DNA from: a virus
Lineage: Duplodnaviria > Heunggongvirae > Uroviricota > Caudoviricetes
IMG/VR virus record: IMGVR_UViG_3300032046_000009
DNA: 64,000 bases
Reading direction: 5' to 3' (one strand)
Position numbers and translations under genes: made by a program
The notes under the pieces: model-generated
What the model saw: only the letters and a program-made list of their open reading frames with translations
The model's database searches: none
Told to the model about the DNA's origin: nothing
Shown here: positions 1-64,000 of the stretch, piece by piece
How the letters are laid out: each line of letters begins with the position of its first letter
Numbering within the stretch: the first letter of the stretch is position 1

Positions 1-26
1 TAGAACAGGAACTATGAAGTCAAATA

Positions 27-101
27 GGTAGTATATAAGGGTTTCGGTATAGGGTAGTATATAAACGTTTCGGTATGGCGACCTATATAAAGGTTGTGGT
101 C
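27..101 (-). repeat. three tandem ~25-bp units, each with a TATA-like box
   Basis: units at 27-50, 52-75, 77-101; third matches class I core tatataaaggttgtggt. Confidence 0.6.
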
Positions 102-351
102 AACCGAAAGTTGAACTTCTGGGGGTAACTGTCTGGGGTGTAACGCACATAGGTATATATTAAGTTAAAATTTGTTTTTCCGCTAAGTTTGCAAGTCAAA
201 AAAAGAGGGAGTTTTATCGGTTCTGTTCGAGCAGTTCAAAAAATCGCTTATTAAACAGTTTGCCGAGATTTCCTTTTAATTTCGGTTGTGTCCGAATTCG
301 TCTTTTTTGTTCCATGATTATCACCAAAAAAACAAAAAGGGGGTAGGGGGG

Positions 352-612
352 TTAATAGCCGTATTTGTTGTTTAATTCGGTTCTGAATTGCTCTTTTTCT
401 GTTTCGGTCAAAGCGTCCGTCTTTTCTAGCAGTTTATGTATGACGGTTTCGAAGTCAAATTTCTCCCATGTTCTGTTTACGTAGCATACTTTAGCCTTTT
501 CGTATTCATTGCCATTTTTGAACAGCCTTGCATCATGTCTAAAACCGCTTCTTGTGCTCACAAATTCACAGAGTATTTCTGTGGTTTCATTCACTTTAAA
601 GATTCTTGCCAT
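352..612 (-). CDS. hypothetical small protein
   Basis: track 352..618; ATG 5 nt after leader AAGGACGTG; promoter just upstream. Confidence 0.6.
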   Translation of the reverse strand: MARIFKVNETTEILCEFVSTRSGFRHDARLFKNGNEYEKAKVCYVNRTWEKFDFETVIHKLLEKTDALTETEKEQFRTELNNKYGY

Positions 613-660
613 TTTCACACGTCCTTAATACCTATATGTCAGCGTCCCTTATAAACCTTT
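613..660 (-). promoter_or_regulatory. class I promoter cassette (BRE/TATA + AAGGACGTG leader)
   Basis: minus strand aaaggtttataagggacgctgacatataggtattaaggacgtg; TATA 649-656. Confidence 0.6.
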
Positions 661-943
661 AGGTGTTCGTTAATCCATAGCGATATTTGGCGTTAATGGT
701 TTGAATCACCTTAATAGCTGAGGCTTCAGGTTGAATAACCTGAACTTTACGGTATGCTAAAGCTATAAAGGTCTGACATTCACAGCATAAAACTTCGCAT
801 ACTTCTAAGTTGCTGTCAGGAACCGCTTCCCATGTGGTTTTTAGTTGTGCCTTTTTGTGCTCGCATGGGTTCTTATCTATGTCACGGTATCCGTCCATAA
901 CTTTTAGATAAGCGAAATATTCTTGTTGTTCTAGTTCGTCCAC
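659..943 (-). CDS. hypothetical Cys-containing protein
   Basis: track 659..949; GTG 5 nt after leader; TATA 981-988. Confidence 0.55.
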   Translation of the reverse strand: MDELEQQEYFAYLKVMDGYRDIDKNPCEHKKAQLKTTWEAVPDSNLEVCEVLCCECQTFIALAYRKVQVIQPEASAIKVIQTINAKYRYGLTNT

Positions 944-1033
944 GTTCACACGTCCTTAACTATAGTAATAGCATCGCCTCTTATAAAGGTTTGCCTAAAA
1001 TCGGAAAGTTTATATACTAGAAAAAAGGGTTGT

Positions 1034-1264
1034 TTAGAGTTGCTGTTCTTCAATGGCTTTTTCTCTGAGTCTAGCGATGAGTCTAAGATGTAGCTGTTCG
1101 ATTTGTTCAGGGTAGAGGTAAACAAAAGACTCTTCAATATCGGATTCGCTGAAAGCTATTGCCCCGTTGTCGTATTCGATAAGTTCAACTATGCTTGTGT
1201 TTGCCCCACAGCATCGATGACGCTTATTTACTAACTTAGTTCGACATTTTACATTATCTTTCAC
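1034..1264 (-). CDS. hypothetical protein
   Basis: track 1034..1321 runs through its own TATA (1301-1310); trimmed to GTG after leader. Confidence 0.5.
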   Translation of the reverse strand: MKDNVKCRTKLVNKRHRCCGANTSIVELIEYDNGAIAFSESDIEESFVYLYPEQIEQLHLRLIARLREKAIEEQQL

Positions 1265-1317
1265 TTTTCCACGTCCTTGTAATATAGTATAGCACCGACC
1301 TATATAAACGTTGCTAC

Positions 1318-1497
1318 TCAAAATTGAGTTCTGATGTCGGCGAATCTCGGTTGTCTCAGCCTAAACGCTCTTGTGAATGTAAAACCCTGTCTCGTGAGTT
1401 CAGCCCTCATATTTTCAACATTATGACCGCACAGTAAAAGCGTAGCTGTCCCGTGTGCCTCTGTTCGTGTTCCCGTAACGTAAAATAGCTGTGCCAT
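1318..1497 (-). CDS. hypothetical 59-aa protein (not in track)
   Basis: ATG after GGTGA; TATA 1529-1536; stop TGA inside TTGAGTAGC promoter element. Confidence 0.45.
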   Translation of the reverse strand: MAQLFYVTGTRTEAHGTATLLLCGHNVENMRAELTRQGFTFTRAFRLRQPRFADIRTQF

Positions 1498-1557
1498 ATT
1501 TTCACCAATAGCATATAGGCATCGTAGCTTATAAACCTTTACCTAAAAACCGAAGGT

Positions 1558-1665
1558 TTATAAAGGACGACCACAACAAGCGCAAAACGGTTTTGTGTGA
1601 ATCAAAGTTTTACCGTAACCTATTGATTCTTCAACATATCGCCATATAACCTTATTTTTCTCCAT
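1558..1665 (-). CDS. hypothetical 35-aa protein (not in track)
   Basis: ATG 5 nt after AAGGACGGTG leader; hand translation. Confidence 0.3.
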   Translation of the reverse strand: MEKNKVIWRYVEESIGYGKTLIHTKPFCACCGRPL

Positions 1666-1892
1666 TTTGTCACCGTCCTTAATCAGTTGATTAATTGGTG
1701 AGGCTTACGGATTCGCACCGTCAAACCCGAACCTACGCGAAGTTTGCACCTTCGCACGATTTGAGGCTTCGGTTTATAAGTCCTCGCCTCGCCTCTTCGG
1801 TTGTGCACCGAGTTCGCTACCGAGTAGAGCAAGTCCTCAATAGTATAATAGTACCGTCCTTTATAAAGGTTTCTGTACTAAAGTGTACGCAA

Positions 1893-1945
1893 AGGTTTAT
1901 ATACCCGTGTGCTATAGTAGTATTAGGGACGGTGGCGACACGAAT
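1893..1945 (+). promoter_or_regulatory. plus-strand copy of the class I promoter cassette
   Basis: gcaaaggtttatatacccgtgtgctatagtagtattagggacggtgg read on plus strand. Confidence 0.5.
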
Positions 1946-2086
1946 CGGATATTACATGGACACGAATGCCATGAGTTCGGTTGCACCACGAGTTGAACTT
2001 TTGGTGTTCCGAAAAAATAATAGAAAAAAGGTGTCGGGAGTCCCGTTTAGTGTTTTGCACTTTTTTGGGTTATCCGTCTTTACGCT

Positions 2087-2164
2087 CTACCGTTCATCGA
2101 CTTACACTCCTATCGAACGTTTCGAACCGTTCTACCGTTCATCGGTAAGCACTCCTATCGAGCG
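2087..2164. repeat. 33-bp direct repeat, two copies 45 bp apart
   Basis: ctaccgttcatcgacttacactcctatcgaacg / ctaccgttcatcggtaagcactcctatcgagcg; ggctaattgtccct x2 follows. Confidence 0.7.
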
Positions 2165-2663
2165 TGTGTCAGAAGGCTAATTGTCCCTTTGTTAAGGGCT
2201 AATTGTCCCTCGTCCTTGTGAGGCTTCACGAGTTCGCCGTCTTGGGTCGCCCGCGCCTCAATAATATACTATGTCAGCGTGGTATATAAACCTTTCTCAA
2301 TTTGTGATTATAGAAAGTTGAACTATTGTCCCTTGCTTATAAAGGTTTCGACTTAATCAGTTGATTAAAAAATGCCAAATTCGCCGTTCCGCTTCGCCGT
2401 ACCGTTCCATCAATACCTACGATGTTTCCGAATTTCGTGATGAAAAGTGGGCAACTGTGATTGAAAAGCATGGGAAAAGACCATACCTACACGTCTGTTC
2501 ACGATTCATCACAATGGGAGCTATGGGAAAAAAGCATGGTATTGTGGTGAATAGTGAGCAACTGTGTATTGTGTGGCTAAACGAAAAATTCTCTAAGTTT
2601 TCAGTTAATAGAAAGTTGTACTAAAAAAAGAAGGGAAAGTTGCACCGTCTATATCACGGTGGT

Positions 2664-2897
2664 TTAACTCCACAGGCGCACCACAAGTCTGTTTACCGTT
2701 GCAAACTCTGGGTTGACCACGTTAGTTATCCCTGCAAGTTTAACTATTTCGCCGATTATGGTTATTCTTGCAGTTGTTCCGCAGTTGATACATTCGCTTG
2801 TACGCTGTGGTAGTCTCGCAGTTGCACTTTTTATAGCCTTCACGGATTTAACTATCGTGTGGTGTCTGCATTTGGGACAATTTCCGAAATATTCCAT
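2664..2897 (-). CDS. small Zn-ribbon protein
   Basis: CPKC...CINC; TAATG overlap with upstream gene. Confidence 0.6.
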   Translation of the reverse strand: MEYFGNCPKCRHHTIVKSVKAIKSATARLPQRTSECINCGTTARITIIGEIVKLAGITNVVNPEFATVNRLVVRLWS

Positions 2898-3490
2898 TAT
2901 TCATTCACCTCTTTATTAGTTGTATAGTAGTCTAGTGAGTTAGGGCTGACGGTTGCACTTTTGATTATCTTTATTATTCGTTTCGCTCTTATATAATCTA
3001 TGTGTCCGTGTTTGCCCTTATATACTACAGGAACCGTTAGACTTCGAATCCCGACCCGTTTTAAGAGCCTTCTACGCAATGCGTCACGTCTTACGACTAA
3101 AAGGTAATTCTTGTGCCAATTTGGGCTTATTTCTATGTCAATTTGGGTCTTAGGGTCAAAGAAGTCTAATTTGAAAATGTGCCAGCGGTTGCACCTATCC
3201 TTAACTTTTATGCGTACCTCATGGTTCAACTCTAGGTTAAAGTCGTCCACTAATCTCTTGAATTGTGCCTCTAAATGGGTAAATACGTTAGGATTACGCT
3301 TAGAATTCAATTTCCAGCAATTTCCAAAGCCCTTTCCTTTAGCCTTGCCTTTTTCACAGTCCTTATAGTGTTTAAAGAATTCTAAGAACTGCACTTGTGA
3401 TTCTAGGCTTAAATCGAAGAGTCCGATAACGTCCGTGTCCTCTAGTTGTGTTAAGTGTTCGCATATTACGCTAAGTTGTAAGTGTTCCAC
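2897..3490 (-). CDS. hypothetical protein, weak PD-(D/E)xK / DUF559-like C-terminus
   Basis: 197 aa; GTG 5 nt after leader; D..IEI..H..R..L..G pattern only suggestive. Confidence 0.6.
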   Translation of the reverse strand: MEHLQLSVICEHLTQLEDTDVIGLFDLSLESQVQFLEFFKHYKDCEKGKAKGKGFGNCWKLNSKRNPNVFTHLEAQFKRLVDDFNLELNHEVRIKVKDRCNRWHIFKLDFFDPKTQIDIEISPNWHKNYLLVVRRDALRRRLLKRVGIRSLTVPVVYKGKHGHIDYIRAKRIIKIIKSATVSPNSLDYYTTNKEVNE

Positions 3491-3564
3491 GTTCGCACGT
3501 CCTTCAATACTATAATGTCAGCGTCCTATATAAACCTTCGCATTAAAAAAAGAAGGGAATTGTT

Positions 3565-3858
3565 TCAAACGAAATACGGATGTCCGTTTATGCTTATCAG
3601 TTGACTCTTCTGTGAGCATATCCGCTTTAAATCTTCGCCGTATTTAAGTATTTGTTCAGGAGAAACCACGGTTGAACTTTCGATTATCCAAATTTGCACG
3701 TTGTCCAGATACAATTTTCCGTTGTCCAGCCATAGACCCTCACAGTTGTTAATGATAGTTAAACCGCCGAATGCACCGCACAGTTGAACTTTCACAGCAT
3801 CCAATTTCGTTTTATCTGGGTTCTCAGTTGTGACCACGTAGATTTTTATTTCTACCAT
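3565..3858 (-). CDS. hypothetical protein
   Basis: 97 aa; ATG 5 nt after AAGGACGTG; TATA 3895-3902. Confidence 0.6.
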   Translation of the reverse strand: MVEIKIYVVTTENPDKTKLDAVKVQLCGAFGGLTIINNCEGLWLDNGKLYLDNVQIWIIESSTVVSPEQILKYGEDLKRICSQKSQLISINGHPYFV

Positions 3859-3894
3859 CTTTCCACGTCCTTAATAGTGTAATAGCACCGTGAC

Positions 3895-4416
3895 TTATAA
3901 ACCTTCGCTTTTTTTGGTAAACTTAGCGAATTTTGAGATAACGCTCTGCTGTAGCTCTAGCTGTGCATCTATTGTACATGTCCCGATAAACTCACAATAG
4001 ACCCACTCGTTTATCGTTTCTTGTATCAATTCCAACACTAGAGGGTCTGGATTATTATCAAGCAATTCATTTATTGCTGTTTTCCAAGCATAAACCTCTT
4101 GTTTCAGCAAAAATTCTCTATCGTATGACAGGCAAAATTCGGCAATATCCATATTAGGGTAAAGCGTTTGATATACGATAATATGTCCTATTTCGTGATT
4201 CAGAATTAACGCTTTTACCTTATCAGGTATTGAACCATAACCATTAATATAATTAGTTGAATAGTTCTTAGTTCCAATAATGATTTTTCGCTCAGGGTAA
4301 AATGAAGCCTTCGAATGATTCCAGCTTAGGATATAACTGTACTCGATACGGAAACCTAGTTTTTGCGCTAAGTTTTCAAGTCGTGTCAATTCATCCTTAT
4401 CGTTCAAATGTTCCAC
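3895..4416 (-). CDS. HExxH metallopeptidase-like protein
   Basis: LNHEIGH motif; tandem TATA boxes 4441-4453 and 4479-4486. Confidence 0.6.
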   Translation of the reverse strand: MEHLNDKDELTRLENLAQKLGFRIEYSYILSWNHSKASFYPERKIIIGTKNYSTNYINGYGSIPDKVKALILNHEIGHIIVYQTLYPNMDIAEFCLSYDREFLLKQEVYAWKTAINELLDNNPDPLVLELIQETINEWVYCEFIGTCTIDAQLELQQSVISKFAKFTKKSEGL

Positions 4417-4504
4417 GTCCTTAAAGATGATATAACACCGTCCTTAATAAAGAGTTCTATGGTTTTTCTTGTAATAGGTATATAAACCTTTCGCTCTGTT
4501 CGAA

Positions 4505-4800
4505 CCTGTCCGTGCCAGCGATACCCAAAAGGACTGTATATCAAACCCGTTTGTCAAAAACAAGCCCTGAGCATGTCGTTCGGACGAATACGCTCAATTC
4601 CCTTTATATTTGCTCAACGATATTGAGCGAGCAAGCCCCGTTTAGTCGAATAAGGCTAAATCGTGGAGTTCGGGTCTATGTTAGGCATGGTCAATTCAAC
4701 ATCAGTCCTATGGTAACTATGGTTCGATGACGTTCGTTTAGCTAAATCAGCCTTAGAGCTAGTCATCGCGGCGAGTTCGAATCTATAAGATGCCTCTATT
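4505..4800. ncRNA. candidate noncoding RNA locus, paralog of 19105-19400
   Basis: ORF-poor; shared blocks cccaaaggactgt, cctgagc, aacgatattga, catcagtcctatgg. Confidence 0.4.
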
Positions 4801-5871
4801 AACTGATTCCGCCTCAAATCGGGGTCCGATGATGTGTAGCTAAAGTGTATCTGTGTTCTACAACTAAAAGCAAACGTTTATATAGGACGCTGAGAACGTA
4901 GTATTTGGCGGCGGCGGTTCGCGTTAAGCGTATATTACATAGTTACGCATCTTATGAATTCAGTTGCACTAAAAGTTCAACTTTGGGTTGCCTCTCTCCC
5001 GTGTCTTGCGTCAAGCTACTAGCAGATACGCACAGCCCTATATAAACCTTCCTATTAAAGTGTAGAACAGAGATACAATAGGAACCTTTATATACCTCGC
5101 TATCCTCTTCTCAGCGCGCCTCAAATCGTGCTTCGTTTGGCTAATCCGCCTCGATTCAGCCCTAATTGAACATGGTTGTTCTAGGCAAACATTTATAAGC
5201 AACCATGCCTTTTATATGGTATGTATCGAAAGACGTGATTAAACCCAGAGTTGTACTTTATGGTTCGAATTTTGCTAAGTTTGCACATATATAAGCAACC
5301 GATAGGTTTAAATAGCTACTATATAAGGCTATCGGCGATACGCTTAAATAGGGGGTATATAAACGTTTTGGTCTAGCACAACTTCTAGTGTAACAAAAAG
5401 TGCAACTTTTGGGGTAACGCCTCGGCTAACAGGAAATTGTCCGTAGAATGCAACTGAGAATGTCACATAAGCGCACATAGGCGTTTTTTTGATTCCAATT
5501 ATTTTCTGGTCAGAGCTTCCACGCCGTCCGTTTTACCTGTCGGTTTGCCCTGCTTAATCACCTGATTAAAAGTTCTCCACAGTTCCGCGAGCCTTTCGGA
5601 TAATAAAGTCACCGTTTGCCAAAACGTCTTTTTTTCAGGGCTATTTTGGCATTCAGGGGAGCTAGAGGGGGGGGACTTGTTTATAATGGGGTATTAATCA
5701 GTTGTTTAAAATAGAGCTATAGCACTATGTCAGTCAGCACGTTGTCGTATGCCAACTATTCACTCCATAGACCCTTTACGTATGACAACCCTTTTCTTTA
5801 CGTATGTAAAGGTCATCAGTATCTTTTATCGAGCATTTCTTTTATCCATGTACTCCACTTTTTAGCTATTC

Positions 5872-6040
5872 TGGGGGTCTAGTACCACTTTTAGGGGTCT
5901 TTTGAGGGGTATAGGGAGTCATCTAGGGGGTTAGTGATTAGAGGTCGTTAGGGGTTCGTGGTTAAGGGGGTCGGACGGGGGTTCTCTGGGGTTCGGGAAT
6001 TTACTTAACAATTTCTGTTAATGGTTAGGGGGGTCGGGGT
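5872..6040 (+). repeat. G-tract iteron array (about 10 runs of G4-G6)
   Basis: taggggtc, gaggggta, tagggggtt, ttaggggttc, taagggggtcgg, acgggggttc, ctggggttcgg, ttaggggggtcgggg. Confidence 0.75.
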
Positions 6041-6389
6041 AAAGGGTGCATGTGGCATGAGAGAGCCTGTTACGAGCTACGATTCGTTAATCAGTTGATT
6101 AAAAGTTCGGGTTTGCCTGTGTCGCCTTGCTACGGGCTTGGCAGAACTTGGGTCAGTCTGGGTTGACTAGGTGAAATCAAAAAGTGTTAAGGATTCTTAA
6201 CAAAAATTGTCTAAGTTTGCAGAGGGTAAAAGAGGGGGTTTCGAGAGAGGTTAGAAGGAATGAGTAGAACGGGCGAAGGGAAAGCGCGAGAAAGGACGGT
6301 GAAAAAATGGAACAATATCCCTTCGCCCTTGATAGAGTAGTATGTCAAACGGGTATATAAAGGTTGTGGTAGAAAGACCATGCTCGAAT

Positions 6390-6608
6390 CTAGTGTTCGA
6401 CTTTATAGATTCCATAGAGCAGTACCAATATTCCAACAGGGACACCCAAAAATAGAAGCGGTGAAAATAGCGCACCAAAAGTAGCAGAAAAAGCGAAAAT
6501 GAAAATTCCACCCAGAATTGCCCCTATACTTTGGGTTAGAGGGTCACGTATGACTTCGATGGTTCTTGTGTAGAGCCACTTAAAGAATCCTATTTTTTGC
6601 TTGACCAT
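6390..6608 (-). CDS. small membrane protein
   Basis: track 6390..6617; hydrophobic stretches; ATG 5 nt after AAGTGA; TATA 6643-6650. Confidence 0.55.
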   Translation of the reverse strand: MVKQKIGFFKWLYTRTIEVIRDPLTQSIGAILGGIFIFAFSATFGALFSPLLFLGVPVGILVLLYGIYKVEH

Positions 6609-6671
6609 CTTGTTCACTTGATAATAACAACAACACCGAGCTATATAAAGGTTTCCTAAGAACGTCCATGC

Positions 6672-6809
6672 TCAAAATTCAATGTGAACTTTGAGTATTC
6701 CAGAAAGTATTAGAGCTATTACAACTACGAAAAAGGCTATCGGGGCAAATGCCATGATTATGCCAGCGTTCTCTTTTACTTTCTTAATCACGGTTTTTAG
6801 TGTTATCAT
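6672..6809 (-). CDS. 45-aa membrane protein (not in track)
   Basis: hand translation; one TM; stop TGA in TTTTGAGCATGG element. Confidence 0.4.
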   Translation of the reverse strand: MITLKTVIKKVKENAGIIMAFAPIAFFVVVIALILSGILKVHIEF

Positions 6810-6982
6810 TTTAGACCACTTAGATTAGCGCGGAACACGGACGATTCTCCAATAAGCGTCCATCACTCGTCAGCTAAGGACGTAGTTTGGAAACCTTGTT
6901 TCCGTGCTCATACGAGTAATACAATAATCAAACAACTATATAAAGATTGTGGTAGAAACATCATACTCAAAAAAAGAGAGTT

Positions 6983-7162
6983 TTAGAGAAATTGTTTATT
7001 CTCTGTCCGTATCTGAATGTCAATGTCCGTAACGAGTATTTCAATGCTGTCTATGTTTTGTTGTTTCTTGCGTCTTTTAGTCTTTACGGCATCTTTTAAG
7101 AGCTTTATGACGTATCGAGCTTGTTTCGGGGTTATTTTGACCTTAAACTCTTTGTCTATCAT
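6983..7162 (-). CDS. 59-aa basic protein (not in track)
   Basis: ATG 3 nt after stop of 7166..7513; hand translation. Confidence 0.45.
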   Translation of the reverse strand: MIDKEFKVKITPKQARYVIKLLKDAVKTKRRKKQQNIDSIEILVTDIDIQIRTENKQFL

Positions 7163-7165
7163 GGC

Positions 7166-7513
7166 TTAAGCGTCCTTCAAGTAAAGCGTATATCCGACTG
7201 AGAACCATCCCGTTTGGCAGAAGCCAATAATAACGGTTTCTCCGCGCGTTTCGCACTCTTTTATCTTGTCTTTCAGCAATTCGGTCATTGCTTTCGGGTC
7301 TGTTCCAGATTCACCCATAGTTGCTATCCATCCAGAATGAAGGTGTTCATTTTGAAGCCCTGTGCCTGAACGGGTCGTAATTTTGTCGTCATTTCCTAGT
7401 TCAATAGCGTGGTAGCCCCGTTTCTTTGCCAGCGCGTCTAATCTGTCATAGTCTTGGAAAACATTGCAATGGACGGGTGGGAATTTGTCTTTTGATGTTA
7501 GGAAGTTCTTCAT
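7166..7513 (-). CDS. hypothetical protein
   Basis: 115 aa ORF, co-oriented, 11-nt gap to upstream gene. Confidence 0.65.
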   Translation of the reverse strand: MKNFLTSKDKFPPVHCNVFQDYDRLDALAKKRGYHAIELGNDDKITTRSGTGLQNEHLHSGWIATMGESGTDPKAMTELLKDKIKECETRGETVIIGFCQTGWFSVGYTLYLKDA

Positions 7514-7524
7514 TGCTCAGTCAC

Positions 7525-7914
7525 CTATTGATGTCCGTCTTGAATATTCTGGAAAACTTCAATGAATCCGTGCATGTGAACGGCACACGCGAATAACTCA
7601 TAGATTCCATAGTATGACGCAAAGTTGTCATAACCAACACCCGAATCTACGAAGATTCTGGGTCGCTTTTGGACATTGCCCTTCTCTGTGAGTCCCGCTA
7701 GAACAACGACACGTTTTTCTGGGTTCTTTAGAAGATATTTTTCTAATTGTTCTCTTGCCTCTTTGCCGAAGTTGTCCTCAATGTTCGCTAGGTTCAAGTA
7801 TGTCAGCTTAGAGTATCGTTCAGATGGTTGTGCTGGATATTGGTTTTCGAGCCATGACTCTGAGGGTTTAACGTTCTTCGATGTCAGCTTTTCCTTTAAC
7901 TCTTGTAACTTCAT
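7525..7914 (-). CDS. hypothetical protein
   Basis: 129 aa; AAGGTTGAAACT-ATG leader; TATA 7949-7956. Confidence 0.65.
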   Translation of the reverse strand: MKLQELKEKLTSKNVKPSESWLENQYPAQPSERYSKLTYLNLANIEDNFGKEAREQLEKYLLKNPEKRVVVLAGLTEKGNVQKRPRIFVDSGVGYDNFASYYGIYELFACAVHMHGFIEVFQNIQDGHQ

Positions 7915-7985
7915 AGTTTCAACCTTTGAAGAGTAGTGTTCGCCGTCCTATATAAAGGTTCGCTAAGAACGAACGTGCTCAAAAT
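7915..7985 (-). promoter_or_regulatory. class I promoter cassette with distal TTGAGCACG..TTCTTAGCG element
   Basis: plus strand cgccgtcctatataaaggttcgctaagaacgaacgtgctcaaaa. Confidence 0.6.
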
Positions 7986-8149
7986 TTTAGGGGGGTCTTG
8001 GCTAGTGCGTTTCGCCGTGACCCTAGTTTTATTTAATGTAGAGGTTGAAATTTGCCCTATGTCGTATCGCACCGCATAAGGATTTTTCAACGTGCGGAAT
8101 AGACATATACACACCGAAGTATATAAACTTTCGCTAAGAACAACCATAC

Positions 8150-8533
8150 TCAGAGAGGAATAACACCTAGCCATTTATAAACTTCGGTGTTAATTTCAGC
8201 CATACCCGAACCCGTCCATACGTTGTGAGGAATAGAAGTATGAAGAGACTCTGGAATGAAAATAACGTGTGATTTATCGATGTGGTGTCCTTCTGAACCG
8301 TTAAAAGGTGCGTTTAGAATAATAGAGCCTAATTCTCGGCGTTTAGCTTGAATCCTAGCTTGCGTTTTCTTGTGATAAATTCGATGTTCTCTCTCATATT
8401 TTCTCTCATAGTTTGGGTTTTCTAATCTCCATTTCCTCTTATATAACTTTACCTCTTTCTTATGTTTCAAACGCCAATTCTTGTAATATGTAATACGTTT
8501 TTCTCTTGAATCTGTGAGCGTCATTTGATTCAC
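8150..8533 (-). CDS. His-rich nuclease-like protein, paralog of 9378..9704
   Basis: shared KRRELG and GHHID..VIxIPxxLHxSIxHxVWTGxGMAEIN. Confidence 0.65.
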   Translation of the reverse strand: MNQMTLTDSREKRITYYKNWRLKHKKEVKLYKRKWRLENPNYERKYEREHRIYHKKTQARIQAKRRELGSIILNAPFNGSEGHHIDKSHVIFIPESLHTSIPHNVWTGSGMAEINTEVYKWLGVIPL

Positions 8534-8579
8534 ATTAAACTAAATGTTAAACGTGCTTATAAAGGTTTCGGTAAAAGTT

Positions 8580-8830
8580 AGTTGGAACACGGGGGAGAGT
8601 GTGCCCCCGTGTTCTCGGACGTGGTTTGTGGTTTTTTGTCAGTTGAAGCACAAGTTGGTGGAATGCCCCGTGTACGGGACAAACCTTCGGTCTTGTGCGG
8701 TTCCGTTCTTTGTCGCTTATTTCGAACGTAACCCTAGCGACTATGAAGGGTCGGCAAGTTTGTGAGCGTATAGCTCTTTGGTCTTGCGCGCCCTTTGTTT
8801 AGACGCAAGCGCGTCATGTATTATTGAGAT
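8580..8830 (-). ncRNA. candidate GC-rich structured RNA
   Basis: TATA 8841-8848 fires leftward; no minus ORF; perfect 11-bp hairpin gaacacggggg/cccccgtgttc 8585-8614. Confidence 0.45.
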
Positions 8831-8870
8831 GTCAAACGACTATATAAACTTTTCGGGAGAAAGACCATGT

Positions 8871-9254
8871 TTATTGTCTGGGTTTGTTTGCCCTTTCTCT
8901 AAAATCGTCTGTTTCTTGTTGTGTGAAAACTTTATCAATAGCTGGAAGTCTATCGCTCTTTACATAACCATGTAAAAGGTTTCTCTCTTCTACATATTCA
9001 TTATCGCTTTCAGCGTTCAAGTTGTGAGAAATAGCTGATAAACTTTCGTATGGAAGAATTCGGTTTAATACTTCATAAATTGCAACTTCATTGAATTCGT
9101 GAACGAACAACTCAGCACCAATATCATCAGCGATTATACTGTCAATGGAATAGATAACTTTGGTAATTTTAGTATCATATCTTGAAATAGTCCCAGAAGC
9201 CAAAGCTGTTCCATCGAGTTCAGCGTTATCGAAGTAAATTTTCTCCGTGTTCAT
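8871..9254 (-). CDS. hypothetical protein
   Basis: track 8871..9266; ATG 6 nt after GGTGA beside palindrome 9267-9282. Confidence 0.6.
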   Translation of the reverse strand: MNTEKIYFDNAELDGTALASGTISRYDTKITKVIYSIDSIIADDIGAELFVHEFNEVAIYEVLNRILPYESLSAISHNLNAESDNEYVEERNLLHGYVKSDRLPAIDKVFTQQETDDFRERANKPRQ

Positions 9255-9266
9255 CGCGTTCACCAA

Positions 9267-9282
9267 TTAATCAACTGATTAA
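9267..9282. promoter_or_regulatory. 16-bp palindrome TTAATCAACTGATTAA (between TATA and start)
   Basis: read directly; second copy at 9332-9347 flanks the same promoter. Confidence 0.7.
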
Positions 9283-9331
9283 TCAGTACAGCGCGCTATA
9301 TAAAGTTTCGCCTAGAACGTCCATGTTCGAG

Positions 9332-9347
9332 TTAATCAACTGATTAA
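9332..9347. promoter_or_regulatory. 16-bp palindrome TTAATCAACTGATTAA (promoter-distal copy)
   Basis: read directly. Confidence 0.7.
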
Positions 9348-9377
9348 AAATTCGCTAAAAACCACTTGTCGCCACGT

Positions 9378-9704
9378 TTATGTGGTAAGCCATTCGAAAA
9401 CTTTATCATTTATTTCTGCCATACCCTGACCTGTCCAAACGCAATGATGAATAGAAATATGAAGTTCTCTGGGAATATAGATAACACATTCAAAATCTAT
9501 ATGATGAGCAACAGAGCCAATAAATCTCCCATTAAAAGGGTCAAACCCTAATTCTCGCCGTTTTGCATTCTTCATTTTAGTTCGCTCTGGGTGTTTTTTT
9601 CCCCACATTTTTATTTGTTCTCGTTGTCTCTTTTTTTGTGATTCAGTTTTCTCTTTTATTTCAACGTCAAAATTTCCAATAGACTTTAATCGCATCTGAA
9701 TCAT
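9378..9704 (-). CDS. His-rich nuclease-like protein, paralog of 8150..8533
   Basis: VAHHIDFECVIYIPRELHISIHHCVWTGQGMAEIN; class II TATA 9730-9737. Confidence 0.65.
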   Translation of the reverse strand: MIQMRLKSIGNFDVEIKEKTESQKKRQREQIKMWGKKHPERTKMKNAKRRELGFDPFNGRFIGSVAHHIDFECVIYIPRELHISIHHCVWTGQGMAEINDKVFEWLTT

Positions 9705-9745
9705 CTAAAGATAAAATAGTAGAAGTTGCTTATAAAGGTTATGGT

Positions 9746-9961
9746 TTATGTAAATTGAACCTGTTCTATGTCTTTCTTTTTGATGATTTTTTCGAAACAG
9801 TCAGGGCAGAGCCACGTTAAAGTTATGCCAATTTTTCCTCTTTCTTGTACTTTTCCTTTCAAACGATAAACTTTTAGGCTGTTTTTCCAACAATTAGTGC
9901 AACTATAATAGCTTATTGATGAAATACAAATATTATAATCGGTTTTTGTTAGTTGAATCAT
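9746..9961 (-). CDS. small Zn-ribbon protein, last cassette of array A
   Basis: ATG in JM; ends EQVQFT then TAA (start of JM lost). Confidence 0.65.
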   Translation of the reverse strand: MIQLTKTDYNICISSISYYSCTNCWKNSLKVYRLKGKVQERGKIGITLTWLCPDCFEKIIKKKDIEQVQFT

Positions 9962-10200
9962 GTAAACTCTACCTTCTCTTTGCTGTTGAGAAAATCCTTA
10001 AACCACTTTTCCTTTTCCCATTCTTCAATGGGCGTATGAAAACCTAAAAGCGTCCCATGTTCTTTGTCAAACCTTTTTGAAAAATATCTCTTCCATTCTT
10101 CGTTACAACTTTCGCAGAGAACAGCCAATAATAGTTTAATTGGAAATTGACCGCTAACTATTCTTTTGCATTTTCTACAACGTCCTTTAAATTTTGTCAT
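9958..10200 (-). CDS. small Zn-ribbon protein (family B)
   Basis: JM both ends; CRKC..CESC-x3-W; ends EKVEFT. Confidence 0.7.
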   Translation of the reverse strand: MTKFKGRCRKCKRIVSGQFPIKLLLAVLCESCNEEWKRYFSKRFDKEHGTLLGFHTPIEEWEKEKWFKDFLNSKEKVEFT

Positions 10201-10424
10201 GTAAATTCAACCGTTTCCCGTTCACTCTTCCAATACTCACATGAACAACCTAAACGATAAGAATGTCTAGGACTACCTAACGGAGTTTTCACGTCCCTTA
10301 AAAATCCTGTAGCTTTCCCGTTCGGTTCAGTTAAGTTAGGTTGTGAGCGCATCTCTGTGCATTTATAATAAATCTTGTCGAGATTCCTCTTGTTCGAACA
10401 GTTAAAGCAACCTTTCTCTTTCAA
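10197..10424 (-). CDS. small Cys protein (family C, GCFNC..GCSC)
   Basis: track 10197..10493 trimmed to TTG in JM 10421-10441; ends ETVEFT. Confidence 0.6.
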   Translation of the reverse strand: MKEKGCFNCSNKRNLDKIYYKCTEMRSQPNLTEPNGKATGFLRDVKTPLGSPRHSYRLGCSCEYWKSERETVEFT

Positions 10425-10660
10425 GTGAAATTGACCTTCTCTTTTGTTGTTACTTTGCGTTTTAATAGCCACTTTTTGAAAAAAGACTCCCAAGTATTAT
10501 CTCTTCTATCGTGAAAGAAGTCATGTCGTTCTTGTGATTTTTCCCACAAAATACCATGTGAGTCGCAAAGATAAAGTTTTTCCTCAGTCTGTATATCGTG
10601 ATAATTTGCATAACCTTTTTTACCGCAAATACAACACTTTTTACGGTTTGAATTTATCAT
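10421..10660 (-). CDS. small Zn-ribbon protein (family B)
   Basis: JM both ends; CCICG..CDSHGILW; ends EKVNFT. Confidence 0.7.
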   Translation of the reverse strand: MINSNRKKCCICGKKGYANYHDIQTEEKLYLCDSHGILWEKSQERHDFFHDRRDNTWESFFKKWLLKRKVTTKEKVNFT

Positions 10661-10836
10661 GTGAACTCGACCTGTTCTTTTTCGTTAGCCTTTTTATAAC
10701 AAACATTTAGGGTATTGCCTTTGAATCCTCTTTCTATTGAACATGGTTTGCAATAACACACGTTCGCGCTCAATTTATGCAAACTATCACATATATTATT
10801 GCAAGTGAATCTCTTTCCACAAACTTTACAAATCAT
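10657..10836 (-). CDS. 59-aa 8-Cys protein (family A; not in track)
   Basis: hand translation MICKVCGKRFTCNNIC..CYCKPC..EQVEFT; ATGA overlaps. Confidence 0.6.
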   Translation of the reverse strand: MICKVCGKRFTCNNICDSLHKLSANVCYCKPCSIERGFKGNTLNVCYKKANEKEQVEFT

Positions 10837-11051
10837 GTGAACGTCACCGTTTCCCGTCCCTTTAGACGGTTAATAATCTCTCGCGCCTTCATTTTGTCTA
10901 AGAGTTCCATTATCTCTGGGTTATCGGAAAGTAACTTGTCTATGCGTTCGCCTTGCTCTCTGAGCCTGTCTAGCTCGTACATCATACAATTAAAGCATAA
11001 TTTCTCGTTAATTCGTTGTTTGAACTCGTTTCCACATTTAGAACAAATCAT
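10833..11051 (-). CDS. small Zn-ribbon protein (family B)
   Basis: track 10833..11087 trimmed to ATG in JM; ends ETVTFT. Confidence 0.65.
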   Translation of the reverse strand: MICSKCGNEFKQRINEKLCFNCMMYELDRLREQGERIDKLLSDNPEIMELLDKMKAREIINRLKGRETVTFT

Positions 11052-11194
11052 GTGAAACAGACCTTTTCTCTTCCTTTGTTGTTGCATTGCTTACACATTC
11101 TTGAACCTATCTTCTTTGCATCCGCATAGTTTTTAACGGGAATATTGAGAGGTCTGCCACATTTTGAACACGGTATAACGAGAACGCCCGTCAT
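11048..11194 (-). CDS. 48-aa Zn-ribbon protein (not in track)
   Basis: CSKCG..CKQC; ends EKVCFT; ATGA overlaps. Confidence 0.55.
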   Translation of the reverse strand: MTGVLVIPCSKCGRPLNIPVKNYADAKKIGSRMCKQCNNKGREKVCFT

Positions 11195-11397
11195 GTGAAT
11201 AACACCTTCTCTTTTGGCTCTGGGGTTTTATATAGTTTGGTTCCTCGCGCTTTCATTTGAGAATTAAGTTCTTGACAACATTTATCAATTTCATCATAAT
11301 CAATACTGTTTTCGTGACATTTATCGTGCATCTTGCATTCCGTACACAAATCCTCATAATCGTACTCGATATAACCGTTATCGTCTATTGTTGTCAT
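11191..11397 (-). CDS. acidic Cys-containing small protein
   Basis: track trimmed to ATG in JM 11394; ends EKVLFT. Confidence 0.65.
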   Translation of the reverse strand: MTTIDDNGYIEYDYEDLCTECKMHDKCHENSIDYDEIDKCCQELNSQMKARGTKLYKTPEPKEKVLFT

Positions 11398-11588
11398 GTG
11401 AAACATACCTTCTCCTTTTGTTGTAATTCGATTAAATCTGTATCAGATACAACATACCTTTCGGTTTTATATCTTATATCAATGGTTCTGTTTGACATAA
11501 TTCTTGTAATTTTAACAAATGAACCTTTGGGGCAATGCCTAAAGCCAGCGTATTTTAGCTTTGCCTTATCGCCAACTTGAAACGTCAC
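11394..11588 (-). CDS. small beta-barrel (SH3/KOW-like) protein
   Basis: GTG after GGGTGAT; VGDKA motif; ends EKVCFT. Confidence 0.6.
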   Translation of the reverse strand: MTFQVGDKAKLKYAGFRHCPKGSFVKITRIMSNRTIDIRYKTERYVVSDTDLIELQQKEKVCFT

Positions 11589-11704
11589 GAGAAAATCACC
11601 CGTTCTTTTCTTCTGTCTAGCCAGCGATTAAACTCTGCCGTATGAATGAAACATCTAAGTTTTCCTGTATCTTTGTCGAACACTATTATAGCACAGTCAG
11701 TCAT
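11585..11704 (-). CDS. 39-aa protein (not in track)
   Basis: ATG in JM 11701; ends ERVIFS; GTGA overlap. Confidence 0.45.
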   Translation of the reverse strand: MTDCAIIVFDKDTGKLRCFIHTAEFNRWLDRRKERVIFS

Positions 11705-11994
11705 GTAAACGTCACCTTTTCCCTTTTGTCGTATTCTGTTTTTAAACTGTCCTTTAAAAGCCATCCATTCGGATTTTCTCTCATAAATTGTTCAGCATGA
11801 CTTTTTGCCTCTTCATAAGTGTTAAAGATTCCCTCAGTATCGTATTTTCCTGTTTTATCATCTCTGAGCCAAATCTCTGTGCACTCACATTCATTGGGAG
11901 TATGAGTTTCACAATCTTCATAAACGTCTAAACTAAGAAATTCGGTTCCTATTCTCCACGAATTAGTTCCATCCCAGACCCATTTACCCGTCAT
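11701..11994 (-). CDS. hypothetical small protein
   Basis: track 11701..12042 trimmed to ATG in JM; ends EKVTFT. Confidence 0.65.
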   Translation of the reverse strand: MTGKWVWDGTNSWRIGTEFLSLDVYEDCETHTPNECECTEIWLRDDKTGKYDTEGIFNTYEEAKSHAEQFMRENPNGWLLKDSLKTEYDKREKVTFT

Positions 11995-12188
11995 GTAAAG
12001 TTCACCTTTTCCTTTGCGTCTGGGTATCTTTGCGCTTTGCATTCTTTATGTTTATAGTTAAGAAAAGGCAATAAGCATAGAGGTTTATAGGGGTTCTTTC
12101 TGTGAACCTTATGAGGACATTCTGCCTCATCAATGCAAATAGGGACATCGTGATTTTTCAGAAGAGCCTTTAAGTTTAAATCCGTCAC
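11991..12188 (-). CDS. hypothetical small protein, first gene of array A
   Basis: GTG after GAGGGG; ends EKVNFT. Confidence 0.6.
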   Translation of the reverse strand: MTDLNLKALLKNHDVPICIDEAECPHKVHRKNPYKPLCLLPFLNYKHKECKAQRYPDAKEKVNFT

Positions 12189-12368
12189 GCTTTCAACCCC
12201 TCTCTAAACTTGCCATGTGCGAACGGTTGACCGTGATGTGAGCCTGTCGGCAGACTTGAATAGAAACGTCTAAGTTTTCGGACGTTCAACGGCAGACCCC
12301 CGTGACTTTGCGTTTTGCGAGTTTGCGCTTTATCCTATGAAGTTTTCCCGTATTAATCACCTGATTAA

Positions 12369-12420
12369 CTAGAACAACACCGTGACTTATAAAGGTTGTT
12401 CCAGAAAGACCATTCTCGAA
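12369..12420 (-). promoter_or_regulatory. class I promoter for array A, palindrome 12353-12368 adjacent
   Basis: cgtgacttataaaggttgttccagaaagaccattctcgaa; about 160-nt ORF-free leader follows. Confidence 0.55.
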
Positions 12421-12635
12421 ATACTGTTCCGTATCTTACAACTTTCGAGTTTAAGCCCATATTCAGCCTCTAATTGCTTCGCCCTCTTCGCCAGCCCGTC
12501 CTTATAGGATTTAACGCCCAGAATGAGCAGACAATCTTTCATCCATCCCTCATAAACGATTAGTTTGTCCCCCTCAATTCGAACTCCAAATCCAATATGC
12601 CCAAGTTTTCGAGCTACGTTCTTCAAATCAGTCAT
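12387..12635 (-). CDS. hypothetical small protein
   Basis: 82 aa; ATG in JM 12632. Confidence 0.65.
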   Translation of the reverse strand: MTDLKNVARKLGHIGFGVRIEGDKLIVYEGWMKDCLLILGVKSYKDGLAKRAKQLEAEYGLKLESCKIRNSISRMVFLEQPL

Positions 12636-12853
12636 GTAAATTCAACCCTCTCAGGAACCATGAATTTCACCTTTCGAATTATGTCACCGTGAACGAAATA
12701 CTTTGACCATTTTCGTTTTACCACACACACGGTAAAAACAAGTGGGGTTTTTTTTGTAATTGATTCAACTTCTAGTATCGTGCCTACGGGAACGTAAGGA
12801 TTATTTGATTTAAGCAACCGTACAAAATCGCCAGCTTTTATTATTTGATTCAT
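12632..12853 (-). CDS. small beta-barrel (SH3/KOW-like) protein
   Basis: AGDFV motif; JM both ends; ends ERVEFT. Confidence 0.65.
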   Translation of the reverse strand: MNQIIKAGDFVRLLKSNNPYVPVGTILEVESITKKTPLVFTVCVVKRKWSKYFVHGDIIRKVKFMVPERVEFT

Positions 12854-13005
12854 GTAAATGCAACCTTTTCCTTCGTCCGTTTGACCTCTACGACTGTGAG
12901 AATGCCCCCTTCGTCCATTCCGTTTGATAACAGACAGTCTTTCATGTCGAGCAATGTCGGGGGGTCGTCCCCTTCGTATGTAACTAAGAATTTCTTTTTA
13001 GACAT
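12850..13005 (-). CDS. 51-aa acidic protein (not in track)
   Basis: hand translation; ends EKVAFT; ATGA overlap. Confidence 0.5.
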   Translation of the reverse strand: MSKKKFLVTYEGDDPPTLLDMKDCLLSNGMDEGGILTVVEVKRTKEKVAFT

Positions 13006-13166
13006 TATTTCACGCTCTTGTTCTCTAGTTTGTAAAGGTCTGAATTAAGAAACGCTTCGGAAAATTCACAACCGTTCAGCCAATTTTCTACTAATCCCCG
13101 TCTAACTTCGTTGCGTGTCAAAATTCGGTTATCCGTCCACGAAGGTTGTTTTGTCAAAGTTTTCAC
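13005..13166 (-). CDS. 53-aa protein (not in track)
   Basis: GTG in GGACGTGA; TAATG overlap downstream. Confidence 0.4.
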   Translation of the reverse strand: MKTLTKQPSWTDNRILTRNEVRRGLVENWLNGCEFSEAFLNSDLYKLENKSVK

Positions 13167-13279
13167 GTCCGTTCCTTAAAGATTTTTTTCGCTAACGGGT
13201 GTTCTGAAAACTTTTTGCCACCCTCAGTTTCACTAAAGATTTTACGAAATATTTCGTAGCCCGTTAGTTCTTTACTCAT
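13163..13279 (-). CDS. 38-aa protein (not in track)
   Basis: ATG 3 nt after stop of 13283..13561; GTGA overlap. Confidence 0.4.
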   Translation of the reverse strand: MSKELTGYEIFRKIFSETEGGKKFSEHPLAKKIFKERT

Positions 13280-13282
13280 TTT

Positions 13283-13561
13283 TTAATCTTCCTTAATGTG
13301 TGGATTTAATGCAATTCCGTAGGCAACTAAGACTTCTTTAATTTTGCCTATGTCTTTTGTCGAAACATAAAAAGTGGACTCGGTACTAACCTCATATTCA
13401 AATTGAGAAAGAAGGTTGCATATAAGGTCAATATCTTCCTGTTCTTCTATGTCGAAACCGTCTTTTCTAATGAGCAACAGAGAACATGGTACTTTAAGGT
13501 TTGAGAACAGTTTAGCGTCCTCTTCTATTTCTTTGGTTGAAATTATATTGAATTGAAACAT
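13283..13561 (-). CDS. hypothetical acidic protein
   Basis: 92 aa; GCGTGAAAGAAA-ATG leader. Confidence 0.65.
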   Translation of the reverse strand: MFQFNIISTKEIEEDAKLFSNLKVPCSLLLIRKDGFDIEEQEDIDLICNLLSQFEYEVSTESTFYVSTKDIGKIKEVLVAYGIALNPHIKED

Positions 13562-13593
13562 TTTCTTTCACGCTCGAATTTTTGTCTAAGTTT

Positions 13594-14283
13594 TCAGTCC
13601 TCTTCTTTCTTGTTCTTCTTTGCCTTTTCTGCCTTTTGGTCACAGAGAAAACTTTCGCATTGCCCGTTCAATTCGTCCAGCATATTCACGGTGTCTAACA
13701 TTTCGTTATATCGCTCGTGTCCCTTCATGCTTTCGATGTGTGAATTGCAAATCTCAACTGCTTTTCGACATCTCCAAAGTGTGCTCTGAGCCATGCGTTT
13801 GTCTTTTAACCCGTCCTCTGCCATCTTGACGTGTTCCATTATGAAGTTAAGAATGAACTCTGCTTTCTTGTCTTTGTAGTTTTCGAATCCTTCTGGGGTC
13901 GTGAAAATCGGAATGATTTTTATGCGTCTGTCGATGTCCTCAAATCCTTTGCTCTTTGCCTTTGCCTTTATCTCTTCAATTTCTGCAACAGCTAAGTCCA
14001 GCTTATCGCCGTCCAGAAGCCAACTGCTTTCGAGATGTTTCACAGCGTCCAGCTTGAATTTCAGAGCGAACACAATTGCGTTTCTGAAAATTCGCGCAAG
14101 TTTGTTGAATCGCGTGTTTGCGTCCCGTTGTTCTTTTGTCAACTTTTTCTTTTCCGCGTCCGTCAGATATTTCTCGCTGTAAAGGTCATACTCTATTGTA
14201 TAAATCGTTTCGCCGTGTAGTCCTAACGATTCAAGAGCCTTTTCGTCTATGATGAGTTTGTTTGTCGTTTTTTGGTCAGCCAT
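13594..14283 (-). CDS. hypothetical coiled-coil protein
   Basis: track 13594..14292; ATG after AAGTGATTAAA, i.e. palindrome 14285-14300 supplies the SD. Confidence 0.7.
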   Translation of the reverse strand: MADQKTTNKLIIDEKALESLGLHGETIYTIEYDLYSEKYLTDAEKKKLTKEQRDANTRFNKLARIFRNAIVFALKFKLDAVKHLESSWLLDGDKLDLAVAEIEEIKAKAKSKGFEDIDRRIKIIPIFTTPEGFENYKDKKAEFILNFIMEHVKMAEDGLKDKRMAQSTLWRCRKAVEICNSHIESMKGHERYNEMLDTVNMLDELNGQCESFLCDQKAEKAKKNKKEED

Positions 14284-14284
14284 T

Positions 14285-14300
14285 TTAATCACTTGATTAA
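14285..14300. promoter_or_regulatory. 16-bp palindrome TTAATCACTTGATTAA between TATA and start
   Basis: read directly; TATA 14318-14325. Confidence 0.7.
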
Positions 14301-14352
14301 CTATAAATACAGCGTCCTATATAAACGTTTGCTAGGAATCTCCATTCTCATT

Positions 14353-14706
14353 TTACTTAATCAGGTGATTAAACGATTTATGACTAATAATTCTGTGACA
14401 ATTCGCGCAGACTAATCGAACGTCCTCTGGAATTTTCTCTGCCCTTCTCCAACGAACCAATTCTTTTACTCTTCGATTCGCATTTTTTTGTTGTTCATTG
14501 CAACGAAGCCATGTATCGTTTCCTTCATGGTGAAAATCATAAACACAAGAATCAAAATGTTTATCGCAATGAAAACACTTATCGCCTAACTTTTGAATCG
14601 CCCAGAGTTTTAATTCTTCTAGCCATTTTTGGTGATATATCTTTTGGCATTCAGGACATCTTTGAGATTTTGTATTTGTTTCTTTTTCACAGTCTTGACA
14701 TTTCAT
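14353..14706 (-). CDS. HNH endonuclease
   Basis: CPEC..CFHC..HH..N..CANCH; class II TATA 14741-14750. Confidence 0.7.
   Translation of the reverse strand: MKCQDCEKETNTKSQRCPECQKIYHQKWLEELKLWAIQKLGDKCFHCDKHFDSCVYDFHHEGNDTWLRCNEQQKNANRRVKELVRWRRAEKIPEDVRLVCANCHRIISHKSFNHLIK
14357..14372. promoter_or_regulatory. 16-bp palindrome TTAATCAGGTGATTAA, promoter-distal copy
   Basis: read directly; flanks the same promoter about 72 bp away. Confidence 0.7.
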
Positions 14707-14762
14707 TTGAAACACTAATTAATAGATGGTTAATTAAGTATTTAAGTCTTATGGTTGATTAA

Positions 14763-15050
14763 TTAGGTGAATTGAACACATTCTCTCTCAGGAGCTAAGA
14801 GGTTCCATCTGCCCTTATCATAAATGAATTGTTTTCCTTTGAAAAATAAAAAGTCAAAAGGCAAATCATTTTTACGACAAACTTCGCAAAAATAATGCAA
14901 AAAGTGAGTTTCCCTTATTTTTTGTCTATCGTGTTGTGAAAAACTATCTGTGAAAAAAAGTGTTCCACTTTGTTCTTCCAGAATAGAACCACAAGACGGA
15001 CATTTTCGAGTCAAGCGAATTGAACCGCAAGACGGACAATTTTGAATCAA
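14763..15050 (-). CDS. small double Zn-ribbon protein, terminal cassette
   Basis: TTG in JM 15047; CPSCG x2; ends ECVQFT then TAA. Confidence 0.65.
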   Translation of the reverse strand: MIQNCPSCGSIRLTRKCPSCGSILEEQSGTLFFTDSFSQHDRQKIRETHFLHYFCEVCRKNDLPFDFLFFKGKQFIYDKGRWNLLAPERECVQFT

Positions 15051-15262
15051 GTAAATTGCACCTGTTCTCTAGCTTCGGATTCTGCTAGATAAGTTGTGCA
15101 ACAACAACCATAACGATAATCTTCCGCACCGTCCTTCAAAATCTCCATAAAATTAATTCCATTTCTTCTTTGTCCCTCAATAAGATGACATTTTTTGAAT
15201 CGAGCGCAATTAAAACAACCACGCTCTATCGTTAATTCTTCGTCTTGCCCGATATATGTCAT
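15047..15262 (-). CDS. small Cys protein (family C, GCFNC..GCCC)
   Basis: track trimmed to ATG after GGTGAAAAA; ends EQVQFT. Confidence 0.6.
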   Translation of the reverse strand: MTYIGQDEELTIERGCFNCARFKKCHLIEGQRRNGINFMEILKDGAEDYRYGCCCTTYLAESEAREQVQFT

Positions 15263-15266
15263 TTTT

Positions 15267-15419
15267 TCACCAATGGAAAATTTCCCGTTCAACTTTCTTT
15301 TTCGGTTTCGATTTTCGTTTGTGAGTTTGAGCGTATTTTTTCTGATAGTCTTTTCTTCTCTCGATTAGAAATTCTTGCATTTCTCTTCGCGCTAACGCCT
15401 CTTCAATATAATCAGTCAT
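15267..15419 (-). CDS. 50-aa basic protein (not in track)
   Basis: hand translation; K/R-rich. Confidence 0.45.
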   Translation of the reverse strand: MTDYIEEALARREMQEFLIERRKDYQKKYAQTHKRKSKPKKKVEREIFHW

Positions 15420-15452
15420 TTTGGTTTTCCTCAAAAAAGTGGAATTTTGGGT

Positions 15453-15779
15453 TTACCATTTATCGTGTAGCCATAGCCAAATTGCACGTTGTTCAATTGG
15501 TAACTCTTCGAATTCTTTACAGTAGAAATGACGTATGAATTCGAGAAGTTTTCCATCTGCAATTTTGTGGCATTTTTTGTGAATATAGTGAATCCGTCCG
15601 TGTGCTTCGCAATGTGCAGTTTTGTGTTTCGGGTCTAGGCAAATTTCACAGATACCTTTCGGGGGGTTTTTGGGGTCAAACGGTTTCTGCAAAGTTTTTC
15701 GTGTCGGTTGTGGTGTTGGGGGTTCTTCGCCAGCAGGGTTCGCTACTATAATTTTTCTATTGCAAAAGAATCTATTCAT
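15453..15779 (-). CDS. Cys/His-rich Zn-binding protein
   Basis: CEIC..H..HC..H..H..KKCH; TAAATG junction with MoxR gene. Confidence 0.65.
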   Translation of the reverse strand: MNRFFCNRKIIVANPAGEEPPTPQPTRKTLQKPFDPKNPPKGICEICLDPKHKTAHCEAHGRIHYIHKKCHKIADGKLLEFIRHFYCKEFEELPIEQRAIWLWLHDKW

Positions 15780-16667
15780 TTAGGTATCCTCTTCTTTCTT
15801 TTTCAACTTTTCTACGTCTATCTCAGAGCTATCTTCGAAGAACGACCTAAATAAATTGCGCTCTTCTCTTGCGGTGTAAAGCGAACTTGCTATATCGATT
15901 ATGTCCTCTTCGGACATCTTCGCTTTGTAGAGTTTGCCGTAGTTTATTAGGTTGCCTGTCGTGAGGGGCGTTCTAAGTTTTCCGTTCTCGTATTCGGTTC
16001 GCGTCTTTTTGGCAATTTCTACGAACTTCGCAGAAAAGTCATAGTTTCCAGAGAACTTCTTTACCAATTCGCGTTCTTTCTGGGGGCTAAGGTATTCGAT
16101 TATCAGACCTTCAAATCGTCTAATGGTTGCAATGTTCTCGATGAATGTCCCAGAGTAACCCGATTTTTCTGAGGGGTTATAGCTGATAACGAGATAGTGC
16201 TGTGCTGTCCGTGTGAATTGCTTCTTGTATTCTGGAATATACACGTTTCCCCTAAAGTCTGCCAATGATTCCAGAAGTGAAATTATCGATGGTTCTGCAT
16301 AGTTGAACCCGTCTATGTAAAGCAGACCTTTCTCGCTGTTCAACCATTGAATTATGATTCCATCTCTTGTTTCTGTGCTTCCAGCTTTCAGAGTATCACA
16401 TGCCAGCAAATCCCACTTTGTCACGTCCCGTGTTAAGACAATTTCAAAAAGCGGAACCTCTAACAATTCAGCCAACTTGTGAACAAGAGTTGTTTTGCCC
16501 GTCCCCGTTTCGCCGACTAATCTAAGGTTGCCGACAATTTCAAGAATCGCTCTTGACTTTTCAATGTAGCCATGTTCGTCCACGAACTCGATGCCTTTGA
16601 CGTAGATGCCAGCACCTTCAAGTGCTGATTCGACCTTTGCATGAATCTTTTCAAATTCTGAGTTCAT
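15780..16667 (-). CDS. AAA+ ATPase, MoxR/CbbQ/NorQ-like
   Basis: Walker A GETGTGKTT; Walker B LLYIDGF; VWA partner in the adjacent unit. Confidence 0.8.
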   Translation of the reverse strand: MNSEFEKIHAKVESALEGAGIYVKGIEFVDEHGYIEKSRAILEIVGNLRLVGETGTGKTTLVHKLAELLEVPLFEIVLTRDVTKWDLLACDTLKAGSTETRDGIIIQWLNSEKGLLYIDGFNYAEPSIISLLESLADFRGNVYIPEYKKQFTRTAQHYLVISYNPSEKSGYSGTFIENIATIRRFEGLIIEYLSPQKERELVKKFSGNYDFSAKFVEIAKKTRTEYENGKLRTPLTTGNLINYGKLYKAKMSEEDIIDIASSLYTAREERNLFRSFFEDSSEIDVEKLKKKEEDT

Positions 16668-16805
16668 CTTTATTACCTTACGAGTATAGATGCCAGCGTC
16701 CTATTTAAATGTTTGCTTAGAAAGACCATGTTCATTTTAGTTAATCAACTGATTAAAATTTCTCAAAACCCCTCTCCCGCCCGAACCAAAGGTTGCACCA
16801 AAAGT

Positions 16806-17033
16806 TTAAGTAAATTGCACTTCTTCTCTGCCCGATTCTTGGCAATGAAATTGAACAACGTTAAAAGATTCATAAGTAGAGTCTGCCCCAGACAACTTTG
16901 AAAACTCTTCCGAAACTTTTTTTACACACTCAAGACAATAACAGTCATTCGGATTTTTAAGTCTATCACTTTTGCATTTTCCGTTGCAGAAAAAATTGTT
17001 CTTACAATGTGTGCAATGTCTTTTATATTTCAC
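16806..17033 (-). CDS. 8-Cys small protein (family A)
   Basis: CTHCKNNFFCNGKC..CYCLEC; ends EEVQFT then TAA. Confidence 0.65.
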   Translation of the reverse strand: MKYKRHCTHCKNNFFCNGKCKSDRLKNPNDCYCLECVKKVSEEFSKLSGADSTYESFNVVQFHCQESGREEVQFT

Positions 17034-17039
17034 AAGTTA

Positions 17040-17204
17040 TCACATTCGAGTTTTGTTAAGTTTACTTCGTTTCAATTCGCAATAAAGCATAGTCCACAAG
17101 AATTTTTTGGTTAGCTTTATCTTGTGTTTATTGTATTCGAAGAGGTCTTTAGAAATTTCGTCTGCCAATTTTCTACATTCTTTATCGTCAATTATGCAAA
17201 CCAT
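17040..17204 (-). CDS. 54-aa protein (not in track)
   Basis: ATG 6 nt after VWA gene stop; hand translation. Confidence 0.45.
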   Translation of the reverse strand: MVCIIDDKECRKLADEISKDLFEYNKHKIKLTKKFLWTMLYCELKRSKLNKTRM

Positions 17205-17210
17205 TTTTAC

Positions 17211-18938
17211 TCACTTCTGGGTTTCTACGTTTAGATACACGTTTAGGAATCTCTGAGGTAATTCGGATATTTGGTTTATCCGTGTTCGTGAGCACTTCAA
17301 GTTTTTCACTTTGCTTGCGAAGGTTTCTACATTCTCACAGTCACAGAAACCTATGAAGATACATTCAATTCCAGCTTTCGCATATTGGTCGATTAATTCC
17401 TCTGCTTTCGTTTCTTCATCACCACAGAAGCAGAAATCGGACGCAATGACCAGAATCTTTCGGCGTTCGCCTTTAATCGTATTGAACATTCTCAGGCTTG
17501 CCTCTAATCCAACGGAAACCTCAGTACCGCCAGCATTCACCGAAATAGCTCCAATTCTTGCCCGTGTGTTTTCGAAGGTTTCAAAGAAAGTCTTTACTTT
17601 CTGGGTATCTGCCCCAAAGCACCCAATACTGAACCCGTAATCGTCAACGTAATGTCCAAAGACCTCATTCAGTATAGTGGTTATCTTTTCAGCCTCTATT
17701 CGACTAACTGACCCTGAGAAATCGAACCAAAATTGAATTGCGACTTGTTCCTTCTCAAATTTTGTTGTTGTACGCAGATACACATTGCGAACGGTTCCCC
17801 TAAAGCTGTTTGTGTAGATGCGTGGAACAATTGGACTCATCATTTTTCCGCGTTTCTGGAAAATGTCCCGTTGAACTCTCGGTTTCATTTTCTTCTTTAG
17901 TTGATTCAATAGCTCGGAAATTTCAGGCTTGCATTCGTCCAGAAGTTTCGAATACGCCTCAAAATCTGGGTCTGGGGCTGGAATCTCTTCGCCTGTGCCT
18001 TCGCCAGCACCCGAACCTTTCTGCAAATCTTCTAGGTGTTTCTTCTTGTCCTCTTCTGCCTTTTCTTGCTCTTCCTCTTTTTCTAGTAATTGCCTAAGTC
18101 TGTCCGATATTTTGCCCTTTACGTTGCCCCCTCTTCTAGAAACGACATATTCCTTTGTCGTATAGTCAGCGTTCAAGTGTTTAGCTACCAATTCATAAAT
18201 CGTTTGGCAAGACCTTATTATGTCGAGTTTGACACGTTGATATTTCGTCCCCTCTAGCACTTTAAGGGCTGTTTCACAGTCCTTTCTAGCATCTGGGCTT
18301 AGTTTGTTCCATAACTCTGTGCATTTAGCCTCATATAGACCTTCATTGCACAAAATTGCAACCATGTAAACCCCGTCTTGTTGTCCAGCTTGAATTGTCA
18401 TGTTTGGAATTTCGTTTTCGCCTAAGTTTTCGCCCTTCGGTAAGATGGTTGACATGGCTATTTGTGGCTTTTCAATTGTGTTGTCTATCATGTCTTTTAG
18501 TATCAAATTCGCCAAAAGTAGCCTCTTGCCGACATCAAACCTGTATCTGAGAATTATGAAATGATTCACGCGCTTATCTTCAACTATGTTGCAAACTTCG
18601 TGAGCCAGCTTGTAAAATCCTCTCTGTCGTTTGATTTTTGTTGTCCAATTGTTGAAAAATTCCCAATTCGGTTTTGTTAGAATCAGATGACCGCACTCGT
18701 GAACCATGTCACCGTCTAGGATTTTTCGGAATAGACGGGGCGATGTTTTCACGAAATCGGGATAACTCTGTAAACTCAAAGAAATCTCAAAGTTTTCCAT
18801 ATTGAAAGCAGAAGTTGGTTGTTCTGGAATATACTTGATACGAATCCGTTTGTCCTTCGTAATTGCTATGGCAAGATTCCTCATCTCGTCAAGTATCTTA
18901 GAGAAGTTGTTCGTCTTTGCTTGTTTCTGCTTTGTCAT
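17211..18938 (-). CDS. VWA-domain protein with N-terminal HExxH (CbbO/NorD-like)
   Basis: HECGH; MIDAS DFSGS; VIASDF; acidic linker. Confidence 0.75.
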   Translation of the reverse strand: MTKQKQAKTNNFSKILDEMRNLAIAITKDKRIRIKYIPEQPTSAFNMENFEISLSLQSYPDFVKTSPRLFRKILDGDMVHECGHLILTKPNWEFFNNWTTKIKRQRGFYKLAHEVCNIVEDKRVNHFIILRYRFDVGKRLLLANLILKDMIDNTIEKPQIAMSTILPKGENLGENEIPNMTIQAGQQDGVYMVAILCNEGLYEAKCTELWNKLSPDARKDCETALKVLEGTKYQRVKLDIIRSCQTIYELVAKHLNADYTTKEYVVSRRGGNVKGKISDRLRQLLEKEEEQEKAEEDKKKHLEDLQKGSGAGEGTGEEIPAPDPDFEAYSKLLDECKPEISELLNQLKKKMKPRVQRDIFQKRGKMMSPIVPRIYTNSFRGTVRNVYLRTTTKFEKEQVAIQFWFDFSGSVSRIEAEKITTILNEVFGHYVDDYGFSIGCFGADTQKVKTFFETFENTRARIGAISVNAGGTEVSVGLEASLRMFNTIKGERRKILVIASDFCFCGDEETKAEELIDQYAKAGIECIFIGFCDCENVETFASKVKNLKCSRTRINQISELPQRFLNVYLNVETQK

Positions 18939-19005
18939 TTTTCCACACCTTTATAGATGCCAGCGTAGCTTATAAAGGTTTCCCCAGAACGACCATGCTC
19001 GTTTT
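18939..19005 (-). promoter_or_regulatory. class I promoter cassette, palindrome 19008-19023 upstream
   Basis: aaaggtgtggaaaaatg leader; gcttataaaggtttccccagaacgaccatgctcg. Confidence 0.6.
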
Positions 19006-19104
19006 AGTTAATCAACTGTTTAAAAAAGTGAAAGGTTGCACTCTGAGTGACTTAAATGTTGATGGTCAAAGGCATGGTCGAAACTTTTATTACACCTAGA
19101 GTTT

Positions 19105-19400
19105 AACTGTGCCCCGAAGTAGTGTCCCCCAAAGGACTGTGGATAATGCCCGACTCTCAATTTCATCCCCTGAGCGTTCTCTTCGGGGCAAATCGTTCAA
19201 TAATTTCGAACATATATAAACGATATTGAACGAGTGTCCTTCTTTTGTTCGAAGAGGCTCAAATAATGCTTTTCGACCAATGGAAACGATGTTAAAAAGA
19301 CCATCAGTCCTATGGAATCTGGGTTTCGTTCGGGTTCGTTTTGGAAAATCAGTCTTGGAAAACGGCAACGCGCAGACTTCGAATGTAAAGGCTTCGAGTT
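19105..19400. ncRNA. candidate noncoding RNA locus, paralog of 4505-4800
   Basis: 10-bp long-range pair gccccgaag/cttcggggc (19112-19193); no credible ORF. Confidence 0.4.
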
Positions 19401-19544
19401 TTGAAATTAATCATTTGATTAAATAAGCTCAACAGTTCGCATCGTGCCTCGGCGTGAAGGGGCGTGAAGCAGTTAATCACCTGATTAATTAAATGCGCCT
19501 CGCACCGCGTCCCGTTTGGCAAAAGCGACCATTGTGAAAGCTGT

Positions 19545-19620
19545 GCTGGAAATTGAGCATGGCGTTTTTAGGGAAAGATTTATAAGCTACCGTGTTGTAG
19601 TATTCACAAAGAGGCACAAA
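19545..19620 (+). promoter_or_regulatory. full class I promoter cassette on plus strand
   Basis: ttgagcatggcgtttttagggaaagatttataagctaccg read on plus strand. Confidence 0.55.
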
Positions 19621-19621
19621 T

Positions 19622-19753
19622 ATGTTTCCGTTTGATACTCTGGGTTTCATAATAGGTTTAATTGTTCTTGCAAAAGTAGTTAAAACTTTCAGGCGACCCG
19701 TTGGTTGTCCCGACCCGTCAGAACTTGAGGAAGCACTAGAGGACGAAGGCTAG
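19622..19753 (+). CDS. 43-aa membrane protein (not in track)
   Basis: ATG after AGAGGCAC; one TM; hairpin + T-run 19825-19845 downstream. Confidence 0.45.
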   Translation: MFPFDTLGFIIGLIVLAKVVKTFRRPVGCPDPSELEEALEDEG

Positions 19754-20028
19754 GTCACACTTTCGGTGTAACTTTCCGTCCCCTCGAAAATTAAATTTTT
19801 AGTAGAATCCTGAGTGTCACATAACGCACATAGGCGTTTTTTCTTCCCAATTAGATTTCGGTTTATGGTGAAGCCCTCTGCCAGCCCCCAACGTATTCCC
19901 CAGACTTTTAATCAACTGATTAAAAAAGCACCGACTTCAGGCTTCAGTTCCCATTGGCTTCGCCCTAGCATCCAGAACGTCTTTTTCCCTAGTCTATTTA
20001 CCTGTCAAATGTAGCTAGGGGTAGGGGA

Positions 20029-20154
20029 CTAATCGAACCGAACTTTCTCTTTTTGTTTATACAATAGTTTTAGACATTCGGGACAAAAAAGTGCACGACT
20101 TCCAGCGAAGGGTTTGCAGAACCAAAGTTTTCCACATCTAAAACATTCTATCAT
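20029..20154 (-). CDS. 41-aa Zn-ribbon protein (not in track), last cassette of array E
   Basis: CFRCG..CPEC; ends EKVRFD + TAG; abuts G-rich hub. Confidence 0.5.
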   Translation of the reverse strand: MIECFRCGKLWFCKPFAGSRALFCPECLKLLYKQKEKVRFD

Positions 20155-20165
20155 TTTCTCTTCTG

Positions 20166-20396
20166 TCAATCGAAACTCACCTTTTCTGGAATCCGAAACA
20201 TAAGTTCAGAAATTCTAATATCGACTTTTCTCTTCTTTATCAGACAAACCATTTGCATTGGAAAATTTCTCTCTTTTTTATGTAGTTCCGCAGACCTAGT
20301 TAATCGGTTGCTCAATGCTTGTAAAGTATGAATTTCACTTTTCAATTCGACAAGTGGTTTCTTTTTCCATTGTGCAAGCGGAGATTTATGGGTCAT
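20166..20396 (-). CDS. basic small protein
   Basis: ATG in JM 20393; ends EKVSFD. Confidence 0.65.
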   Translation of the reverse strand: MTHKSPLAQWKKKPLVELKSEIHTLQALSNRLTRSAELHKKERNFPMQMVCLIKKRKVDIRISELMFRIPEKVSFD

Positions 20397-20608
20397 GTGA
20401 ATGACACCGTTTCTTTAGCTTTACAGAATCGTGAACAAACTTCTTTCAAATCTTTTGGGTATTCCCCAACTTCGGATTTCTCAAACTTTCGCGCACAATC
20501 GGAGCAATAACAACCCCCGTATTGCACTTTGCCATGACTAAGACCTAATCTAGCGCACCCATTATTGCACACGAAATGTTTTCCGCATTTTCCACAAATT
20601 TTGTTCAT
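20393..20608 (-). CDS. 8-Cys small protein (family A)
   Basis: CGKCGKHFVCNNGC..CYCSDC; JM both ends. Confidence 0.7.
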   Translation of the reverse strand: MNKICGKCGKHFVCNNGCARLGLSHGKVQYGGCYCSDCARKFEKSEVGEYPKDLKEVCSRFCKAKETVSFT

Positions 20609-20883
20609 GTGAATCGAACAACCTCTCTCATATTAAACCAGAGATTCCAGCAATATTCCCATCTTCCAAAATGTTTCCCATGAAAGATGCCCCATTCGTC
20701 ATAACATCCTCTACAAATCCAGATGTTATGTTTAAATCCGCTATTTACTAAAAAGATTAAAACCGCATCTATCGTTTTGGTATCTTCGTCTTTATGTTCA
20801 AAATTATTAGAATTGCTTACGTGGAACCATTTCTTTTTTGGAAGAGTTACAGTTATTGGTTTTCCACATTTCGAACATTTCAA
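20605..20883 (-). CDS. small Zn-ribbon protein (family B)
   Basis: CSKCG..CRGCYDEW; ends EVVRFT. Confidence 0.7.
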   Translation of the reverse strand: MKCSKCGKPITVTLPKKKWFHVSNSNNFEHKDEDTKTIDAVLIFLVNSGFKHNIWICRGCYDEWGIFHGKHFGRWEYCWNLWFNMREVVRFT

Positions 20884-21089
20884 GTGAACTCTACCTTCTC
20901 TTTGAGTTTGGCTAAATATTCTGGAATATGGTCTGAAATTATTATGTCATTCGGATATTTTTCATGACTCCACTTGACAAAAACCATCCAACATTTTATA
21001 CAAAGAAACGCCCATTTTCCGTTATTCTTTTCTCCGCACACGGGACAAAAATCTGGAAGTTCTTCTTTATCAACGAGTTTGTTTGTCAA
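20880..21089 (-). CDS. small Zn-ribbon protein (family B)
   Basis: track trimmed to TTG in JM 21086; CPVCG..CIKCW. Confidence 0.65.
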   Translation of the reverse strand: MTNKLVDKEELPDFCPVCGEKNNGKWAFLCIKCWMVFVKWSHEKYPNDIIISDHIPEYLAKLKEKVEFT

Positions 21090-21283
21090 GTGAATAACAC
21101 CTTCTCTTTTTCGGGTATTCCCCCATAGCACAATTCAAGTGACCCTATATCTTCAGTAAATTTTGTTCCCCATTTTTTGATTGAACATTCTTTACAATAG
21201 CATAATGTAGCGTCTGGGGAACATTCTTCGTCACAATTACAGAAGAACTTTTTTCCGCAAACTTGGCACGTCATTTCTTTCAA
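21086..21283 (-). CDS. 8-Cys small protein (family A)
   Basis: TTG in JM; CQVCGKKFFCNC..CYCKEC. Confidence 0.7.
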   Translation of the reverse strand: MKEMTCQVCGKKFFCNCDEECSPDATLCYCKECSIKKWGTKFTEDIGSLELCYGGIPEKEKVLFT

Positions 21284-21423
21284 GTGAATTGAACCTCTTC
21301 TTTTTGTTTTCTCACTTCACAAATCGAACGTTGTCTGCAACTCTTTTGACAAAAATCGTCATAATGATTTATCTCCCCGACATCGCAGTAAATTATTTTT
21401 CCAGCGCAGTATATTTCCGTCAT
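21280..21423 (-). CDS. 47-aa Cys-rich protein (not in track)
   Basis: hand translation; ends EEVQFT; JM both ends. Confidence 0.55.
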   Translation of the reverse strand: MTEIYCAGKIIYCDVGEINHYDDFCQKSCRQRSICEVRKQKEEVQFT

Positions 21424-21629
21424 GTGAATTGCACCACTTCTTTTAAGTCAACCTCTTCGCAACCTTCTGGACGACCCGACCCATGATTGCATTTTTCACA
21501 CCAACAAACGCTATATTCGTGAGGACATTTTCCCGTTATTGAAGATTTAGTCCATCCTCTCCCTTTACAAGTGAAAGTTCTACCACAATTACCGCACTTC
21601 TTTGTTAGAGCTAATGGATATTTCTTCAT
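21420..21629 (-). CDS. 8-Cys small protein (family A)
   Basis: CGNCGRTFTCKG..CWCEKC. Confidence 0.7.
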   Translation of the reverse strand: MKKYPLALTKKCGNCGRTFTCKGRGWTKSSITGKCPHEYSVCWCEKCNHGSGRPEGCEEVDLKEVVQFT

Positions 21630-21841
21630 GTAAATTGCACTACCTCTTTATCTACCCTTTTAATAAACTTGTCCCAGAGAAAGGTTGCTTTTGCTTCGGA
21701 TTCTGGAATGTCGGCATCGTTTTTGTGAAGTTCGTAAAAATTATACCATTTTTCTCTGCATTTTTGACAAAGAATATCGTTATTCGTTTGAAAAGATTCA
21801 CCGCATTTTTCACAAATACGATTATAGGATTTTTGTGTCAT
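21626..21841 (-). CDS. small Zn-ribbon protein (family B)
   Basis: CEKCG..CQKCREKW; ends EVVQFT. Confidence 0.7.
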   Translation of the reverse strand: MTQKSYNRICEKCGESFQTNNDILCQKCREKWYNFYELHKNDADIPESEAKATFLWDKFIKRVDKEVVQFT

Positions 21842-21939
21842 GTGAATTGCACTCTCACGGGTTCTTTCTCAATTTCAAAACGGTCATACCATTTTTTGAG
21901 ACTTCTATATTTTGTAAAAATATGTTGTAGATGGTTCAT
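21838..21939 (-). CDS. 33-aa protein
   Basis: track 21838..22041 trimmed to ATG in JM 21936. Confidence 0.45.
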   Translation of the reverse strand: MNHLQHIFTKYRSLKKWYDRFEIEKEPVRVQFT

Positions 21940-22151
21940 GTAAATTGTACAACCTCTTGATAACGATATTTGTTTCGCTCCATTCGTTCTTCGCAAGAAC
22001 GACCATTTTCCCTTACTGTTTTTGCGTGGCATAATCCACATTCACAACCATTACTATGTTTGCTCTTTTCAAGTTTTCCACAATCATTATCACAGTAAAA
22101 AATTCGTCCACACGTTCTACAAGTTCTTTTGAAAAGTTCGGGGACTATCAT
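21936..22151 (-). CDS. 8-Cys small protein (family A)
   Basis: CRTCGRIFYCDNDC..CECGLC. Confidence 0.7.
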   Translation of the reverse strand: MIVPELFKRTCRTCGRIFYCDNDCGKLEKSKHSNGCECGLCHAKTVRENGRSCEERMERNKYRYQEVVQFT

Positions 22152-22528
22152 GTAAACTCAACCTTTTCTTTTGAATGTAAACGTACAAGTTCGCTATATC
22201 CCTCATTTATTTCTAGTGTCATATCTAAAATTTCTGAATATGCCAAGTCGGTTGTGACAGTCCCGTAACAAGTTCCACTAGCAATTACCTTATCGCCCTT
22301 CCAAATCTCATAGTCAAATTGGTAGCTATCATTTTCTTTATCTATCTCTTTGAAAGCTCCAATAGGAAAAATCAGTTCAAACCCCTTATCCCATAATTTC
22401 TCCCGTTTCAAAATGATAAGGATATTTTTCTCTATCGTGTCATCTGAATATTCTTCCATAATATCTGTTAGTTCGGTTTCAAACTCAGGTTCTTTGCGTA
22501 AAGTCCAATTCGAAAAAGTGCCACTCAA
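22148..22528 (-). CDS. acidic hypothetical protein
   Basis: 126 aa; TTG in JM 22525; ends EKVEFT. Confidence 0.65.
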   Translation of the reverse strand: MSGTFSNWTLRKEPEFETELTDIMEEYSDDTIEKNILIILKREKLWDKGFELIFPIGAFKEIDKENDSYQFDYEIWKGDKVIASGTCYGTVTTDLAYSEILDMTLEINEGYSELVRLHSKEKVEFT

Positions 22529-22671
22529 GTAAACTCAACTCGCTCTCTGTTATCTGGAATAAAGCAAGTCCAACTTGTGCAATACCACAATCCTCTTTTT
22601 GAATCCCATACTCTTCCCTCACAATCCAACTCACACTTTTTGCAATAATCAGGTTGTTCGTTTCGATTCAT
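22525..22671 (-). CDS. 48-aa Zn-ribbon protein
   Basis: track trimmed to ATG in JM 22668; CKKCELDC. Confidence 0.55.
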   Translation of the reverse strand: MNRNEQPDYCKKCELDCEGRVWDSKRGLWYCTSWTCFIPDNRERVEFT

Positions 22672-22895
22672 GTAAATTCTACCTGTTCTTTGTCTATAAT
22701 TCCTATGAACTTGTGATACTCTTCTTTCCAAACTTTATTTTGAAGTTGGAAACCTTCTAATATCTGAATCTTTTTCTCATAAATTTTTATCCAAACTGTT
22801 CTGCACCCCATACAAATAATTCTCATAGTTTCTTTAGATTCTCCTATCTTAACTTCTCGTCCCTGAATTTCTTTGTGACATTTAGCGCACTTCAA
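22668..22895 (-). CDS. small Zn-ribbon protein (family B)
   Basis: track trimmed to TTG in JM 22892; CAKCH..CMGCRTVW. Confidence 0.65.
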   Translation of the reverse strand: MKCAKCHKEIQGREVKIGESKETMRIICMGCRTVWIKIYEKKIQILEGFQLQNKVWKEEYHKFIGIIDKEQVEFT

Positions 22896-23050
22896 GTGAA
22901 CAATACCTTCTCTCTGATTTTGATTTCTCTGCACAAAATTTTGTAAGGATAATTTTCTCTGTCAGCACCACATGAATGACTTTTACAAGTTTTATAGCAG
23001 AAGTTAGCACAACCGTTGCAATGACACTTTTCACAATCGGGGTTATTCAT
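22892..23050 (-). CDS. 52-aa Cys-rich protein (not in track)
   Basis: 10 Cys; ends EKVLFT; JM both ends. Confidence 0.55.
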   Translation of the reverse strand: MNNPDCEKCHCNGCANFCYKTCKSHSCGADRENYPYKILCREIKIREKVLFT

Positions 23051-23313
23051 GTAAATTGCACTCGTTCTTTTTTAGGTTTGTCTATACTCTTATCCCAGAA
23101 GTTAGGAAGTTCGCCTAGAAAAACAGCCCAACTTGCGTGATGTCCATTTATGCCCTGAGTATATTTTCTTTCAATATCCCTTCCATATTTGTGATGAAAT
23201 TTGTGCCACATCGCAAGACAATCTTTGCACAAAGAAACGTCTATCATATCATCGTCCCGATTATATTCAGGAACCCATGCACCACATTTTAGACAATCCG
23301 TTTTCAACATCAT
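23047..23313 (-). CDS. small Zn-ribbon protein (family B)
   Basis: CLKCG..CKDCLAMW; ends ERVQFT. Confidence 0.7.
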   Translation of the reverse strand: MMLKTDCLKCGAWVPEYNRDDDMIDVSLCKDCLAMWHKFHHKYGRDIERKYTQGINGHHASWAVFLGELPNFWDKSIDKPKKERVQFT

Positions 23314-23576
23314 GTGAAGTCCACTTTCTCAGGTTTCATTGTTACCTGTAATTCAAAATCATCGTATGCAAGAAGGTCTTTGCCAACACGAACAAGATAT
23401 TGAACGTGTGTAGAATTTACGTCTTTAATGTCTGTTATAGAGCCTATTTTGTCAATGAACCCTATCTTGCCTTTGTTTTCCCCCCTCAATATTTTTACGT
23501 CATCGTCTAGTTTAAGTTTTGTTCGTTGCTTAACAAGTTTGTCTATCTGAGCGCGAAACGCTTTACTTCCTTCCAT
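23310..23576 (-). CDS. small beta-barrel (KOW/SH3-like) protein, first gene of array E
   Basis: track 23310..23585; GENKGKIGFI; ends EKVDFT. Confidence 0.6.
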   Translation of the reverse strand: MEGSKAFRAQIDKLVKQRTKLKLDDDVKILRGENKGKIGFIDKIGSITDIKDVNSTHVQYLVRVGKDLLAYDDFELQVTMKPEKVDFT

Positions 23577-23585
23577 TGCAGACAC

Positions 23586-23645
23586 TCAGTTATGTCTATG
23601 TGTTCGTCCTATATAAATGTATGCCTAGAACGAACGTACTCAGCA
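23586..23645 (-). promoter_or_regulatory. class I promoter for array E
   Basis: gttcgtcctatataaatgtatgcctagaacgaacgtactcagc. Confidence 0.6.
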
Positions 23646-23876
23646 AACGTAACCTCTAAGTCTTTCCTTCCTTTTTTCGGGGTTCTCAACCATTTCTTCC
23701 GAAAACGCCAACTCGGAAACGGCTTGTTTCTCCGCATTAAATTGTCGTGTGAATATCGGGGTCGGATTATCGCAGATGAAAAGAATCGCCGTTCCCTTCA
23801 TTCGTCTAAGTTCTGCATTCGGGTCTTTCTTTTTCTTTTGGGCTTCAATGTAAATCGAAGATTCAAGCGTTGGCAT
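23640..23876 (-). CDS. hypothetical small protein
   Basis: 78 aa; stop TGA in TGAGTACG promoter element. Confidence 0.6.
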   Translation of the reverse strand: MPTLESSIYIEAQKKKKDPNAELRRMKGTAILFICDNPTPIFTRQFNAEKQAVSELAFSEEMVENPEKRKERLRGYVC

Positions 23877-24033
23877 CGTCTATTTTCTCCATTGCTTTTC
23901 TTAATTCGATAACTATTTCTGTTGCATCTTCTTTTGAATAGCCTAGAACTCTGAGTCTTTCGTAAACTCTTGACCGAAAGTCTATCTTTCGAACTAGGTC
24001 TTTTACTTGTTCATCTGTTGCTTGTTTTGGCAT
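23863..24033 (-). CDS. 56-aa protein (not in track)
   Basis: hand translation MPKQATDEQ..; 14-nt overlap downstream. Confidence 0.45.
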   Translation of the reverse strand: MPKQATDEQVKDLVRKIDFRSRVYERLRVLGYSKEDATEIVIELRKAMEKIDDANA

Positions 24034-24034
24034 T

Positions 24035-24169
24035 TTACTTTTCTCCTAGAAACTTCTCAACTTTTTTTACAATCTCCGAAGCAACTATTTCTGAATCGAC
24101 ATCTTCTCCGTAGTATTTCAATTGTTTGTCCAATTCCTTTAAGACAACATCATAAAGGGTTTTTGGCAT
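24035..24169 (-). CDS. 44-aa protein (not in track)
   Basis: hand translation MPKTLYDVV.. Confidence 0.45.
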   Translation of the reverse strand: MPKTLYDVVLKELDKQLKYYGEDVDSEIVASEIVKKVEKFLGEK

Positions 24170-24170
24170 T

Positions 24171-24335
24171 TCATTCACCGCTAAGTTTTGCTTCCTGATT
24201 CCATGCTAAGTTGAAGAGAATCTTTTCGTCCCTGTCCAACTTTTTCTCTGCCTGTATGTAGGCTGTTTGCTTGTCCTTCGCTTTCTCAACCCAATTGCGT
24301 TTACTCGTAACTATTTTGAATTTCGGTTCAGGCAT
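24171..24335 (-). CDS. 54-aa protein (not in track)
   Basis: hand translation MPEPKFKIV..; TAATG overlap upstream. Confidence 0.45.
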   Translation of the reverse strand: MPEPKFKIVTSKRNWVEKAKDKQTAYIQAEKKLDRDEKILFNLAWNQEAKLSGE

Positions 24336-24544
24336 TAACCTTCGTCCTCTTCGAATGTTCGAGTTATATTTCCCTGTTTATCTAGGTAGCCAGCTTCGAT
24401 TAATTGGTGAGCCATGCGTCCGTAGGTTCCCTGTAAACTCCAAGCGTGTCCGTTTTTCACTAGCATCGAGAAAAGTTCCAGAGTTTTCTGTTCGTCTAGT
24501 TCGCCTGATTCGTAGGCGATAATCAAATCAACTTCGGAGTCCAT
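24335..24544 (-). CDS. hypothetical acidic protein
   Basis: track 24335..24556; ATG chosen; TATA 24576-24583. Confidence 0.6.
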   Translation of the reverse strand: MDSEVDLIIAYESGELDEQKTLELFSMLVKNGHAWSLQGTYGRMAHQLIEAGYLDKQGNITRTFEEDEG

Positions 24545-24605
24545 TTTTATCAACAAGAGTATATTAGCATCGTCCTATATAAACCTTAGCCCAGAACTAC
24601 CATAC

Positions 24606-24893
24606 TCAAGTGAACTGAACTACTTCTTTTATAGCGTTCCTTATATCGCCTAGTGAAGTAATTTTAATATCCAAAATCATCTCATCTGCCATCTGTTGAA
24701 AGTGTTCTATCTCGCTTTCGTGTATCTCTTCAAATGAACATTTAGATATATGTTCTCCGTCATCGTAGTCATCTTCAAAAAACATAGAGCAAAGAGCACA
24801 TTCCTCTGAACCCCCACTTATACCCCCTCTAAATTTTACTGCAAGAGGGTCATTAGAATACGCAAGCCATCTTAAACTAACTTTACGTGTCAT
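24606..24893 (-). CDS. acidic small protein, last cassette of array G
   Basis: ends EVVQFT; its TTGA continues as TTGAGTATGG promoter element. Confidence 0.65.
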   Translation of the reverse strand: MTRKVSLRWLAYSNDPLAVKFRGGISGGSEECALCSMFFEDDYDDGEHISKCSFEEIHESEIEHFQQMADEMILDIKITSLGDIRNAIKEVVQFT

Positions 24894-25105
24894 GTGAACT
24901 CAACCCTCTCTTTTCTTTTTTCTTTCAAAATTAGCTTTTTGAAACATTCGGGACAAAGCCACCAAAACTTGTGAGCAAATTTTACTCTTCCCCCATTGCC
25001 TATTTCTCTAATACTACTTGCGAACTTCTCACAATTATAACAAGTAAGTTTCTCTCTATAATCTGGGGGGTCATAATCTTCTTCTAGCGGAATTTTTTCG
25101 GTCAA
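24890..25105 (-). CDS. small Zn-ribbon protein (family B-like)
   Basis: track trimmed to TTG in JM 25102; CYNC..CPEC. Confidence 0.65.
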   Translation of the reverse strand: MTEKIPLEEDYDPPDYREKLTCYNCEKFASSIREIGNGGRVKFAHKFWWLCPECFKKLILKEKRKERVEFT

Positions 25106-25266
25106 GTGAAACACACAACTTCCTTTTTAGGCTTTTTGCCACTAACATCGCACACAGAATACATGTCACACTTTTGGCATCTGTCTTGTAAATAGTTTGT
25201 GCATATCAAAACTTTCAGAGTAGTTACGCCCGTTTTTATGTTAGCTTGCAGTTGCATTCTTCTCAA
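25102..25266 (-). CDS. 54-aa Cys protein (not in track)
   Basis: TTG in JM; ends EVVCFT. Confidence 0.5.
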   Translation of the reverse strand: MRRMQLQANIKTGVTTLKVLICTNYLQDRCQKCDMYSVCDVSGKKPKKEVVCFT

Positions 25267-25391
25267 GTGAAGGACACCTTTTCTTTATTCTCCAAGATGT
25301 AAATTAATGCCTGAGCAATTATTTGCTGATTCTGTTGGACATTTCCTGTTGGAACAGATTTTAGATTTTTGATTATCTGTTCTCGATTCAA
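25263..25391 (-). CDS. 42-aa protein (not in track)
   Basis: TTG in JM; ends EKVSFT. Confidence 0.45.
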   Translation of the reverse strand: MNREQIIKNLKSVPTGNVQQNQQIIAQALIYILENKEKVSFT

Positions 25392-25537
25392 GTGAATTGC
25401 ACTTCCTCTTGTTCTTCTAAATATGGAATCCCATGAACTATTTTTTGAACCAGATAACGATAACCGTTTTTGTGAAAGACATCTCCAACTTTCAACTCTT
25501 CTCTGTTGGCTTGTCCTCTGGGTATTATTTTGTTCAA
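25388..25537 (-). CDS. 49-aa beta-barrel-like protein (not in track)
   Basis: VGDVF motif; ends EEVQFT. Confidence 0.5.
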   Translation of the reverse strand: MNKIIPRGQANREELKVGDVFHKNGYRYLVQKIVHGIPYLEEQEEVQFT

Positions 25538-25707
25538 GTGAACATCACTATTTCCCTTTCATTTGGTTGCTTGACTTTAAGACATTCTACAAGTCTTTCT
25601 TTCTTTTTCACCCAACAATCAGGACATAAACATTGGTTCATCTTTCTATTTTTCGCATCACATGATTGCTTGCAATTAAACTCTTTTTTACAATTTTTAC
25701 ACTTCAA
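25534..25707 (-). CDS. 57-aa 8-Cys protein (family A; not in track)
   Basis: MKCKNCKKEFNCKQSC..CLCPDC; ends EIVMFT. Confidence 0.6.
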   Translation of the reverse strand: MKCKNCKKEFNCKQSCDAKNRKMNQCLCPDCWVKKKERLVECLKVKQPNEREIVMFT

Positions 25708-25931
25708 GTAAACTTCACCCTTTCCTTTACTTTCTCTTTATCCCATTTTGCGAAAAGGTCTATTCCTTGTTTCCAAGTTATACAACTGCTTCCTGTCGTC
25801 TTAATGGATTTTTCGCTGTGTTTTCCTATATTCTCATATCTCGTTCCATATTGTTCTCCTTTCGTATCACAATATCCTTTTTTTCGGTTGTTAAACAAAC
25901 AGTTGAAACAGCCCTGTGTTGGTAAACTCAA
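25704..25931 (-). CDS. small Cys protein (family C)
   Basis: TTG start; GCFNC..GSSC; ends ERVKFT. Confidence 0.7.
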   Translation of the reverse strand: MSLPTQGCFNCLFNNRKKGYCDTKGEQYGTRYENIGKHSEKSIKTTGSSCITWKQGIDLFAKWDKEKVKERVKFT

Positions 25932-26251
25932 CTGAATTGCACCTTAACCTTTGGTTCTTTACCGTCTTTAGTGAATGGTTTATTAGGGTCAATTATGTTT
26001 ATCGTAAATTGTTCTGAACTATTGTGGTATTCCCAATAAAAACAACCGTCAGCTAAATCTTTGAGAATATAGTCTATACAATCATCGTTACAAACTACGT
26101 CCTCAAAATCTGTGCCATTATATTCTTTCTTAACTTTCTCTTTCACTTGTTCAAGAGTCAAATCTAGCAAACCGCGTTTTCTCAGTTGTTCGACTAACTC
26201 TTCCGCGTCCCCAACTTGAAAATCATCTAAGATTTTTAATCCGACAATCAT
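25928..26251 (-). CDS. acidic hypothetical protein
   Basis: 107 aa; ends VKVQFS. Confidence 0.7.
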   Translation of the reverse strand: MIVGLKILDDFQVGDAEELVEQLRKRGLLDLTLEQVKEKVKKEYNGTDFEDVVCNDDCIDYILKDLADGCFYWEYHNSSEQFTINIIDPNKPFTKDGKEPKVKVQFS

Positions 26252-26469
26252 GTGAATTTCACCATTTCTGGTTCTACGTCCTCAACTTTTCTGTAACCGC
26301 ATTTTTTAATTCCTTTCGCGGTATCTAAGCGTTGTTTTCTCGTACATTCTTCACAATAACATTCATGTATCTTTTTGTGAAATTGTGAAACTCGAATGCC
26401 GACAGAACACATATCATTACCATTACAGTAAAATTCTTTTTTGCAATTCGCACATCTGACCTTAATCAT
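26248..26469 (-). CDS. 8-Cys small protein (family A)
   Basis: CANCKKEFYCNG..CYCEEC; ends EMVKFT. Confidence 0.7.
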   Translation of the reverse strand: MIKVRCANCKKEFYCNGNDMCSVGIRVSQFHKKIHECYCEECTRKQRLDTAKGIKKCGYRKVEDVEPEMVKFT

Positions 26470-26611
26470 TCTGTTGTTCTCCCTTTCAATGCTAAAACTA
26501 TTAATGGGTCATTGAGAAGGAAAAAAAGGAAAAGAAGAAATTCAGAATGGGTGTAATAGGCAATAATATTGCCCGTAACCAAAACCCATTTCTGATAAAC
26601 TTTCCAGAAAT

Positions 26612-27469
26612 TCATAGGAAAACTCTCTCGGCATGAATCCTTGTGTTAATGGTTTTGTCGTTAAATTCATAAGGTTTACCGTTCTGTTCGAACTTTGGAA
26701 ACGAAATTTTCATAGAGTTTTCGCCCTCTCTGTCAACCCAGAGAAATTCGCCTTTTCGCAAACTCATAACTACATTTGCTATTCTCTGTCCCTTCTCTGA
26801 ACCAAATGCCCTTTTCAATTTCGAGATGTCGTTATCGCCAGCGAGAGAACCTATCAGTAGATATTTTGTGCGCTCAACTATCTGAGTAGAAATGTCACTC
26901 AGACGTTGACCTATTCCTATGAAGAATTGACTATAATTTCTTGATTCGCTCCAAATCTTCAACCAGAAGTCAGATTTCTTGTAAGAACCAAACAAGTTCT
27001 GAATCTCTTCCAGAACGTAGATTCTCTGGATTTCTGCCGTCCCGTTGTTCTTGTTCATTGATTCTCTCTGAATGTAATAGTCTTGTCCGACTAAGTTTTC
27101 GACTAGGCTAACATTTTTTGCAGTTGATAAGAATCCCAAATCAAGCAAAACTGTTTTCTCGTCCTCTGGAATGCTCGGTTTCTTTGTTATGTCAACGTAG
27201 GGTATTTCATCAAATGTGAGTTTCCATGTATTAGCACTATCGCCTATTCGAATTACTATTTTTCCCTCTTTATATCTTTGTGAGTTTCGAATGTATCTTA
27301 CTATGTGCTTCACGGCGTTTGTCTTGCCCGTTCCCCCTAGCCCAATAACAAGCAATCTTCCGTTATCGACTAGGTTCTTCACTATCATTTCAAGTATTGC
27401 ATCGCTCATTTCTTGAACCTTATCGGGTTCAGATATTTCAACCGCGATTTTATTTTCTGTTTCGGTCAT
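26612..27469 (-). CDS. P-loop NTPase (FtsK/HerA/Zot-like)
   Basis: Walker A GLGGTGKTN; Walker B-like IYVLEE; ATG after AGGTGA. Confidence 0.65.
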   Translation of the reverse strand: MTETENKIAVEISEPDKVQEMSDAILEMIVKNLVDNGRLLVIGLGGTGKTNAVKHIVRYIRNSQRYKEGKIVIRIGDSANTWKLTFDEIPYVDITKKPSIPEDEKTVLLDLGFLSTAKNVSLVENLVGQDYYIQRESMNKNNGTAEIQRIYVLEEIQNLFGSYKKSDFWLKIWSESRNYSQFFIGIGQRLSDISTQIVERTKYLLIGSLAGDNDISKLKRAFGSEKGQRIANVVMSLRKGEFLWVDREGENSMKISFPKFEQNGKPYEFNDKTINTRIHAERVFL

Positions 27470-27478
27470 TCCATTCAC

Positions 27479-27736
27479 CTAAAGTGGTGTTGCCATACTG
27501 CTTAATAGTACATTCATAAACTCTATGAATGCCAAAGCTAACAACAAACCCCCGAAAATCCAAAAACACGCAAGTTTCTTCGAACGGAACATTGAAAACT
27601 CTTCCATACGTTTATCTCGAACAAGCATTGCTCTACGTTGTCTTTCTTTTAGCTTTTGAACTGCCGTTTCAATATCCATTTCGTTTTCTGGATTAACACT
27701 CAAATCACGCATTAATGTTTCTTTTTTCTTTGTCAT
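27479..27736 (-). CDS. small membrane protein
   Basis: 85 aa; C-terminal TM; TATA 27771-27778. Confidence 0.65.
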   Translation of the reverse strand: MTKKKETLMRDLSVNPENEMDIETAVQKLKERQRRAMLVRDKRMEEFSMFRSKKLACFWIFGGLLLALAFIEFMNVLLSSMATPL

Positions 27737-27799
27737 CTAATCTACCCTGAATTATTAATAGCATCGACCCTTATAAACCTTTGCCCTAAAACCCCATAC

Positions 27800-28090
27800 T
27801 CAAGTGAAGGACACCTTTTCTGCCCCATTCTTTGCCTTTTCCTCTTCTTGGCGTTTGTCATCTAAATCTCCTAGATAACAGTCAATAGTATCCCAAGTTA
27901 CACCTATTGTTGCGTCATGTCTATGTTCCATTATGTCAATAATTTCCTCTGCTTCATTTTTGGTAATTTTCATACCCCTGTCTTTTGCCCGTCCCAGAAC
28001 GTCCTCAACATTCCAAATTATTAGACAGATATGTTCGTTTGGCTTGTTATAATTCTGAATGTGCTTTATTGCATCTTCTCTTGTTGTCAT
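27800..28090 (-). CDS. acidic small protein, monocistronic cassette
   Basis: own promoter (TATA 28115-28122) yet ends EKVSFT. Confidence 0.65.
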   Translation of the reverse strand: MTTREDAIKHIQNYNKPNEHICLIIWNVEDVLGRAKDRGMKITKNEAEEIIDIMEHRHDATIGVTWDTIDCYLGDLDDKRQEEEKAKNGAEKVSFT

Positions 28091-28434
28091 ATTAGGATAT
28101 ATTATCAGCGTCCCTTATAAACTTTTGCCTAGAACATCCATGCCAATATAACCGTCTGTCCAAGCCCTTGTGCCATCAAAAGCCACTTTTTTAAACAGTT
28201 GATTAACTCGACTTTGGAAAAAATTCCACGGTCTTTCCAATAAATTAATTAATCAACTGATTAAAATTTCTCAAATTTGCCGTTCCGCCCACAGTAGTAG
28301 TGTTTAAGAAGGGTTCATATATAAAACCAGAAGAGTTTGTTATGTTTTAAAGTTACAGAAAATTAAAGCAGTATGCCCTAAAATGGATAACTAGATTAAA
28401 AAAGAGAAATATAGAGAGCAATTAAAAAAATGCT

Positions 28435-29115
28435 CTATTGTTTGGTATTTTTGTTTTTGGTTTCTTTGACGCAAACACACTTTCGATTGTTGAGCAATGC
28501 CCCAATTATCAGTCCTAGTATGAAAGTCAGTATGATTATCAAGAGCCAACATGGGTTACAGTCTTTCTTGTTGTCGGTGATATAGACGTAGAATGGCTTG
28601 TCAACGTAAACAACTCTGTTCACGTAAAGGACTTTCTCGATGTACTTGATGACTTCTTTTGGCACTTCGATATAGACCGTGTTGTTGCAGTATTTGATTA
28701 TTTCGACTTCCTTGATGACTTCGACAGGCACTTCCTTAATGACTTCTTTGATGACCTCTATTGGCACTTCAACGTAAACGACTGTTTCAACAACTTTGTC
28801 AACATAGACAATCTTTTCAACTATTCTGTCAATGTAAACAGTCTTTTCCACTATTCTGTCTTTGTAAACGATTTTCTCAACAACTCTGTCAACGTACACT
28901 ATTCTGTCCACGTAAACAGGAACTTCAACCGTTTGGTTGACGTAAACAATTCTGTCCACGTAGATTATTTTGGTCTTGTTGTTACAAGAGTTGCCATCGT
29001 CACCGTCATTGCAATTTGGCTTATCATTGTCGTCAGAAGCAAATGCTGGAACTATCACTATTGGTATCACTAACGCAATCAAAAGCGCGATTATTATCAA
29101 ATTTCTTTTTTTCAT
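28435..29115 (-). CDS. repeat-rich type I membrane protein
   Basis: N-terminal signal/TM, C-terminal TM; VYVDRIVEKIVY-type repeats, about 33-bp DNA period. Confidence 0.7.
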   Translation of the reverse strand: MKKRNLIIIALLIALVIPIVIVPAFASDDNDKPNCNDGDDGNSCNNKTKIIYVDRIVYVNQTVEVPVYVDRIVYVDRVVEKIVYKDRIVEKTVYIDRIVEKIVYVDKVVETVVYVEVPIEVIKEVIKEVPVEVIKEVEIIKYCNNTVYIEVPKEVIKYIEKVLYVNRVVYVDKPFYVYITDNKKDCNPCWLLIIILTFILGLIIGALLNNRKCVCVKETKNKNTKQ

Positions 29116-29202
29116 TTTTCTCGACCTTACTAGAATACTATAACAATCCTCTATATAAATGTTTACTAAGAAAACCCATATACAAAAAAAGAAAGGAAGA
29201 TT

Positions 29203-30099
29203 TTATGGAGTTGTCGAATTGGTTGGCAGTTGGAAGAACGGAATTATACCGCTTCCGTAATAGGTCGGCAGTTTGCCGTCCCATTGTTGCAGATAGAGAT
29301 ATTGAAGATATTCTGGGCTAACATTTAGTTTCTGTGCGATTAATTGCAATGCTTCCGCGTCTGCATTGGCTTTTGCCAAAGTTGCGTATGCGTATGCGTC
29401 TGCTTCAATTCTTGTCATGTTTGCTTGTGCTTGTTGCTTGAGAATTTCCTGTTCCTGTTGATAGCGAACTATTTCTAAGTTGTTCTTTTCTGTGATTGCT
29501 TGCTGTTCGGCTGTTACTTTGTTCTCAATGGCTTCGTTGAACTTTGTTGAGAATGCGAAGTTCTCTAGCTGAACGTCAACGACTGTTATGTGATAATCCT
29601 TTATTCGTGAGCGAAGTGTGTCTAAAAAGAGAACTTTTACTGCATCTCGTTTTTGGAGAAGTTCTTCTGCTTTGAAAGTAGAGATTGAACCTTTTAGACT
29701 TTCTTGCATGTTGTTGATTATAACCCGTGATTCCCAATCTGTGCGGAGTGTTCTGTAAATATCCTCTGCAAATCCAGACTCAATTCGATAGTTTATTGCA
29801 ACTGTGGTTGTGACTTCTTGCATGTCGTTAGTTCCACAAGACATGTTTGCTAGTTCTGCTTTATGAATCTGCAAGTCAATGTTCACTATGTCTTGTCCAA
29901 ACCAAATGTTGACCCAATGAATGCCTTCACCCGTTGTGCCTGTAATTTGCCCGAATTGAGTAGAAACGCCTATGTAACCGCTTGGAACAGTCCTGATTCC
30001 TAGAACGCCTGTCAACACTAGAAATGCGGAAATGATGACAACAATAGCAATTCGAATAATGCTCCATTCGCCGTTTTTATTCTTTAGTATATTTCTCAT
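29203..30099 (-). CDS. SPFH/band-7 (prohibitin/HflC-like) membrane protein
   Basis: N-terminal TM, SPFH core, Ala/Gln-rich coiled tail. Confidence 0.8.
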   Translation of the reverse strand: MRNILKNKNGEWSIIRIAIVVIISAFLVLTGVLGIRTVPSGYIGVSTQFGQITGTTGEGIHWVNIWFGQDIVNIDLQIHKAELANMSCGTNDMQEVTTTVAINYRIESGFAEDIYRTLRTDWESRVIINNMQESLKGSISTFKAEELLQKRDAVKVLFLDTLRSRIKDYHITVVDVQLENFAFSTKFNEAIENKVTAEQQAITEKNNLEIVRYQQEQEILKQQAQANMTRIEADAYAYATLAKANADAEALQLIAQKLNVSPEYLQYLYLQQWDGKLPTYYGSGIIPFFQLPTNSTTP

Positions 30100-30167
30100 T
30101 TATTCTCGACCTTACTGAAAGTAAGTTATCAGCGTCACTTATAAACCTTCGCTAAGAAAGTCCATGT

Positions 30168-30437
30168 TCAAGTAAATTGAACACGTTCGGGTTCGTTCCA
30201 GATTTCAACTCGTCTTTGCCAAGCTAAACGGCGAACCCCTAAATTAAGTGAAATAGAAGGATAATAAGATTCTCCGCTATGAAGTAGTGCCACGTTGTTG
30301 TGAACAATCGCACCATTATATAGTGCAAGAGAATGTATAAACGCATCTCTGTGAAGTTTCTCGTGTTCCTCTCTAGCAAGAAGAATAAATTTTGTTTTGC
30401 ATCCACATTGCAGATATTGTTTTACTTTTTCACTCAC
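30168..30437 (-). CDS. hypothetical small protein, terminal cassette
   Basis: GTG after AGGTG in degenerate palindrome 30440-30455; ends ERVQFT. Confidence 0.6.
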   Translation of the reverse strand: MSEKVKQYLQCGCKTKFILLAREEHEKLHRDAFIHSLALYNGAIVHNNVALLHSGESYYPSISLNLGVRRLAWQRRVEIWNEPERVQFT

Positions 30438-30455
30438 GGTTAAACACCTGATTAA

Positions 30456-30596
30456 TTAGTCAGAGGGAAATTTAGGAACGACAAAAAGAATTTCTTCGCC
30501 TTTCTCGGCTAGTTTCCACGCCTCTCGCTCCGCGTCTGCTTTTCTTTTAGCCTTAACTTCAAATTTACGTTTGCTAGTTACAACTGTCCACTTCAA
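30456..30596 (-). CDS. 46-aa basic protein (not in track)
   Basis: TTG in JM 30593; hand translation. Confidence 0.45.
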   Translation of the reverse strand: MKWTVVTSKRKFEVKAKRKADAEREAWKLAEKGEEILFVVPKFPSD

Positions 30597-30817
30597 GTGA
30601 ACATCACCTTTTCGCTAATAAAGCCTTTCCAGCGTTTGTTTGATTCCTCTCTCATTTCTCTAAGTTTTTGTTCTACGTTATCTCTGGAATAATCTATGTT
30701 AGTTTTCAAAGGATGAGTTTTCATATACGTCTGCCATTCTTTATTGCATTCAAAACAAGTGTCCGAAGGATTAAAGATTCTCCGTCCGCATCGAATACAA
30801 TGTCTTTCTTTAGTCAT
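30593..30817 (-). CDS. small Zn-ribbon protein (family B)
   Basis: CIRCG..CFECNKEW; ends EKVMFT. Confidence 0.7.
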   Translation of the reverse strand: MTKERHCIRCGRRIFNPSDTCFECNKEWQTYMKTHPLKTNIDYSRDNVEQKLREMREESNKRWKGFISEKVMFT

Positions 30818-30978
30818 TGATTCAACCTATTCCTTGCTAACCAAAGTTCTGATATTTGTAATTGCCCTTCACGTTCGCCTTTTACTCTGCTATCGCACCA
30901 CTTTCTAAATTCCATTTCGTCAACTAAGAAGCATCGTTCACGAAGAAGTTTCAATGCTCGGCGTTCGTCTTGATTCAT
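30814..30978 (-). CDS. 54-aa protein (not in track)
   Basis: ATGA overlaps at both ends. Confidence 0.5.
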   Translation of the reverse strand: MNQDERRALKLLRERCFLVDEMEFRKWCDSRVKGEREGQLQISELWLARNRLNQ

Positions 30979-31187
30979 AGTTTTCGCTCTCTAGTGTTTC
31001 TCCATTTGTGGTATCCTCTCGTGTGCGCTAAACACAAACAAGAATCTGGTACTCTTGCTGTTTGACCGCATTTGACACACGACCCATATAGCGCACGTTT
31101 TCGAAATTCCTCTTCGGATATTCCCAGATAATCCCAAATGGCAAGATGTTTTCGTAATTGTCCCCTATTCATACATCTTACGTTCAT
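30975..31187 (-). CDS. 70-aa Zn-ribbon protein
   Basis: track 30975..31241 trimmed to ATGA-coupled ATG; CVKCG..CLCLAH. Confidence 0.55.
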   Translation of the reverse strand: MNVRCMNRGQLRKHLAIWDYLGISEEEFRKRALYGSCVKCGQTARVPDSCLCLAHTRGYHKWRNTRERKL

Positions 31188-31336
31188 GCTAAACGCCCCA
31201 GATGTTGAATGAATTGCTGTCCCTGTGGTGAAGTAACCCAACTAAGAAACCATATCCAAGTTCCAAAGCTAGACATACCAATCCACACCCAATTTCGCCA
31301 ATCTCGGATTTCTTTCTTCCAATTTATTTTGTTCAT
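31184..31336 (-). CDS. 50-aa Trp-rich membrane protein (not in track)
   Basis: TAATG and ATGA overlaps. Confidence 0.5.
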   Translation of the reverse strand: MNKINWKKEIRDWRNWVWIGMSSFGTWIWFLSWVTSPQGQQFIQHLGRLA

Positions 31337-31599
31337 TATTGGTTCCCTTCCATATTGTAAAGTTGTGCTAGTGGAGATTTCTCAGTTGGCAACATTATGT
31401 GAGATGTGTGTAACCAATGAACGTGAGGATGACACTTCATAGATTCAAGACAACTTTCATAATGAGCCTTATCGCCAACAATTTCTCTTTTCGACCAAGC
31501 CCTCAAATTTCCCATACCTTCACCGTAATATCTAGCTTGCATACTGCAAACTGAGCATCGCCCGTTAGAACCCCAATGATGTTCTCGACATTCGCTCAT
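31336..31599 (-). CDS. Cys/His-rich small protein
   Basis: 87 aa; ATGA overlap. Confidence 0.6.
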   Translation of the reverse strand: MSECREHHWGSNGRCSVCSMQARYYGEGMGNLRAWSKREIVGDKAHYESCLESMKCHPHVHWLHTSHIMLPTEKSPLAQLYNMEGNQ

Positions 31600-31817
31600 C
31601 TGAAAACACCTTTGCTTTCTAGGTATAGGTCTGAATATTCTATTAGTTCACCTATATTCATTATCAGTATTCGAATGGTTTCTTGAGCAATCATTTTTTC
31701 TAAATCCCTTTCGATTCGTTTATCTTGTGTTCGAATTATTTTCAGTCTTTCTTTGAGCATTTTACGGGGAACTTCACGACAACCGTTGCACTCGTGACAG
31801 TTACAACCGCTATTCAT
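31596..31817 (-). CDS. small Cys protein
   Basis: CNCHECNGC at N-terminus. Confidence 0.6.
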   Translation of the reverse strand: MNSGCNCHECNGCREVPRKMLKERLKIIRTQDKRIERDLEKMIAQETIRILIMNIGELIEYSDLYLESKGVFR

Positions 31818-32067
31818 AGTTCCAATACCTCAGTTTGTAGTTGTCAAGCCAAACTCTAAGTTGCCAATACCGATATTGTAATTCTAGTTTGATTTTTGTT
31901 AATACCTGATGTCGTCTATGCCTTTCGCTTAGATAATTCTCATAATCAGAGCATCCCGTTGCATAAGCACATTTCGGACAAACCTTTTTTGGGTTAACCG
32001 TTTCCCCTATTTGACATTCTATTTCACTCTTTGGAGTTTCCCGATTTCTAAGTCTAACGTGTGCCAT
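31810..32067 (-). CDS. small Zn-ribbon protein
   Basis: CPKC..C; TAATG overlap. Confidence 0.6.
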   Translation of the reverse strand: MAHVRLRNRETPKSEIECQIGETVNPKKVCPKCAYATGCSDYENYLSERHRRHQVLTKIKLELQYRYWQLRVWLDNYKLRYWNYE

Positions 32068-32243
32068 TATCTTATTTCTCCTTTATAGCCACACTTTTTA
32101 CATGTTGCGTGAAAATCTGTCCGACCCTCTGACTTTACTATTCCCTCAATATGCCTGTACGCTTCTGCCTTTGCTTTCTTCGATAACTTTGAACGATTCA
32201 CATCGTATGCGATTTTTGAACTTCCGCAATTAGGACACTTCAT
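32067..32243 (-). CDS. 58-aa Zn-ribbon protein
   Basis: track 32067..32258; ATG just after upstream TAA; CPNCG..CKKCG. Confidence 0.6.
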   Translation of the reverse strand: MKCPNCGSSKIAYDVNRSKLSKKAKAEAYRHIEGIVKSEGRTDFHATCKKCGYKGEIR

Positions 32244-32244
32244 T

Positions 32245-32514
32245 TTAATCGCTTCCATTGTAGAGTTTCCAAATGTCTTTGCCGAAGATTTCCATAACTA
32301 ACTCGAAAGCATAGTGGTCATTATCGTTATCTTCACACCAATCTTCGCCGAGTTTTTCGTCCATGATTTTTTTGGCGAATGCGTAAACTTTACGGAAATA
32401 TTCTATCTTTTCTTTGTCTGTAAAAGATTCAAAAGTTCTGAGTTGTTTTGATTCTTTTTCCATCTCTGCAATCTTCGTCAATTCGCTTTCGAGTTTTCGT
32501 TTTCTTGTTTCCAT
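32245..32514 (-). CDS. acidic hypothetical protein
   Basis: 89 aa. Confidence 0.65.
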   Translation of the reverse strand: METRKRKLESELTKIAEMEKESKQLRTFESFTDKEKIEYFRKVYAFAKKIMDEKLGEDWCEDNDNDHYAFELVMEIFGKDIWKLYNGSD

Positions 32515-32516
32515 CT

Positions 32517-32624
32517 TCAGTCACTATCTATGTTTGTTTCTTCGACAACTATTTCTTTATCCTTCTCAACGATTTCGCAAACTTTTCCGAATTGAGTTGT
32601 GTAGCCCAATATCTTCTTTGTCAT
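32517..32624 (-). CDS. 35-aa protein (not in track)
   Basis: first ORF after TATA-like 32659-32668; GTGGTTGAA-ATG leader. Confidence 0.4.
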   Translation of the reverse strand: MTKKILGYTTQFGKVCEIVEKDKEIVVEETNIDSD

Positions 32625-32689
32625 TTCAACCACTTTATACTTATGTTATAACAGCGTAACTAATAAAGGTTTCCCTAGAAAGACCATAC

Positions 32690-32806
32690 TCAATCACGTT
32701 TGAACGGTTCTGGGGGTTTGTGCTTCTCATACTTCAAGTGAGCGAATATAACCACACCGAGAAAGTAGAGAGCCATCAAGCCGTAGAATTGAAGTTCGGT
32801 CAACAT
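32690..32806 (-). CDS. 38-aa membrane protein (not in track)
   Basis: palindrome 32808-32823 supplies AAGTGATTAAT-ATG; stop in TTGAGTATGG. Confidence 0.45.
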   Translation of the reverse strand: MLTELQFYGLMALYFLGVVIFAHLKYEKHKPPEPFKRD

Positions 32807-32811
32807 ATTAA

Positions 32812-33756
32812 TCACTTGATTAATTGAAGTATCCCATCTTTACTTATTTGGAGTTTGTGGTATCGCATATCAGCCTTGCCTAGCCGACACTTGAGAACCC
32901 GTATGAAGTGTAGAAGTTCGCCTTGTTTTGCTTCGGTGTCGATTTTCATTTGAGCGTCCCAACTTGAGAGTTTCTTAAAGTTGATTTCAAACTCCACGTC
33001 TAGCAAATGGCTTAATGCAATGCCCCCTGCAAGTCCGTGTTGGTCAACTGATTCCTCATTTGCTTTCTGTGAGATAAAGATTCCTGTCACGCCTTTCTTC
33101 TGATTATAGCGGACAAATTCGCCTAAGTGGAATTTCAGTCCAGCACGATAATCATCTAGGAGAGTTAACGAATCGACAATTAGAAACTCAGCCTTTTCCT
33201 GTTCTACGAGTACGCGATAAGTTGAAACAAGTGTATTCCATTCTCTAAGTTCGCCGTGTGCAATAACGTCCAGCACAAAAAGATTCTGCTTTATGTTTTC
33301 CCAACTCAGTCCCAGAAAAGTTGCCATCTGTTTCATTCGACTCTGCAAATCAAATCTGTCGTTGTCAGCTTGGAAAATATCTTCGCTAGTTGTGAAAATA
33401 ACTTTGTTTCCGTCACTAGCTAATCTGAGCGCAACTTCCTGAGCGATTAAAGACTTGCCGACATCTGGGTTTCCGACCACACCTATCTGTGCAACTTTCG
33501 GAATGCCCCCCATAGGTTTATCGTCTTTGTCTAAGAAGAAATTGTCTAGGAAGGTTCTGCTTTTGAATAATGCTATTTGTGTCTTTATCTTTGCATCGTT
33601 CGGTCTAGTGGTCAGAAAGTCTTTAGTAAGTTGAATTGGTTTGTTAAAACTCTCTAGCGTTCCATCATTCTGAGCCTTAGCGATTATCTCTTCCATTCTC
33701 TCCATTACAGATTTAGCTCTTTCCTCTAGTTCTTTTTTACTTTGTTCTTCGCTCAT
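32812..33756 (-). CDS. RecA-superfamily ATPase (KaiC/RadB/DnaB-C-like)
   Basis: Walker A GNPDVGKS; Walker B FLIVDSLT. Confidence 0.7.
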   Translation of the reverse strand: MSEEQSKKELEERAKSVMERMEEIIAKAQNDGTLESFNKPIQLTKDFLTTRPNDAKIKTQIALFKSRTFLDNFFLDKDDKPMGGIPKVAQIGVVGNPDVGKSLIAQEVALRLASDGNKVIFTTSEDIFQADNDRFDLQSRMKQMATFLGLSWENIKQNLFVLDVIAHGELREWNTLVSTYRVLVEQEKAEFLIVDSLTLLDDYRAGLKFHLGEFVRYNQKKGVTGIFISQKANEESVDQHGLAGGIALSHLLDVEFEINFKKLSSWDAQMKIDTEAKQGELLHFIRVLKCRLGKADMRYHKLQISKDGILQLIK

Positions 33757-33758
33757 TT

Positions 33759-33968
33759 TTATTCCTCTGTCTTTACTATCGCTTGAAGGATAATTTCTCG
33801 AAGTTTTACAACAGCCAGCGCAGTTGCTTTCGGTCTTGAACGCTGTGCATCGCCAGCACTTATAGAAACGGTTACTCTATGTCCACAATCATATTCAATC
33901 GACAAGTAACCTAATTCTTTCAGCGCGTCTAGTATTCCCTGTGCTTGTGCTTTTTGTTTTTCAGACAT
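33759..33968 (-). CDS. hypothetical small protein
   Basis: track 33759..33977; ATG after AAGGTGATTGAA. Confidence 0.6.
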   Translation of the reverse strand: MSEKQKAQAQGILDALKELGYLSIEYDCGHRVTVSISAGDAQRSRPKATALAVVKLREIILQAIVKTEE

Positions 33969-33973
33969 TTCAA

Positions 33974-34165
33974 TCACCTTAAATTAGTGAATTTAAAGAA
34001 TCTCCAATGAATCTTCTTGTCCTCAAAGTCTATCTGCAAATAGATAAAATGTTCTATCTTTGGGTTTGGAACTATGCCTATCTGGAAATAGAAAGCTAGA
34101 TTAGAAAGCATCGCGTAGAATCTTTCGCCTAAATGGAAAGTACCTACGAATTTTATTTCGGACAT
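33974..34165 (-). CDS. hypothetical small protein
   Basis: track 33974..34174; ATG after GTTGATTGAA. Confidence 0.55.
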   Translation of the reverse strand: MSEIKFVGTFHLGERFYAMLSNLAFYFQIGIVPNPKIEHFIYLQIDFEDKKIHWRFFKFTNLR

Positions 34166-34175
34166 TTCAATCAAC

Positions 34176-34409
34176 TCAAGTGAATTGAACCTTTTCTTTT
34201 CCCGTCAACTTCTTTAACTCTTTTCTTAAACCTTCGTTTTCCTCTTTCAAGTCTAAGTATCGTAATTCGAAATGGTGAAGATAATTCGTAAGTGTTTCCA
34301 TTCTGTCGCGGTAAGTACGAATCGTTTCGCTCTCTAATCTCATTGCGTCCTCTAAAATTTTCGCTGTTGGACAACTATCGCATTTATCTTTCTTTCCCCA
34401 TCCGAACAT
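34176..34409 (-). CDS. coiled-coil small protein
   Basis: 77 aa; ends EKVQFT. Confidence 0.65.
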   Translation of the reverse strand: MFGWGKKDKCDSCPTAKILEDAMRLESETIRTYRDRMETLTNYLHHFELRYLDLKEENEGLRKELKKLTGKEKVQFT

Positions 34410-34410
34410 T

Positions 34411-34728
34411 TCAATCGTCCTCTATTTCTTTGATTTCGATTTTGCCTTTTTGTATTTTGTTCTTTACCGAGTAAACTGTGACTAGAACCCAATATGCAAC
34501 TGTTGGAAGAGCGAAGAAAAATGAAACCCAATAATTTCCCAAACCCTGTCCGATAAAGACAATATACGCTCCCTGAACGCAAGCCATCGCCGACAAAGTT
34601 AGCAATGCCCCTAGCCAATCGTAGCCTTTCAAGATGTTTCGGTTCTTCAATACTGCCCTAATCAGCGCAGATGTGCCAAGCAGAAAGAGAATGTTAGAAA
34701 TGTTGAAAAGCATTGAGGGGTCTATCAT
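34411..34728 (-). CDS. three-TM small membrane protein
   Basis: 105 aa, three hydrophobic segments; ATGA overlap. Confidence 0.6.
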   Translation of the reverse strand: MIDPSMLFNISNILFLLGTSALIRAVLKNRNILKGYDWLGALLTLSAMACVQGAYIVFIGQGLGNYWVSFFFALPTVAYWVLVTVYSVKNKIQKGKIEIKEIEDD

Positions 34729-34994
34729 TCTCTTTTCCCCTTTGCCTTTCCGCTTAGATATTCTTCTTTTGAAAAAATAAGAGCCAAACTAACATCGTGA
34801 ACTAATTCAATCGTTTTCACTACTCTTCCGTTGTTTTCAAGATATTTTATCTTCTCGCGTATCGCTTTTCGCAACTCTTTAGGAGTTTTCCCTTCTGCAT
34901 AAGCAGTATAATGATACTCTGCTCCCCGTTGCTTCTCTTCTGGAACTATGAAACCTATTTTTGCATTCCATTTGTCGTGTTTTTCTACTTGCAT
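34725..34994 (-). CDS. hypothetical protein
   Basis: track 34725..35054 trimmed to ATG 2 nt after upstream TAG. Confidence 0.55.
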   Translation of the reverse strand: MQVEKHDKWNAKIGFIVPEEKQRGAEYHYTAYAEGKTPKELRKAIREKIKYLENNGRVVKTIELVHDVSLALIFSKEEYLSGKAKGKRE

Positions 34995-34995
34995 T

Positions 34996-35154
34996 CTAAT
35001 CTTCTCTACGTTTTCGTTTGTTCTTTTTTCCACCCAAATTCGGGTTTGGAACAAGCATCGTGACTAACGTATCGTAGCCATGTCTTTGTTGAATTTGTGT
35101 TATCCAAATCTTCTCGGACTTGGTATCTATCTTTTTCGTATCTCTGTCAACCAT
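34996..35154 (-). CDS. 52-aa basic protein (not in track)
   Basis: AGTGATTGAA-ATG leader; TATA 35191-35198. Confidence 0.45.
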   Translation of the reverse strand: MVDRDTKKIDTKSEKIWITQIQQRHGYDTLVTMLVPNPNLGGKKNKRKRRED

Positions 35155-35223
35155 TTCAATCACTTTACTTCTATACTATCTCAATGTGACTTATAAACTT
35201 TGCGTTAGAACGTCCATGCTCGA

Positions 35224-35421
35224 TTAATCGTGCATCACGGGGATTCCTTTTGCTCTAAGTTTTGCTTTACGTCTTGCAACCTCTTCAAAATCGTCCGCGC
35301 CAGCGTCATAACCCTCTGAAAATCCAGCTTCATGTGCTTCCCATTCTTTTTCTTCGGACGTTTGTTTTATTTTCTTTCCTTCTAAAAAAAGGTGAAGTTT
35401 TTTGGTTTTTATCGTGTTCAT
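35224..35421 (-). CDS. acidic small protein
   Basis: 65 aa; ATGA overlap. Confidence 0.6.
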   Translation of the reverse strand: MNTIKTKKLHLFLEGKKIKQTSEEKEWEAHEAGFSEGYDAGADDFEEVARRKAKLRAKGIPVMHD

Positions 35422-35825
35422 CGAGATAGCAATGCTCCTATCAAAGCTCCTATGAACACCGTGACTACGAGTGTTGAAACGGCAAAAAGAATTATTCCGA
35501 TAATCAGGCAGTAAATCAATGGGGCATAGATTAGCAAGTTTGTGAAGGTTGCTGTTTGTGCAGTTGTAAAGTTTCCCAGACTAATCAGTAATTGATTTAG
35601 TTGTATCGCCCAGACCCAATAGAGATATATGCCAACGTAGGGAATAAGCGAAGCCAGCATTATGAGTTCAGTCAGGAAAACCATAACGAAGCCGACTATG
35701 AATCCTTGTATGCTTGACGTAATTAGAAAGCCGACAGCACCGACTATGAGTGCGATAATCAGCGAAGTTATCCACGAAGTTCCATAGGTTTTTACTACGA
35801 CTTGAGTTGATTTCTTGTCGTTCAT
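35418..35825 (-). CDS. multi-pass membrane protein
   Basis: track 35418..35834; ATG after GTGATTGAA; about 4 TM. Confidence 0.65.
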   Translation of the reverse strand: MNDKKSTQVVVKTYGTSWITSLIIALIVGAVGFLITSSIQGFIVGFVMVFLTELIMLASLIPYVGIYLYWVWAIQLNQLLISLGNFTTAQTATFTNLLIYAPLIYCLIIGIILFAVSTLVVTVFIGALIGALLSR

Positions 35826-35889
35826 TTCAATCACTACACACTAAGATAGCAATGTCCCTTATAAACTTTCCCTAAGAATTGCCATGCTC

Positions 35890-36300
35890 AGTTTCGAAGT
35901 TAGTTCGAAAAAGTATATGAATTAAATTTAAGATTTAATGGGACTGTTATATAATTTTTCATGGTCTTTTCCCATAGGTTATAAACTATTCCATAAATCC
36001 TAAATATAATCCTTGATAGATTTCGGAGTTAGTTCGAAACATCAAAAAGTCCATACTTTTACCATAGACTATTCGAACAATTTTCGAAAAGAAAATATAA
36101 TTATTTAGGATTTTATGGATTAAAATAACTATCCGATTGCCCAGAGAAGCCATAAGAATGCCCCGTTTGACAAAAGGACATAGATATAAAAAATATTAAA
36201 ATTATATTTTAGAATTTTAATCAGGTGATTAACCGTGGTCGTATATTGCATGGACAATATAGGATAATTAATCAACTGATTAAAAATTCGAAAAATCGGG
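35890..36300. other. AT-rich ORF-free region with TTCGAA repeats and an inverted repeat
   Basis: tttcgaagttagttcgaaa / tttcggagttagttcgaaac; IR ccataaatcctaaatataat vs ataattatttaggattttatgg. Confidence 0.5.
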
Positions 36301-36486
36301 TGAGTCGCGCTCGCGCAAAATTTTGAGCATTCGAAAAAAAACTAACGTAGAAAAATTGAAAATGAAACATCCAAAACGGAACAGCCGTTAGGGGGTTTCG
36401 CTTCGTCCACTTGAACGGGACGGGCACGATTAGGCTAGAAGTACGTGTTTCTTTCTACACGCATTTTAATTCTATATACCAATTCA

Positions 36487-36582
36487 TTAAATATATATAA
36501 TGGAAACAGTAATCGTTGTTTCAAGTCCTATTCTAGCATTCAGACGATTCGTTGTGGTGTAGTTTTCCATGCTATCACCCAT
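36487..36582 (-). CDS. 31-aa micro-ORF (not in track)
   Basis: ATG about 27 nt from TATA 36609-36616; weak. Confidence 0.3.
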   Translation of the reverse strand: MGDSMENYTTTNRLNARIGLETTITVSIIYI

Positions 36583-36639
36583 AGCTGAGAAGTAGTATGT
36601 GCAAACTACTATATAAAGGTTGTGGTAGAAGAACCATGC

Positions 36640-36786
36640 TCAAGTAAAGGTTACTTTCTCCACGTCCATTTTGTGCATACAGTCATAACAAAGCCACTTT
36701 CTTCCTTTAAGAACTACCACAATCTGTTTTCTTCCGCATCCGTCACACGTTAATCCTGTATAAGCCATAGTGATTTTGGCATTCAT
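36640..36786 (-). CDS. 48-aa Zn-ribbon protein (not in track), last cassette of array M
   Basis: CDGCG..CYDC; ends EKVTFT; TTGAGCATGG follows. Confidence 0.55.
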   Translation of the reverse strand: MNAKITMAYTGLTCDGCGRKQIVVVLKGRKWLCYDCMHKMDVEKVTFT

Positions 36787-37076
36787 GTAAATGCAACCTT
36801 CTCTTTTCTGGTTTCTATGTTTTTCAAAAACTCTTCAAAATATTTGTTCCAAATTTCGCTGAATTCTTTCCACGCTTTTTCACCCTCATCGTTATCATTT
36901 CCAAATTTTGCACTATTGTTATAATTTTTACGAGCATCATTTAATCTTTGTATTCTACTTCCTTTGTCAAGAAAGTGTGTCCATTTTGAAAAACAATCTT
37001 TACATATAGTATATGGGGCAATAGAATGGCATGTCTTTTCCTCATTACAAACAGAACAAATTTTCAGGTCTGTCAA
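36783..37076 (-). CDS. small Zn-ribbon protein (family B)
   Basis: TTG start; CSVC..CKDCFSKW; ends EKVAFT. Confidence 0.7.
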   Translation of the reverse strand: MTDLKICSVCNEEKTCHSIAPYTICKDCFSKWTHFLDKGSRIQRLNDARKNYNNSAKFGNDNDEGEKAWKEFSEIWNKYFEEFLKNIETRKEKVAFT

Positions 37077-37213
37077 GTAAACTCAACTCTTTCTTTCTGT
37101 TGAATATAAAATCCGTCAGCTATACAGAAATATTGTTTCTTCTCATCGTCCCATTCTTTGCCCCAACAATCCATTTGACAACCTTTGCACTTATGTTCTG
37201 GAAGTTCGGTCAT
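37073..37213 (-). CDS. 46-aa Cys protein (not in track)
   Basis: CKGCQMDC; ends ERVEFT. Confidence 0.55.
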   Translation of the reverse strand: MTELPEHKCKGCQMDCWGKEWDDEKKQYFCIADGFYIQQKERVEFT

Positions 37214-37368
37214 GTAAACTGTACCTTCTCCTTTGTATCCTTTATTGGTTTTCCCATGACAATCATTTTATCTCCTCTAATAGCAACCAAGAACCCGTCT
37301 TTCTCCATTATTTCTATGGCTTTCTGAATGTCAGCGTAGTCTATACTCATAGTGATTCTTTTGCTCAA
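37210..37368 (-). CDS. 52-aa protein (not in track)
   Basis: TTG in JM 37365; ends EKVQFT. Confidence 0.5.
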   Translation of the reverse strand: MSKRITMSIDYADIQKAIEIMEKDGFLVAIRGDKMIVMGKPIKDTKEKVQFT

Positions 37369-37688
37369 GTAAAACTCACAACCTCTGGAAGTGTATCAAA
37401 TGGTTCGCTAGTTCTGCCACAAATTTTTACCCACTCATTTTCGTTGTGCATGTGAAAATGTTCTCTAATTGGTTTGCCGTTTGTTGAGCCGAAATGATAC
37501 CATCCATCATTTTCAAGTTTCCACGAATTTAGTTGGTAAACTTGCCCGTCTGAATCTTCTTGAAAAATACTGCAACTACATTTGAAAGTGTCTCCAACTT
37601 TGGCTTTCAGTTTTTCGTCTTGAGTTACGCTTTGGTTGTTCGGTTGATGAAACATTTTTTGTTTGCAGAAGGGACAATAGTAAGTCAA
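37365..37688 (-). CDS. Zn-ribbon protein
   Basis: TTG start; CPFC..CSC; ends EVVSFT. Confidence 0.7.
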   Translation of the reverse strand: MTYYCPFCKQKMFHQPNNQSVTQDEKLKAKVGDTFKCSCSIFQEDSDGQVYQLNSWKLENDGWYHFGSTNGKPIREHFHMHNENEWVKICGRTSEPFDTLPEVVSFT

Positions 37689-37921
37689 GTGAACTCGACC
37701 TTTTCCTTATCAACATACTCTATTCTGAAAACTTTACCACATTTCTTGCAAGTTACTTTAAGAGGATAAGGGTCGTGTCCTTCAACAACTTTATATCCCA
37801 TTAAGAATTTATGTCCGTTCGGAACCCATTTTATGTCTTTTTGCTCAAAAGCAAATCCCCATTCATTCCATCCGTTTCCACATTTAGGACATTTTACGTT
37901 TTGTCTATTTTTCGGTTTCAA
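37685..37921 (-). CDS. small Zn-ribbon protein
   Basis: TTG start; CPKCG..CKKCG; ends EKVEFT. Confidence 0.7.
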   Translation of the reverse strand: MKPKNRQNVKCPKCGNGWNEWGFAFEQKDIKWVPNGHKFLMGYKVVEGHDPYPLKVTCKKCGKVFRIEYVDKEKVEFT

Positions 37922-38121
37922 GTAAATTGCACCCTTATTCTATCATCCACTTTAGGTTTCAAGTCGAAAATCTCTCGCTGTATATTCTTATATCTGAGCC
38001 ATTTATTTTCTTGTTTAAAATGTTCTTCACAAAGAAAAATTATTTCTACTCTGTTCACCTTTTTGTAAACGTGAACTTCTTTTACAGCTTCTTTATTGCA
38101 CATCGGAATTTGGCATTTCAA
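37918..38121 (-). CDS. small Cys protein
   Basis: TTG start; ends IRVQFT. Confidence 0.65.
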   Translation of the reverse strand: MKCQIPMCNKEAVKEVHVYKKVNRVEIIFLCEEHFKQENKWLRYKNIQREIFDLKPKVDDRIRVQFT

Positions 38122-38393
38122 GTGAATTGCACCTTCACAAAATCGTCCGCGAACTCTTTGGCTAATTCGTTTGCTTCACCTATTCCCTTTGAAAATATTA
38201 TAGACGCGCCCCATCTTTTCTTTTCAATTTTGATATTTGGGTCTTTCTCTTTAAGAAATTTCAACCACTTCCAAAAACAACCACAATCAGCACCAATATA
38301 AAATACAGGATTTAGTTTAAGAATGTTGGTTGTCCCCGTTTCCCTAAACATCGTGGCTTTTCCGTTTTCCTTTCCGCATTTAGCACAAATCAT
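38118..38393 (-). CDS. small Zn-ribbon protein (family B)
   Basis: track trimmed to ATG in JM 38390; CAKCG..CGCFWKW. Confidence 0.65.
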   Translation of the reverse strand: MICAKCGKENGKATMFRETGTTNILKLNPVFYIGADCGCFWKWLKFLKEKDPNIKIEKKRWGASIIFSKGIGEANELAKEFADDFVKVQFT

Positions 38394-38578
38394 GTGAACA
38401 GCACCTTTTCTTTGACAAACTCGTAATTTTGGCAACAACAGCCAGCACGATAAGGTATATTATTTCTACCTTTCTGAATTTCTTTTGGGTCTATTCCTTT
38501 TTCACTATCTATGGAACCACGACAATTTTTGTATTTCTTACAGTTGAAGCAACCACGATTAATTGATAAACCACTCAA
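38390..38578 (-). CDS. small Cys protein (family C)
   Basis: track trimmed to TTG in JM 38575; GCFNC..GCCC. Confidence 0.65.
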   Translation of the reverse strand: MSGLSINRGCFNCKKYKNCRGSIDSEKGIDPKEIQKGRNNIPYRAGCCCQNYEFVKEKVLFT

Positions 38579-38763
38579 GTAAAGTTCACCTTTTCCTTTA
38601 CCTCTATGCAAGTATGTCTAGGTTGTGGTTCTCCACTATTACTAACTGCTGTCCAGAGGCAATGTTCACAGCAGAAGTTTTGTTCACCAATATCGTGAGC
38701 GTCCCCGTATTGTTCATAAGACCGTCCGCAAACGTCACACTTAACAATTTGCCAAGTCGTCAA
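38575..38763 (-). CDS. small Zn-ribbon protein
   Basis: TTG start; CDVCG..CCEHC; ends EKVNFT. Confidence 0.65.
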   Translation of the reverse strand: MTTWQIVKCDVCGRSYEQYGDAHDIGEQNFCCEHCLWTAVSNSGEPQPRHTCIEVKEKVNFT

Positions 38764-38999
38764 GTGAACACAACCTTCTCTCTAGTATAGTCTGCAATTT
38801 TCCCCTTAAATACTTCCCAAGTTGGGTTTATTTTCTTAGGATATTTAGCAACAAAAAATGTATTATGGTCAGCAAAAAACTCTAGCCATTTTCTTAGACA
38901 AGAACCACAAAGAATAGCGTCTATAGAATGAGGATATTTTAGTTTATCTTCTGTCACCGTGAAAACTCGTCCACATTTCTCACAGTTTCTTTTAGTCAA
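38760..38999 (-). CDS. small Zn-ribbon protein (family B)
   Basis: track trimmed to TTG 38997-38999; CEKCG..CGSCLRKW. Confidence 0.6.
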   Translation of the reverse strand: MTKRNCEKCGRVFTVTEDKLKYPHSIDAILCGSCLRKWLEFFADHNTFFVAKYPKKINPTWEVFKGKIADYTREKVVFT

Positions 39000-39225
39000 A
39001 GCTAACAACTTCTGGACGTTCCTCTTCTGCAAGAACTTCCTTTGCACTTCCTTCCATGTTTCCTAAAATATAAGTGAATCCTTTTTCTTTACCTTCCGTA
39101 CAAAGTTCATACCATCTTGCAAGTCGTCTGAGATGTTCTTCACTTTTAAAATGAGTATCAACGCCTCTCTTTGTTGCAAAGTTTTTCTTGCACAAACCAC
39201 AACGCGCGTAGAATTTCTTAGGCAT
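38992..39225 (-). CDS. C2H2 zinc-finger protein
   Basis: C-x2-C-x12-H-x5-H (CGLCKKNF..HFKSEEH); ends EVVSFD. Confidence 0.65.
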   Translation of the reverse strand: MPKKFYARCGLCKKNFATKRGVDTHFKSEEHLRRLARWYELCTEGKEKGFTYILGNMEGSAKEVLAEEERPEVVSFD

Positions 39226-39315
39226 TAATCAAGTTCTCCTAAGTCGAATGGATTCCCGTGAGGCATCGGTCTAGTCGGGCGTTCATCGTCCTCAATGAAA
39301 GGACGCGGAATGAAT

Positions 39316-39972
39316 CTATGCTTCACCATTTATTATCTCCTTCAATTCCTTTATTCTTCTTCTATCGTAATATGTGTTTCGTTCATAATAGTTGACGTTT
39401 ACTTTTACGAATTGTCCCTTATCTTTTTTTGCTTTCCTGACTTGTTCCAAATCATCGGCTAGTTCTTTCTTCCAATATTCCAATTCCCGTTCAGCCCAGA
39501 ACTTTGTCAAATCCCATCTTTTACTTTTCGGATAATAGACATACAACATACTTCGCATGGGATTTTCTTCATGCTGTTTCTTGTCATAAGTTGAATAACC
39601 AGAGTGCATATAGAAAGATTCGAGTTTTTCTCTTTCCATGAATTGATGAATTGTATTTAGGTAATGTTCGACAGTTTCCATGTATTCGGGTGTTTGAGCG
39701 TCAATCTCCCCTCTGAGAGAAAGAAGGCATGACCAATATTGGTGTGACCAAATCCATCTACCTGTCGGATACCACGGATAAGGTATGTCCGAGTTCTCGA
39801 AAGACTTCTTTACTAACGCTAGAAAAACTTCACCGAGTTCATCAAGAACGTCATAATATTCATCTGTTGTACCTTTTCTACTCACACGAAACGGGTGTCG
39901 AATAGCTAAATGGTGAAGGTCTTGCAACCGTTCCATTGTAACTATAATTTTCTTTCTCTTTTCCTCAATCAT
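39316..39972 (-). CDS. hypothetical protein
   Basis: 218 aa; TAATG overlap. Confidence 0.7.
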   Translation of the reverse strand: MIEEKRKKIIVTMERLQDLHHLAIRHPFRVSRKGTTDEYYDVLDELGEVFLALVKKSFENSDIPYPWYPTGRWIWSHQYWSCLLSLRGEIDAQTPEYMETVEHYLNTIHQFMEREKLESFYMHSGYSTYDKKQHEENPMRSMLYVYYPKSKRWDLTKFWAERELEYWKKELADDLEQVRKAKKDKGQFVKVNVNYYERNTYYDRRRIKELKEIINGEA

Positions 39973-40193
39973 TATTCATCCTTCCCTGTATCAAGAAAGT
40001 GCATTGCTTCCATGACGCTAACGTATTGGTTTGTTCTCGTTAGAATCTTGAAAAATTCGGAGTCAAGATATTCAGTTAAGACTTTTGGGTGTTTCTTTGC
40101 AACCCATTGAATGAGACATTGAGCATTATCGAGATTGGTTTTCGGTCTGTTCCTGATTCCTATCTGCTTCATTGTATCTCTAACTTTTCCCAT
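39972..40193 (-). CDS. hypothetical small protein, first gene of array M
   Basis: 73 aa; TATA 40227-40234. Confidence 0.65.
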   Translation of the reverse strand: MGKVRDTMKQIGIRNRPKTNLDNAQCLIQWVAKKHPKVLTEYLDSEFFKILTRTNQYVSVMEAMHFLDTGKDE

Positions 40194-40265
40194 TAATCGG
40201 TCACTACCTAGAGATATAGCTTTCCCCTATATAAAGGTTTAGTAAGAACTCCCATGCTCAAAACC
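40194..40265 (-). promoter_or_regulatory. class I promoter for array M
   Basis: ttcccctatataaaggtttagtaagaactcccatgctcaaaa. Confidence 0.6.
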
Positions 40266-40481
40266 CTATGAGTATCGCTGGTTTGCATGGACTTCTCCAT
40301 GCCGAAGGTCATAAAAGGAACTATTTTAATCAGTTGATTAAACATTCGGTTTCCATGACCAGCAGGGTTGGGAGCTTTTTTGGCACTTCGAAAAATTTCG
40401 AAAGCCATTCTCTCCATACAAACATCCCCAACCAGCAAAAAAGTGATGGTCATTTGCGAGACCTGTAAAAATTATCTGCCT

Positions 40482-40614
40482 CGAAATTTGCTCGTTTTCG
40501 GAAATTCGACTCAGTTCGAAACTCACCCTATGGGAAATTTTCTCGGTGGGAAAGGGCGGGAGCCAAATCGCCCCGAAATTTGCTCGTATTGCCGAGTTCG
40601 ATTCAGTTCGGGGG
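40482..40614. repeat. about 41-bp direct repeat, two copies
   Basis: cgaaatttgctcgttttcggaaattcgactcagttcgaaac / cgaaatttgctcgtattgccgagttcgattcagttcggggg. Confidence 0.7.
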
Positions 40615-41088
40615 TCAGATGGCTTTTTTCCACCCCCTCGGCTCCATGCCCCAAACTTTTAATCAGTTGATTAATAACTACCGAAAGGTTTATATGGTGC
40701 AACTCGTATTATATAAGGAAGAGTTGAACTTTCAATGACACAGAAAGTTACACTAACCGTAACCTCGAAAGTGACCCAGACGGAAACACGGAAAAGGGTA
40801 ACGCAGAAAAACCTTTAGGAAAAAACCATCGGTCACACTTTTTGAAACCACATACCCACACATAGGCGGCGCGCAGGCGAAAATTTGATTTTGGTCGGCG
40901 AACTTTGTGATTTCTGTTATGATTGTTATTTTGGTATTATTTTTATTTCCTATTTCCTGAGCATTTCGATTTAGATTTACTAAGGATTCGAGAAAAGAAA
41001 ATAACTGAAAACGTCTTTTTTTCAGGGAGTTTTGAACGTCTAGGGGAGCTAGGGGTAGGGGACTATCCCAGAGAAAGTTGGTATATGC

Positions 41089-41277
41089 TCAGAAGGAAGC
41101 GGGTGGCGGGGAAGCTGTTGTAATAAAGTCTGGGCACTTGCCATTCTCCTTTATTGCCTGAACGATAAGGTCGTTTACTGGAATACGCTTGCAGTATTCT
41201 TCCCTTAAACATTCCTTACATTTTGCACGTTCCTTTATCTCTTCAAATGGTATCTTATTCACCACCCTTATTGCCAT
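41089..41277 (-). CDS. small Cys protein, last gene of array N
   Basis: 62 aa; CKEC..C..C; abuts G-rich hub. Confidence 0.55.
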   Translation of the reverse strand: MAIRVVNKIPFEEIKERAKCKECLREEYCKRIPVNDLIVQAIKENGKCPDFITTASPPPASF

Positions 41278-41552
41278 ATTTCCCTTAATATTTCGTGGTA
41301 GTACAATCCAAGACTCTCTAAGTATTTGTCATATTGTTTAGGTCTTGTTTTTGTCATATTTGTAATTATCCAATGAAGAAACTCGTGATTAAGAACGCAA
41401 CACATATCTTCTACATTAAGCCACTTTTCTTGGTCAGTAATCTCCACTTTAGCCGAACCTTTTTTAACCCAAATTTTTGCTCGTCTATGATTTTTAGGCG
41501 TACTTTTTCGCACCTTAATAATGAGGTTTTCAAGATTTATTTCTTCGGTCAA
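41268..41552 (-). CDS. small HExxH metallopeptidase-like protein
   Basis: track trimmed to TTG in JM 41549; NHEFLH. Confidence 0.6.
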   Translation of the reverse strand: MTEEINLENLIIKVRKSTPKNHRRAKIWVKKGSAKVEITDQEKWLNVEDMCCVLNHEFLHWIITNMTKTRPKQYDKYLESLGLYYHEILREIWQ

Positions 41553-41788
41553 GTGAATTGTACCTTCTCTATCCATTCAGCCAAAAACTTGGCGTAAATT
41601 TTTTCCCATAATTCAGACCATTTAGGAGTTCTCGCTACATCATGAAGTTTGGAAAGAAATGGTTGTATAAAATTACCCCATTCTGTACTACATTCTCTGC
41701 AAAGAAAATGTTCAAATTTGCCTAAAACCAATTCAGATTCTTTTCCACAACGGTCACATTTTCTACCTTTAAGCCAATTAGCTCTCAT
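41549..41788 (-). CDS. small Zn-ribbon protein (family B)
   Basis: CDRCG..CRECSTEW; ends EKVQFT. Confidence 0.7.
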   Translation of the reverse strand: MRANWLKGRKCDRCGKESELVLGKFEHFLCRECSTEWGNFIQPFLSKLHDVARTPKWSELWEKIYAKFLAEWIEKVQFT

Positions 41789-41964
41789 GTGAATTGCACT
41801 ACCTCTCTCGGTATTATCACTTTTAAATCCCCACGTTTTATTTCCCTTTCAATTGGAATTTTGATACTTTTACCACCATGAGTGCAAAAAATTTCTCCAT
41901 GTTTGTTAGTCCGTAATATGCATCCTTTGGTAAGTGTGCAACAAGTACATTTATATTCAGTCAA
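41785..41964 (-). CDS. 59-aa Cys-rich protein (not in track)
   Basis: TTG in JM 41961; ends EVVQFT. Confidence 0.55.
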   Translation of the reverse strand: MTEYKCTCCTLTKGCILRTNKHGEIFCTHGGKSIKIPIEREIKRGDLKVIIPREVVQFT

Positions 41965-42251
41965 GTAAACTGCACCTTTATTCTCTTTAATTCTTTCGGC
42001 ACATCTTTAGGCGTTCCCCACATATCCCTTTCATCATAAAATCTCCATTTGTCATTAAGAAGATGTTCCCATTTATTATCATAGAAAATCTTTGGAGTCC
42101 CATCTTCATTTTTGAATGCCTCGCTAATAATATTGTGCCCGCACTCACAAGCATAGAAACTCGCGCCTAAATCTCCAAACCAACCTATGCCATTTCGTTT
42201 TCCAGTAAATATCAGTTCACTTTTACAGAACGGACAAATCCAAACAGTCAT
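41961..42251 (-). CDS. Zn-ribbon protein
   Basis: CPFC..CECG; ends IKVQFT. Confidence 0.7.
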   Translation of the reverse strand: MTVWICPFCKSELIFTGKRNGIGWFGDLGASFYACECGHNIISEAFKNEDGTPKIFYDNKWEHLLNDKWRFYDERDMWGTPKDVPKELKRIKVQFT

Positions 42252-42499
42252 GTGAACTGCACTACCTCTGGGTCCTCTGGTACTATAAAAACTTTGTTGC
42301 TATGCTCAAAATATGTCCCATCTGTTTTTCTATTCCAAATACACGTCAATGATTCTTTGTCGAAAAGATGTACTCTTCGAACAAACTGAGCATGACAATC
42401 TTTACATTCCATACATACTTCTTTCTTTTCTATATTTCGTGAATGGCACATAGGGCATTTAGTGAAGTTGAATTTTAAACCAAAAGTATTGAGAGCTAT
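42248..42499 (-). CDS. Lar-like Zn-ribbon protein with ATA in the JM start slot
   Basis: homology to 44551..44823 (KCPMC.SRN) extends upstream of track ATG to JM 42496, which reads ACATAG. Confidence 0.5.
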   Translation of the reverse strand: MALNTFGLKFNFTKCPMCHSRNIEKKEVCMECKDCHAQFVRRVHLFDKESLTCIWNRKTDGTYFEHSNKVFIVPEDPEVVQFT

Positions 42500-42726
42500 G
42501 TGAATTCCACCTTCTCCTTTGCATCAATTCCAAAATCCATTCTACTTCTACAACGCTCTTTTCCAGAGACAATTTCTCTGCCACCCTTCTCTCTCTCAAA
42601 TTCTTGAATGCAAGCCCCACAATAGCAAGCAGTTTCTTGTTTAGCTTTAAGTTCTATTCCACATTCTCCGTGACACATAAAACTGCAATGGCAATAACAA
42701 CACTTTTTATGATACCATCGTTTCAT
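42496..42726 (-). CDS. 8-Cys small protein (family A)
   Basis: CCYCHCSFMCHGEC..CYCGAC; ends EKVEFT + TAG. Confidence 0.7.
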   Translation of the reverse strand: MKRWYHKKCCYCHCSFMCHGECGIELKAKQETACYCGACIQEFEREKGGREIVSGKERCRSRMDFGIDAKEKVEFT

Positions 42727-42971
42727 GTAAACTGCACCTTTACTGGTCTATTTATTCTCTTTGTTCTTACTTTTAGTCCTAAGTAATTTGAAAAATACAT
42801 ACCGAACTCATAAGCATGTTCTTCACAAAATTCATCGTGGCATATATGTGTTATTTTTGTAGCAAATTCACGAGTGCTCCCTTCGCTTCGCACCATTTTG
42901 TATGACAAAATAATCTCTGATTCTTTTCTACAATCAACCGCGAGACAACAGGTTAAAACACGACCATTCAA
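42723..42971 (-). CDS. small protein (family E), paralog of 44306..44554
   Basis: track trimmed to TTG in JM 42968; AYEFGMYFSNYLGLKV. Confidence 0.6.
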   Translation of the reverse strand: MNGRVLTCCLAVDCRKESEIILSYKMVRSEGSTREFATKITHICHDEFCEEHAYEFGMYFSNYLGLKVRTKRINRPVKVQFT

Positions 42972-43096
42972 GTAAACTGCACCTTTTCCCTTCTGTGTTT
43001 GTTCTGTCTCCAAATTGCAACAACAAGCATCCAATCTATTACTCTAGCTTTGTATTGAATTTCTGTATCCCAATTATCAAATAACTTTGACTTCAC
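42968..43096 (-). CDS. 42-aa protein (not in track)
   Basis: GTG in JM variant ACGTGA; ends EKVQFT. Confidence 0.4.
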   Translation of the reverse strand: MKSKLFDNWDTEIQYKARVIDWMLVVAIWRQNKHRREKVQFT

Positions 43097-43446
43097 GTAA
43101 ATTGCACCTTTTCTCTAGTGATTCCTTCTCTGGAAGCCCAACGTATATTAGATGCGATTCCATTTACACGACATTGAGTTTGTGATAAAAATTCAATCTC
43201 AGTTATTAGTATTTCCCCTGTAGTAGTTTCAATCATTGGTTTTGAATCCTTCATTGATGTACTTTCTATATGAAGCCTGAACATTTTGTTATTATCACAA
43301 TCTTTACATAATTTCTGTGCGTTATCTATTTTAAGTTCGATTTCCCAAATGTCGCCACCATTCACTTTTACTGTCATATCGACTGATGAAATCCCCTCAT
43401 ATTTCTTGTTACCCTGAACTAGATATGCCCGTAAAAATTTGCTCAT
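43093..43446 (-). CDS. hypothetical protein
   Basis: track trimmed to ATG in JM 43443; ends EKVQFT. Confidence 0.6.
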   Translation of the reverse strand: MSKFLRAYLVQGNKKYEGISSVDMTVKVNGGDIWEIELKIDNAQKLCKDCDNNKMFRLHIESTSMKDSKPMIETTTGEILITEIEFLSQTQCRVNGIASNIRWASREGITREKVQFT

Positions 43447-43658
43447 GTAAACTTCACCTTTACAGGTCTCTTTAATTCTTCTCTCCATTCAGTAGCAATT
43501 CTTTTCCATTTTGAAAGACGTAAAGTTTTATTACGGTCTTTGATATATATTCTTACTCTTTTTATCATTTTGCGTTTTTGTCTTTTTGCCTCTAATACCA
43601 TTGCAATAATTAGACCACAAATTGTACTTATCATTCCAATAATTAGTAGTTCAGTCAT
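43443..43658 (-). CDS. small membrane protein with basic tail
   Basis: N-terminal TM; ends VKVKFT. Confidence 0.65.
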   Translation of the reverse strand: MTELLIIGMISTICGLIIAMVLEAKRQKRKMIKRVRIYIKDRNKTLRLSKWKRIATEWREELKRPVKVKFT

Positions 43659-43882
43659 GTAAATTGCACTACCTCTCGTTCTAATTCTGGATGACTTTCT
43701 GGTTTAGCTATTATCTGTCCGCAATTGTGACATTGAACAACTTTGTTATAAGAATTCCATTTTATTGCTCCATTATATCCACAACCGAAACAAATATTAG
43801 AATGTATAGACCTATGTTCTCGCGTAGTCAAACGAACCAAACCACAATCTTTATCATAATGCAAAACTTTGAGTTGTTTCAT
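43655..43882 (-). CDS. small Zn-ribbon protein
   Basis: CFGCG..CHNCG; ends EVVQFT. Confidence 0.65.
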   Translation of the reverse strand: MKQLKVLHYDKDCGLVRLTTREHRSIHSNICFGCGYNGAIKWNSYNKVVQCHNCGQIIAKPESHPELEREVVQFT

Positions 43883-44061
43883 GTGAATTGAACCTTCTCC
43901 CGTTCATTCATAATTGACACATAAACCGTACAATGTTCTCTTATTCTGCAAGATTTTATGCAATATTCTTTGTTAAGCGAATTATGTACTGTGCATCCCG
44001 AAATACTCCATTTAACGTTCAGTTTAGAAGGATGCGTTAAAAGAACTGGTTCAGCACTCAT
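43879..44061 (-). CDS. small Cys protein
   Basis: 60 aa; ends EKVQFT. Confidence 0.6.
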   Translation of the reverse strand: MSAEPVLLTHPSKLNVKWSISGCTVHNSLNKEYCIKSCRIREHCTVYVSIMNEREKVQFT

Positions 44062-44309
44062 GTAAACTGCACCACTTCTCGTTCTTCATATTTCCCACTC
44101 ATAAAGTTTTCCCAAGAATTAGTCCACGCACTTTGGAATTTAATAGAATCAACATTCTTTACTTCCTTATCATAAACTTTTCCCCACGCCGCACGACAAT
44201 TTGGGCAAAGATAAACAGTTTCCAAATTTTGTCCATTTTTATCAATTGGATGTACTCTTACTAACGCATCAGACATATTATTGCACTTGTCACATGGTCT
44301 CTTCATCAT
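44058..44309 (-). CDS. small Zn-ribbon protein (family B)
   Basis: CDKC..CPNCRAAW; ends EVVQFT. Confidence 0.7.
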   Translation of the reverse strand: MMKRPCDKCNNMSDALVRVHPIDKNGQNLETVYLCPNCRAAWGKVYDKEVKNVDSIKFQSAWTNSWENFMSGKYEEREVVQFT

Positions 44310-52234: not shown

Positions 52235-52652
52235 ATTTTTTTGGCTTCCTTTTATGTAGTTTCTCTCGTAAATCTTTTAAATCAAATTGTGACGGTTTGG
52301 AAACACAGAGAGAACCAATATCGCTTACTTCTTCTGAAAAACCAAATCGCCGCATTATTCGATAAATTAATGCATGTTCCAACTCGTGGCTAATTACATC
52401 ATCAACGGTTTTCAATTGGAACAAACGTTTCAAATACATTTTGTTCAACCTAATAAGGTTGTAATAAGGTGAATATTCCCCACTAATACGACTATCGAGA
52501 TTAGAAGCCCTCAAAAATACATCGTTAAAATCCACGGCATATTCTTCTCTATATTTCTTGAAGCAACATACGCACAATTCACATTTATCTATCTGTGTAT
52601 CGGGGTTATATTTTTCTTTAAGACTCTTTTTAGCTTTTTTAAGCCAGTTCAT
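52227..52652 (-). CDS. SprT-like HExxH metallopeptidase-like protein
   Basis: VISHELEHALIY. Confidence 0.6.
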   Translation of the reverse strand: MNWLKKAKKSLKEKYNPDTQIDKCELCVCCFKKYREEYAVDFNDVFLRASNLDSRISGEYSPYYNLIRLNKMYLKRLFQLKTVDDVISHELEHALIYRIMRRFGFSEEVSDIGSLCVSKPSQFDLKDLREKLHKRKPKKYA

Positions 52653-52870
52653 TTTCTTCCCTCATTTATGTGCCAAGTTGAACAGTCTATTAGAGTATGC
52701 CCATTTTCACTATATACTTCAACGTCTGCCGCAAAGTGACTGTGCCATCTCTTCTTTTTATCCTGATGCCAACCACGATGACAAACATTACAAGTATAAA
52801 GGTCGGCATCTAGTTGAACGTTATGTCTGGGATTTACTAATTCTCCTTTTCTGCAATGTGGACATATCAT
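52649..52870 (-). CDS. small Zn-ribbon protein
   Basis: CPHC..CNVCH. Confidence 0.65.
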   Translation of the reverse strand: MICPHCRKGELVNPRHNVQLDADLYTCNVCHRGWHQDKKKRWHSHFAADVEVYSENGHTLIDCSTWHINEGRK

Positions 52871-52983
52871 TTTCTCATTACCTTTACAACTTTAAGATAC
52901 CTATAGACTCTGTTATATTCTCGCCTTGCTTCCAAATATTCTTTAAGACTTTCTGAAATTATTCGTAATTCTTCATCGGTCAT
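52867..52983 (-). CDS. 38-aa protein (not in track)
   Basis: ATGA overlap downstream. Confidence 0.45.
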   Translation of the reverse strand: MTDEELRIISESLKEYLEARREYNRVYRYLKVVKVMRK

Positions 52984-53012
52984 TTCTTTCTACTCTCCAT
53001 ATATCACTATCA

Positions 53013-53297
53013 TCATCTTTTTAAATAAGAAATTTTATTATCTTCGAGAAGTTTTTGGAGATAATGTTCGTAATGTAATCCACATTTGGCACATTCTGTA
53101 ACCCAATCATAATCACTTTGCCATTTATGTTCTGGGCAATGTTCTTCACAATAGTATTTGTCTTCGTAAAGATGACAAAGATTCATAACAAGCCGTGCAT
53201 TACAAATAGTACAATTTCGAAAGGATTCTATCTCTTTCTTTTTCTGTTCCCATTCCTCATTAGAAAGATTTAATATTCCTTCAAATGTAGCTTTCAT
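53013..53297 (-). CDS. Cys/His-rich protein
   Basis: track 53013..53336 trimmed to ATGA-coupled ATG. Confidence 0.6.
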   Translation of the reverse strand: MKATFEGILNLSNEEWEQKKKEIESFRNCTICNARLVMNLCHLYEDKYYCEEHCPEHKWQSDYDWVTECAKCGLHYEHYLQKLLEDNKISYLKR

Positions 53298-53410
53298 TTT
53301 TTCTTCTCCGTCCATTCTCTGCAACTTCCCCACCATCTATGGGTGCATTCTTCATTTCCACAGGTTGCACAACAATTATACGGTCTAAAGTTAACGGGAT
53401 ACCTTCTCAT
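53294..53410 (-). CDS. 38-aa Cys protein (not in track)
   Basis: ATGA overlaps both ends; CCATCG..C. Confidence 0.45.
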   Translation of the reverse strand: MRRYPVNFRPYNCCATCGNEECTHRWWGSCREWTEKKK

Positions 53411-54525
53411 TTCTTTCTTCGCTCCATGTAATCTTCATAGAATGTGAACAAGTTTCCACGACTTGAGTAGAGATGTTTTCGGCATTCTTCTGAAACGGCT
53501 TTAGCAATAAGTGGCATATCATGTTTTGGTGTACCATCTAATCCAAAGTCCGCTTCGACATGGCTTATTGCACCCATGATTTCGCTCTCTGGAATTTGTG
53601 GTAACTTTGGCGGTCCCTCTCGTATCCGTTCGACTATTGGCTTTGGAATATCTAGTTTCACTTTTGCTTGAATATACTCTCCTTCTTTATCGAATGTTTT
53701 CAGTACCATACCTTCATCTTTGCCGTAATCCTTTTCGGTGTTACAGTATTCCAGAACGTGATTAGAAAACTTTATCAAATCCTTTATTGTTCTGTGTCTT
53801 GTTGATGCGTAAAGCTGGACAACTGGAATTTTAGAGTGATAACAATATTGATATACCTGTGTATAAGGAAGGAAATTCTTGAGTGCGGTATCGTAGATGT
53901 CAACAACGAACAGGATAGGCTTTTCATACCTTCTTATCCCTGTGACGCTTGCACCTTTGGCACATTCTTCTACAATTACTCTGAATGTTGGATTAGCTTC
54001 GATTAGTGCTACGATTTTCTCATAATCCTCTACACAATCTTTTCTTACTCTGGCTTGAATATCCTTAGCGGCTATCTCTTGATTATGACTTGATATGACA
54101 AACTCGAACTGTTTCCGCGTATGTGGTTTCTTTCTCTTCCATATGGTAACATTTTCACCATCTTCTTTTATTGTCCATTGAAGTCTAAGTCCGAGCAATG
54201 ACCTTCTAAGTCTGGCATTAGTTGTCAAAATAGGAATATGAGGGTAGTGTTCCCACGGAAGTTCTTTTTGGCGTTTCTTTGTTCCAGTAAAGAATGGAGA
54301 TATACATATGGCTGGTTTATCGAAATCAACCTTAACAGATTCCTTAACCAACTTTCTCAGTTTTGCATTATTACATCTAGTATCAATCAATTCTTTAGCT
54401 TTAGGGTCCCATTCGAATCCTTCTGGAATCTTTCGTGGTTTTCTCATCTTCTTTCCTAATTTCTCCAACCTTTTGAATACTTTGGAAGGTTTCCAGATTT
54501 CGTCTGGATTATCTGCGCCTGTCAT
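53407..54525 (-). CDS. ATP-dependent RNA/DNA ligase (nucleotidyltransferase superfamily)
   Basis: motif I KEDGEN, motif IV EGMVLK, motif V AKVK. Confidence 0.7.
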   Translation of the reverse strand: MTGADNPDEIWKPSKVFKRLEKLGKKMRKPRKIPEGFEWDPKAKELIDTRCNNAKLRKLVKESVKVDFDKPAICISPFFTGTKKRQKELPWEHYPHIPILTTNARLRRSLLGLRLQWTIKEDGENVTIWKRKKPHTRKQFEFVISSHNQEIAAKDIQARVRKDCVEDYEKIVALIEANPTFRVIVEECAKGASVTGIRRYEKPILFVVDIYDTALKNFLPYTQVYQYCYHSKIPVVQLYASTRHRTIKDLIKFSNHVLEYCNTEKDYGKDEGMVLKTFDKEGEYIQAKVKLDIPKPIVERIREGPPKLPQIPESEIMGAISHVEADFGLDGTPKHDMPLIAKAVSEECRKHLYSSRGNLFTFYEDYMERRKK

Positions 54526-55238
54526 TACTTCTCAGCCTTTTGTGCTTTCTCAAGTTTCTTTTTCAGTTCGGCTATGTGAGCGTCTTTCTTCTTTACTTCT
54601 TCTATGATTTTTGCAGTTTCGGGGTCAATCAATGGTATCATTTCTTCTTTTGTGGGTATCATAGTTTCTGGTTTCTTAAATTGTTCGGCTAGTTTTGCTT
54701 GGCGTTCAGCTTCCATTGCGGCACGTTCTTTCTTCTGTAGTTCATATGCTTCCGCTTTTCTAGTTTCCTGATAGTCTGTCTGGGTTTTTCTGAAAATTTC
54801 ATATTTGTAAATATCAGCGTTACTTATCGAATCTGGAACCACCTTTATGTCATCAGGCACACCCATTGCAATTTTTCGTTCACGATTCTTGGTAGCTTGT
54901 TCGCTTCTAATTTGCCAATTACGACATTTCTGGCACATTGATTTCTCTGGAATCATAACATTGTCAACCTCTGTGTTCGGTTCCTTTATTAGTCTTTTTC
55001 CTTTTTCTTCGAGACTTCGAGTTGAACCCTCAATTTTTGTGCCCATACTATTCCATTCGGTTGGAACAGTTTTACGAAATACCTTCTTACATTTAGGGCA
55101 ACCAAAAATATTCCCATCAATAGACTTCGCCAATTCTGTTTTGTCGTCAGGGCAAGTATGTTTCTTGAAGACGTAAACCTTCAACATTGTTACGAAATAA
55201 TCTTGTCCACATGATGAACATTTCTGTTTTTGTTTCAT
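54525..55238 (-). CDS. Zn-ribbon protein with coiled-coil tail
   Basis: CSSCG, CPKC, CQKC; TATA 55274-55281. Confidence 0.7.
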   Translation of the reverse strand: MKQKQKCSSCGQDYFVTMLKVYVFKKHTCPDDKTELAKSIDGNIFGCPKCKKVFRKTVPTEWNSMGTKIEGSTRSLEEKGKRLIKEPNTEVDNVMIPEKSMCQKCRNWQIRSEQATKNRERKIAMGVPDDIKVVPDSISNADIYKYEIFRKTQTDYQETRKAEAYELQKKERAAMEAERQAKLAEQFKKPETMIPTKEEMIPLIDPETAKIIEEVKKKDAHIAELKKKLEKAQKAEK

Positions 55239-55303
55239 ATTTCAATCACTATAAAGGTATTACGCACTCGTCCTATTTAAACTTTGCGTCAGAAACTCCA
55301 TGC

Positions 55304-55483
55304 TCAACTTCTAATCAATGAGAGGGTCAACCATTCATTGACGAGAACCATAATGTCATCTGGGTATTTTGGAAACTCTGGAATATCTAAAAATAGAAAC
55401 AACTCGATAAAGAAGTAAGGCTTTCGGTCTGTCCAATAAATTCTTTGAACCATCGAAGGACGTATTCTAAGTTCTTTTATCAA
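55304..55483 (-). CDS. 59-aa protein (not in track)
   Basis: TTG in JM variant TTCGATTGA; stop in TTGAGCATGG. Confidence 0.5.
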   Translation of the reverse strand: MIKELRIRPSMVQRIYWTDRKPYFFIELFLFLDIPEFPKYPDDIMVLVNEWLTLSLIRS

Positions 55484-55659
55484 TCGAACTTCACCTTTTC
55501 AGACTCTACACGAACTTTATAACAGTCATCAAATGCATGGGGATTCTCAATATACGAACGAGTTTTCTTCCAACATTTTCTACAGAAACATTCTTTGGTT
55601 CTACAGTCTTTAAACTTGGCATCACATTCGAATTCGATACCGCAATTAAGGCATTTCAA
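55480..55659 (-). CDS. 59-aa 8-Cys protein (family A; not in track)
   Basis: MKCLNCGIEFEC..CFCRKC; ends EKVKFD. Confidence 0.6.
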   Translation of the reverse strand: MKCLNCGIEFECDAKFKDCRTKECFCRKCWKKTRSYIENPHAFDDCYKVRVESEKVKFD

Positions 55660-55805
55660 TCGAATTGGACCTTCTCTATTTTATGAAAATAGTTGTAATA
55701 TTCGTGAGCAAGTCGTACAAACCATCTCATACATGCTCTATGATTACTACCACATTGAGTGGTCGGTGGTGGTATTATACATCCCCATGTATTTTTTGGT
55801 TTCAT
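55656..55805 (-). CDS. 49-aa protein (not in track)
   Basis: ATG in JM 55802; ends EKVQFD. Confidence 0.5.
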   Translation of the reverse strand: MKPKNTWGCIIPPPTTQCGSNHRACMRWFVRLAHEYYNYFHKIEKVQFD

Positions 55806-55948
55806 GTGAACGTAACCTTTTCTTCTTCTACAAATTTAATTGCCATCATAATAAAACGAGTGTACCATCCTAAAGCCGCTCTGCATTTGTTATTTCCAAG
55901 TCGAAATTTGTGATTATGGATTTGCCTATATAATTTTGTTTGAGCCAT
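55802..55948 (-). CDS. 48-aa protein (not in track)
   Basis: ends EKVTFT; 23-nt overlap with upstream gene. Confidence 0.4.
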   Translation of the reverse strand: MAQTKLYRQIHNHKFRLGNNKCRAALGWYTRFIMMAIKFVEEEKVTFT

Positions 55949-56618
55949 CCCGCCATTCCCTCAGTCCGTAACTTTTGTTTGCCTTAATGAACACGAGTGG
56001 ACCGTGGGTATAACTCATTTCCTTAACTTCTCTTTGCAATCTTGGAATCAGATTAAGTTTATCTTGAACGGTCCATTCTGATTTTTGAGCGGCTTGAATA
56101 TCTTTCTTAATAAGGGCATCAGCCATAATGTTGACACAGCATATCTCACCACATTGTATAAGTCTGTCAGTCACGACATGAGTTAATTCGTTAAGTTCTT
56201 CTCCTGTAAAATCATTCACCGTAAAGTGTGAATTAACATTAATCATATGTGGTTGGTCTTTGAAAATAATTTTCGTCCTATATTGCCATTTCTTCCACCA
56301 CGACTGAACCCAAAAATGAACAAATTCCTCTGTGTCTTTTATATCTTGCAAATTTTTGGTTACGCCAAAATTTTCTACAATTAATGATATAATCTCTTCC
56401 ATGATTACTTGTTGCGAAGGTAGAAACTCTTGAGATATTTGTTTATCAACACTCATATGGTTTCTGTCAAGATATTCAGTATAATTCTTAAAGTCTTCAA
56501 TGCAGATTTCATAAACCTTTCGGTCTTCGCCAGTAAGACTTAGCAATGGACAAATTTCAGCTAGATTATTGAAAATTAACGTGTTAATCCAAAATCTCAT
56601 ATCTATATTAAGAGCCAT
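55926..56618 (-). CDS. hypothetical protein
   Basis: 230 aa; TATA 56658-56665. Confidence 0.7.
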   Translation of the reverse strand: MALNIDMRFWINTLIFNNLAEICPLLSLTGEDRKVYEICIEDFKNYTEYLDRNHMSVDKQISQEFLPSQQVIMEEIISLIVENFGVTKNLQDIKDTEEFVHFWVQSWWKKWQYRTKIIFKDQPHMINVNSHFTVNDFTGEELNELTHVVTDRLIQCGEICCVNIMADALIKKDIQAAQKSEWTVQDKLNLIPRLQREVKEMSYTHGPLVFIKANKSYGLREWRDGSNKII

Positions 56619-56792
56619 TATACATCAATACTCCAACTACTATAATCTCTCCGTCCCTTATAAACCTTACGCTAGAATAACCATGCTCAATTTAAAGGTT
56701 ATGATGCCAGTTAATCAACTGATTAAAATATTGGTTTTGATAACCTTCTCCGCCGTTTTCCCATGCTTTCAACATGCTTTATAATATAGTTA

Positions 56793-57068
56793 TCAAACTT
56801 TAGTTCTGATTTTTTTCTGCTTGGCGTGAAACTTTTTGTGACATTTTGTGTGAGCCAATACTAGATATTCAGGAGAATAAGAAACATGGTGAATATCAAC
56901 TTTGTCCCTTCCATCAATCGGAAAATCGGATGCATCAAAAGGCAAACCACAAAAGTAGCATATTGTTGGATTAGACCTTTGCATTATAGAAATTATGTTT
57001 ATCATGCGTTCTTTAAAAAGAAATGTGCGATAGGACTTAGAAATCTTCTTCGTCTTTTTGCTCTTCAA
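56793..57068 (-). CDS. HNH endonuclease
   Basis: CYFCG..DIHH..H..CH..H. Confidence 0.65.
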   Translation of the reverse strand: MKSKKTKKISKSYRTFLFKERMINIISIMQRSNPTICYFCGLPFDASDFPIDGRDKVDIHHVSYSPEYLVLAHTKCHKKFHAKQKKIRTKV

Positions 57069-57297
57069 GTTTCTTACCTCTAAGTTTGTATTCGGTTTCT
57101 ACTGGATTTTCTCCGAACCTAGCTTTATCGGAAAGTATTTCTTCCATAGTTGATTTGGGACTATCACCAGTTTCCCAATCCTTATCTGCAATACGCTCCC
57201 AGCATTTGGCACATACACCTATTTGACCCTTCTTTTTCCAAGTTATATAAACAATGGCTGGGTCTTCGAGAGTCTTGCACCGAACGTGAAGTTTCAT
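57037..57297 (-). CDS. small Zn-binding protein
   Basis: track 57037..57315 trimmed to ATG 1 nt after upstream TGA. Confidence 0.55.
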   Translation of the reverse strand: MKLHVRCKTLEDPAIVYITWKKKGQIGVCAKCWERIADKDWETGDSPKSTMEEILSDKARFGENPVETEYKLRGKKLEEQKDEEDF

Positions 57298-57298
57298 T

Positions 57299-57475
57299 TC
57301 ATTTACTTGGCACATTGAGTTCTTTTTCTCCTAAAGTCCATTCTAACAAATCTATGTAACTTTTCAAAATATGGAACATCGCCCACTCGTGGTCAACTTT
57401 AGCTTTTTCTCTCAACTTCTTGAAAGAATCAATCATCATATGAATTTCTTCAACAGTTTTTCTCTTATACGCCAT
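57299..57475 (-). CDS. 58-aa protein (not in track)
   Basis: hand translation MAYKRKTVEE.. Confidence 0.45.
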   Translation of the reverse strand: MAYKRKTVEEIHMMIDSFKKLREKAKVDHEWAMFHILKSYIDLLEWTLGEKELNVPSK

Positions 57476-57821
57476 AATGAAGTTGCTCCTGTAGTTTGAC
57501 TAAGAAACTAATCCAATTCTCATGATTCTTCATTGAACGAGTTGCACAATGAGAAAGTTCCTCAACCAAGACAGCACTCATGAATTGACTTATTCCGACC
57601 ATATCCTCTGGACAGTCATGCATCTTCTTAGCCATATAAAGATTCATCGTCACCAAGTTAATAGGCTTTGCATAGAATGTATTTCCAGATTGAAGTCTTT
57701 TGTTCCAGACCCAGATAATATAGGGGTCTTCATCTATATCAGGTTCTTTGAATATATACTTGTCTTTTATTCGTATTGTCTTTATCTGTGGTGCATTAGG
57801 AAAATTCAATTCAAGAGGCAT
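57465..57821 (-). CDS. hypothetical protein
   Basis: track 57465..57863 trimmed to MPLELNF. Confidence 0.6.
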   Translation of the reverse strand: MPLELNFPNAPQIKTIRIKDKYIFKEPDIDEDPYIIWVWNKRLQSGNTFYAKPINLVTMNLYMAKKMHDCPEDMVGISQFMSAVLVEELSHCATRSMKNHENWISFLVKLQEQLHYGV

Positions 57822-58125
57822 TTTTTTCTTCCTTCTCTTTTGGTACTTCTTGCATAGGACCACCTTGCCATTCTACTTTATCCTTCTTTGGTCGCCCACG
57901 CTTTCGTTTCTCAAGAGTTTCCCCAATTTCCATCTGAATGTCTTTGTCTGCTTTCCACTCAGTTTTTGGATAAATTTTAGCAAAACATTCTCTATTAAAA
58001 GTAGCCAAGCAAACTCTGAATGTGCATTTACATTTAGGACATTCAAGTAAACCTTCTGGACCTTTATTCTCTTCTTTGAGTTGAAGTTCTGCGTTACAAT
58101 GTGGACAATGAATGGTTACTGGCAT
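57811..58125 (-). CDS. Zn-ribbon protein with basic tail
   Basis: track trimmed to TAATG-coupled ATG; CPHC..CPKC. Confidence 0.6.
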   Translation of the reverse strand: MPVTIHCPHCNAELQLKEENKGPEGLLECPKCKCTFRVCLATFNRECFAKIYPKTEWKADKDIQMEIGETLEKRKRGRPKKDKVEWQGGPMQEVPKEKEEKNAS

Positions 58126-58514
58126 TATTGTATCAATCCTTCCTTTGCTAATTTCTTTGCTTCTCTCCAATTCGTTTTGAGCAATTTTCGTTTGCATTCC
58201 GCACAATTATCTACGCTGTCGTCATTTCCTAACTCATAAGTGTTTCCTAGATATAGCCAACGTCCGCAAAGCGCACGATGTTCCTTGACATAATGTGCCT
58301 TTTTGCTATTAAGAAACCAAACCCATCCTTCCTTAAGTGGTGCTGGTTGTCTCCAATCGTCACCAACCCGATAACCACATTTACGACATTCCATCTTTGT
58401 ATAAGTTTCTGAAACATATGTAAGTTTGACTTCTATTGAGCCGCACTTCGGACATTTCTCTTGATTGATAGGAAGAACTGGCTTGATTGTTGGTACTTTC
58501 GGTATTTCTGGCAT
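58125..58514 (-). CDS. Zn-ribbon protein
   Basis: CPKCG..CRKCG..CAEC. Confidence 0.65.
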   Translation of the reverse strand: MPEIPKVPTIKPVLPINQEKCPKCGSIEVKLTYVSETYTKMECRKCGYRVGDDWRQPAPLKEGWVWFLNSKKAHYVKEHRALCGRWLYLGNTYELGNDDSVDNCAECKRKLLKTNWREAKKLAKEGLIQ

Positions 58515-58681
58515 TATTCATTAACCTCTACTGATTTGGCTCCCATAACGATATAGGCTTTGAATGCTTCATTTATTTCCCTAAGAGCTTGTTCCATTAT
58601 CCAAAGATTATAGGATTCGCCTATTTTTCTTTGTGCCCATCTTCTCAAGCTCTCGTAATCCCTTATAGTTATTTTACCCAT
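58514..58681 (-). CDS. 55-aa protein (not in track)
   Basis: TAATG overlap; TATA 58715-58722. Confidence 0.5.
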   Translation of the reverse strand: MGKITIRDYESLRRWAQRKIGESYNLWIMEQALREINEAFKAYIVMGAKSVEVNE

Positions 58682-58744
58682 TTTTAGGTCACTATCCTAT
58701 TATATCAGTCGTCCTATATAAATCTTGCGTAAAAAACACCATGC

Positions 58745-59680
58745 TCAATATTTGAAATCTTTCACATAGGTAGCCCACGGACGGTTTTTTGCCGTTTCAT
58801 TAGACATAGCACCCAAATGAGCGAACTTTATTCTGAAATCAAGATGAACTGAATATCCCAAACTACCAGCTAAAAGACAAAATCCAAAGTCTTCGCTTGC
58901 CCCCTCTTCTTGTTTAGCCAAATCATGGCGTATAGGAACAAAATTCAATCTTTTATCATTAAGAATTTTTCTGCTTAACGCCAAAGCACCAGCACTTGTG
59001 CAAGTCGCTTTGTATATCTTTCCCTCGTCATAATCTTGATATTTAAAGCCGAGAACATTAAGATTAAGTTGTCTGGCTTTTCTTATCTCTTTTGCAATTC
59101 CTCGTTTTATAATCGGAACAGTCCCTTTCGGCATGTCCTTAATAGGAGCATCAATAGACCATACGGTTGCTACCATAGTTTCTTGTGGAAAATCCCTAGT
59201 ATATGACCCGCCACAAATATCGAGATTATTGTCGTAATAAATATTATCCAAAAACCTTTGAATAAAATCTTTATCCTGTGGGATACAGTCATCATCGAGA
59301 AATATCGCTATGTTTGCACCAAATGTTCTTGCCCGTGTTAAAAGCAGTTGACGAACATTAGCTATTGGCTCATAAGGTTGTCCCTTAGCGGCATCTTCTT
59401 TGAACCAAATACGAATAACTTCGTGTGGCAACTGAAACTTTTCAATCAGTTCAAGAGTATTATCTACGCTATTGTTTTCGCAGAAGATGACTTTTTCAGG
59501 CTGTGGGTCTAAGCGATAAAGTGCTCGTTCGAAAACTTTCCAGCAACGTCTTGTAGTATTGTAAATAGGCACAAGAAGAACTACATCTTTAGCTACTTTC
59601 CCTAAAAATGGGGTATCATCTCTAACCCAAAGAAGAGTGAAAGAAACTTTGAAGCCCTCAATTTCTATTAGTGGCAACAT
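58745..59680 (-). CDS. family 2 glycosyltransferase
   Basis: LLVPIYN..NNSVDNT..FLDDDC. Confidence 0.7.
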   Translation of the reverse strand: MLPLIEIEGFKVSFTLLWVRDDTPFLGKVAKDVVLLVPIYNTTRRCWKVFERALYRLDPQPEKVIFCENNSVDNTLELIEKFQLPHEVIRIWFKEDAAKGQPYEPIANVRQLLLTRARTFGANIAIFLDDDCIPQDKDFIQRFLDNIYYDNNLDICGGSYTRDFPQETMVATVWSIDAPIKDMPKGTVPIIKRGIAKEIRKARQLNLNVLGFKYQDYDEGKIYKATCTSAGALALSRKILNDKRLNFVPIRHDLAKQEEGASEDFGFCLLAGSLGYSVHLDFRIKFAHLGAMSNETAKNRPWATYVKDFKY

Positions 59681-59915
59681 TGATTATTTTTCTTCCCCAT
59701 TGTATTCTATTCCATCCACGTTCATTGAAATAGGTAATAGCATAACAAAGTCCTTCTATCCCAATTGCTACGCCTAAAGATTCCGCTGGACGTTGGAAGA
59801 TAAGGTCGAGAACTATGAAGTCAAATACTACTTCCAACATCTTTGCGGTTACACCTTTAAGGACTGTACGCAAACGACTTTCGCAGACCTTATGCTCGTG
59901 GTCGCATTTGGACAT
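59658..59915 (-). CDS. hypothetical protein
   Basis: track 59658..59966 trimmed to MSKCDHEH. Confidence 0.5.
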   Translation of the reverse strand: MSKCDHEHKVCESRLRTVLKGVTAKMLEVVFDFIVLDLIFQRPAESLGVAIGIEGLCYAITYFNERGWNRIQWGRKIINVATNRN

Positions 59916-60276
59916 TAGATTGCCTCTGTTTCTTCTTCGCTTGGAATGGTTTCTTTGCGCCAGCATCTCTAACTAATTCTTCTGCCGTCTTTGGTTTAGT
60001 CTTGTATGAGATGACTTCTGCACCAACTTTGAATTTCTGCCACGGATGGTCTTGGCATATGAAATATTTGGTGAGTCCTTCTCGGCATTTAGGCATGAAA
60101 TCTTTGCGGCATTTCAAGCATTTACGCATACCTTTCTTTTTCTCGGTCAAGATGAATGGCTTAGATTGACTTCTTTTACAGTTAGGGCATTCGGATAATC
60201 CCAAGTTAGTTATGAGTTTTCTGGTTCGCAGTAATCTAATACATTTTGGTTCTGGACATCTAGGGTTCAAACTCAT
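59890..60276 (-). CDS. basic multi-Zn-ribbon protein
   Basis: CPEPKC, CPNC, CLKC. Confidence 0.65.
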   Translation of the reverse strand: MSLNPRCPEPKCIRLLRTRKLITNLGLSECPNCKRSQSKPFILTEKKKGMRKCLKCRKDFMPKCREGLTKYFICQDHPWQKFKVGAEVISYKTKPKTAEELVRDAGAKKPFQAKKKQRQSNVQMRPRA

Positions 60277-60285
60277 TCACCACCT

Positions 60286-60516
60286 TTATTCTTCGCTCCA
60301 TTGATTGAAATGCGGTATTACCAATTGTATTGGTTTCTGCGATAATTCAATGGCTTTTTTATTATCCACTAGCCAGCTAAGAACTTTTAGATAGATAGTC
60401 TCATATGGGGTTCTCGGCATCTTCTTCTCTTGTAACTTACAAAGCAAATAGTATGCTTCTCGGTCAACAAGATAAGTTTTTTCTCCGATGTAAACCATTG
60501 ACATATAATCTGGCAT
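60286..60516 (-). CDS. hypothetical small protein
   Basis: 76 aa. Confidence 0.6.
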   Translation of the reverse strand: MPDYMSMVYIGEKTYLVDREAYYLLCKLQEKKMPRTPYETIYLKVLSWLVDNKKAIELSQKPIQLVIPHFNQWSEE

Positions 60517-60524
60517 AAAACCAT

Positions 60525-60794
60525 CTACTTCGTTTGTCTATTGGCGTATGTGAGAATCCCATGTAATTTGCCATTCCCGTTGTTGATTGTGCAGTAGAGA
60601 CATTCCTCAATAACGAATAGCTTTCCGTCAATATGTTGTGTGTACTTCATACGTTTATGTCGTCCACAAGTAAGACACGGTTCTTCAACATTAACTACAA
60701 CGATTCGCCCATCCATTTCCTTGATTTTTCGTTTCTCGTCTTCGCTTATGTTTTCTAAAGGAATCCGCATACAACTTCGGATTTGTTTTATCAT
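60525..60794 (-). CDS. small Zn-ribbon protein
   Basis: track start lies beside TATA 60831-60838; trimmed to MIKQIR. Confidence 0.6.
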   Translation of the reverse strand: MIKQIRSCMRIPLENISEDEKRKIKEMDGRIVVVNVEEPCLTCGRHKRMKYTQHIDGKLFVIEECLYCTINNGNGKLHGILTYANRQTK

Positions 60795-60865
60795 TTTTTT
60801 CTTACCTTGAATATATACACGCATTCGTCCTATATAAACCTTGCCCTAGAAAGACCATGCTCAAC
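60795..60865 (-). promoter_or_regulatory. class I promoter cassette
   Basis: cattcgtcctatataaaccttgccctagaaagaccatgctcaac. Confidence 0.6.
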
Positions 60866-61019
60866 TTTCGAGTCTCTGTTCTTTTCCAAGATGTCTCAGA
60901 ATAATAAATTGATGATGAAATCCCTCAACTGGTGGAATAAGATTTTCGCCCTTCATTTTCCATTCTATACTATATCTATCGGTTGCATGAATCCAAAGTC
61001 CATCATATTCGAAACTCAT
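60861..61019 (-). CDS. 52-aa protein (not in track)
   Basis: stop TGA in TTGAGCATGG. Confidence 0.45.
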   Translation of the reverse strand: MSFEYDGLWIHATDRYSIEWKMKGENLIPPVEGFHHQFIILRHLGKEQRLES

Positions 61020-61020
61020 A

Positions 61021-61422
61021 TTACCATCTTGGTCTATTTCTCTTTGTTACAGGTTCTAGGCAAGTGCCATTTACTCCATACAAAGAAATGAAGTGAGCTA
61101 TGAAAGTTCCTCTATATCCTTTAATGTTAAAGTCTGCATTCCAATCTTTGCGATACTTTATTAGGATTTTGATAATCTCAACTTCTGTGAATTCATGAAT
61201 ATATGTTCCTAAATCCTGAGAATATCTGGGAGCAATTTCTACTGTTTCTGTTGCAAAACAAACCCCAGTTTCGGAAAGATAAACTGGGCGAACATGGTCA
61301 TTGCATAAATGTCGAGAACGACAATGTTTACATATATCATGTTTCCATTCACTACATTCATGAACACATGTAAATTTGAAACCTAATAGGTCATGCTTTG
61401 TATATACCTTTCGTTCACTCAA
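61021..61422 (-). CDS. Cys/His-rich hypothetical protein
   Basis: 133 aa; TTG start. Confidence 0.65.
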   Translation of the reverse strand: MSERKVYTKHDLLGFKFTCVHECSEWKHDICKHCRSRHLCNDHVRPVYLSETGVCFATETVEIAPRYSQDLGTYIHEFTEVEIIKILIKYRKDWNADFNIKGYRGTFIAHFISLYGVNGTCLEPVTKRNRPRW

Positions 61423-61735
61423 TCAATATACCCTCGGACCTTAATTCTCTAATTACATCGTCACGAGAAATTGGTAGAAGTATTCTCTTATAATAGAGTG
61501 CCCAATCGAACATAACGTGCATCTTTGCTACTTCAATAAATCTTTCACGTTGTTTTATATCTGGGTAATCCTCTGGGTTGTATTTATCATAAATTGCAAT
61601 TGTATAGTGTGTATCTATCCAATGAGTACGTCCGTTAGTTCCATTATATGTTCCATCTATCCACTTATGAACTTCGGGATAAGATTCTCCAAAAATTTTC
61701 CAATCAATATCTTCATGAATTTTCGGGTTAGGCAT
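61415..61735 (-). CDS. hypothetical protein
   Basis: 106 aa; class II TATA 61771-61780. Confidence 0.65.
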   Translation of the reverse strand: MPNPKIHEDIDWKIFGESYPEVHKWIDGTYNGTNGRTHWIDTHYTIAIYDKYNPEDYPDIKQRERFIEVAKMHVMFDWALYYKRILLPISRDDVIRELRSEGILIE

Positions 61736-61813
61736 ATTTTCTCACTAAGGGATAACATAGAGTAAAGGAAGTATTTAAATCTTGCGGAAAAAGAGGGAGA
61801 GTGAAGGTAGTTC

Positions 61814-62677
61814 TTATTCTTGATGAGAACTGCCTTTTGGTGCGGGGAAGGACATTTTTCGTTCTTCCTCTTCCATTTTCGCCTTACGAAGTTCTGCACA
61901 TTTCTTGCTGTCGGTTGTCTTGTCGTAAACAAACTGGAAAAAGTTTTCTTCTAGGAAACGGTAGATACTATCAATCGGTATGAAAAATCCCATCCAAGTG
62001 ATTATGTCCACACCGAAACCAAGTTGCACACTTGCTACTCTAGCGGTATTTCCTATATATTCATAGGTATCTTCCAGAAAAACTGGACCGCCTGAGTTGC
62101 CAAAGATGATGTTGGCAGAAGTCATCCAGTATTCTTTTGCTTCTATTTGGTCGCCTTTGCTTGTCAAACTTCCAAAAGTGAAAAACGGATTATGTGCCAT
62201 CGAACAACCACAGCTTATCATTGATGTGCCGAGTTTTATATCATCTCCTTTTTCTCTTGGAAAGAGTTTTGCAACATGTTCTACTTTATCAGAGCATTTT
62301 ACCTTGAGTAAAGCGACATCAAGTGGTTTATCATAAGCAACTATTTCGGCATCCAAAGTTGTGCCACCTATGCATCGACTCAACTTTTCGTATTTGAAAA
62401 GTTCCACACGCACAAGTTCGTTAGCTTCAACCGTGATGTCTTTCTTGGAAATGCTAGACCACTTTTTGACGAACTTGATTGCTTCTTCAACAACGTGGTG
62501 GCAAGTTACAACATATGATTCATACTCTTTGTCTTCGTCTGGTTTGTCGATAGTCTCTGGTGTTACAGCCGAGTAGATAACTACGCCAGTTCCAGCGGCA
62601 TGTTCCGTCAAAACTCTAACAATAGGATAAAGGATATTCCGATGAATTTCTTTTAGTTTTTCAGCAGATATTCCCAT
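61814..62677 (-). CDS. trypsin-like (S1) serine protease
   Basis: His TCHHVV, Asp DVALLKV, Ser GNSGGPVF; ATG 5 nt after AGGTGA. Confidence 0.8.
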   Translation of the reverse strand: MGISAEKLKEIHRNILYPIVRVLTEHAAGTGVVIYSAVTPETIDKPDEDKEYESYVVTCHHVVEEAIKFVKKWSSISKKDITVEANELVRVELFKYEKLSRCIGGTTLDAEIVAYDKPLDVALLKVKCSDKVEHVAKLFPREKGDDIKLGTSMISCGCSMAHNPFFTFGSLTSKGDQIEAKEYWMTSANIIFGNSGGPVFLEDTYEYIGNTARVASVQLGFGVDIITWMGFFIPIDSIYRFLEENFFQFVYDKTTDSKKCAELRKAKMEEEERKMSFPAPKGSSHQE

Positions 62678-62734
62678 CATAGTCACCTATAAAGTAATAG
62701 ACAACCCAAGTATATAAGTGTTATGGTTTATGGT

Positions 62735-63079
62735 TTAACCAAAACTTTGTCCTATATGGTCAATTACACCAGACCAACCACCATCGCCATCTTCATCCTC
62801 TTCTTCTTCTTCCTCATCTGGACCCATTAATTCATTCCAAATATTGTTTTCGCTTTTCTCTCCATCTTCGGGCGGTGGGGGCAAGACATCCTCTTCCATT
62901 CTTTCTAAAATATGAAAAGCGCAAAGATAAATTTGAACCATCTCATACATTCCTCTACGTTCACGTTTCACAAGAACAGGATACAAACTTTCAGTTGATT
63001 TACCACAAACATCACACTTCGGACCAATAGCTTTCTCTTTTGCTTCTTCTTCCTCTGGGCAATAATCGTCTTCTGACAT
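62735..63079 (-). CDS. acidic Zn-ribbon protein
   Basis: track 62735..63091; CDVCG..C; poly-E tail. Confidence 0.6.
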   Translation of the reverse strand: MSEDDYCPEEEEAKEKAIGPKCDVCGKSTESLYPVLVKRERRGMYEMVQIYLCAFHILERMEEDVLPPPPEDGEKSENNIWNELMGPDEEEEEEDEDGDGGWSGVIDHIGQSFG

Positions 63080-63121
63080 AATCAACACCAAGAAAGATAA
63101 AGTAGAAGTAGTATTTAAAGG

Positions 63122-63691
63122 TTATGGATGTGGTCTCTGAGCAGTTTCCGAAGCGTGTTTCTCGCGTTTTCGTTTGTTGAAATCATGACGTACATTAATG
63201 TTAATCATGTAAAGGGCTTGCAATATCTTGCCTTTAGAATCACAAACTCTACAAGTGAAATATTTCATACATTTTTCCTTTCTAAAGAGGCGGCAAACTG
63301 GAAACATATGACTATCCATATACCAAAAGAATCCTTTCTCTATGGTGTTCTCAAGAATAGAACGAACATTATCATCCCATCGTATAACTACTTCGTCAGA
63401 ATCTATAGCAAAAACCCAATCTCCTTCTGCCACATTTTCTATAGAAGCATCTCTGCATTTTTGTTCACTCATTGGGGACGATAACATAATATAGTCTGCT
63501 TTCGTCTTAGAGGTTTTAGAGAAATTTTCTATTATTTGTTTCGTATCGTCAGAAGAATGCAAAGTTGACGGGTTAATCAGCCAACAAGTATCGTAACAAT
63601 GAATCTCATCAACTTTTCCATCCACACTTCTTAGCGTTTCGAGTAGCATATCTCCGCAATTGTAAACTGGTATCACACAAATTATTCGCAT
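63122..63691 (-). CDS. family 2 glycosyltransferase
   Basis: IPVYNCGDMLLETLRSV..DSDE; paralog of 49519..50175. Confidence 0.75.
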   Translation of the reverse strand: MRIICVIPVYNCGDMLLETLRSVDGKVDEIHCYDTCWLINPSTLHSSDDTKQIIENFSKTSKTKADYIMLSSPMSEQKCRDASIENVAEGDWVFAIDSDEVVIRWDDNVRSILENTIEKGFFWYMDSHMFPVCRLFRKEKCMKYFTCRVCDSKGKILQALYMININVRHDFNKRKREKHASETAQRPHP

Positions 63692-63963
63692 TTATATCTA
63701 TCTCTTGGAAATGGGGTTGCATGTGGTCCGTAGTTCCGAACTATGCATTCCACTTCCTTCCAGCCTAACATTTTGCAAGCTCTCAATCTGTGAACACCTT
63801 CTACAACTTCATAGTAATCTTTTACTCGATGAATTTCTATCGGATTTTTCAAACCATTTTTTGAGATGTCTTCAGCTAATTCTTCTACACGCCGTTTAGC
63901 CGCTTTGAATCTACTATAATACAAGTCAAAGTCATCACGAATTTCATCAATTTTGACTAACAT
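63682..63963 (-). CDS. ParB/Srx-like N-terminal domain protein
   Basis: GLKNPIEI..VVEGVHRLRAC; paralog of 49268..49537. Confidence 0.7.
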   Translation of the reverse strand: MLVKIDEIRDDFDLYYSRFKAAKRRVEELAEDISKNGLKNPIEIHRVKDYYEVVEGVHRLRACKMLGWKEVECIVRNYGPHATPFPRDRYKCE

Positions 63964-63967
63964 TTTA

Positions 63968-64000
63968 TCACTTCGACTTTGGTGGACGTGGACTAGCCTG
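63968..64000 (-). CDS. 3' end of a gene continuing beyond the window
   Basis: open frame ..QASPRPPKSK then TGA, followed by GAAGTGATAAA-ATG. Confidence 0.35.
   Translation of the reverse strand, partial: QASPRPPKSK

What the first reader, a model, noticed from the sequence alone, without database searches (positions are those of the whole stretch)
4505..19400. Duplicated ~300-bp noncoding locus with an apparently compensatory helix
Regions 4505-4800 and 19105-19400 align over several blocks. These are cccaaa(a)ggactgt, cc(c)ctgagc, aacgatattga(g/a)cgag, catcagtcctatgg and aaatcag. In the second copy GCCCCGAAG (19112) pairs with CTTCGGGGC (19184). At the equivalent positions the first copy has GTCCG paired with CGGAC. 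That is a different sequence with the same pairing, as expected for a conserved RNA helix. A central TATA-like box (4600-4612 / 19209-19220) could drive one or both arms. Strand and boundaries are unresolved.
Basis: partly seen in the sequence, partly recalled or inferred. Interest (0 to 1): 0.6.

Follow-up and report, generated by a model that had tools for sequence, protein, structure and literature searches.

The report
Duplicated noncoding cassette, different conserved helix

Summary
The duplication is real. Windows 4497-4820 and 19100-19415 (both + strand) align far better than shuffles (z = 19.6). I found seven more copies in five related metagenomic contigs. They form three clades (A, B, E) that are 54-68% identical, with almost no indels.

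They are not coding. Substitutions show no 3-base periodicity, no ORF is shared, and stops are scattered. Nothing matches Rfam, and ARAGORN finds no tRNA in the window.

The central TATA-like box is not conserved either.

What is conserved:
- Invariant sequence blocks.
- An 11-fold, one-strand excess of GTTCG.
- A 7-bp long-range pairing, P1 (AGGACUG/CAGUCCU), enclosing 165-166 nt.

A diverged sister type in contig L093 has an 11-bp helix at the equivalent place (loop 167-168 nt). Its two paralogs differ by two compensatory double changes.

Global fold conservation is poor (SCI 0.17) and no standard promoter precedes the elements.

Best reading: an accessory, folded noncoding element, most simply a + strand RNA (confidence about 0.45). 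A DNA-level protein-binding platform is the main rival. Moderately interesting.

The parts
4497..4820 (+). Copy A (clade A) of the ~320-nt noncoding element. Orthologs: L105:543-866(-), L106:2225-2545(-), L096:81-402(-).
   Evidence: nhmmer with the 9-sequence HMM, E = 7e-95. Alignments.
19100..19415 (+). Copy B (clade B). Orthologs: L092:669-985(-), L095:954-1268(+).
   Evidence: nhmmer, E = 4e-83. Alignments.
4530..4536 (+). P1 5' arm of copy A (AGGACTG).
4703..4709 (+). P1 3' arm of copy A (CAGTCCT). The loop is 166 nt.
19133..19139 (+). P1 5' arm of copy B (AGGACTG, extended by TGG).
   Evidence: P1 forms in the minimum-free-energy fold of copy B.
19305..19311 (+). P1 3' arm of copy B (CAGTCCT, preceded by CCAT). 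The loop is 165 nt.
4567..4583 (+). Small hairpin P2 in copy A (CUGAG..UUCGG). It has two G.U pairs, so it forms on the + strand only.
   Evidence: 93% of cells paired in 9 copies, but nearly invariant.
19170..19186 (+). Small hairpin P2 in copy B (CUGAG..UUCGG).
4508..4585 (+).
   Evidence: Present here, but the helix is paired in only 57% of cells across 9 copies.
19111..19189 (+).
   Evidence: Present here. It is eroded by one-sided changes in B_L092 and B_L095.
4591..4629 (+). Inverted repeat H2 (CGCTCAAT/ATTGAGCG) around the TATA-like TTTATAT at 4603-4609.
   Evidence: Kept with a C:G to T:A change in the B copies, but broken in 4 of 9 copies; 70% of cells paired.
19194..19232 (+). Inverted repeat H2 (CGTTCAATA/TATTGAACG) around ATATATAA at 19212-19219.
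4722..4790 (+). Sequence-constrained 3' module of copy A (GGTTCGATGACGTTCGTTTAGCTAAATCAG ... GAGTTCGAATCT). GTTCG repeats start at 4498, 4578, 4668, 4722, 4732 and 4775.
   Evidence: The module is shared with the D-type in L093.
19325..19392 (+). The same 3' module in copy B (TTCGTTCGGGTTCGTTTTGGAAAATCAG ... GACTTCGAATGT). It ends in GAGTTTTG just before a palindrome.
19008..19023 (.). Palindrome TTAATCAACTGTTTAA, the left boundary of the cassette slot holding copy B.
19407..19422 (.). Palindrome TTAATCATTTGATTAA, the right boundary of the slot. The segment between the two palindromes is absent in relative L085.

Best explanation
Copies A and B are two old paralogs of a family of ~320-nt accessory noncoding cassettes. 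The family is carried by an uncultured, probably archaeal, virus- or plasmid-like lineage from peat and sediment metagenomes.

The element acts as a folded nucleic acid, most simply a noncoding RNA read from the window's + strand, antisense to most genes.
- A long-range helix, P1, closes a core domain of fixed length (165-168 nt).
- A sequence-constrained 3' tail follows. It carries several same-strand GUUCG motifs that resemble tRNA T-loop sequence (GUUCGAAUC, GGUUCGAUG).
- I infer that these invariant single-stranded blocks are contact sites for a protein or RNA partner.

Shown: homology; non-coding nature; constraint; the P1 pairing with covariation across types; strict length conservation; presence/absence and type swapping between relatives.

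Inferred: that it is RNA rather than DNA, which strand is used, and what the partner is.
For: Homology and copies:
- Homology z = 19.6.
- Nine copies fall in three clades, in window, L092, L095, L096, L105 and L106.

Not coding:
- Substitution counts by codon phase are flat ([14,13,13], [15,14,15], [10,15,10]).
- No shared ORF of 12 or more codons. Stops occur in every frame in the A copies.

Constraint:
- Window vs L095: B diverges 19.5%, against 39% at fourfold-degenerate sites of the adjacent VWA gene.
- Window vs L105: A diverges 12%, against 27% at fourfold-degenerate sites of the adjacent 173-aa gene.
- 92 of 276 columns are invariant across clades that are 54-68% identical. Only two 1-nt indels occur in about 265 columns.

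P1:
- 98% of cells are paired.
- A 7-bp Watson-Crick helix kept in at least 8 of 9 copies never arose in 300 shuffles that preserve which positions are invariant.
- The sister D-type has two paralogs in L093, at the same two genomic positions as A and B.
- At the equivalent place the D-type carries CGCUGAAAAAC/GUUUUUCAGCG and CGCUAAAGAAC/GUUCUUUAGCG. That is 11 bp with two compensatory double changes and a loop of 167-168 nt. A helix that long arose in 2 of 300 shuffles.
- RNAalifold predicts the D-type helix on its own.
- A covariance model of the A/B/E family aligns the L093 B-position copy end to end, 323 nt against 327 model positions. Its helix arms fall on P1, though four or five of the ten pair positions are flagged non-standard (15.6 bits, rough E of 2e-4).

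Strand:
- P2 and H3 contain conserved G.U pairs.
- The one P1 variant that still pairs is a G.U on the + strand.
- alifold z is -2.9 (+) against -2.0 (-). Single-sequence z is -1.6 (+) against -0.4 and -0.8 (-).

Context:
- A bona fide tRNA gene in relative L087 is laid out as promoter module, RNA, then palindrome.
- The B cassettes end in a T-run followed by a palindrome.
Against: - Within the nine copies, covariation is not above controls (66/500 and 144/500).
- Close pairs show no excess of compensatory double substitutions.
- The structure conservation index is only 0.17.
- Single-sequence folding is barely better than shuffles.
- No copy has the lineage's standard promoter module upstream in either orientation. 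TATA-like sequences at the right distance occur in some copies only.
- P1 within A/B/E is invariant, so it is also compatible with one DNA motif used in both orientations.
- No expression data are available.
Confidence: 0.45

Rival explanations
1. Double-stranded DNA platform. The element is a cis-acting array of protein-binding sites, with GTTCG direct repeats and CAGTCCT in both orientations. It would serve transcription control of the flanking divergent promoters, or replication or partition.
For: - The elements lie between a leftward and a rightward promoter.
- GTTCG is enriched 11-fold on one strand, and copies A and B are the two densest GTTCG windows in the 64 kb.
- Conservation is mainly of sequence blocks at strictly fixed spacing.
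- The elements have no promoter of their own.
- AAATCAG resembles a half-site of the genome-wide palindrome TTAATCAG.
- Conservation shows a ~10-bp periodicity peak.
Against: - The periodicity is not significant once run lengths are preserved (p = 0.06 for 9-11.5 nt, 0.33 for any period).
- The two L093 paralogs have different arm sequences that still match each other. One binding protein would not demand that; base pairing does.
- Arms 166 nt apart are not a usual dimer site.
- No recognisable initiator or partition gene is adjacent.
- No GC-skew switch occurs at either copy.
Confidence: 0.3
2. Single-stranded DNA signal. This would be an orientation-dependent folded element used when the strand is exposed, such as a lagging-strand or single-strand initiation site, analogous to the sso/ssi elements of plasmids and phages.
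For: - Base pairing without a promoter.
- All copies in a genome are co-oriented.
- Cassette-like exchange between relatives.
- Short same-strand repeats.
Against: - Nothing suggests a replication mode with long single-stranded intermediates in an element of at least 150 kb.
- No replication genes were identified nearby.
- The analogy rests on my own knowledge of sso/ssi elements and was not tested.
Confidence: 0.1
3. One reading: an RNA whose defining feature is the GTCCG/CGGAC versus GCCCCGAAG/CTTCGGGGC helix, with a central TATA box driving one or both arms.
For: Both pairings exist in the window. B_win and B_L092 have TATA-like sequences about 20 nt upstream of that helix.
Against: - The helix is 57% paired across nine copies and is eroded by one-sided changes.
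- The A and B versions are in registers one column apart.
- The helix crosses P1.
- The central TATA is absent in four of nine copies.
Confidence: 0.05
4. A protein-coding gene and its decayed copy. The candidate is the minus-strand ORF 19096-19368 (90 aa) in copy B.
For: That frame is open in B_win and B_L095.
Against: - The frame has a stop in B_L092 and three stops in each A copy examined (A_win and A_L096).
- Substitutions show no third-position excess, whereas the neighbouring VWA gene shows 26/20/104 by codon position.
- There is no Shine-Dalgarno sequence or promoter module.
- No conserved ORF.
Confidence: 0.03

Closest known systems
Orphan structured noncoding RNAs of phages and mobile elements (e.g. 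GOLLD, ROOL and similar Rfam motifs)
   Same: Several hundred nt, ORF-less, carried by mobile elements, patchily distributed between relatives, function unknown.
   Different: No match to any Rfam 15 model, even at E up to 10. Those RNAs have rich covariation-supported folds. Here only one long-range helix is supported, and SCI is 0.17.
tRNA / tRNA-like elements
   Same: GTTCGAATC and GGTTCGATG blocks are identical to canonical T-loop sequence. GTTCG recurs at roughly 80-90-nt steps in the 5' half.
   Different: ARAGORN and the Rfam tRNA model find nothing in the window. The flanks of the TTCGAAT block do not form a T-stem consistently. A real tRNA-Tyr in relative L087 is detected easily.
Iteron-type origins and single-strand origins (sso/ssi) of plasmids and phages
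   Same: Short same-strand repeats, an inverted repeat around an AT-rich patch in some copies, intergenic position, cassette-like exchange.
   Different: No adjacent initiator gene and no skew switch. The AT-rich patch and its inverted repeat are lost in 4 of 9 copies. The resemblance comes from general knowledge and was not tested.
Invertible promoter switches (fimS-type invertons)
   Same: A 7-10-bp inverted repeat encloses a ~166-bp segment that holds a TATA-like box in some copies.
   Different: All 11 instances recovered have the internal segment in the same orientation. The TATA is not conserved. No recombinase gene was recognised nearby.

Membership tests
Any Rfam 15 RNA family | Score at or above the family's gathering threshold | tested here: not met
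   No match in the window at gathering threshold. No match over either locus at E up to 10, apart from chance-level hits such as GA-cis at 15.4 bits against a threshold of 34.7. In eight homologous loci only a tRNA elsewhere was found.
tRNA / tRNA-like | Cloverleaf with a T-arm (5-bp stem around the TTCRANY loop) | tested here: not met
   ARAGORN finds 0 genes in the window. The flanks of TTCGAAT pair for 2 bp in A and two B copies and not at all in B_L095 and E.
Archaeal C/D box sRNA | C (RUGAUGA) and D (CUGA) boxes at the ends of a 50-70-nt RNA | tested here: not met
   No C/D pair in the right order on either strand of A or B (sequence). The element is about 320 nt. No snoRNA model hits the locus.
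Protein-coding gene | Conserved open frame and 3-nt periodicity of substitutions | tested here: not met
   Flat phase counts; power at period 3 is 1.0 or less; no shared ORF.
Structured RNA in the strict sense (covariation-supported fold) | Compensatory changes significantly above controls across the fold | tested here: inconclusive
   Within A/B/E there is no excess and SCI is 0.17. P1 alone is supported: 0 of 300 shuffles reach it, and the D-type shows two compensatory pairs in 11 bp.
Invertible promoter switch | Both orientations of the segment between the inverted repeats occur in populations | tested here: not met
   The internal segment is collinear with the flanks in all copies from 8 independent assemblies.
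Iteron origin / partition site | Repeats bound by a dedicated initiator or ParB-like protein encoded nearby | not testable with these tools
   Directional GTTCG enrichment is met. Neighbouring genes are a MoxR-like ATPase, a VWA protein and an HExxH protein. Binding cannot be tested here.

The most novel reading that the evidence does not exclude
The A/B/E, C and D types are interchangeable members of one superfamily of accessory RNA cassettes. They occupy palindrome-bounded slots in archaeal mobile elements. Each is closed by its own version of P1 and each displays T-loop-like GUUCG motifs. On this reading it is a modular, fast-swapping RNA arsenal, for example decoys for tRNA-binding or defence proteins.
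Probability: 0.15. Interest if true: 0.7.

Novelty: new member of a known kind. Interest (0 to 1): 0.4.

Why it matters
If it is an RNA, this would be a new family of noncoding RNAs in a wholly uncharacterised lineage of large, probably archaeal, mobile elements. That lineage has no relatives in the phage or IMG/VR collections searched. The cassette swapping at palindrome-bounded slots hints at how such elements exchange noncoding modules. As it stands, the function is unknown and the structural support rests on one helix, so the value is mainly as a well-delimited candidate for transcriptome checks.

Tried and rejected
- Exact-pattern scans. The 14-mer CATCAGTCCTATGG in IMG/VR gave only chance hits. 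The two-arm P1 pattern gave chance hits in IMG/VR and GTDB genomes. The three-block pattern found nothing in IMG/VR or genomes, but found two true copies in JGI metagenomes.
- DNA and protein searches of phage records found nothing. Plasmid records gave only distant CbbQ/NorQ-type ATPases.
- Paralogy of the genes next to A and B, both HExxH proteins, was rejected: BLASTP E = 0.09.
- Helical (~10 bp) periodicity of conservation looked strong against simple permutation. It failed a run-preserving control.
- TTCG enrichment alone is unremarkable, because TTCG is common in the whole window. Only the oriented GTTCG stands out.
- An origin of replication inferred from GC skew has no support.
- Relatives L085, L087, L100, L101, L102 and L107 carry no A/B-type copy.
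- One literature search for described noncoding elements of archaeal viruses found nothing relevant.
Full report
**Setting.** The window is dense with small minus-strand ORFs and has about 38% G+C.
- It carries a highly repeated ~50-nt promoter-like module, TTGAGCATGG..TTCTAG..AAGGTTTATATA, about 35 nt before start codons.
- It also carries 25 copies of the 16-bp palindrome TTAATCAnnTGATTAA at unit boundaries.
- The VWA protein encoded at 17211-18938 also occurs, with identical sequence, on two ENA metagenome contigs of 86 and 151 kb.
- Recognisable genes include a MoxR-like AAA ATPase, a VWA protein, an SPFH protein, a KaiC-like ATPase, an RNA ligase, glycosyltransferases and a trypsin-like protease.
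- Neither the DNA of the copy-A locus nor the VWA and KaiC-like proteins match 50,697 phage records. The VWA protein found no relative in IMG/VR.
- A relative, L087, encodes a 74-nt tRNA-Tyr with a short variable loop and a C1-G72 pair. From established knowledge this is the archaeal/eukaryal type. It sits behind the standard promoter module and is followed at once by a palindrome.
- I therefore treat the host as probably archaeal, and the element as a virus or plasmid of unknown kind.

- The two regions give a local alignment score of 62, against 18.2 +/- 2.2 for dinucleotide shuffles and 18.1 +/- 2.3 for other real windows. That is z = 19.6, and only in the +/+ orientation.
- Only two copies exist in the window.
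- The complementary strings are there too: GTCCG 4508-4512 / CGGAC 4581-4585, and GCCCCGAAG 19111-19119 / CTTCGGGGC 19181-19189.

**More copies.**
- Through homologs of the flanking VWA protein and the flanking 173-aa protein, their contigs and one three-block DNA pattern scan of JGI metagenomes, I recovered seven further copies.
- These are B orthologs in L092 and L095, A orthologs in L096, L105 and L106, and a third clade (E) present as a second copy in L105 and L106.
- Identities are 80-88% between closest orthologs, 62-75% between the more distant A-clade copies, and 54-68% between clades.
- From column 37 to column 300 of the alignment there are only two single-base indels, and 92 of 276 columns are invariant.

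**Not coding.**
- Substitutions are spread evenly over the three phases in every close pair. The neighbouring VWA gene, by contrast, shows 26/20/104.
- Conservation has no power at period 3.
- No ORF of 12 or more codons shares a start column in even 7 of 9 copies.
- The 90-aa minus-strand ORF of copy B is interrupted in B_L092 and in both A copies examined.

**Constraint.**
- B diverges 19.5% between the window and L095, where fourfold-degenerate sites of the adjacent gene diverge 39%.
- A diverges 12% between the window and L105, against 27%.
- Other pairs are close to the synonymous rate: 17% against 20.5%, and 27% against 29%.
- Constraint is therefore patchy: invariant blocks set in fast-evolving filler of fixed length.

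- Across nine copies the helix forms a standard pair in 56.8% of cells. The changes are one-sided, and the A and B versions are in different registers.
- The inverted repeat around the central AT-rich patch (H2) does show a C:G to T:A swap between A_win and B. However, it is broken in four copies (70% paired).
- The TATA-like sequence itself is missing in those same four copies.

**What is conserved.**
- First, sequence blocks: AAGGACTGT, TGAGC, TTCGG, ACGATAnnnAnCGAG, GTCGAAnAGG, TTCGG, CATCAGTCCTA, GTTCGTnT, AAATCAG and GAGTTCGAATnT.
- Second, an oriented motif. GTTCG occurs 2-6 times per copy and its complement 0-1 times, against 0.41 per 300 nt in the window. Copies A and B are the two GTTCG-richest 300-nt windows of the 64 kb.
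- Third, the two longest invariant blocks are complementary: P1, AGGACUG/CAGUCCU. P1 is 98% paired, with one G.U and one mismatch among 63 cells, and encloses 165-166 nt in all nine copies.
- A 7-bp Watson-Crick helix kept in at least 8 of 9 copies never arose in 300 shuffles that keep invariant positions invariant.

**Covariation for P1 comes from a sister type.**
- The slot between the two palindromes upstream of the VWA promoter is variable in relatives:
  - empty in L085;
  - a different ORF-less 'C-type' in L087, L100 and L101, which is also present in the window at about 2420-2570;
  - an HNH-like ORF in L088;
  - a 'D-type' in L093.
- L093 also has a paralog of its own D-type (66% identical) at the position equivalent to copy A.
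- The D-type shares the 3' module TCGATGA..TCGTnT..AAATCAG with A/B.
- 11 nt upstream of that module (14-17 nt in A/B/E), the D-type has the 3' arm of an 11-bp all-Watson-Crick long-range helix with a loop of 167-168 nt.
- The two paralogs read CGCUGAAAAAC/GUUUUUCAGCG and CGCUAAAGAAC/GUUCUUUAGCG, which is two compensatory double changes. A helix that long arose in 2 of 300 column shuffles.
- RNAalifold predicts this helix independently.
- A covariance model built from the nine A/B/E copies aligns the L093 B-position copy over its whole length and puts its arms on P1, though four or five of the ten pair positions are flagged non-standard (15.6 bits, rough E of 2e-4).
- The C-type has GTGATGAAT/ATTCATCAC (loop 56-60 nt). 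In three of its four copies this is followed by CTATGGTTCAATAGTA; compare CTATGGTTCGATGA in copy A and E_L105b.
- Because two copies in one genome use different but matching arms, base pairing explains P1 better than one DNA-binding protein does.

**Limits of the structural case.**
- With nine copies RNAalifold gives -14.2 kcal/mol and SCI 0.17. The z-score is -2.9 on the + strand and -2.0 on the - strand.
- Covariation measures for P1+P2+H3 are not above shuffles.
- Close pairs show no excess of compensatory double substitutions.
- Single sequences fold only 1.6 sd better than shuffles on the + strand.
- Conserved G.U pairs in P2 and H3, and the G.U variant in P1, weakly favour the + strand.
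- No copy has the standard promoter module upstream in either orientation. TATA-like sequences about 25 nt before the start of homology are present in A_win, L105a, B_win and B_L092 but not in B_L095 or E.
- The B copies end in a short T-run before a palindrome, as the tRNA gene of L087 ends before one.

**Mechanism.**
- The best-supported reading is an accessory folded noncoding element, most simply a + strand RNA of about 320 nt. P1 closes a fixed-length domain, and the invariant, largely unpaired blocks (including the T-loop-like GUUCG repeats) are recognised by a partner. My confidence is about 0.45.
- A double-stranded DNA binding platform between divergent promoters remains a serious rival (0.3). 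It explains the block conservation, the fixed spacing and the lack of a promoter. It does not explain the matching arm changes in L093, and its ~10-bp periodicity did not survive a proper control.

**Comparison and novelty.**
- The element fails every family test I could run: Rfam, tRNA, C/D sRNA, coding gene and inverton.
- It resembles orphan ncRNAs of mobile elements in kind, so I file it as a new member of a known kind: a conserved ORF-less element of a mobile genome.
- The patchy presence fits an accessory role rather than an essential one. The element is absent from L085, L100-L102 and L107 and is replaced by other types elsewhere.

Noticed in passing
window, e.g. 6354-6384, 18969-18999, 19556-19586; 17 on the minus strand and 2 on the plus strand: A ~50-nt promoter-like module, TTGAGCATGG-N11-TTCTAG-N5-AAGGTTTATATA, lies about 35 nt before start codons. 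It is far more conserved than a TATA/BRE alone would need. The role of the upstream GAGCATGG box is unknown.
   Followed up: partly
window, 25 sites, e.g. 2353, 9332, 16741, 19008, 19407, 19473, 56711: The 16-bp palindrome TTAATCAnnTGATTAA marks unit boundaries. Cassettes between two such palindromes are gained, lost or swapped between relatives. A tRNA gene in L087 ends directly at one.
   Followed up: partly
window ~2420-2570 (+); L087:9620-9800, L100:3750-3930, L101:1520-1700: A second ORF-less cassette type ('C-type') has a 9-bp long-range complement, GTGATGAAT/ATTCATCAC. A third copy, GTGGTGAAT, could pair with the same arm instead (G.U), giving a possible alternative-pairing arrangement. 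In L087 and L101 a TATA box sits about 20 nt upstream.
   Followed up: partly
window 4850-5250; L106 ~1960-2215 (just downstream of its A copy, in the element's orientation): Clusters of up to eight TATA-like promoter boxes in both orientations within about 250 nt, with no ORFs. They are part of a 1.6-2.1-kb ORF-less region present at this locus in the window, L087 and L093.
   Followed up: no
window 4877-4950; also L093, L105, L107: A promoter followed by the conserved ORF-less sequence GGCGGCGGCGGTTCGCGTTAAGCGTATATTACATAGTTACGCA. It is kept even in L107, where copy A is absent. This is a separate candidate small transcript.
   Followed up: no
L087:2516-2589 and L087:2190-2440: A tRNA-Tyr(GTA) of archaeal type (74 nt, C1-G72) sits behind the standard promoter module. 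Just upstream, another standard promoter is followed by about 250 nt of G+C-richer ORF-less sequence.
   Followed up: partly
window 17211-18938 (-) and homologs P0005, P0011, P0020, P0059: The VWA protein has an N-terminal HExxH motif. Several homologs are about 900 aa because of an intein with a LAGLIDADG endonuclease.
   Followed up: no
window, minus-strand gene starts, e.g. 11186-11221, 38111-38136: Translation starts have an unusually uniform context: AAGGTG, then 8 nt ending in TTCAC or TTTAC, then ATG or TTG. TTG starts are frequent and many products are small CxxC proteins.
   Followed up: no
L096:812-861 (-): An isolated fragment resembles the 5' part of the element (GTTCGG repeats plus CCCTGTAAGGACTGTATAAAA). 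It lies between two genes about 400 nt from the full A copy.
   Followed up: no

What the first reader, a model, noticed from the sequence alone, without database searches (positions are those of the whole stretch)
5872..6040. Dense G-tract iteron array, strictly on the plus strand
About ten runs of G4-G6 occur in about 170 bp, mostly in the context TAGGGG(K)TC. They sit in the largest ORF-free region of the window (about 4450-6390) in an otherwise AT-leaning sequence. Related G-blocks recur at hub ends and at 7988-7998 (ttttaggggggtc). This could be an iteron-type origin or initiator-binding array; archaeal origin recognition boxes carry a G-string. It could also be a G-quadruplex-forming element or a packaging signal.
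Basis: partly seen in the sequence, partly recalled or inferred. Interest (0 to 1): 0.6.

Follow-up and report, generated by a model that had tools for sequence, protein, structure and literature searches.

The report
Strand-biased G-tract cluster between converging genes
A real, conserved cluster of G-runs, all on one DNA strand, lies in a non-coding control region of a large uncultured virus or plasmid that probably infects archaea; it most likely acts as a barrier between two transcription units that run toward each other, not as a replication origin, but its function is unproven.

Summary
There are ten G4-G6 runs on the plus strand in 5873-6039, against 0.22 expected, and no C3+ run. This is the highest G4Hunter score and the only canonical quadruplex motif in the 64 kb. 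The cluster lies in the largest ORF-free stretch.

The element is a >=167 kb uncultured replicon with archaeal-type BRE/TATA promoters and almost all genes on the minus strand. The array is internal.

Five relatives keep the array, always with the same strand polarity and the same conserved ends, but with 3-10 units. Four of them carry an HNH endonuclease gene inside it, and in those the main block starts about 20 nt after the HNH stop codon. Array alleles are shuffled as cassettes.

The array lies between two predicted converging transcription units. Shorter G-blocks close the antisense units of two paralogous hubs, next to the stop codons of converging genes.

The tests for an ORB or iteron origin fail: no dyad, no inverted arrangement, no AT-rich unwinding region, no initiator gene found among the ORFs scanned, no regular spacing, no skew step.

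Best reading (about 0.3): a G4-prone barrier that pauses or terminates transcription. A sequence-specific protein-binding array is nearly as likely. The function has not been tested.

The parts
5873..5997 (+). Main block of the G-tract array (block B): 8 runs of G4-G5 plus degenerate units (GAGG at 5942, GGGAG at 5914, GGG at 5995). On the sense strand it reads CAGAGAACCCCC ... GACCCCCAGAATAGCTAAAAAGTGG.
   Evidence: Homologous blocks with conserved ends are present in L006, L008, L009, L012 and L031.
6028..6048 (+). Minor block of the array (block A): GGGGGG-TC-GGGG-TAAA-GGG. In relatives it lies upstream of the inserted HNH gene.
   Evidence: The L012 homologue is ACCCTTTATCTCGACCCCCTAACC.
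5966..5997 (+). The only canonical G-quadruplex motif (G3+ tracts, loops of 7 nt or less) in the 64-kb window: GGGGGTCGGACGGGGGTTCTCTGGGGTTCGGG.
   Evidence: G4Hunter maximum of 2.08 at 5966-5991.
6005..6021 (.). Empty site of the HNH endonuclease cassette. TTAACA-ATTTC-TGTTAA is a small palindrome between blocks A and B. In L008, L009 and L012 a 134-140 aa HNH gene with its own BRE/TATA sits at the equivalent position, and in L012 it is bounded by TTAACAC ... GTGTTAA; L031 carries a 119-aa copy whose upstream flank is different (IS-derived).
   Evidence: the HNH assignment comes.
5859..5863 (+). T5 tract, 10 nt before the array. It is the predicted oligo-T terminator of the plus-strand unit that starts at the 5679 promoter.
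   Evidence: Relatives have CTCCACTTTTGGGGGG here. This is a prediction; there is no RNA data.
5679..5709 (+). Plus-oriented TATA-like box (TTTATAAT, 5679-5686) followed 7 nt later by the operator palindrome TTAATCAGTTGTTTAA (5694-5709). This predicted promoter points toward the array.
   Evidence: The arrangement is conserved in L008, L009, L012 and L031.
6087..6108 (.). Operator palindrome TTAATCAGTTGATTAA plus AAAGTTC on the other side of the array. A third copy lies at 5554-5575.
   Evidence: D3, D12; 25 copies in the window against 0.09 expected; invariant in all relatives.
6179..6206 (-). Two T5 tracts on the sense strand (6202-6206 and 6179-6183) around a GTTAAG/CTTAAC hairpin. These are the predicted end of the sense non-coding unit that converges on the array.
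6210..6391 (-). Composite sense promoter (6348-6391; TATA at 6354-6361) and a conserved pyrimidine-rich non-coding unit. The unit contains an invariant 11-bp hairpin (6270-6329, core 6271-6328) whose loop is conserved (32 of 36 nt invariant) in all relatives.
   Evidence: D1; 6082-6388 is 93.8% identical to L008.
5655..5676 (+). The standard hub-end G-block of hub A (CAGGGGAGCTAGAGGGGGGGGACT), 20 nt after a T7 tract. Paralogous blocks lie at 20016-20029 and 41041-41067.

Best explanation
The array is a conserved, strictly strand-asymmetric, quadruplex-prone spacer. It occupies the gap between two transcription units that run toward each other inside a non-coding regulatory hub of a large virus or plasmid with archaeal-type promoters. 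One predicted unit starts at a plus-strand promoter with an operator (5679-5709) and should end at the T5 tract at 5859. The other is a sense unit coming from the opposite side: the 6361-promoter non-coding unit in this window, or an HNH endonuclease gene in relatives. I propose that the G-tracts act as a transcription barrier, that is, a pause, termination or insulator element. Polymerase that leaks past the T5 tract on the plus strand would make G-rich RNA over a C-rich template, which favours R-loops and a quadruplex on the displaced strand. Polymerase arriving on the sense strand would meet a G-tract template and make C-rich, G-poor untranslated RNA, the kind of substrate the archaeal termination nuclease aCPSF1/FttA cuts at CA/CC. 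Under this model the number of tracts matters and their exact geometry does not, which fits the observed unit turnover. Shown here: position, polarity, conservation, cassette behaviour, and G4 propensity in silico. Inferred: that the promoters and T-tracts work, that the region is transcribed as predicted, that a quadruplex or R-loop forms, and that it stops polymerase.
For: (1) Polarity is absolute in the window and in all five relatives. A mechanism tied to transcription direction predicts this for an element whose genes all point one way. (2) Position: the array lies between a plus-strand T5 (5859) and sense-strand T5 tracts (6179, 6202), with promoter-like sites pointing inward from both sides. 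In L008, L009, L012 and L031, block B begins about 20 nt after the stop codon of the converging HNH gene. (3) The antisense-oriented units of two paralogous hubs also end with a T-run followed by a G-block that abuts the stop codon of a converging sense gene: 1 nt away at 20029 and 27 nt away at 41089. (4) The array has the highest G4Hunter score and the only canonical PQS in 64 kb. G4-compatible tracts persist in L006, L009 and L012. (5) Unit number varies from 3 to 10, spacing is irregular and unphased, and single G-runs mutate about as often as spacers between the window and L006. The block as a whole is nevertheless kept, and within an allele type it is more conserved than its flanks: 96% against 84% and 62%, and 87% against 79% and 74%. 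(6) aCPSF1/FttA cleaves exposed nascent RNA at CA/CC after translation ends (review PMC8501993). Recurrent intergenic PQS near gene ends in methanogens have been proposed to act in transcription initiation or termination (PMC8044849).
Against: There is no expression data, so every promoter and terminator here is a motif prediction. The three hubs are paralogous copies of one module, so the T-run/G-block association is not three independent observations (binomial p = 0.005 only if they are treated as independent). C-blocks after stop codons are not a general terminator signal in this element: only 3 of 31 long intergenic gaps have one. The invariant A before every sense C-run and the high within-allele conservation of spacers as well as tracts fit sequence-specific protein recognition better than a purely structural role. 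If the flanking T-tracts terminate efficiently, the array is not transcribed at all, which would point instead to a DNA site that is being shielded from transcription. G4-dependent termination has not been shown in archaea, as far as I know.
Confidence: 0.3

Rival explanations
1. A homotypic cluster of binding sites for a sequence-specific DNA-binding protein, not used as an origin. It could be a partition (centromere-like) site, a packaging or condensation nucleation site, or a regulatory platform. The protein would bind head-to-tail to the roughly 10-nt unit TTAGGGG(G)TC. The site would be kept free of transcription by the converging terminators on both sides.
For: The motif carries information outside the G-run: T after every G-run (10 of 10 against 40 of 72, p = 0.005) and frequent TC and TA flanks. 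GGGGKTC is over-represented window-wide (19 against 5.5 expected). Within an allele type the whole block, spacers included, is more conserved than its flanks. In relatives the units sit about 10-11 nt apart (output). Uniform orientation is typical of cooperative head-to-tail binders. The array is flanked by terminator-like tracts and by operator palindromes.
Against: No candidate binder or partner gene (ParA, ParB, TerS, TerL, RHH, wHTH) was recognised in the neighbouring ORFs. Spacing in the window is irregular and helical phasing is not significant (p = 0.25). Copy number varies 3-10, and two very different allele types (57% identity) are interchangeable. A 480-bp gene can split the array. 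Single G-runs are lost between near-identical strains.
Confidence: 0.25
2. A replication origin. Either the units are iterons or ORB-like sites for an initiator encoded elsewhere on the element, or the plus-strand promoter at 5679 makes a G-rich transcript that forms a persistent R-loop or quadruplex over the array and primes DNA synthesis, as at mitochondrial CSBII or ColE1.
For: It lies in the largest non-coding region, roughly in the middle of the >=167-kb span covered by overlapping contigs. It consists of direct repeats of one polarity. A conserved promoter lies about 190 nt upstream and points into a G-rich block. Haloarchaeal ORBs end in a G-string that is essential for origin function (PMC4010727). 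Plus-strand GC skew is near 0 left of about 9 kb and clearly negative to the right.
Against: There is no ORB dyad and no inverted arrangement around a DUE. No AT-rich region lies next to it. No Orc1/Cdc6, MCM, primase or Rep was detected in the 29 window ORFs scanned. Genes keep the same orientation on both sides. Third-codon GC skew shows a noisy gradient and no step at the array. Unit number and spacing are not conserved. A predicted T5 terminator sits between the promoter and the array. Similar G-blocks occur at two other hubs.
Confidence: 0.1
3. No function of its own. The array would be a fast-evolving low-complexity tract created and reshuffled by slippage, unequal crossing-over and co-conversion around the insertion site of a mobile HNH homing-endonuclease gene.
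For: The HNH gene is present or absent exactly at this place. Recombination breakpoints fall at the HNH/array border: L008 and L009 are 94% identical in HNH but 57% in the array. The window and L006 are 98-100% identical in the flanks but 82% in the 5862-6244 cassette. The window array is a composite with a duplicated AAAAGTGG end. Several assemblies break in or near the hub.
Against: The block keeps its polarity, its two ends (CAGAGAACCCC ... AAAAGTGGAGTA) and at least 3 C-tracts in every relative, even though flanking proteins are only 64-80% identical. In a 38% GC genome, C4+ runs occur about 0.15 times per 100 nt, so the tracts would decay if neutral. Within an allele type the array is more conserved than the adjacent coding sequence.
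Confidence: 0.12
4. A functional RNA element. One option is that the C-rich sense transcript pairs with purine-rich (Shine-Dalgarno-like or G-rich) sequences. The other is that the G-rich plus-strand transcript, with up to ten AGGGGGU-type motifs, mimics Shine-Dalgarno sites or titrates an RNA-binding protein.
For: Strand asymmetry is what an RNA-level element would show. Neighbouring conserved non-coding units look like small RNA genes with their own promoters and T-tract ends. Start codons in this element are preceded by GGTGA-type motifs.
Against: There is no Rfam match even at E <= 5. The adjacent plus-strand unit has no conserved secondary structure (consensus energy -1.4 kcal/mol). Predicted terminators lie before the array on both strands. 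Unit number and sequence are too variable for a defined RNA.
Confidence: 0.08

Closest known systems
G-rich pause or termination elements downstream of 3'-end signals (for example MAZ-type G5AG5 pause sites after poly(A) signals; mitochondrial CSBII G-tracts that stop the LSP transcript). Comparison from my own knowledge, not tested here.
   Same: G-runs lie on the non-template strand a short distance downstream of the primary 3'-end signal (here a T-tract). They act strand-specifically, and they are prone to quadruplex and R-loop formation.
   Different: Those are eukaryotic or mitochondrial systems with one or two G-blocks. Here there are ten, in an archaeal-type mobile element, at a junction of converging units. 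No termination activity has been shown.
Recurrent intergenic potential quadruplex sequences of Methanomicrobiaceae (PMC8044849)
   Same: Both are archaeal, intergenic, close to the ends or starts of coding sequences, and G4-capable. A role in transcription initiation or termination has been suggested for those sequences.
   Different: Those repeats are dispersed single PQS, each with an adjacent 10-12 nt C-rich tract that allows hairpin or triplex alternatives. This array is a local cluster with no C3+ run on the G strand, and it is specific to one locus of a mobile element.
Archaeal origin recognition boxes with a G-string (PMC4010727)
   Same: Both have a G-run of 4-6 in a defined orientation as part of a repeated element in a large intergenic region.
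   Different: An ORB has a dyad core bound by Orc1/Cdc6, occurs in inverted copies around an AT-rich unwinding element, and sits next to an orc1/cdc6 gene. None of these features is present here.
Plasmid and phage iterons and centromere-like repeat arrays (ParR/parC, omega heptads). Comparison from my own knowledge.
   Same: Both consist of many short direct repeats of one polarity in a non-coding region, and copy number can vary.
   Different: Those arrays have regular spacing (11 or 22 bp, or contiguous heptads) and an adjacent rep or par operon. Here spacing is 6-42 nt, no such genes are recognisable nearby, and a gene can split the array.
Herpesvirus 'a' sequence DR2 arrays. Comparison from my own knowledge.
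   Same: Both are strongly G/C strand-asymmetric short repeats that are variable between strains, recombinogenic and prone to non-B DNA structures.
   Different: DR2 is a perfect tandem repeat at the genome termini next to the pac signals. This array is internal, imperfect, and not linked to terminase genes.

Membership tests
Archaeal ORB / mini-ORB origin | Repeat unit contains the dyad-symmetric ORB core next to the G-string | tested here: not met
   The units share only (T)TA-GGGG(G)-T(C/T). No common dyad appears in the unit listing or in the alignments.
Archaeal ORB / mini-ORB origin | ORBs in inverted orientation flanking an AT-rich unwinding element (PMC4010727) | tested here: not met
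   All units lie on one strand. The highest 50-nt AT content within 500 nt is 0.70, which is the 90th percentile of the window.
Archaeal ORB / mini-ORB origin | Adjacent orc1/cdc6 initiator gene | tested here: not met
   None of the 29 window ORFs scanned, including all 16 ORFs of 150 aa or more and the array's main neighbours, has a Cdc6/Orc1 domain match. The rest of the >=167-kb element was not available.
Iteron-type origin | Direct repeats of about 17-22 bp at regular, helically phased spacing | tested here: not met
   The core is about 8-11 nt and spacings are 6, 42, 10, 11, 16, 24, 21, 12 and 20 nt. The phasing test gives p = 0.25. TRF reports only 2 x 12 bp.
Iteron-type origin | Origin activity (initiation of DNA synthesis) | not testable with these tools
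   This needs marker-frequency data or a replication assay. The third-codon GC skew gives only a noisy gradient with no step at the array.
G-quadruplex-forming sequence | Four or more G3+ tracts with short loops; G4Hunter score of 1.5 or more | tested here: met
   PQS at 5966-5997 with loops of 6, 6 and 3 nt. G4Hunter is 2.08 (25-nt window) and 1.22 averaged over the whole array, both the window maxima.
G-quadruplex-forming sequence | Quadruplex potential conserved at the homologous site in relatives | tested here: inconclusive
   There is a canonical PQS in L012 and PQS with loops of 12 nt or less in L006 and L009. There is none in L008, and L031 was not scanned. This could be a by-product of keeping the C-tract motif.
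G-quadruplex-forming sequence | Folding in vitro or in vivo | not testable with these tools
   Needs CD, NMM, polymerase-stop or G4-seq assays.
Archaeal intrinsic (oligo-T) terminator | T5 or longer tract on the transcribed strand | tested here: not met
   The array itself has no T5+ or A5+ run. The T5 tract at 5859-5863 lies just outside it. If the array helps termination, it does so as an accessory element.
Centromere-like partition site | Repeat array next to a parA/parB-type or parM/parR-type operon | tested here: not met
   No ParA-type, ParM-type or RHH family hits in the neighbouring ORFs scanned or in the larger ORFs of the window.
Phage pac/cos packaging site | Location in or next to terminase genes; genome ends map there | tested here: inconclusive
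   No terminase gene is adjacent; one weak TerL-like PHROG hit lies 21 kb away. Several contigs end in the hub, but at different positions (window 5247 twice, about 5478, about 5125, about 5835), while the 137-kb contig spans it (sequence seen in L006) and the 152-kb contig's length implies that it does. That pattern fits assembly breaks at repeats or strain variants better than physical ends.

The most novel reading that the evidence does not exclude
The array is a working non-B-DNA device in an archaeal mobile element. On this reading, a block of G-tracts forms quadruplexes or R-loops that stop RNA polymerase at the junction of converging units. Alternatively, the G-rich transcript from the conserved 5679 promoter forms a persistent hybrid that primes replication, as at mitochondrial CSBII. 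Either would be the first such element described for an archaeal virus or plasmid, as far as I know.
Probability: 0.15. Interest if true: 0.7.

Novelty: new variant of a known kind. Interest (0 to 1): 0.4.

Why it matters
If the barrier reading is right, this would be a compact, portable, strand-specific terminator or insulator for archaeal transcription that works without, or in addition to, an oligo-T tract. It would also be direct evidence that quadruplex-prone DNA has a regulatory job in archaeal mobile elements. The locus also marks a densely organised, well conserved non-coding control hub (operators, antisense units, a strongly conserved hairpin, a mobile HNH gene) in a >=167-kb uncultured lineage that has no relatives among sequenced phages. 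If the array is instead only a variable repeat next to a homing endonuclease site, it is ordinary.

Tried and rejected
1. DNA similarity to 50,697 phage records, with the hub in distant mode and 24 kb in near mode: no match. tblastn with two ATPases found only remote hits or none.
2. IMG/VR scans with two flanking proteins, the conserved non-coding 22-mer and the promoter pattern: no relatives.
3. The single metagenome scan with the 22-mer found only 2 JGI contigs. Other relatives came from protein look-ups.
4. The genome-collection scan with the promoter pattern gave 12 single hits, which I estimate to be about the chance level. Only a Bathyarchaeota MAG contig looked meaningful, and it shares no proteins with the window.
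5. Rfam at gathering threshold and at E <= 5: nothing. No tRNAs.
6. Coding explanation: no ORF of 40 aa or more crosses the array.
7. Tandem-repeat explanation: TRF is essentially negative.
8. Helical phasing of the units: not significant.
9. I first thought that composition explained the GGGGTC strand bias. That was wrong, because the sense strand is G-rich. The motif is over-represented (19 against 5.5) and plus-biased even outside the array. This is unexplained.
10. The idea that C-blocks after stop codons are a general terminator signal is rejected: only 3 of 31 long gaps have one.
11. Physical genome end at the hub is rejected: contig ends scatter and long contigs span it.
12. The 59-aa neighbour as an RHH-type binder: no support from PDB or PHROG searches.
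13. A structured RNA in the plus-strand unit 5700-5872: no consensus structure.

Full report
**Observation.** The sequence at 5872-6040 is as described. On the plus strand there are ten runs of G4-G6 between 5873 and 6039. The whole 64-kb window has 82 such runs, so 0.22 are expected in 169 nt (Poisson P = 5e-14). The next densest cluster has four runs. Inside the array the plus strand has no C run of three or more, and composition is G 41% and C 11%, against 38% GC overall. Units read roughly (T)TAGGGG(G)T(C/T); on the other strand this is GA(A)CCCC(C)TA. The base before each sense-strand C-run is A in 10 of 10 units, against 40 of 72 elsewhere (p = 0.005). The array is not a clean tandem repeat (TRF finds 2 x 12 bp only). 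Spacings run from 6 to 42 nt with no significant helical phasing (p = 0.25). No ORF of 40 aa or more crosses it. It lies in the largest stretch of the window free of any ORF of 60 aa or more (4731-6250).

**What the element is.** Nearly all ORFs are small and on the minus strand. There is no DNA match to sequenced phages and no tRNA or Rfam hit.
- The octamer TTTATATA occurs 27 times on the sense strand and 5 times on the other. On the sense strand it is usually preceded by an A-rich BRE-like stretch and a conserved upstream element (TTGAGCATGG, 16 nt before the box).
- Where a start codon is evident, it follows 24-37 nt later, often with a GGTGA-type motif. This is the archaeal BRE/TATA layout with very short leaders. 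It does not fit sigma-70 spacing.
- One exact match to the composite promoter lies beside an integrase-like ORF on a Bathyarchaeota MAG contig. This is a weak hint about the host.
- Exact protein look-ups place the window on ENA and Logan metagenome contigs of 86, 137 and 152 kb. Their overlaps imply a replicon of at least 167 kb with the array far from either end.

**Relatives.** Homologues of the downstream 173-aa protein (a PHROG metallo-protease) and of an HNH endonuclease gave five informative relatives: L006 (a strain-level variant), L008, L009, L012 (which equals L028 and L030) and L031.
- All keep C-tract units of the same polarity at the same place. The ends are conserved (CAGAGAACCCC ... 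CCCC(C)AAAAGTGGAGTA), and each carries 3-7 tracts against 10 in the window.
- In L008, L009, L012 and L031 a 119-140 aa HNH endonuclease gene (PHROG HNH families, best E = 1e-6) sits inside the array; in L008, L009 and L012 it has its own BRE/TATA. In the window the equivalent site is the small palindrome at 6005-6021. The main block then starts about 20 nt after the HNH stop codon.
- Array alleles behave as cassettes. L008 and L012 share one type (87% identity; HNH 79%). L009 and L031 share another (96% identity; HNH 84%, downstream 62%). L008 and L009 have 94% identical HNH genes but arrays only 57% identical.
- The window and L006 are 98-100% identical in the flanks but 82% identical across 5862-6244. 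The window array looks like a composite of both allele ends.
- The block is therefore maintained, and within an allele type it is better conserved than its neighbours. It is also reshuffled by recombination, plausibly by co-conversion around the mobile HNH gene.

**Surroundings.** The region 4450-6390 is a dense non-coding hub.
- A 16-bp palindrome, TTAATCANNTGATTAA, occurs 25 times in the window against 0.09 expected. At two sense promoters (TATA at 9304 and 14325) it lies 13-17 nt downstream of the TATA box, as an operator would. Three copies (5554, 5694, 6087) bracket the array and are conserved in relatives.
- On the plus strand a TATA-like box with the palindrome (5679-5709) points at the array. 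A T5 tract lies at 5859-5863, 10 nt before the first G-run.
- From the other side, the strong sense promoter at 6361 drives a pyrimidine-rich non-coding unit that is 94% identical to L008, whereas the 173-aa flanking protein is only 77% identical. This unit contains an invariant hairpin (6271-6328) and ends at two T5 tracts (6202, 6179).
- The array therefore occupies the gap between two predicted converging units. In relatives the converging unit is the HNH gene itself.

**Other hubs.** Two other hubs (about 19400-20030 and about 40300-41090) are paralogous modules. Each has a plus-oriented promoter; in hub B it precedes a 43-aa membrane-type ORF. Each then has T-runs and finally a G-block (CTAGGGG..GGGGACT) that abuts the stop codon of the converging sense gene, 1 nt and 27 nt away. 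Hub A has the same block at 5655-5676. The array is an additional, expanded element of the same polarity after a second plus-strand unit.

[quoted passage not shown] Here:
- the units have no dyad and all point the same way;
- no 50-nt window within 500 nt exceeds 70% AT, which is the 90th percentile of the window;
- no initiator-type domain was found in the 29 window ORFs scanned;
- gene orientation does not change across the hub;
- third-codon GC skew shows a noisy gradient and no step.

Iteron criteria (unit length, regular spacing, adjacent rep gene) also fail. An origin is not excluded, but nothing tested supports it.

**Quadruplex potential.** The array holds the window's highest G4Hunter score (2.08; mean 1.22 over 169 nt) and its only canonical PQS on either strand (5966-5997). 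G4-compatible tracts are present at the homologous place in L006, L009 and L012 but not in L008. This could be selected for, or it could simply follow from keeping the C-tract motif.

**Interpretation.** The facts that most constrain a mechanism are these:
- absolute strand polarity in an element whose genes all point one way;
- position at a junction of converging units, directly after a stop codon when the HNH gene is present;
- recurrence of shorter G-blocks at equivalent junctions in other hubs;
- tolerance of changes in unit number and spacing, combined with retention of the block.

Together these fit a transcription barrier (an element that pauses, terminates or insulates) better than a geometrically precise protein-binding origin. 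Plausible physical bases are a quadruplex or R-loop when the G-rich strand is the non-template strand, a G-tract template block in the other direction, and C-rich untranslated nascent RNA as a substrate for aCPSF1/FttA, which cuts at CA/CC (PMC8501993). Recurrent intergenic PQS near gene ends in methanogens have been discussed in similar terms (PMC8044849).

I give this reading about 0.3. A sequence-specific protein-binding array with another role (partition, packaging or regulation) is almost as likely, at about 0.25. It is favoured by the flank specificity, the window-wide excess of GGGGKTC (19 against 5.5) and the within-allele conservation of spacers. An origin (0.1), a neutral repeat linked to the HNH site (0.12) and a functional RNA (0.08) remain possible.

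**Caveats.** All promoters and terminators are motif predictions, and there are no expression, replication or binding data. The three hubs are paralogous, so their shared layout is not independent evidence. C-blocks after stop codons are not general in this element (3 of 31 long gaps). Only six distinct alleles were available, from a rare lineage.

**Verdict.** This is a real, highly non-random, conserved and strand-asymmetric G-tract cluster. Its G4 potential is confirmed in silico and the origin reading is unsupported. It is most likely a transcription boundary element or a protein-binding platform in a regulatory hub of a novel large replicon with archaeal-type promoters. It is moderately interesting as a new variant of known kinds of element. 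The hub as a whole deserves more attention than the array alone.

Noticed in passing
window-wide, e.g. 6636-6679, 7943-7986, 36617, 40235, 58722, 60838 (minus strand): A composite promoter, TTGAGCATGG-N16-TTTATATA(GGACG). TTTATATA occurs 27 times on the sense strand and 5 times on the other, with evident start codons 24-37 nt downstream. It looks like an archaeal BRE/TATA box plus a conserved upstream element, possibly an activator site.
   Followed up: partly
25 sites, e.g. 1679, 2353, 5554, 5694, 6087, 9267/9332, 14285/14357, 19407/19473, 28191/28249, 36217/36268, 40326/40659: The 16-bp palindrome TTAATCANNTGATTAA occurs 25 times against 0.09 expected. Copies often come in pairs 50-70 bp apart and at two promoters lie just downstream of the TATA box. 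It is also present in distant relatives (L032, L033). It is probably the operator of a global repressor of the element.
   Followed up: partly
hub A 5150-5680, hub B 19380-20035, hub C 40300-41075: Three paralogous non-coding modules share the blocks CACATAGGCG-T6/7, AACGTC-T5/7-CAGGG and CTAGGGG..GGGGACT, all antisense to the genes. Hub B encodes a 43-aa membrane-type ORF (19622-19753, +).
   Followed up: partly
6271-6328 (minus strand): An invariant 11-bp hairpin (GGGCGAAGGGA / TCCCTTCGCCC). Most of its 36-nt loop (CCATTTTTTCACCGTCCTTTCTCGCGCT) is identical in all relatives, even though flanking proteins are only 64-80% identical. It lies just downstream of the 6361 promoter. Its function is unknown.
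   Followed up: partly
window 6005-6021; L008 536-958, L009 5942-6364, L012 2369-2773, L031 4001-4360: Presence/absence polymorphism of an HNH endonuclease gene (free-standing, with its own BRE/TATA, in L008, L009 and L012). In L012 it is bounded by the 7-bp inverted repeat TTAACAC...GTGTTAA. Mosaic flanks suggest homing with co-conversion. Possible divergent paralogues in the window (8150-8533, 9378-9704), judged from shared sequence motifs only; they gave no PHROG or Pfam HNH hit.
   Followed up: partly
5290-5370; L012 3280-3480; L006 13380-13500; L007 9090-9220: Tandem runs of BRE/TATA-like boxes about 25-40 nt apart, some interleaved with C-tracts and with no ORFs behind them. They could be decoy or multiple promoters, or very short RNA units.
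   Followed up: no
window 5247 (ends of L003 and L004), about 5478 (L007), about 5125 (L010), about 5835 (L014): Independent assemblies break inside the hub, two of them at exactly the same base, while longer contigs span it. Repeat or strain-variant graph breaks are more likely than physical genome ends.
   Followed up: partly
3895-4416 (minus strand): The first gene downstream of the hub has an HEIGH motif and matches PHROG 87 (metallo-protease). I take this to be ImmA/IrrE-like, from my own knowledge. That would fit the hub being a genetic-switch region.
   Followed up: no
L031 2035-3467: An IS200/IS605-type pair (Y1 transposase plus a TnpB/Cas12f-like protein) is inserted just upstream of the HNH gene in one relative.
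   Followed up: no
window-wide: GGGGKTC occurs 19 times against 5.5 expected. Outside the array it is 9 on plus and 4 on minus, and GGGGTC is 12 against 2, although the plus strand is the G-poor strand. This is unexplained.
   Followed up: partly
L026 1918-1951 (Bathyarchaeota MAG contig PLSP01000108.1): An exact match to the composite promoter, with a similar spacer, an AAGGTGA motif and an ATG at the usual distance, lies next to an integrase-like ORF. It is a possible related mobile element and a hint about the host, but it shares no proteins with the window.
   Followed up: partly
window 1-9000 versus 9000-64000: Plus-strand GC skew is about 0 in the first 9 kb and -0.1 to -0.3 beyond, although gene orientation is the same. 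Third-codon skew shows only a noisy gradient.
   Followed up: partly

What the first reader, a model, noticed from the sequence alone, without database searches (positions are those of the whole stretch)
8150..57068. Several free-standing HNH or His-rich nuclease-like genes, mostly with their own promoters
These are 14353..14706, 46025..46453 (one of the few plus-strand genes), 56793..57068 and the paralog pair 8150..8533 / 9378..9704. The pair shares an unusual motif, HHID..VIxIPxxLHxSIxHxVWTGxGMAEIN. 46025, 14353 and 9378 sit behind class II or individual promoters and between arrays. This is the pattern expected for homing-type insertions.
Basis: partly seen in the sequence, partly recalled or inferred. 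Interest (0 to 1): 0.4.

Follow-up and report, generated by a model that had tools for sequence, protein, structure and literature searches.

The report
Mobile nuclease gene cassettes in a virus
Five small stand-alone genes in this large uncultured virus genome look like selfish DNA-cutting "homing" genes: three are ordinary HNH nucleases, and two belong to a very large, unnamed His-rich protein family whose nuclease activity is likely but unproven.

Summary
All five ORFs exist at the stated coordinates. The pair 8150/9378 are true paralogs (49% identity over 89 aa, E 5e-25), and the quoted motif is real.

**The three HNH genes.** 14353, 46025 and 56793 match HNH-annotated PHROG families (E 1e-8, 7e-7, 2e-4) and carry the Cys/His motifs. 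All three fall below Pfam's HNH cut-off.

**The pair.** It matches no Pfam, PHROG, NCBIfam or PDB entry, and profile comparison finds no homology to the HNH genes here. It still belongs to a family of at least 2,166 clusters.
- The family shares a ~60-aa C-terminal domain with invariant N, HH, P and H.
- The domain has a confidently predicted beta-beta-alpha topology.
- It is fused to varied DNA-binding modules: NUMOD3, HTH, zinc ribbons, or the helical repeats also found on the HNH genes.

**Mobility.** Three of the five are not fixed in relatives.
- A 98%-identical strain lacks exactly the promoter-plus-ORF cassette 8153-8593.
- Other strains carry one hybrid pair gene.
- 14353 is missing from its slot in several relatives. 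In others that slot holds a pair-type or a 46025-type gene.
- 46025 and 56793 could only be checked in near-identical strains, where they are present.

**Verdict.** Free-standing homing-type nuclease cassettes. The kind is ordinary; the pair's domain is unannotated.

The parts
8150..8533 (-). Pair-family gene A (127 aa). It has N-terminal basic helical repeats and a C-terminal His-rich beta-beta-alpha domain (GHHID..VIFIPESLHTSIPHNVWTG..MAEIN).
   Evidence: The ORF is and the paralogy. The AlphaFold2 model has pLDDT 91.4. The N-terminus (residues 8-68) matches the N-terminal region of the 46025-type HNH family, E 1e-8 to 1e-6.
8153..8593 (-). Whole cassette A, meaning promoter plus ORF. It is present in the window and absent in strain L033.
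   Evidence: L033 is 98.4% identical up to window 8594 and resumes at 8152. In between it has 196 bp of unrelated sequence. L029 and L031 have 125 bp there.
8556..8568 (-). TATA-like promoter box of gene A (AAACCTTTATAAG), about 30 nt before the start codon.
9378..9704 (-). Pair-family gene B (108 aa).
   Evidence: Strains L029, L030 and L031 carry instead a hybrid gene, P0180. It is 83% identical overall: the N-terminal part matches B up to HHID and the C-terminal part differs.
9727..9745 (-). TATA-like promoter box of gene B (ACCATAACCTTTATAAGCA), about 32 nt before the ATG.
14353..14715 (-). HNH nuclease gene (117-120 aa) with the motif CxxC...DFHH...LVCANCHRIISH.
   Evidence: It matches phrog_2255 'HNH endonuclease' at E 1.3e-8. 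The family alignment is. hhalign gives 96% probability against the 46025 family. The gene is absent from this slot in L010, L008, L007 and L009 and present in L052.
14739..14755 (-). Promoter box of 14353 (ACCATAAGACTTAAATA).
14357..14372 (.). Palindrome TTAATCAGGTGATTAA (as written on the + strand), overlapped by the last codons of 14353. A copy of its left half, TTAATCAAC, lies at 14752-14760 just upstream of the cassette. The cassette therefore appears to sit inside a palindrome that is intact in L010.
   Evidence: Direct reading. The palindrome has 25 hits against 0.09 expected.
46025..46453 (+). HNH nuclease gene (139-142 aa) on the opposite strand, with the motif CVCCG...IDHINGDG...VMCSNCN.
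   Evidence: It matches phrog_2255 at E 7e-7 and phrog_6050 at E 1e-5. Pfam HNH is sub-threshold. Relatives carry 46025-type genes in other slots. It is present in all four near-identical strain contigs.
45983..45999 (+). Promoter box of 46025 (ACCGAAAGACTTAAATA). It shares a 16-nt core with the 14353 box.
56793..57068 (-). Small HNH-like gene (91 aa) with CYFC...DIHHV...AHTKCHKKFH. It has no promoter of its own and overlaps the upstream gene by 32 nt.
   Evidence: It matches phrog_1271 'HNH endonuclease' at E 1.9e-4. Pfam HNH gives E 0.11. The flanking genes keep a constant 419-bp spacing in the five strain contigs that extend across the gap.

Best explanation
The five genes are free-standing selfish nuclease cassettes of the homing-endonuclease kind. 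They lie in a large, uncultured viral genome made mostly of small co-oriented genes.

**Anatomy.** A typical cassette is a short TATA-like promoter about 30 nt upstream of a single ORF. The ORF encodes an N-terminal basic helical-repeat DNA-binding region and a C-terminal metal-dependent nuclease domain. In 14353, 46025 and 56793 that domain is a zinc-knuckle HNH domain. In 8150 and 9378 I infer it to be a cysteine-free His-metal-finger-like domain. H84 would sit at the end of strand 1 as the general base, and H83, H98 and H103 would be metal ligands.

**Proposed mechanism.** When a cassette-bearing genome and a cassette-free genome meet in one cell, the nuclease cuts the cassette-free genome near the empty slot. 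Recombinational repair then copies the cassette in. The slot is usually the junction between the end of a small-gene array and the conserved promoter module of the next operon.

**Shown:** the gene anatomy, the promoter motifs, the family relationships, and the presence/absence and slot-sharing among relatives.

**Inferred:** nuclease activity of the pair family, the cleavage targets, and the homing process itself.
For: **1. HNH identity of three genes.** They match HNH-annotated PHROG families. CxxC...(D/H)H...CxxC(H/N) motifs are present. The 14353 and 46025 families are homologous (hhalign 96%).

**2. Pair family, domain features.**
- The family has 2,166 representative clusters at E<=1e-3 and 1,224 at E<=1e-10.
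- N74, H83, H84, P94 and H103 are invariant. H98 and N115 are at least 90% conserved.
- AlphaFold2 models score pLDDT 91 (full length) and 87 (domain). Both show strand-strand-helix, with HH at the end of strand 1 and H98 in the following helix.

**3. Pair family, architecture.**
- The constant C-terminal domain is fused to varied DNA-binding modules. NUMOD3 occurs in 9 of 71 members, best E 1.6e-16. HTH and zinc ribbons also occur.
- In the window copies the N-terminal repeats match the N-terminus of the 46025-type HNH family.

**4. Mobility.**
- Strain L033 (98% identical) lacks exactly cassette 8153-8593.
- L029, L030 and L031 have one mosaic pair gene and lack the 8150 cassette and the gene between the paralogs.
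- L010, whose AAA_5 protein is 94% identical, has none of the three genes in the homologous 10.8 kb.
- The slot between the AAA_5 gene and the 232-aa gene holds different things in different relatives. It holds 14353 in the window and in L052, a pair-type gene with its own TTTAAATA promoter in L026, 46025-type genes in L011, L018 and L009, and nothing in L010, L008 and L007.
- L011 carries 10 such genes in 20.9 kb, two of them on the opposite strand.

**5. Context.** Relatives also carry LAGLIDADG inteins at two sites of the neighbouring 575-aa gene. This lineage therefore clearly hosts homing elements. No intron family is detected in the window.
Against: - No sequence-level homology links the pair's C-terminal domain to HNH or to any nuclease.
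- The three HNH genes are below Pfam's gathering score. Their joint profile finds only a non-significant McrA hit in the PDB.
- At the 8150 site the cassette-free strains carry other filler sequence (196 or 125 bp), not a clean empty site. General cassette shuffling between conserved flanks would explain the pattern equally well.
- 46025 and 56793 show no polymorphism in the strains available.
- 56793 looks co-transcribed with its operon.
- No cleavage site or activity is known.
Confidence: 0.6

Rival explanations
1. The pair-family proteins are sequence-specific DNA-binding regulators, not nucleases. They might, for example, bind the abundant TTAATCANNTGATTAA palindrome at promoter modules. 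The conserved His residues would hold a structural zinc ion. Only 14353, 46025 and 56793 would be nucleases.
Against: Regulators of core promoters should be conserved and syntenic. These genes are instead lost, duplicated, hybridised and relocated among close relatives. A constant small His-rich domain behind swappable DNA-binding modules (NUMOD3, HTH, zinc ribbon, repeats) is the architecture of modular nucleases. The pair genes occupy the same slots and use the same promoter type as bona fide HNH genes.
Confidence: 0.2
2. The genes are nucleases, but they are kept for the virus's own benefit rather than for homing. Possible roles are host-chromosome degradation, exclusion of competing viruses, or genome processing and packaging. 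Their patchy distribution would reflect ordinary accessory-gene turnover in a hypervariable early region.
For: They lie among about 200 small, rapidly turning-over genes whose content differs even between relatives with 94% identical core proteins. The cassette-free alleles carry other filler DNA rather than clean empty sites. 46025 and 56793 are stable in the strains seen. 56793 is embedded in an operon.
Against: Three unrelated or distant nuclease families alternate in the same slot, which also sits empty in some relatives. Copy number varies from 0 to 10 per ~10-20 kb between relatives. Some copies sit on the opposite strand and have private promoters. Inteins co-occur in the same neighbourhood. 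These features fit selfish elements better than a conserved viral function.
Confidence: 0.15

Closest known systems
Free-standing HNH and GIY-YIG homing endonucleases of large phages (T4 mob and seg genes; the F-Tfl HNH genes of T5-like phages). This comparison rests on my own knowledge.
   Same: They are small stand-alone genes between conserved genes, often with their own promoters and sometimes on the opposite strand. They are sporadically present among relatives, occur in many copies per genome, and have a modular DNA-binding region plus a nuclease domain.
   Different: No sequence similarity to those genes was detected. The window has no match in 50,697 phage records. The promoters here are TATA-like rather than sigma-70 or T4 types. 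Homing has not been demonstrated here.
HNH endonuclease families phrog_2255, phrog_3106, phrog_6050 and phrog_1271, and Pfam PF01844
   Same: 14353, 46025 and 56793 match the PHROG families at E 1e-8 to 2e-4. They carry CxxC...(D/H)H...CxxC(H/N).
   Different: All are below Pfam's gathering score. 56793 has a His in place of one zinc-knuckle Cys and lacks the Asn. The pair family matches none of them.
Phage T5 nicking endonuclease SciA (PDB 9qgx), an HNH-type enzyme
NUMOD3-containing homing endonucleases (I-TevI/I-BmoI-type GIY-YIG and I-HmuI-type HNH); phrog_314 and phrog_655
   Same: Nine of 71 pair-family members carry tandem NUMOD3 repeats that match these families.
   Different: The match covers only the DNA-binding repeats, not the His-rich domain. 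In the pair family the putative catalytic domain is C-terminal. The two window copies have helical repeats instead of NUMOD3.
Colicin E7/E9 DNase-type H-N-H motif (HH...H...H, with three His metal ligands and a His general base). Recalled from memory, not tested.
   Same: The residue pattern is a cysteine-free HH-x13-H-x4-H on a strand-strand-helix core.
   Different: The spacing differs. There is no detectable homology, and the resemblance is unverified structurally.

Membership tests
HNH endonuclease (Pfam PF01844 / His-Me finger): genes 14353, 46025, 56793 | Profile match at or above the curated threshold | tested here: not met
   Pfam HNH gives 46025 E 0.035 (14.7 bits against a cut-off of 21.4), 56793 E 0.11, and 14353 no hit. 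NCBIfam gives nothing. The joint profile finds only McrA in the PDB, at E 2.4.
HNH endonuclease (Pfam PF01844 / His-Me finger): genes 14353, 46025, 56793 | Match to phage protein families annotated as HNH | tested here: met
   14353 matches phrog_2255 at 1.3e-8 and phrog_3106 at 6e-6. 46025 matches phrog_2255 at 7.2e-7 and phrog_6050 at 1.1e-5. 56793 matches phrog_1271 at 1.9e-4.
HNH endonuclease (Pfam PF01844 / His-Me finger): genes 14353, 46025, 56793 | Catalytic (D/H)H, followed by a C-terminal CxxC-(H/N) with paired zinc knuckles | tested here: met
   14353 has CFHC...DFHH...CANCH. 46025 has CVCC...IDH...CSNCN. H, C, N and C are invariant across 14 relatives. 56793 meets this only in part: CYFC...IHH...HTKCH.
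HNH / His-Me finger: pair 8150 and 9378 | Sequence or profile homology to an HNH family | tested here: not met
   No HNH hit for the two genes or for 41 and 71 family members in Pfam. PHROG hits come only through NUMOD3. NCBIfam gives none. PDB profile searches give none. hhalign probability is below 1% against the 14353 and 46025 families.
HNH / His-Me finger: pair 8150 and 9378 | Beta-beta-alpha fold with the catalytic His at the end of strand 1 and a metal ligand on the helix | tested here: inconclusive
HNH / His-Me finger: pair 8150 and 9378 | Invariant His and Asn residues across the family | tested here: met
   N74, H83, H84, P94 and H103 are invariant, and H98 and N115 are at least 90% conserved, in 71 sequences. 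The same pattern holds in 41 and 36 sequences.
Free-standing homing endonuclease gene | Sporadic presence/absence at a given site among close relatives | tested here: met
   This holds for 8150 (L033, L029), 9378 (hybrid in L029-L031, absent in L010) and 14353 (absent in L010, L008, L007 and L009; present in L052). It is not informative for 46025 and 56793, which are present in all near-identical strains with no distant relatives recovered.
Free-standing homing endonuclease gene | Not embedded in an intron or intein | tested here: met
   The window has no Rfam family at gathering score. Each gene is an intergenic stand-alone ORF.
Free-standing homing endonuclease gene | Site-specific cleavage of the gene-less allele and copying of the gene by repair | not testable with these tools
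   This needs biochemistry or co-infection genetics. The host and virus are uncultured.

The most novel reading that the evidence does not exclude
The pair 8150/9378 would define a new cysteine-free His-metal-finger nuclease domain. Its consensus is AKRRxLGFxPLNxPFxGxEGHHIDxxxVIYIPxELHxSIxHNVWTGxNMxxIN, and it has no Pfam, PHROG, NCBIfam or PDB counterpart. The domain would be the catalytic module of a widespread class of free-standing homing endonucleases (at least 2,000 clusters at 50% identity). These occur in uncultured sediment and subsurface viruses and are built by swapping DNA-binding heads (NUMOD3, HTH, zinc ribbon, 15-aa helical repeats). The window's genome is at least ~219 kb, has TATA-like promoters, and may be archaeal.
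Probability: 0.45. Interest if true: 0.55.

Novelty: new variant of a known kind. Interest (0 to 1): 0.4.

Why it matters
Free-standing homing nucleases are common in large phages, so three of the five genes are routine.

The pair is the useful part. It exposes a very large protein family that no domain library names and that is absent from 50,697 sequenced phage isolates. It turned up in only three loci (two MAGs) among 185,579 species genomes, in a scan keyed on one conserved peptide pattern. Its architecture and genomic behaviour nevertheless point to a modular site-specific nuclease.

If confirmed, this would add a nuclease domain to the His-Me finger repertoire and a source of new sequence-specific enzymes. 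It would also let thousands of "hypothetical proteins" in viral metagenomes be annotated.

The strain-level presence/absence alleles found here supply ready-made substrates for a cleavage test.

Tried and rejected
- **DNA and protein searches against 50,697 phage records.** I queried with window 8000-15000, the 575-aa protein and a family-consensus 60-mer. None gave a match.
- **Word-indexed protein searches.** The search with 8150 found only itself. The search with 14353 found only two close relatives.
- **Foldseek against AFDB50.** The library was not available. BFVD gave nothing significant.
- **hhalign of the pair domain against the HNH families assembled from relatives.** No relationship was found.
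- **PHROG 'homing endonuclease' hits of family members.** I checked these and rejected them as evidence for the His-rich domain, because they cover only the NUMOD3 repeats.
- **Search for distant relatives covering 46025 and 56793.** Three viral-contig scans found none. Exact-protein look-ups returned only near-identical strains.
- **Genome-collection scan.** A scan with 8 sequences found 3 loci in MAGs.
- **Intron-borne genes.** I considered this and rejected it, because there is no Rfam hit in the window.
- **The 124-aa opposite-strand ORF in L052.** I considered it as another nuclease gene and rejected it, because its translation looks spurious.
- **Literature searches** for the T5 SciA structure and for NUMOD3 in archaeal viruses gave nothing usable.


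Full report
**Setting**

The window is almost entirely minus-strand small genes at about 38% GC. It has no DNA or protein match in 50,697 phage records. It bridges an 86-kb and a 137-kb metagenomic contig. Relatives come from JGI metagenome contigs (Ga0315xxx, Ga0187xxx, Ga0116118 and others).

Eighty-three ORFs end in V-x-F-[T/S/D], with stop/start overlap. Transcription units begin with TATA-like boxes. A long "class I" module lies about 40-45 nt before the start codon. A short "class II" box lies about 30 nt before it.

**Observation**

All five ORFs exist at the stated coordinates. The pair 8150/9378 is 49% identical over 89 aa (E 5e-25) with the quoted motif. There is no third copy in the window.

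The promoter claims hold for four genes.
- 14353 and 46025 share ACC(A/G)(T/A)AAGACTTAAATA. The pattern has 8 hits against 0.05 expected.
- 8150 and 9378 share CCTTTATAAGCA.
- 56793 has no box, and its TTG start overlaps the upstream gene by 32 nt.

None of the five carries the array tail.

**The three HNH genes**

Pfam gives only sub-threshold HNH hits. PHROG families annotated as HNH endonuclease are matched: 14353 at 1.3e-8, 46025 at 7.2e-7 and 56793 at 1.9e-4.

Relatives supplied seven 14353-type and nine 46025-type sequences. The two alignments are homologous (hhalign 96%, E 1.6e-9). They keep CxxC...(D/H)H...C-x-N-C-(H/N). I accept 14353 and 46025 as HNH nucleases. 56793 is a probable, somewhat degenerate one.

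**The pair**

No Pfam, PHROG, NCBIfam or PDB-sequence hit was found. A word-indexed search found only the protein itself.

An exhaustive profile search found 2,166 representative clusters at E<=1e-3 and 1,224 at E<=1e-10. Every member that carries a source name is called 'hypothetical protein'. The family is absent from phage isolates. In a scan of 185,579 species genomes keyed on one conserved peptide pattern, it turned up in only three MAG loci.

*Conserved residues.* The conserved part is a ~60-aa C-terminal domain. N74, H83, H84, P94 and H103 are invariant. H98 and N115 are at least 90% conserved.

*Predicted structure.* AlphaFold2 predicts the protein confidently, with pLDDT 91.4 for the full length and 87.1 for the domain alone. 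The domain folds as strand (..GHHI), strand (VIFIPE), a short helix containing H98, a loop containing H103, and a final helix. This is the topology of a beta-beta-alpha metal finger. The structural searches are weak, however.
- BFVD gave nothing significant.
- Profile-profile comparison with the HNH families is negative.

*Architecture.* The indirect evidence from domain architecture is stronger.
- Nine of 71 members have tandem NUMOD3 repeats in front of the domain. Their PHROG "homing endonuclease" hits come from those repeats only.
- Other members have HTH or zinc-ribbon heads.
- The N-terminus of 8150 matches the N-terminal repeat region of the 46025-type HNH family, E about 1e-8 to 1e-6.

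A constant His-rich tail behind interchangeable DNA-binding heads is how modular nucleases are built. I put the nuclease reading of the pair at about 60-65%.

**Mobility**

I searched metagenomes with the neighbouring AAA_5 protein and looked up exact-protein contigs.

*8150.* Strain L033 is 98.4% identical down to window 8594 and resumes at 8152. It therefore lacks exactly the promoter-plus-ORF cassette 8153-8593 and has 196 unrelated bases there.

*9378.* Strains L029, L030 and L031 carry a single mosaic pair gene, P0180. It matches 9378 up to HHID and differs after that. These strains lack both the 131-aa gene between the paralogs and the 8150 cassette.

*L010.* Its AAA_5 protein is 94% identical to the window's and its 232-aa protein 93%. 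It has none of the three nuclease-like genes in the homologous 10.8 kb.

*14353.* Homology between relatives and the window resumes at about 14372, where the promoter module of the 232-aa gene begins. The slot between the AAA_5 gene and the 232-aa gene differs between relatives.

| Genome | Content of the slot |
|---|---|
| Window, L052 | 14353-type HNH |
| L026 | Pair-type gene with its own TTTAAATA box |
| L011, L018, L009 | 46025-type genes |
| L010, L008, L007 | No nuclease gene |

*Other copies.* L011 has ten such genes in 20.9 kb, two of them on the opposite strand. L052 has a pair-type gene directly upstream of the 575-aa gene, where the window has none.

*Insertion site of 14353.* Read against L010, the cassette lies inside the palindrome TTAATCANNTGATTAA. 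A copy of its left half lies upstream of the cassette, and the full palindrome lies under the gene's last codons.

*46025 and 56793.* I found only near-identical strains, and both genes are present in all of them. Three further scans found no distant relative.

**Interpretation**

The pattern has five elements:
- private promoters;
- occasional opposite-strand orientation;
- alternation of unrelated nuclease families with empty sites in one slot;
- mosaic alleles;
- copy number from 0 to 10 between relatives.

Together with inteins in the adjacent 575-aa gene of relatives, this is what free-standing homing endonuclease genes look like.

Several caveats apply.
- The cassette-free alleles carry other filler DNA rather than clean empty sites. 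General cassette shuffling between conserved flanks is therefore not excluded.
- The pair's catalytic nature is inferred.
- Two genes could not be tested for mobility.
- Nothing is known about cleavage.

**Novelty and score**

Free-standing HNH genes in a large virus are a known kind. The pair's domain is an unannotated, very large family and probably a cysteine-free variant of the His-metal finger. I rate the finding as a new variant of a known kind, with interest 0.4.

Noticed in passing
window, whole length, e.g. 9746-12188, 20029-26469, 36640-45906: Eighty-three ORFs of at least 40 aa end in V-x-F-[T/S/D], mostly ..EKVQFT. The stop overlaps the next start (ATGA). The ~20-nt junction GAGAAGGTGCAATTCACATGA carries a GGTG ribosome-binding site inside the preceding gene's last codons. 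It may also serve as a portable recombination joint for gene shuffling. Gene content of these arrays differs widely between relatives.
   Followed up: partly
window, 25 sites, e.g. 9267-9282, 9332-9347, 14285-14300, 14357-14372, 56711-56726: The 16-bp palindrome TTAATCANNTGATTAA occurs 25 times against 0.09 expected. It lies at the upstream edge of promoter modules. It also lies just before start codons, where its GGTGAT variant could act as a ribosome-binding site. It could be an operator for an unidentified regulator or a target for the nuclease cassettes.
   Followed up: partly
window, e.g. 7956, 8563, 9304, 9736, 18976, 40235 (first T of the box, minus strand): The promoter-like modules resemble archaeal BRE/TATA promoters rather than sigma-70 ones. 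Class I reads GAGCATGG-nnTTCTTAGCGAAAnnTTTATA(T/A)(A/G)GGACG and class II reads AACC(A/G)(T/A)AAnn(C/T)TT(A/T)AATAC. Class II leaves about 30 nt to the start codon, which would make the mRNA nearly leaderless. Together with the GGTGAT-type ribosome-binding sites, this suggests an archaeal host. It is unverified.
   Followed up: partly
window 1-64000 versus contigs ERZ27247683 k141_72449 and ERZ27247725 k141_946335: The window bridges two contigs. The 86-kb contig starts at window 5247 and runs upward. The 137-kb contig starts at window 9327 and runs downward. The genome is therefore at least about 219 kb. Contig breaks fall in the strain-variable region 5247-9327, next to the pair genes.
   Followed up: partly
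L007:8005-8981; L011:6926-7878 (also in L018); homologous to window gene 17211-18938: The 575-aa protein has an HExxH motif and a vWA-like C-terminus, and its gene neighbours a MoxR-type AAA_5 ATPase gene. In relatives it carries in-frame inteins of about 320 aa with LAGLIDADG motifs at two different sites, after residue 315 and after residue 116. The window copy has no intein.
   Followed up: partly
window ~8600-8870, minus strand; hairpin at ~8600-8632: A 270-nt non-coding stretch lies upstream of the 8150 cassette. It ends in a hairpin, GAACACGGGGG-cacactct-CCCCCGTGTTC. In strains L033 and L029 the stem differs by compensatory changes while the loop is kept. It could be a terminator or a small structured RNA. 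There is no Rfam match.
   Followed up: no
window 49268-49537 (+), with 48973-49155 (+) and 48734-48976 (+): A short plus-strand island includes an 89-aa ParB-N-terminal-like protein with the motif ..ILNGHHRY.. (NCBIfam SerK/ParB hits, E 1e-4 to 1e-2). It also holds two small genes with the array-type tail. This is another possibly nuclease-related gene that the finding does not list.
   Followed up: partly
L011:1-20858 (Ga0187880_1000070) and L018: A relative whose AAA_5 protein is 83% identical packs ten nuclease-like genes into 20.9 kb: three pair-type, two 14353-type and five 46025-type. It also carries an intein. This is a far higher load than in the window.
   Followed up: partly
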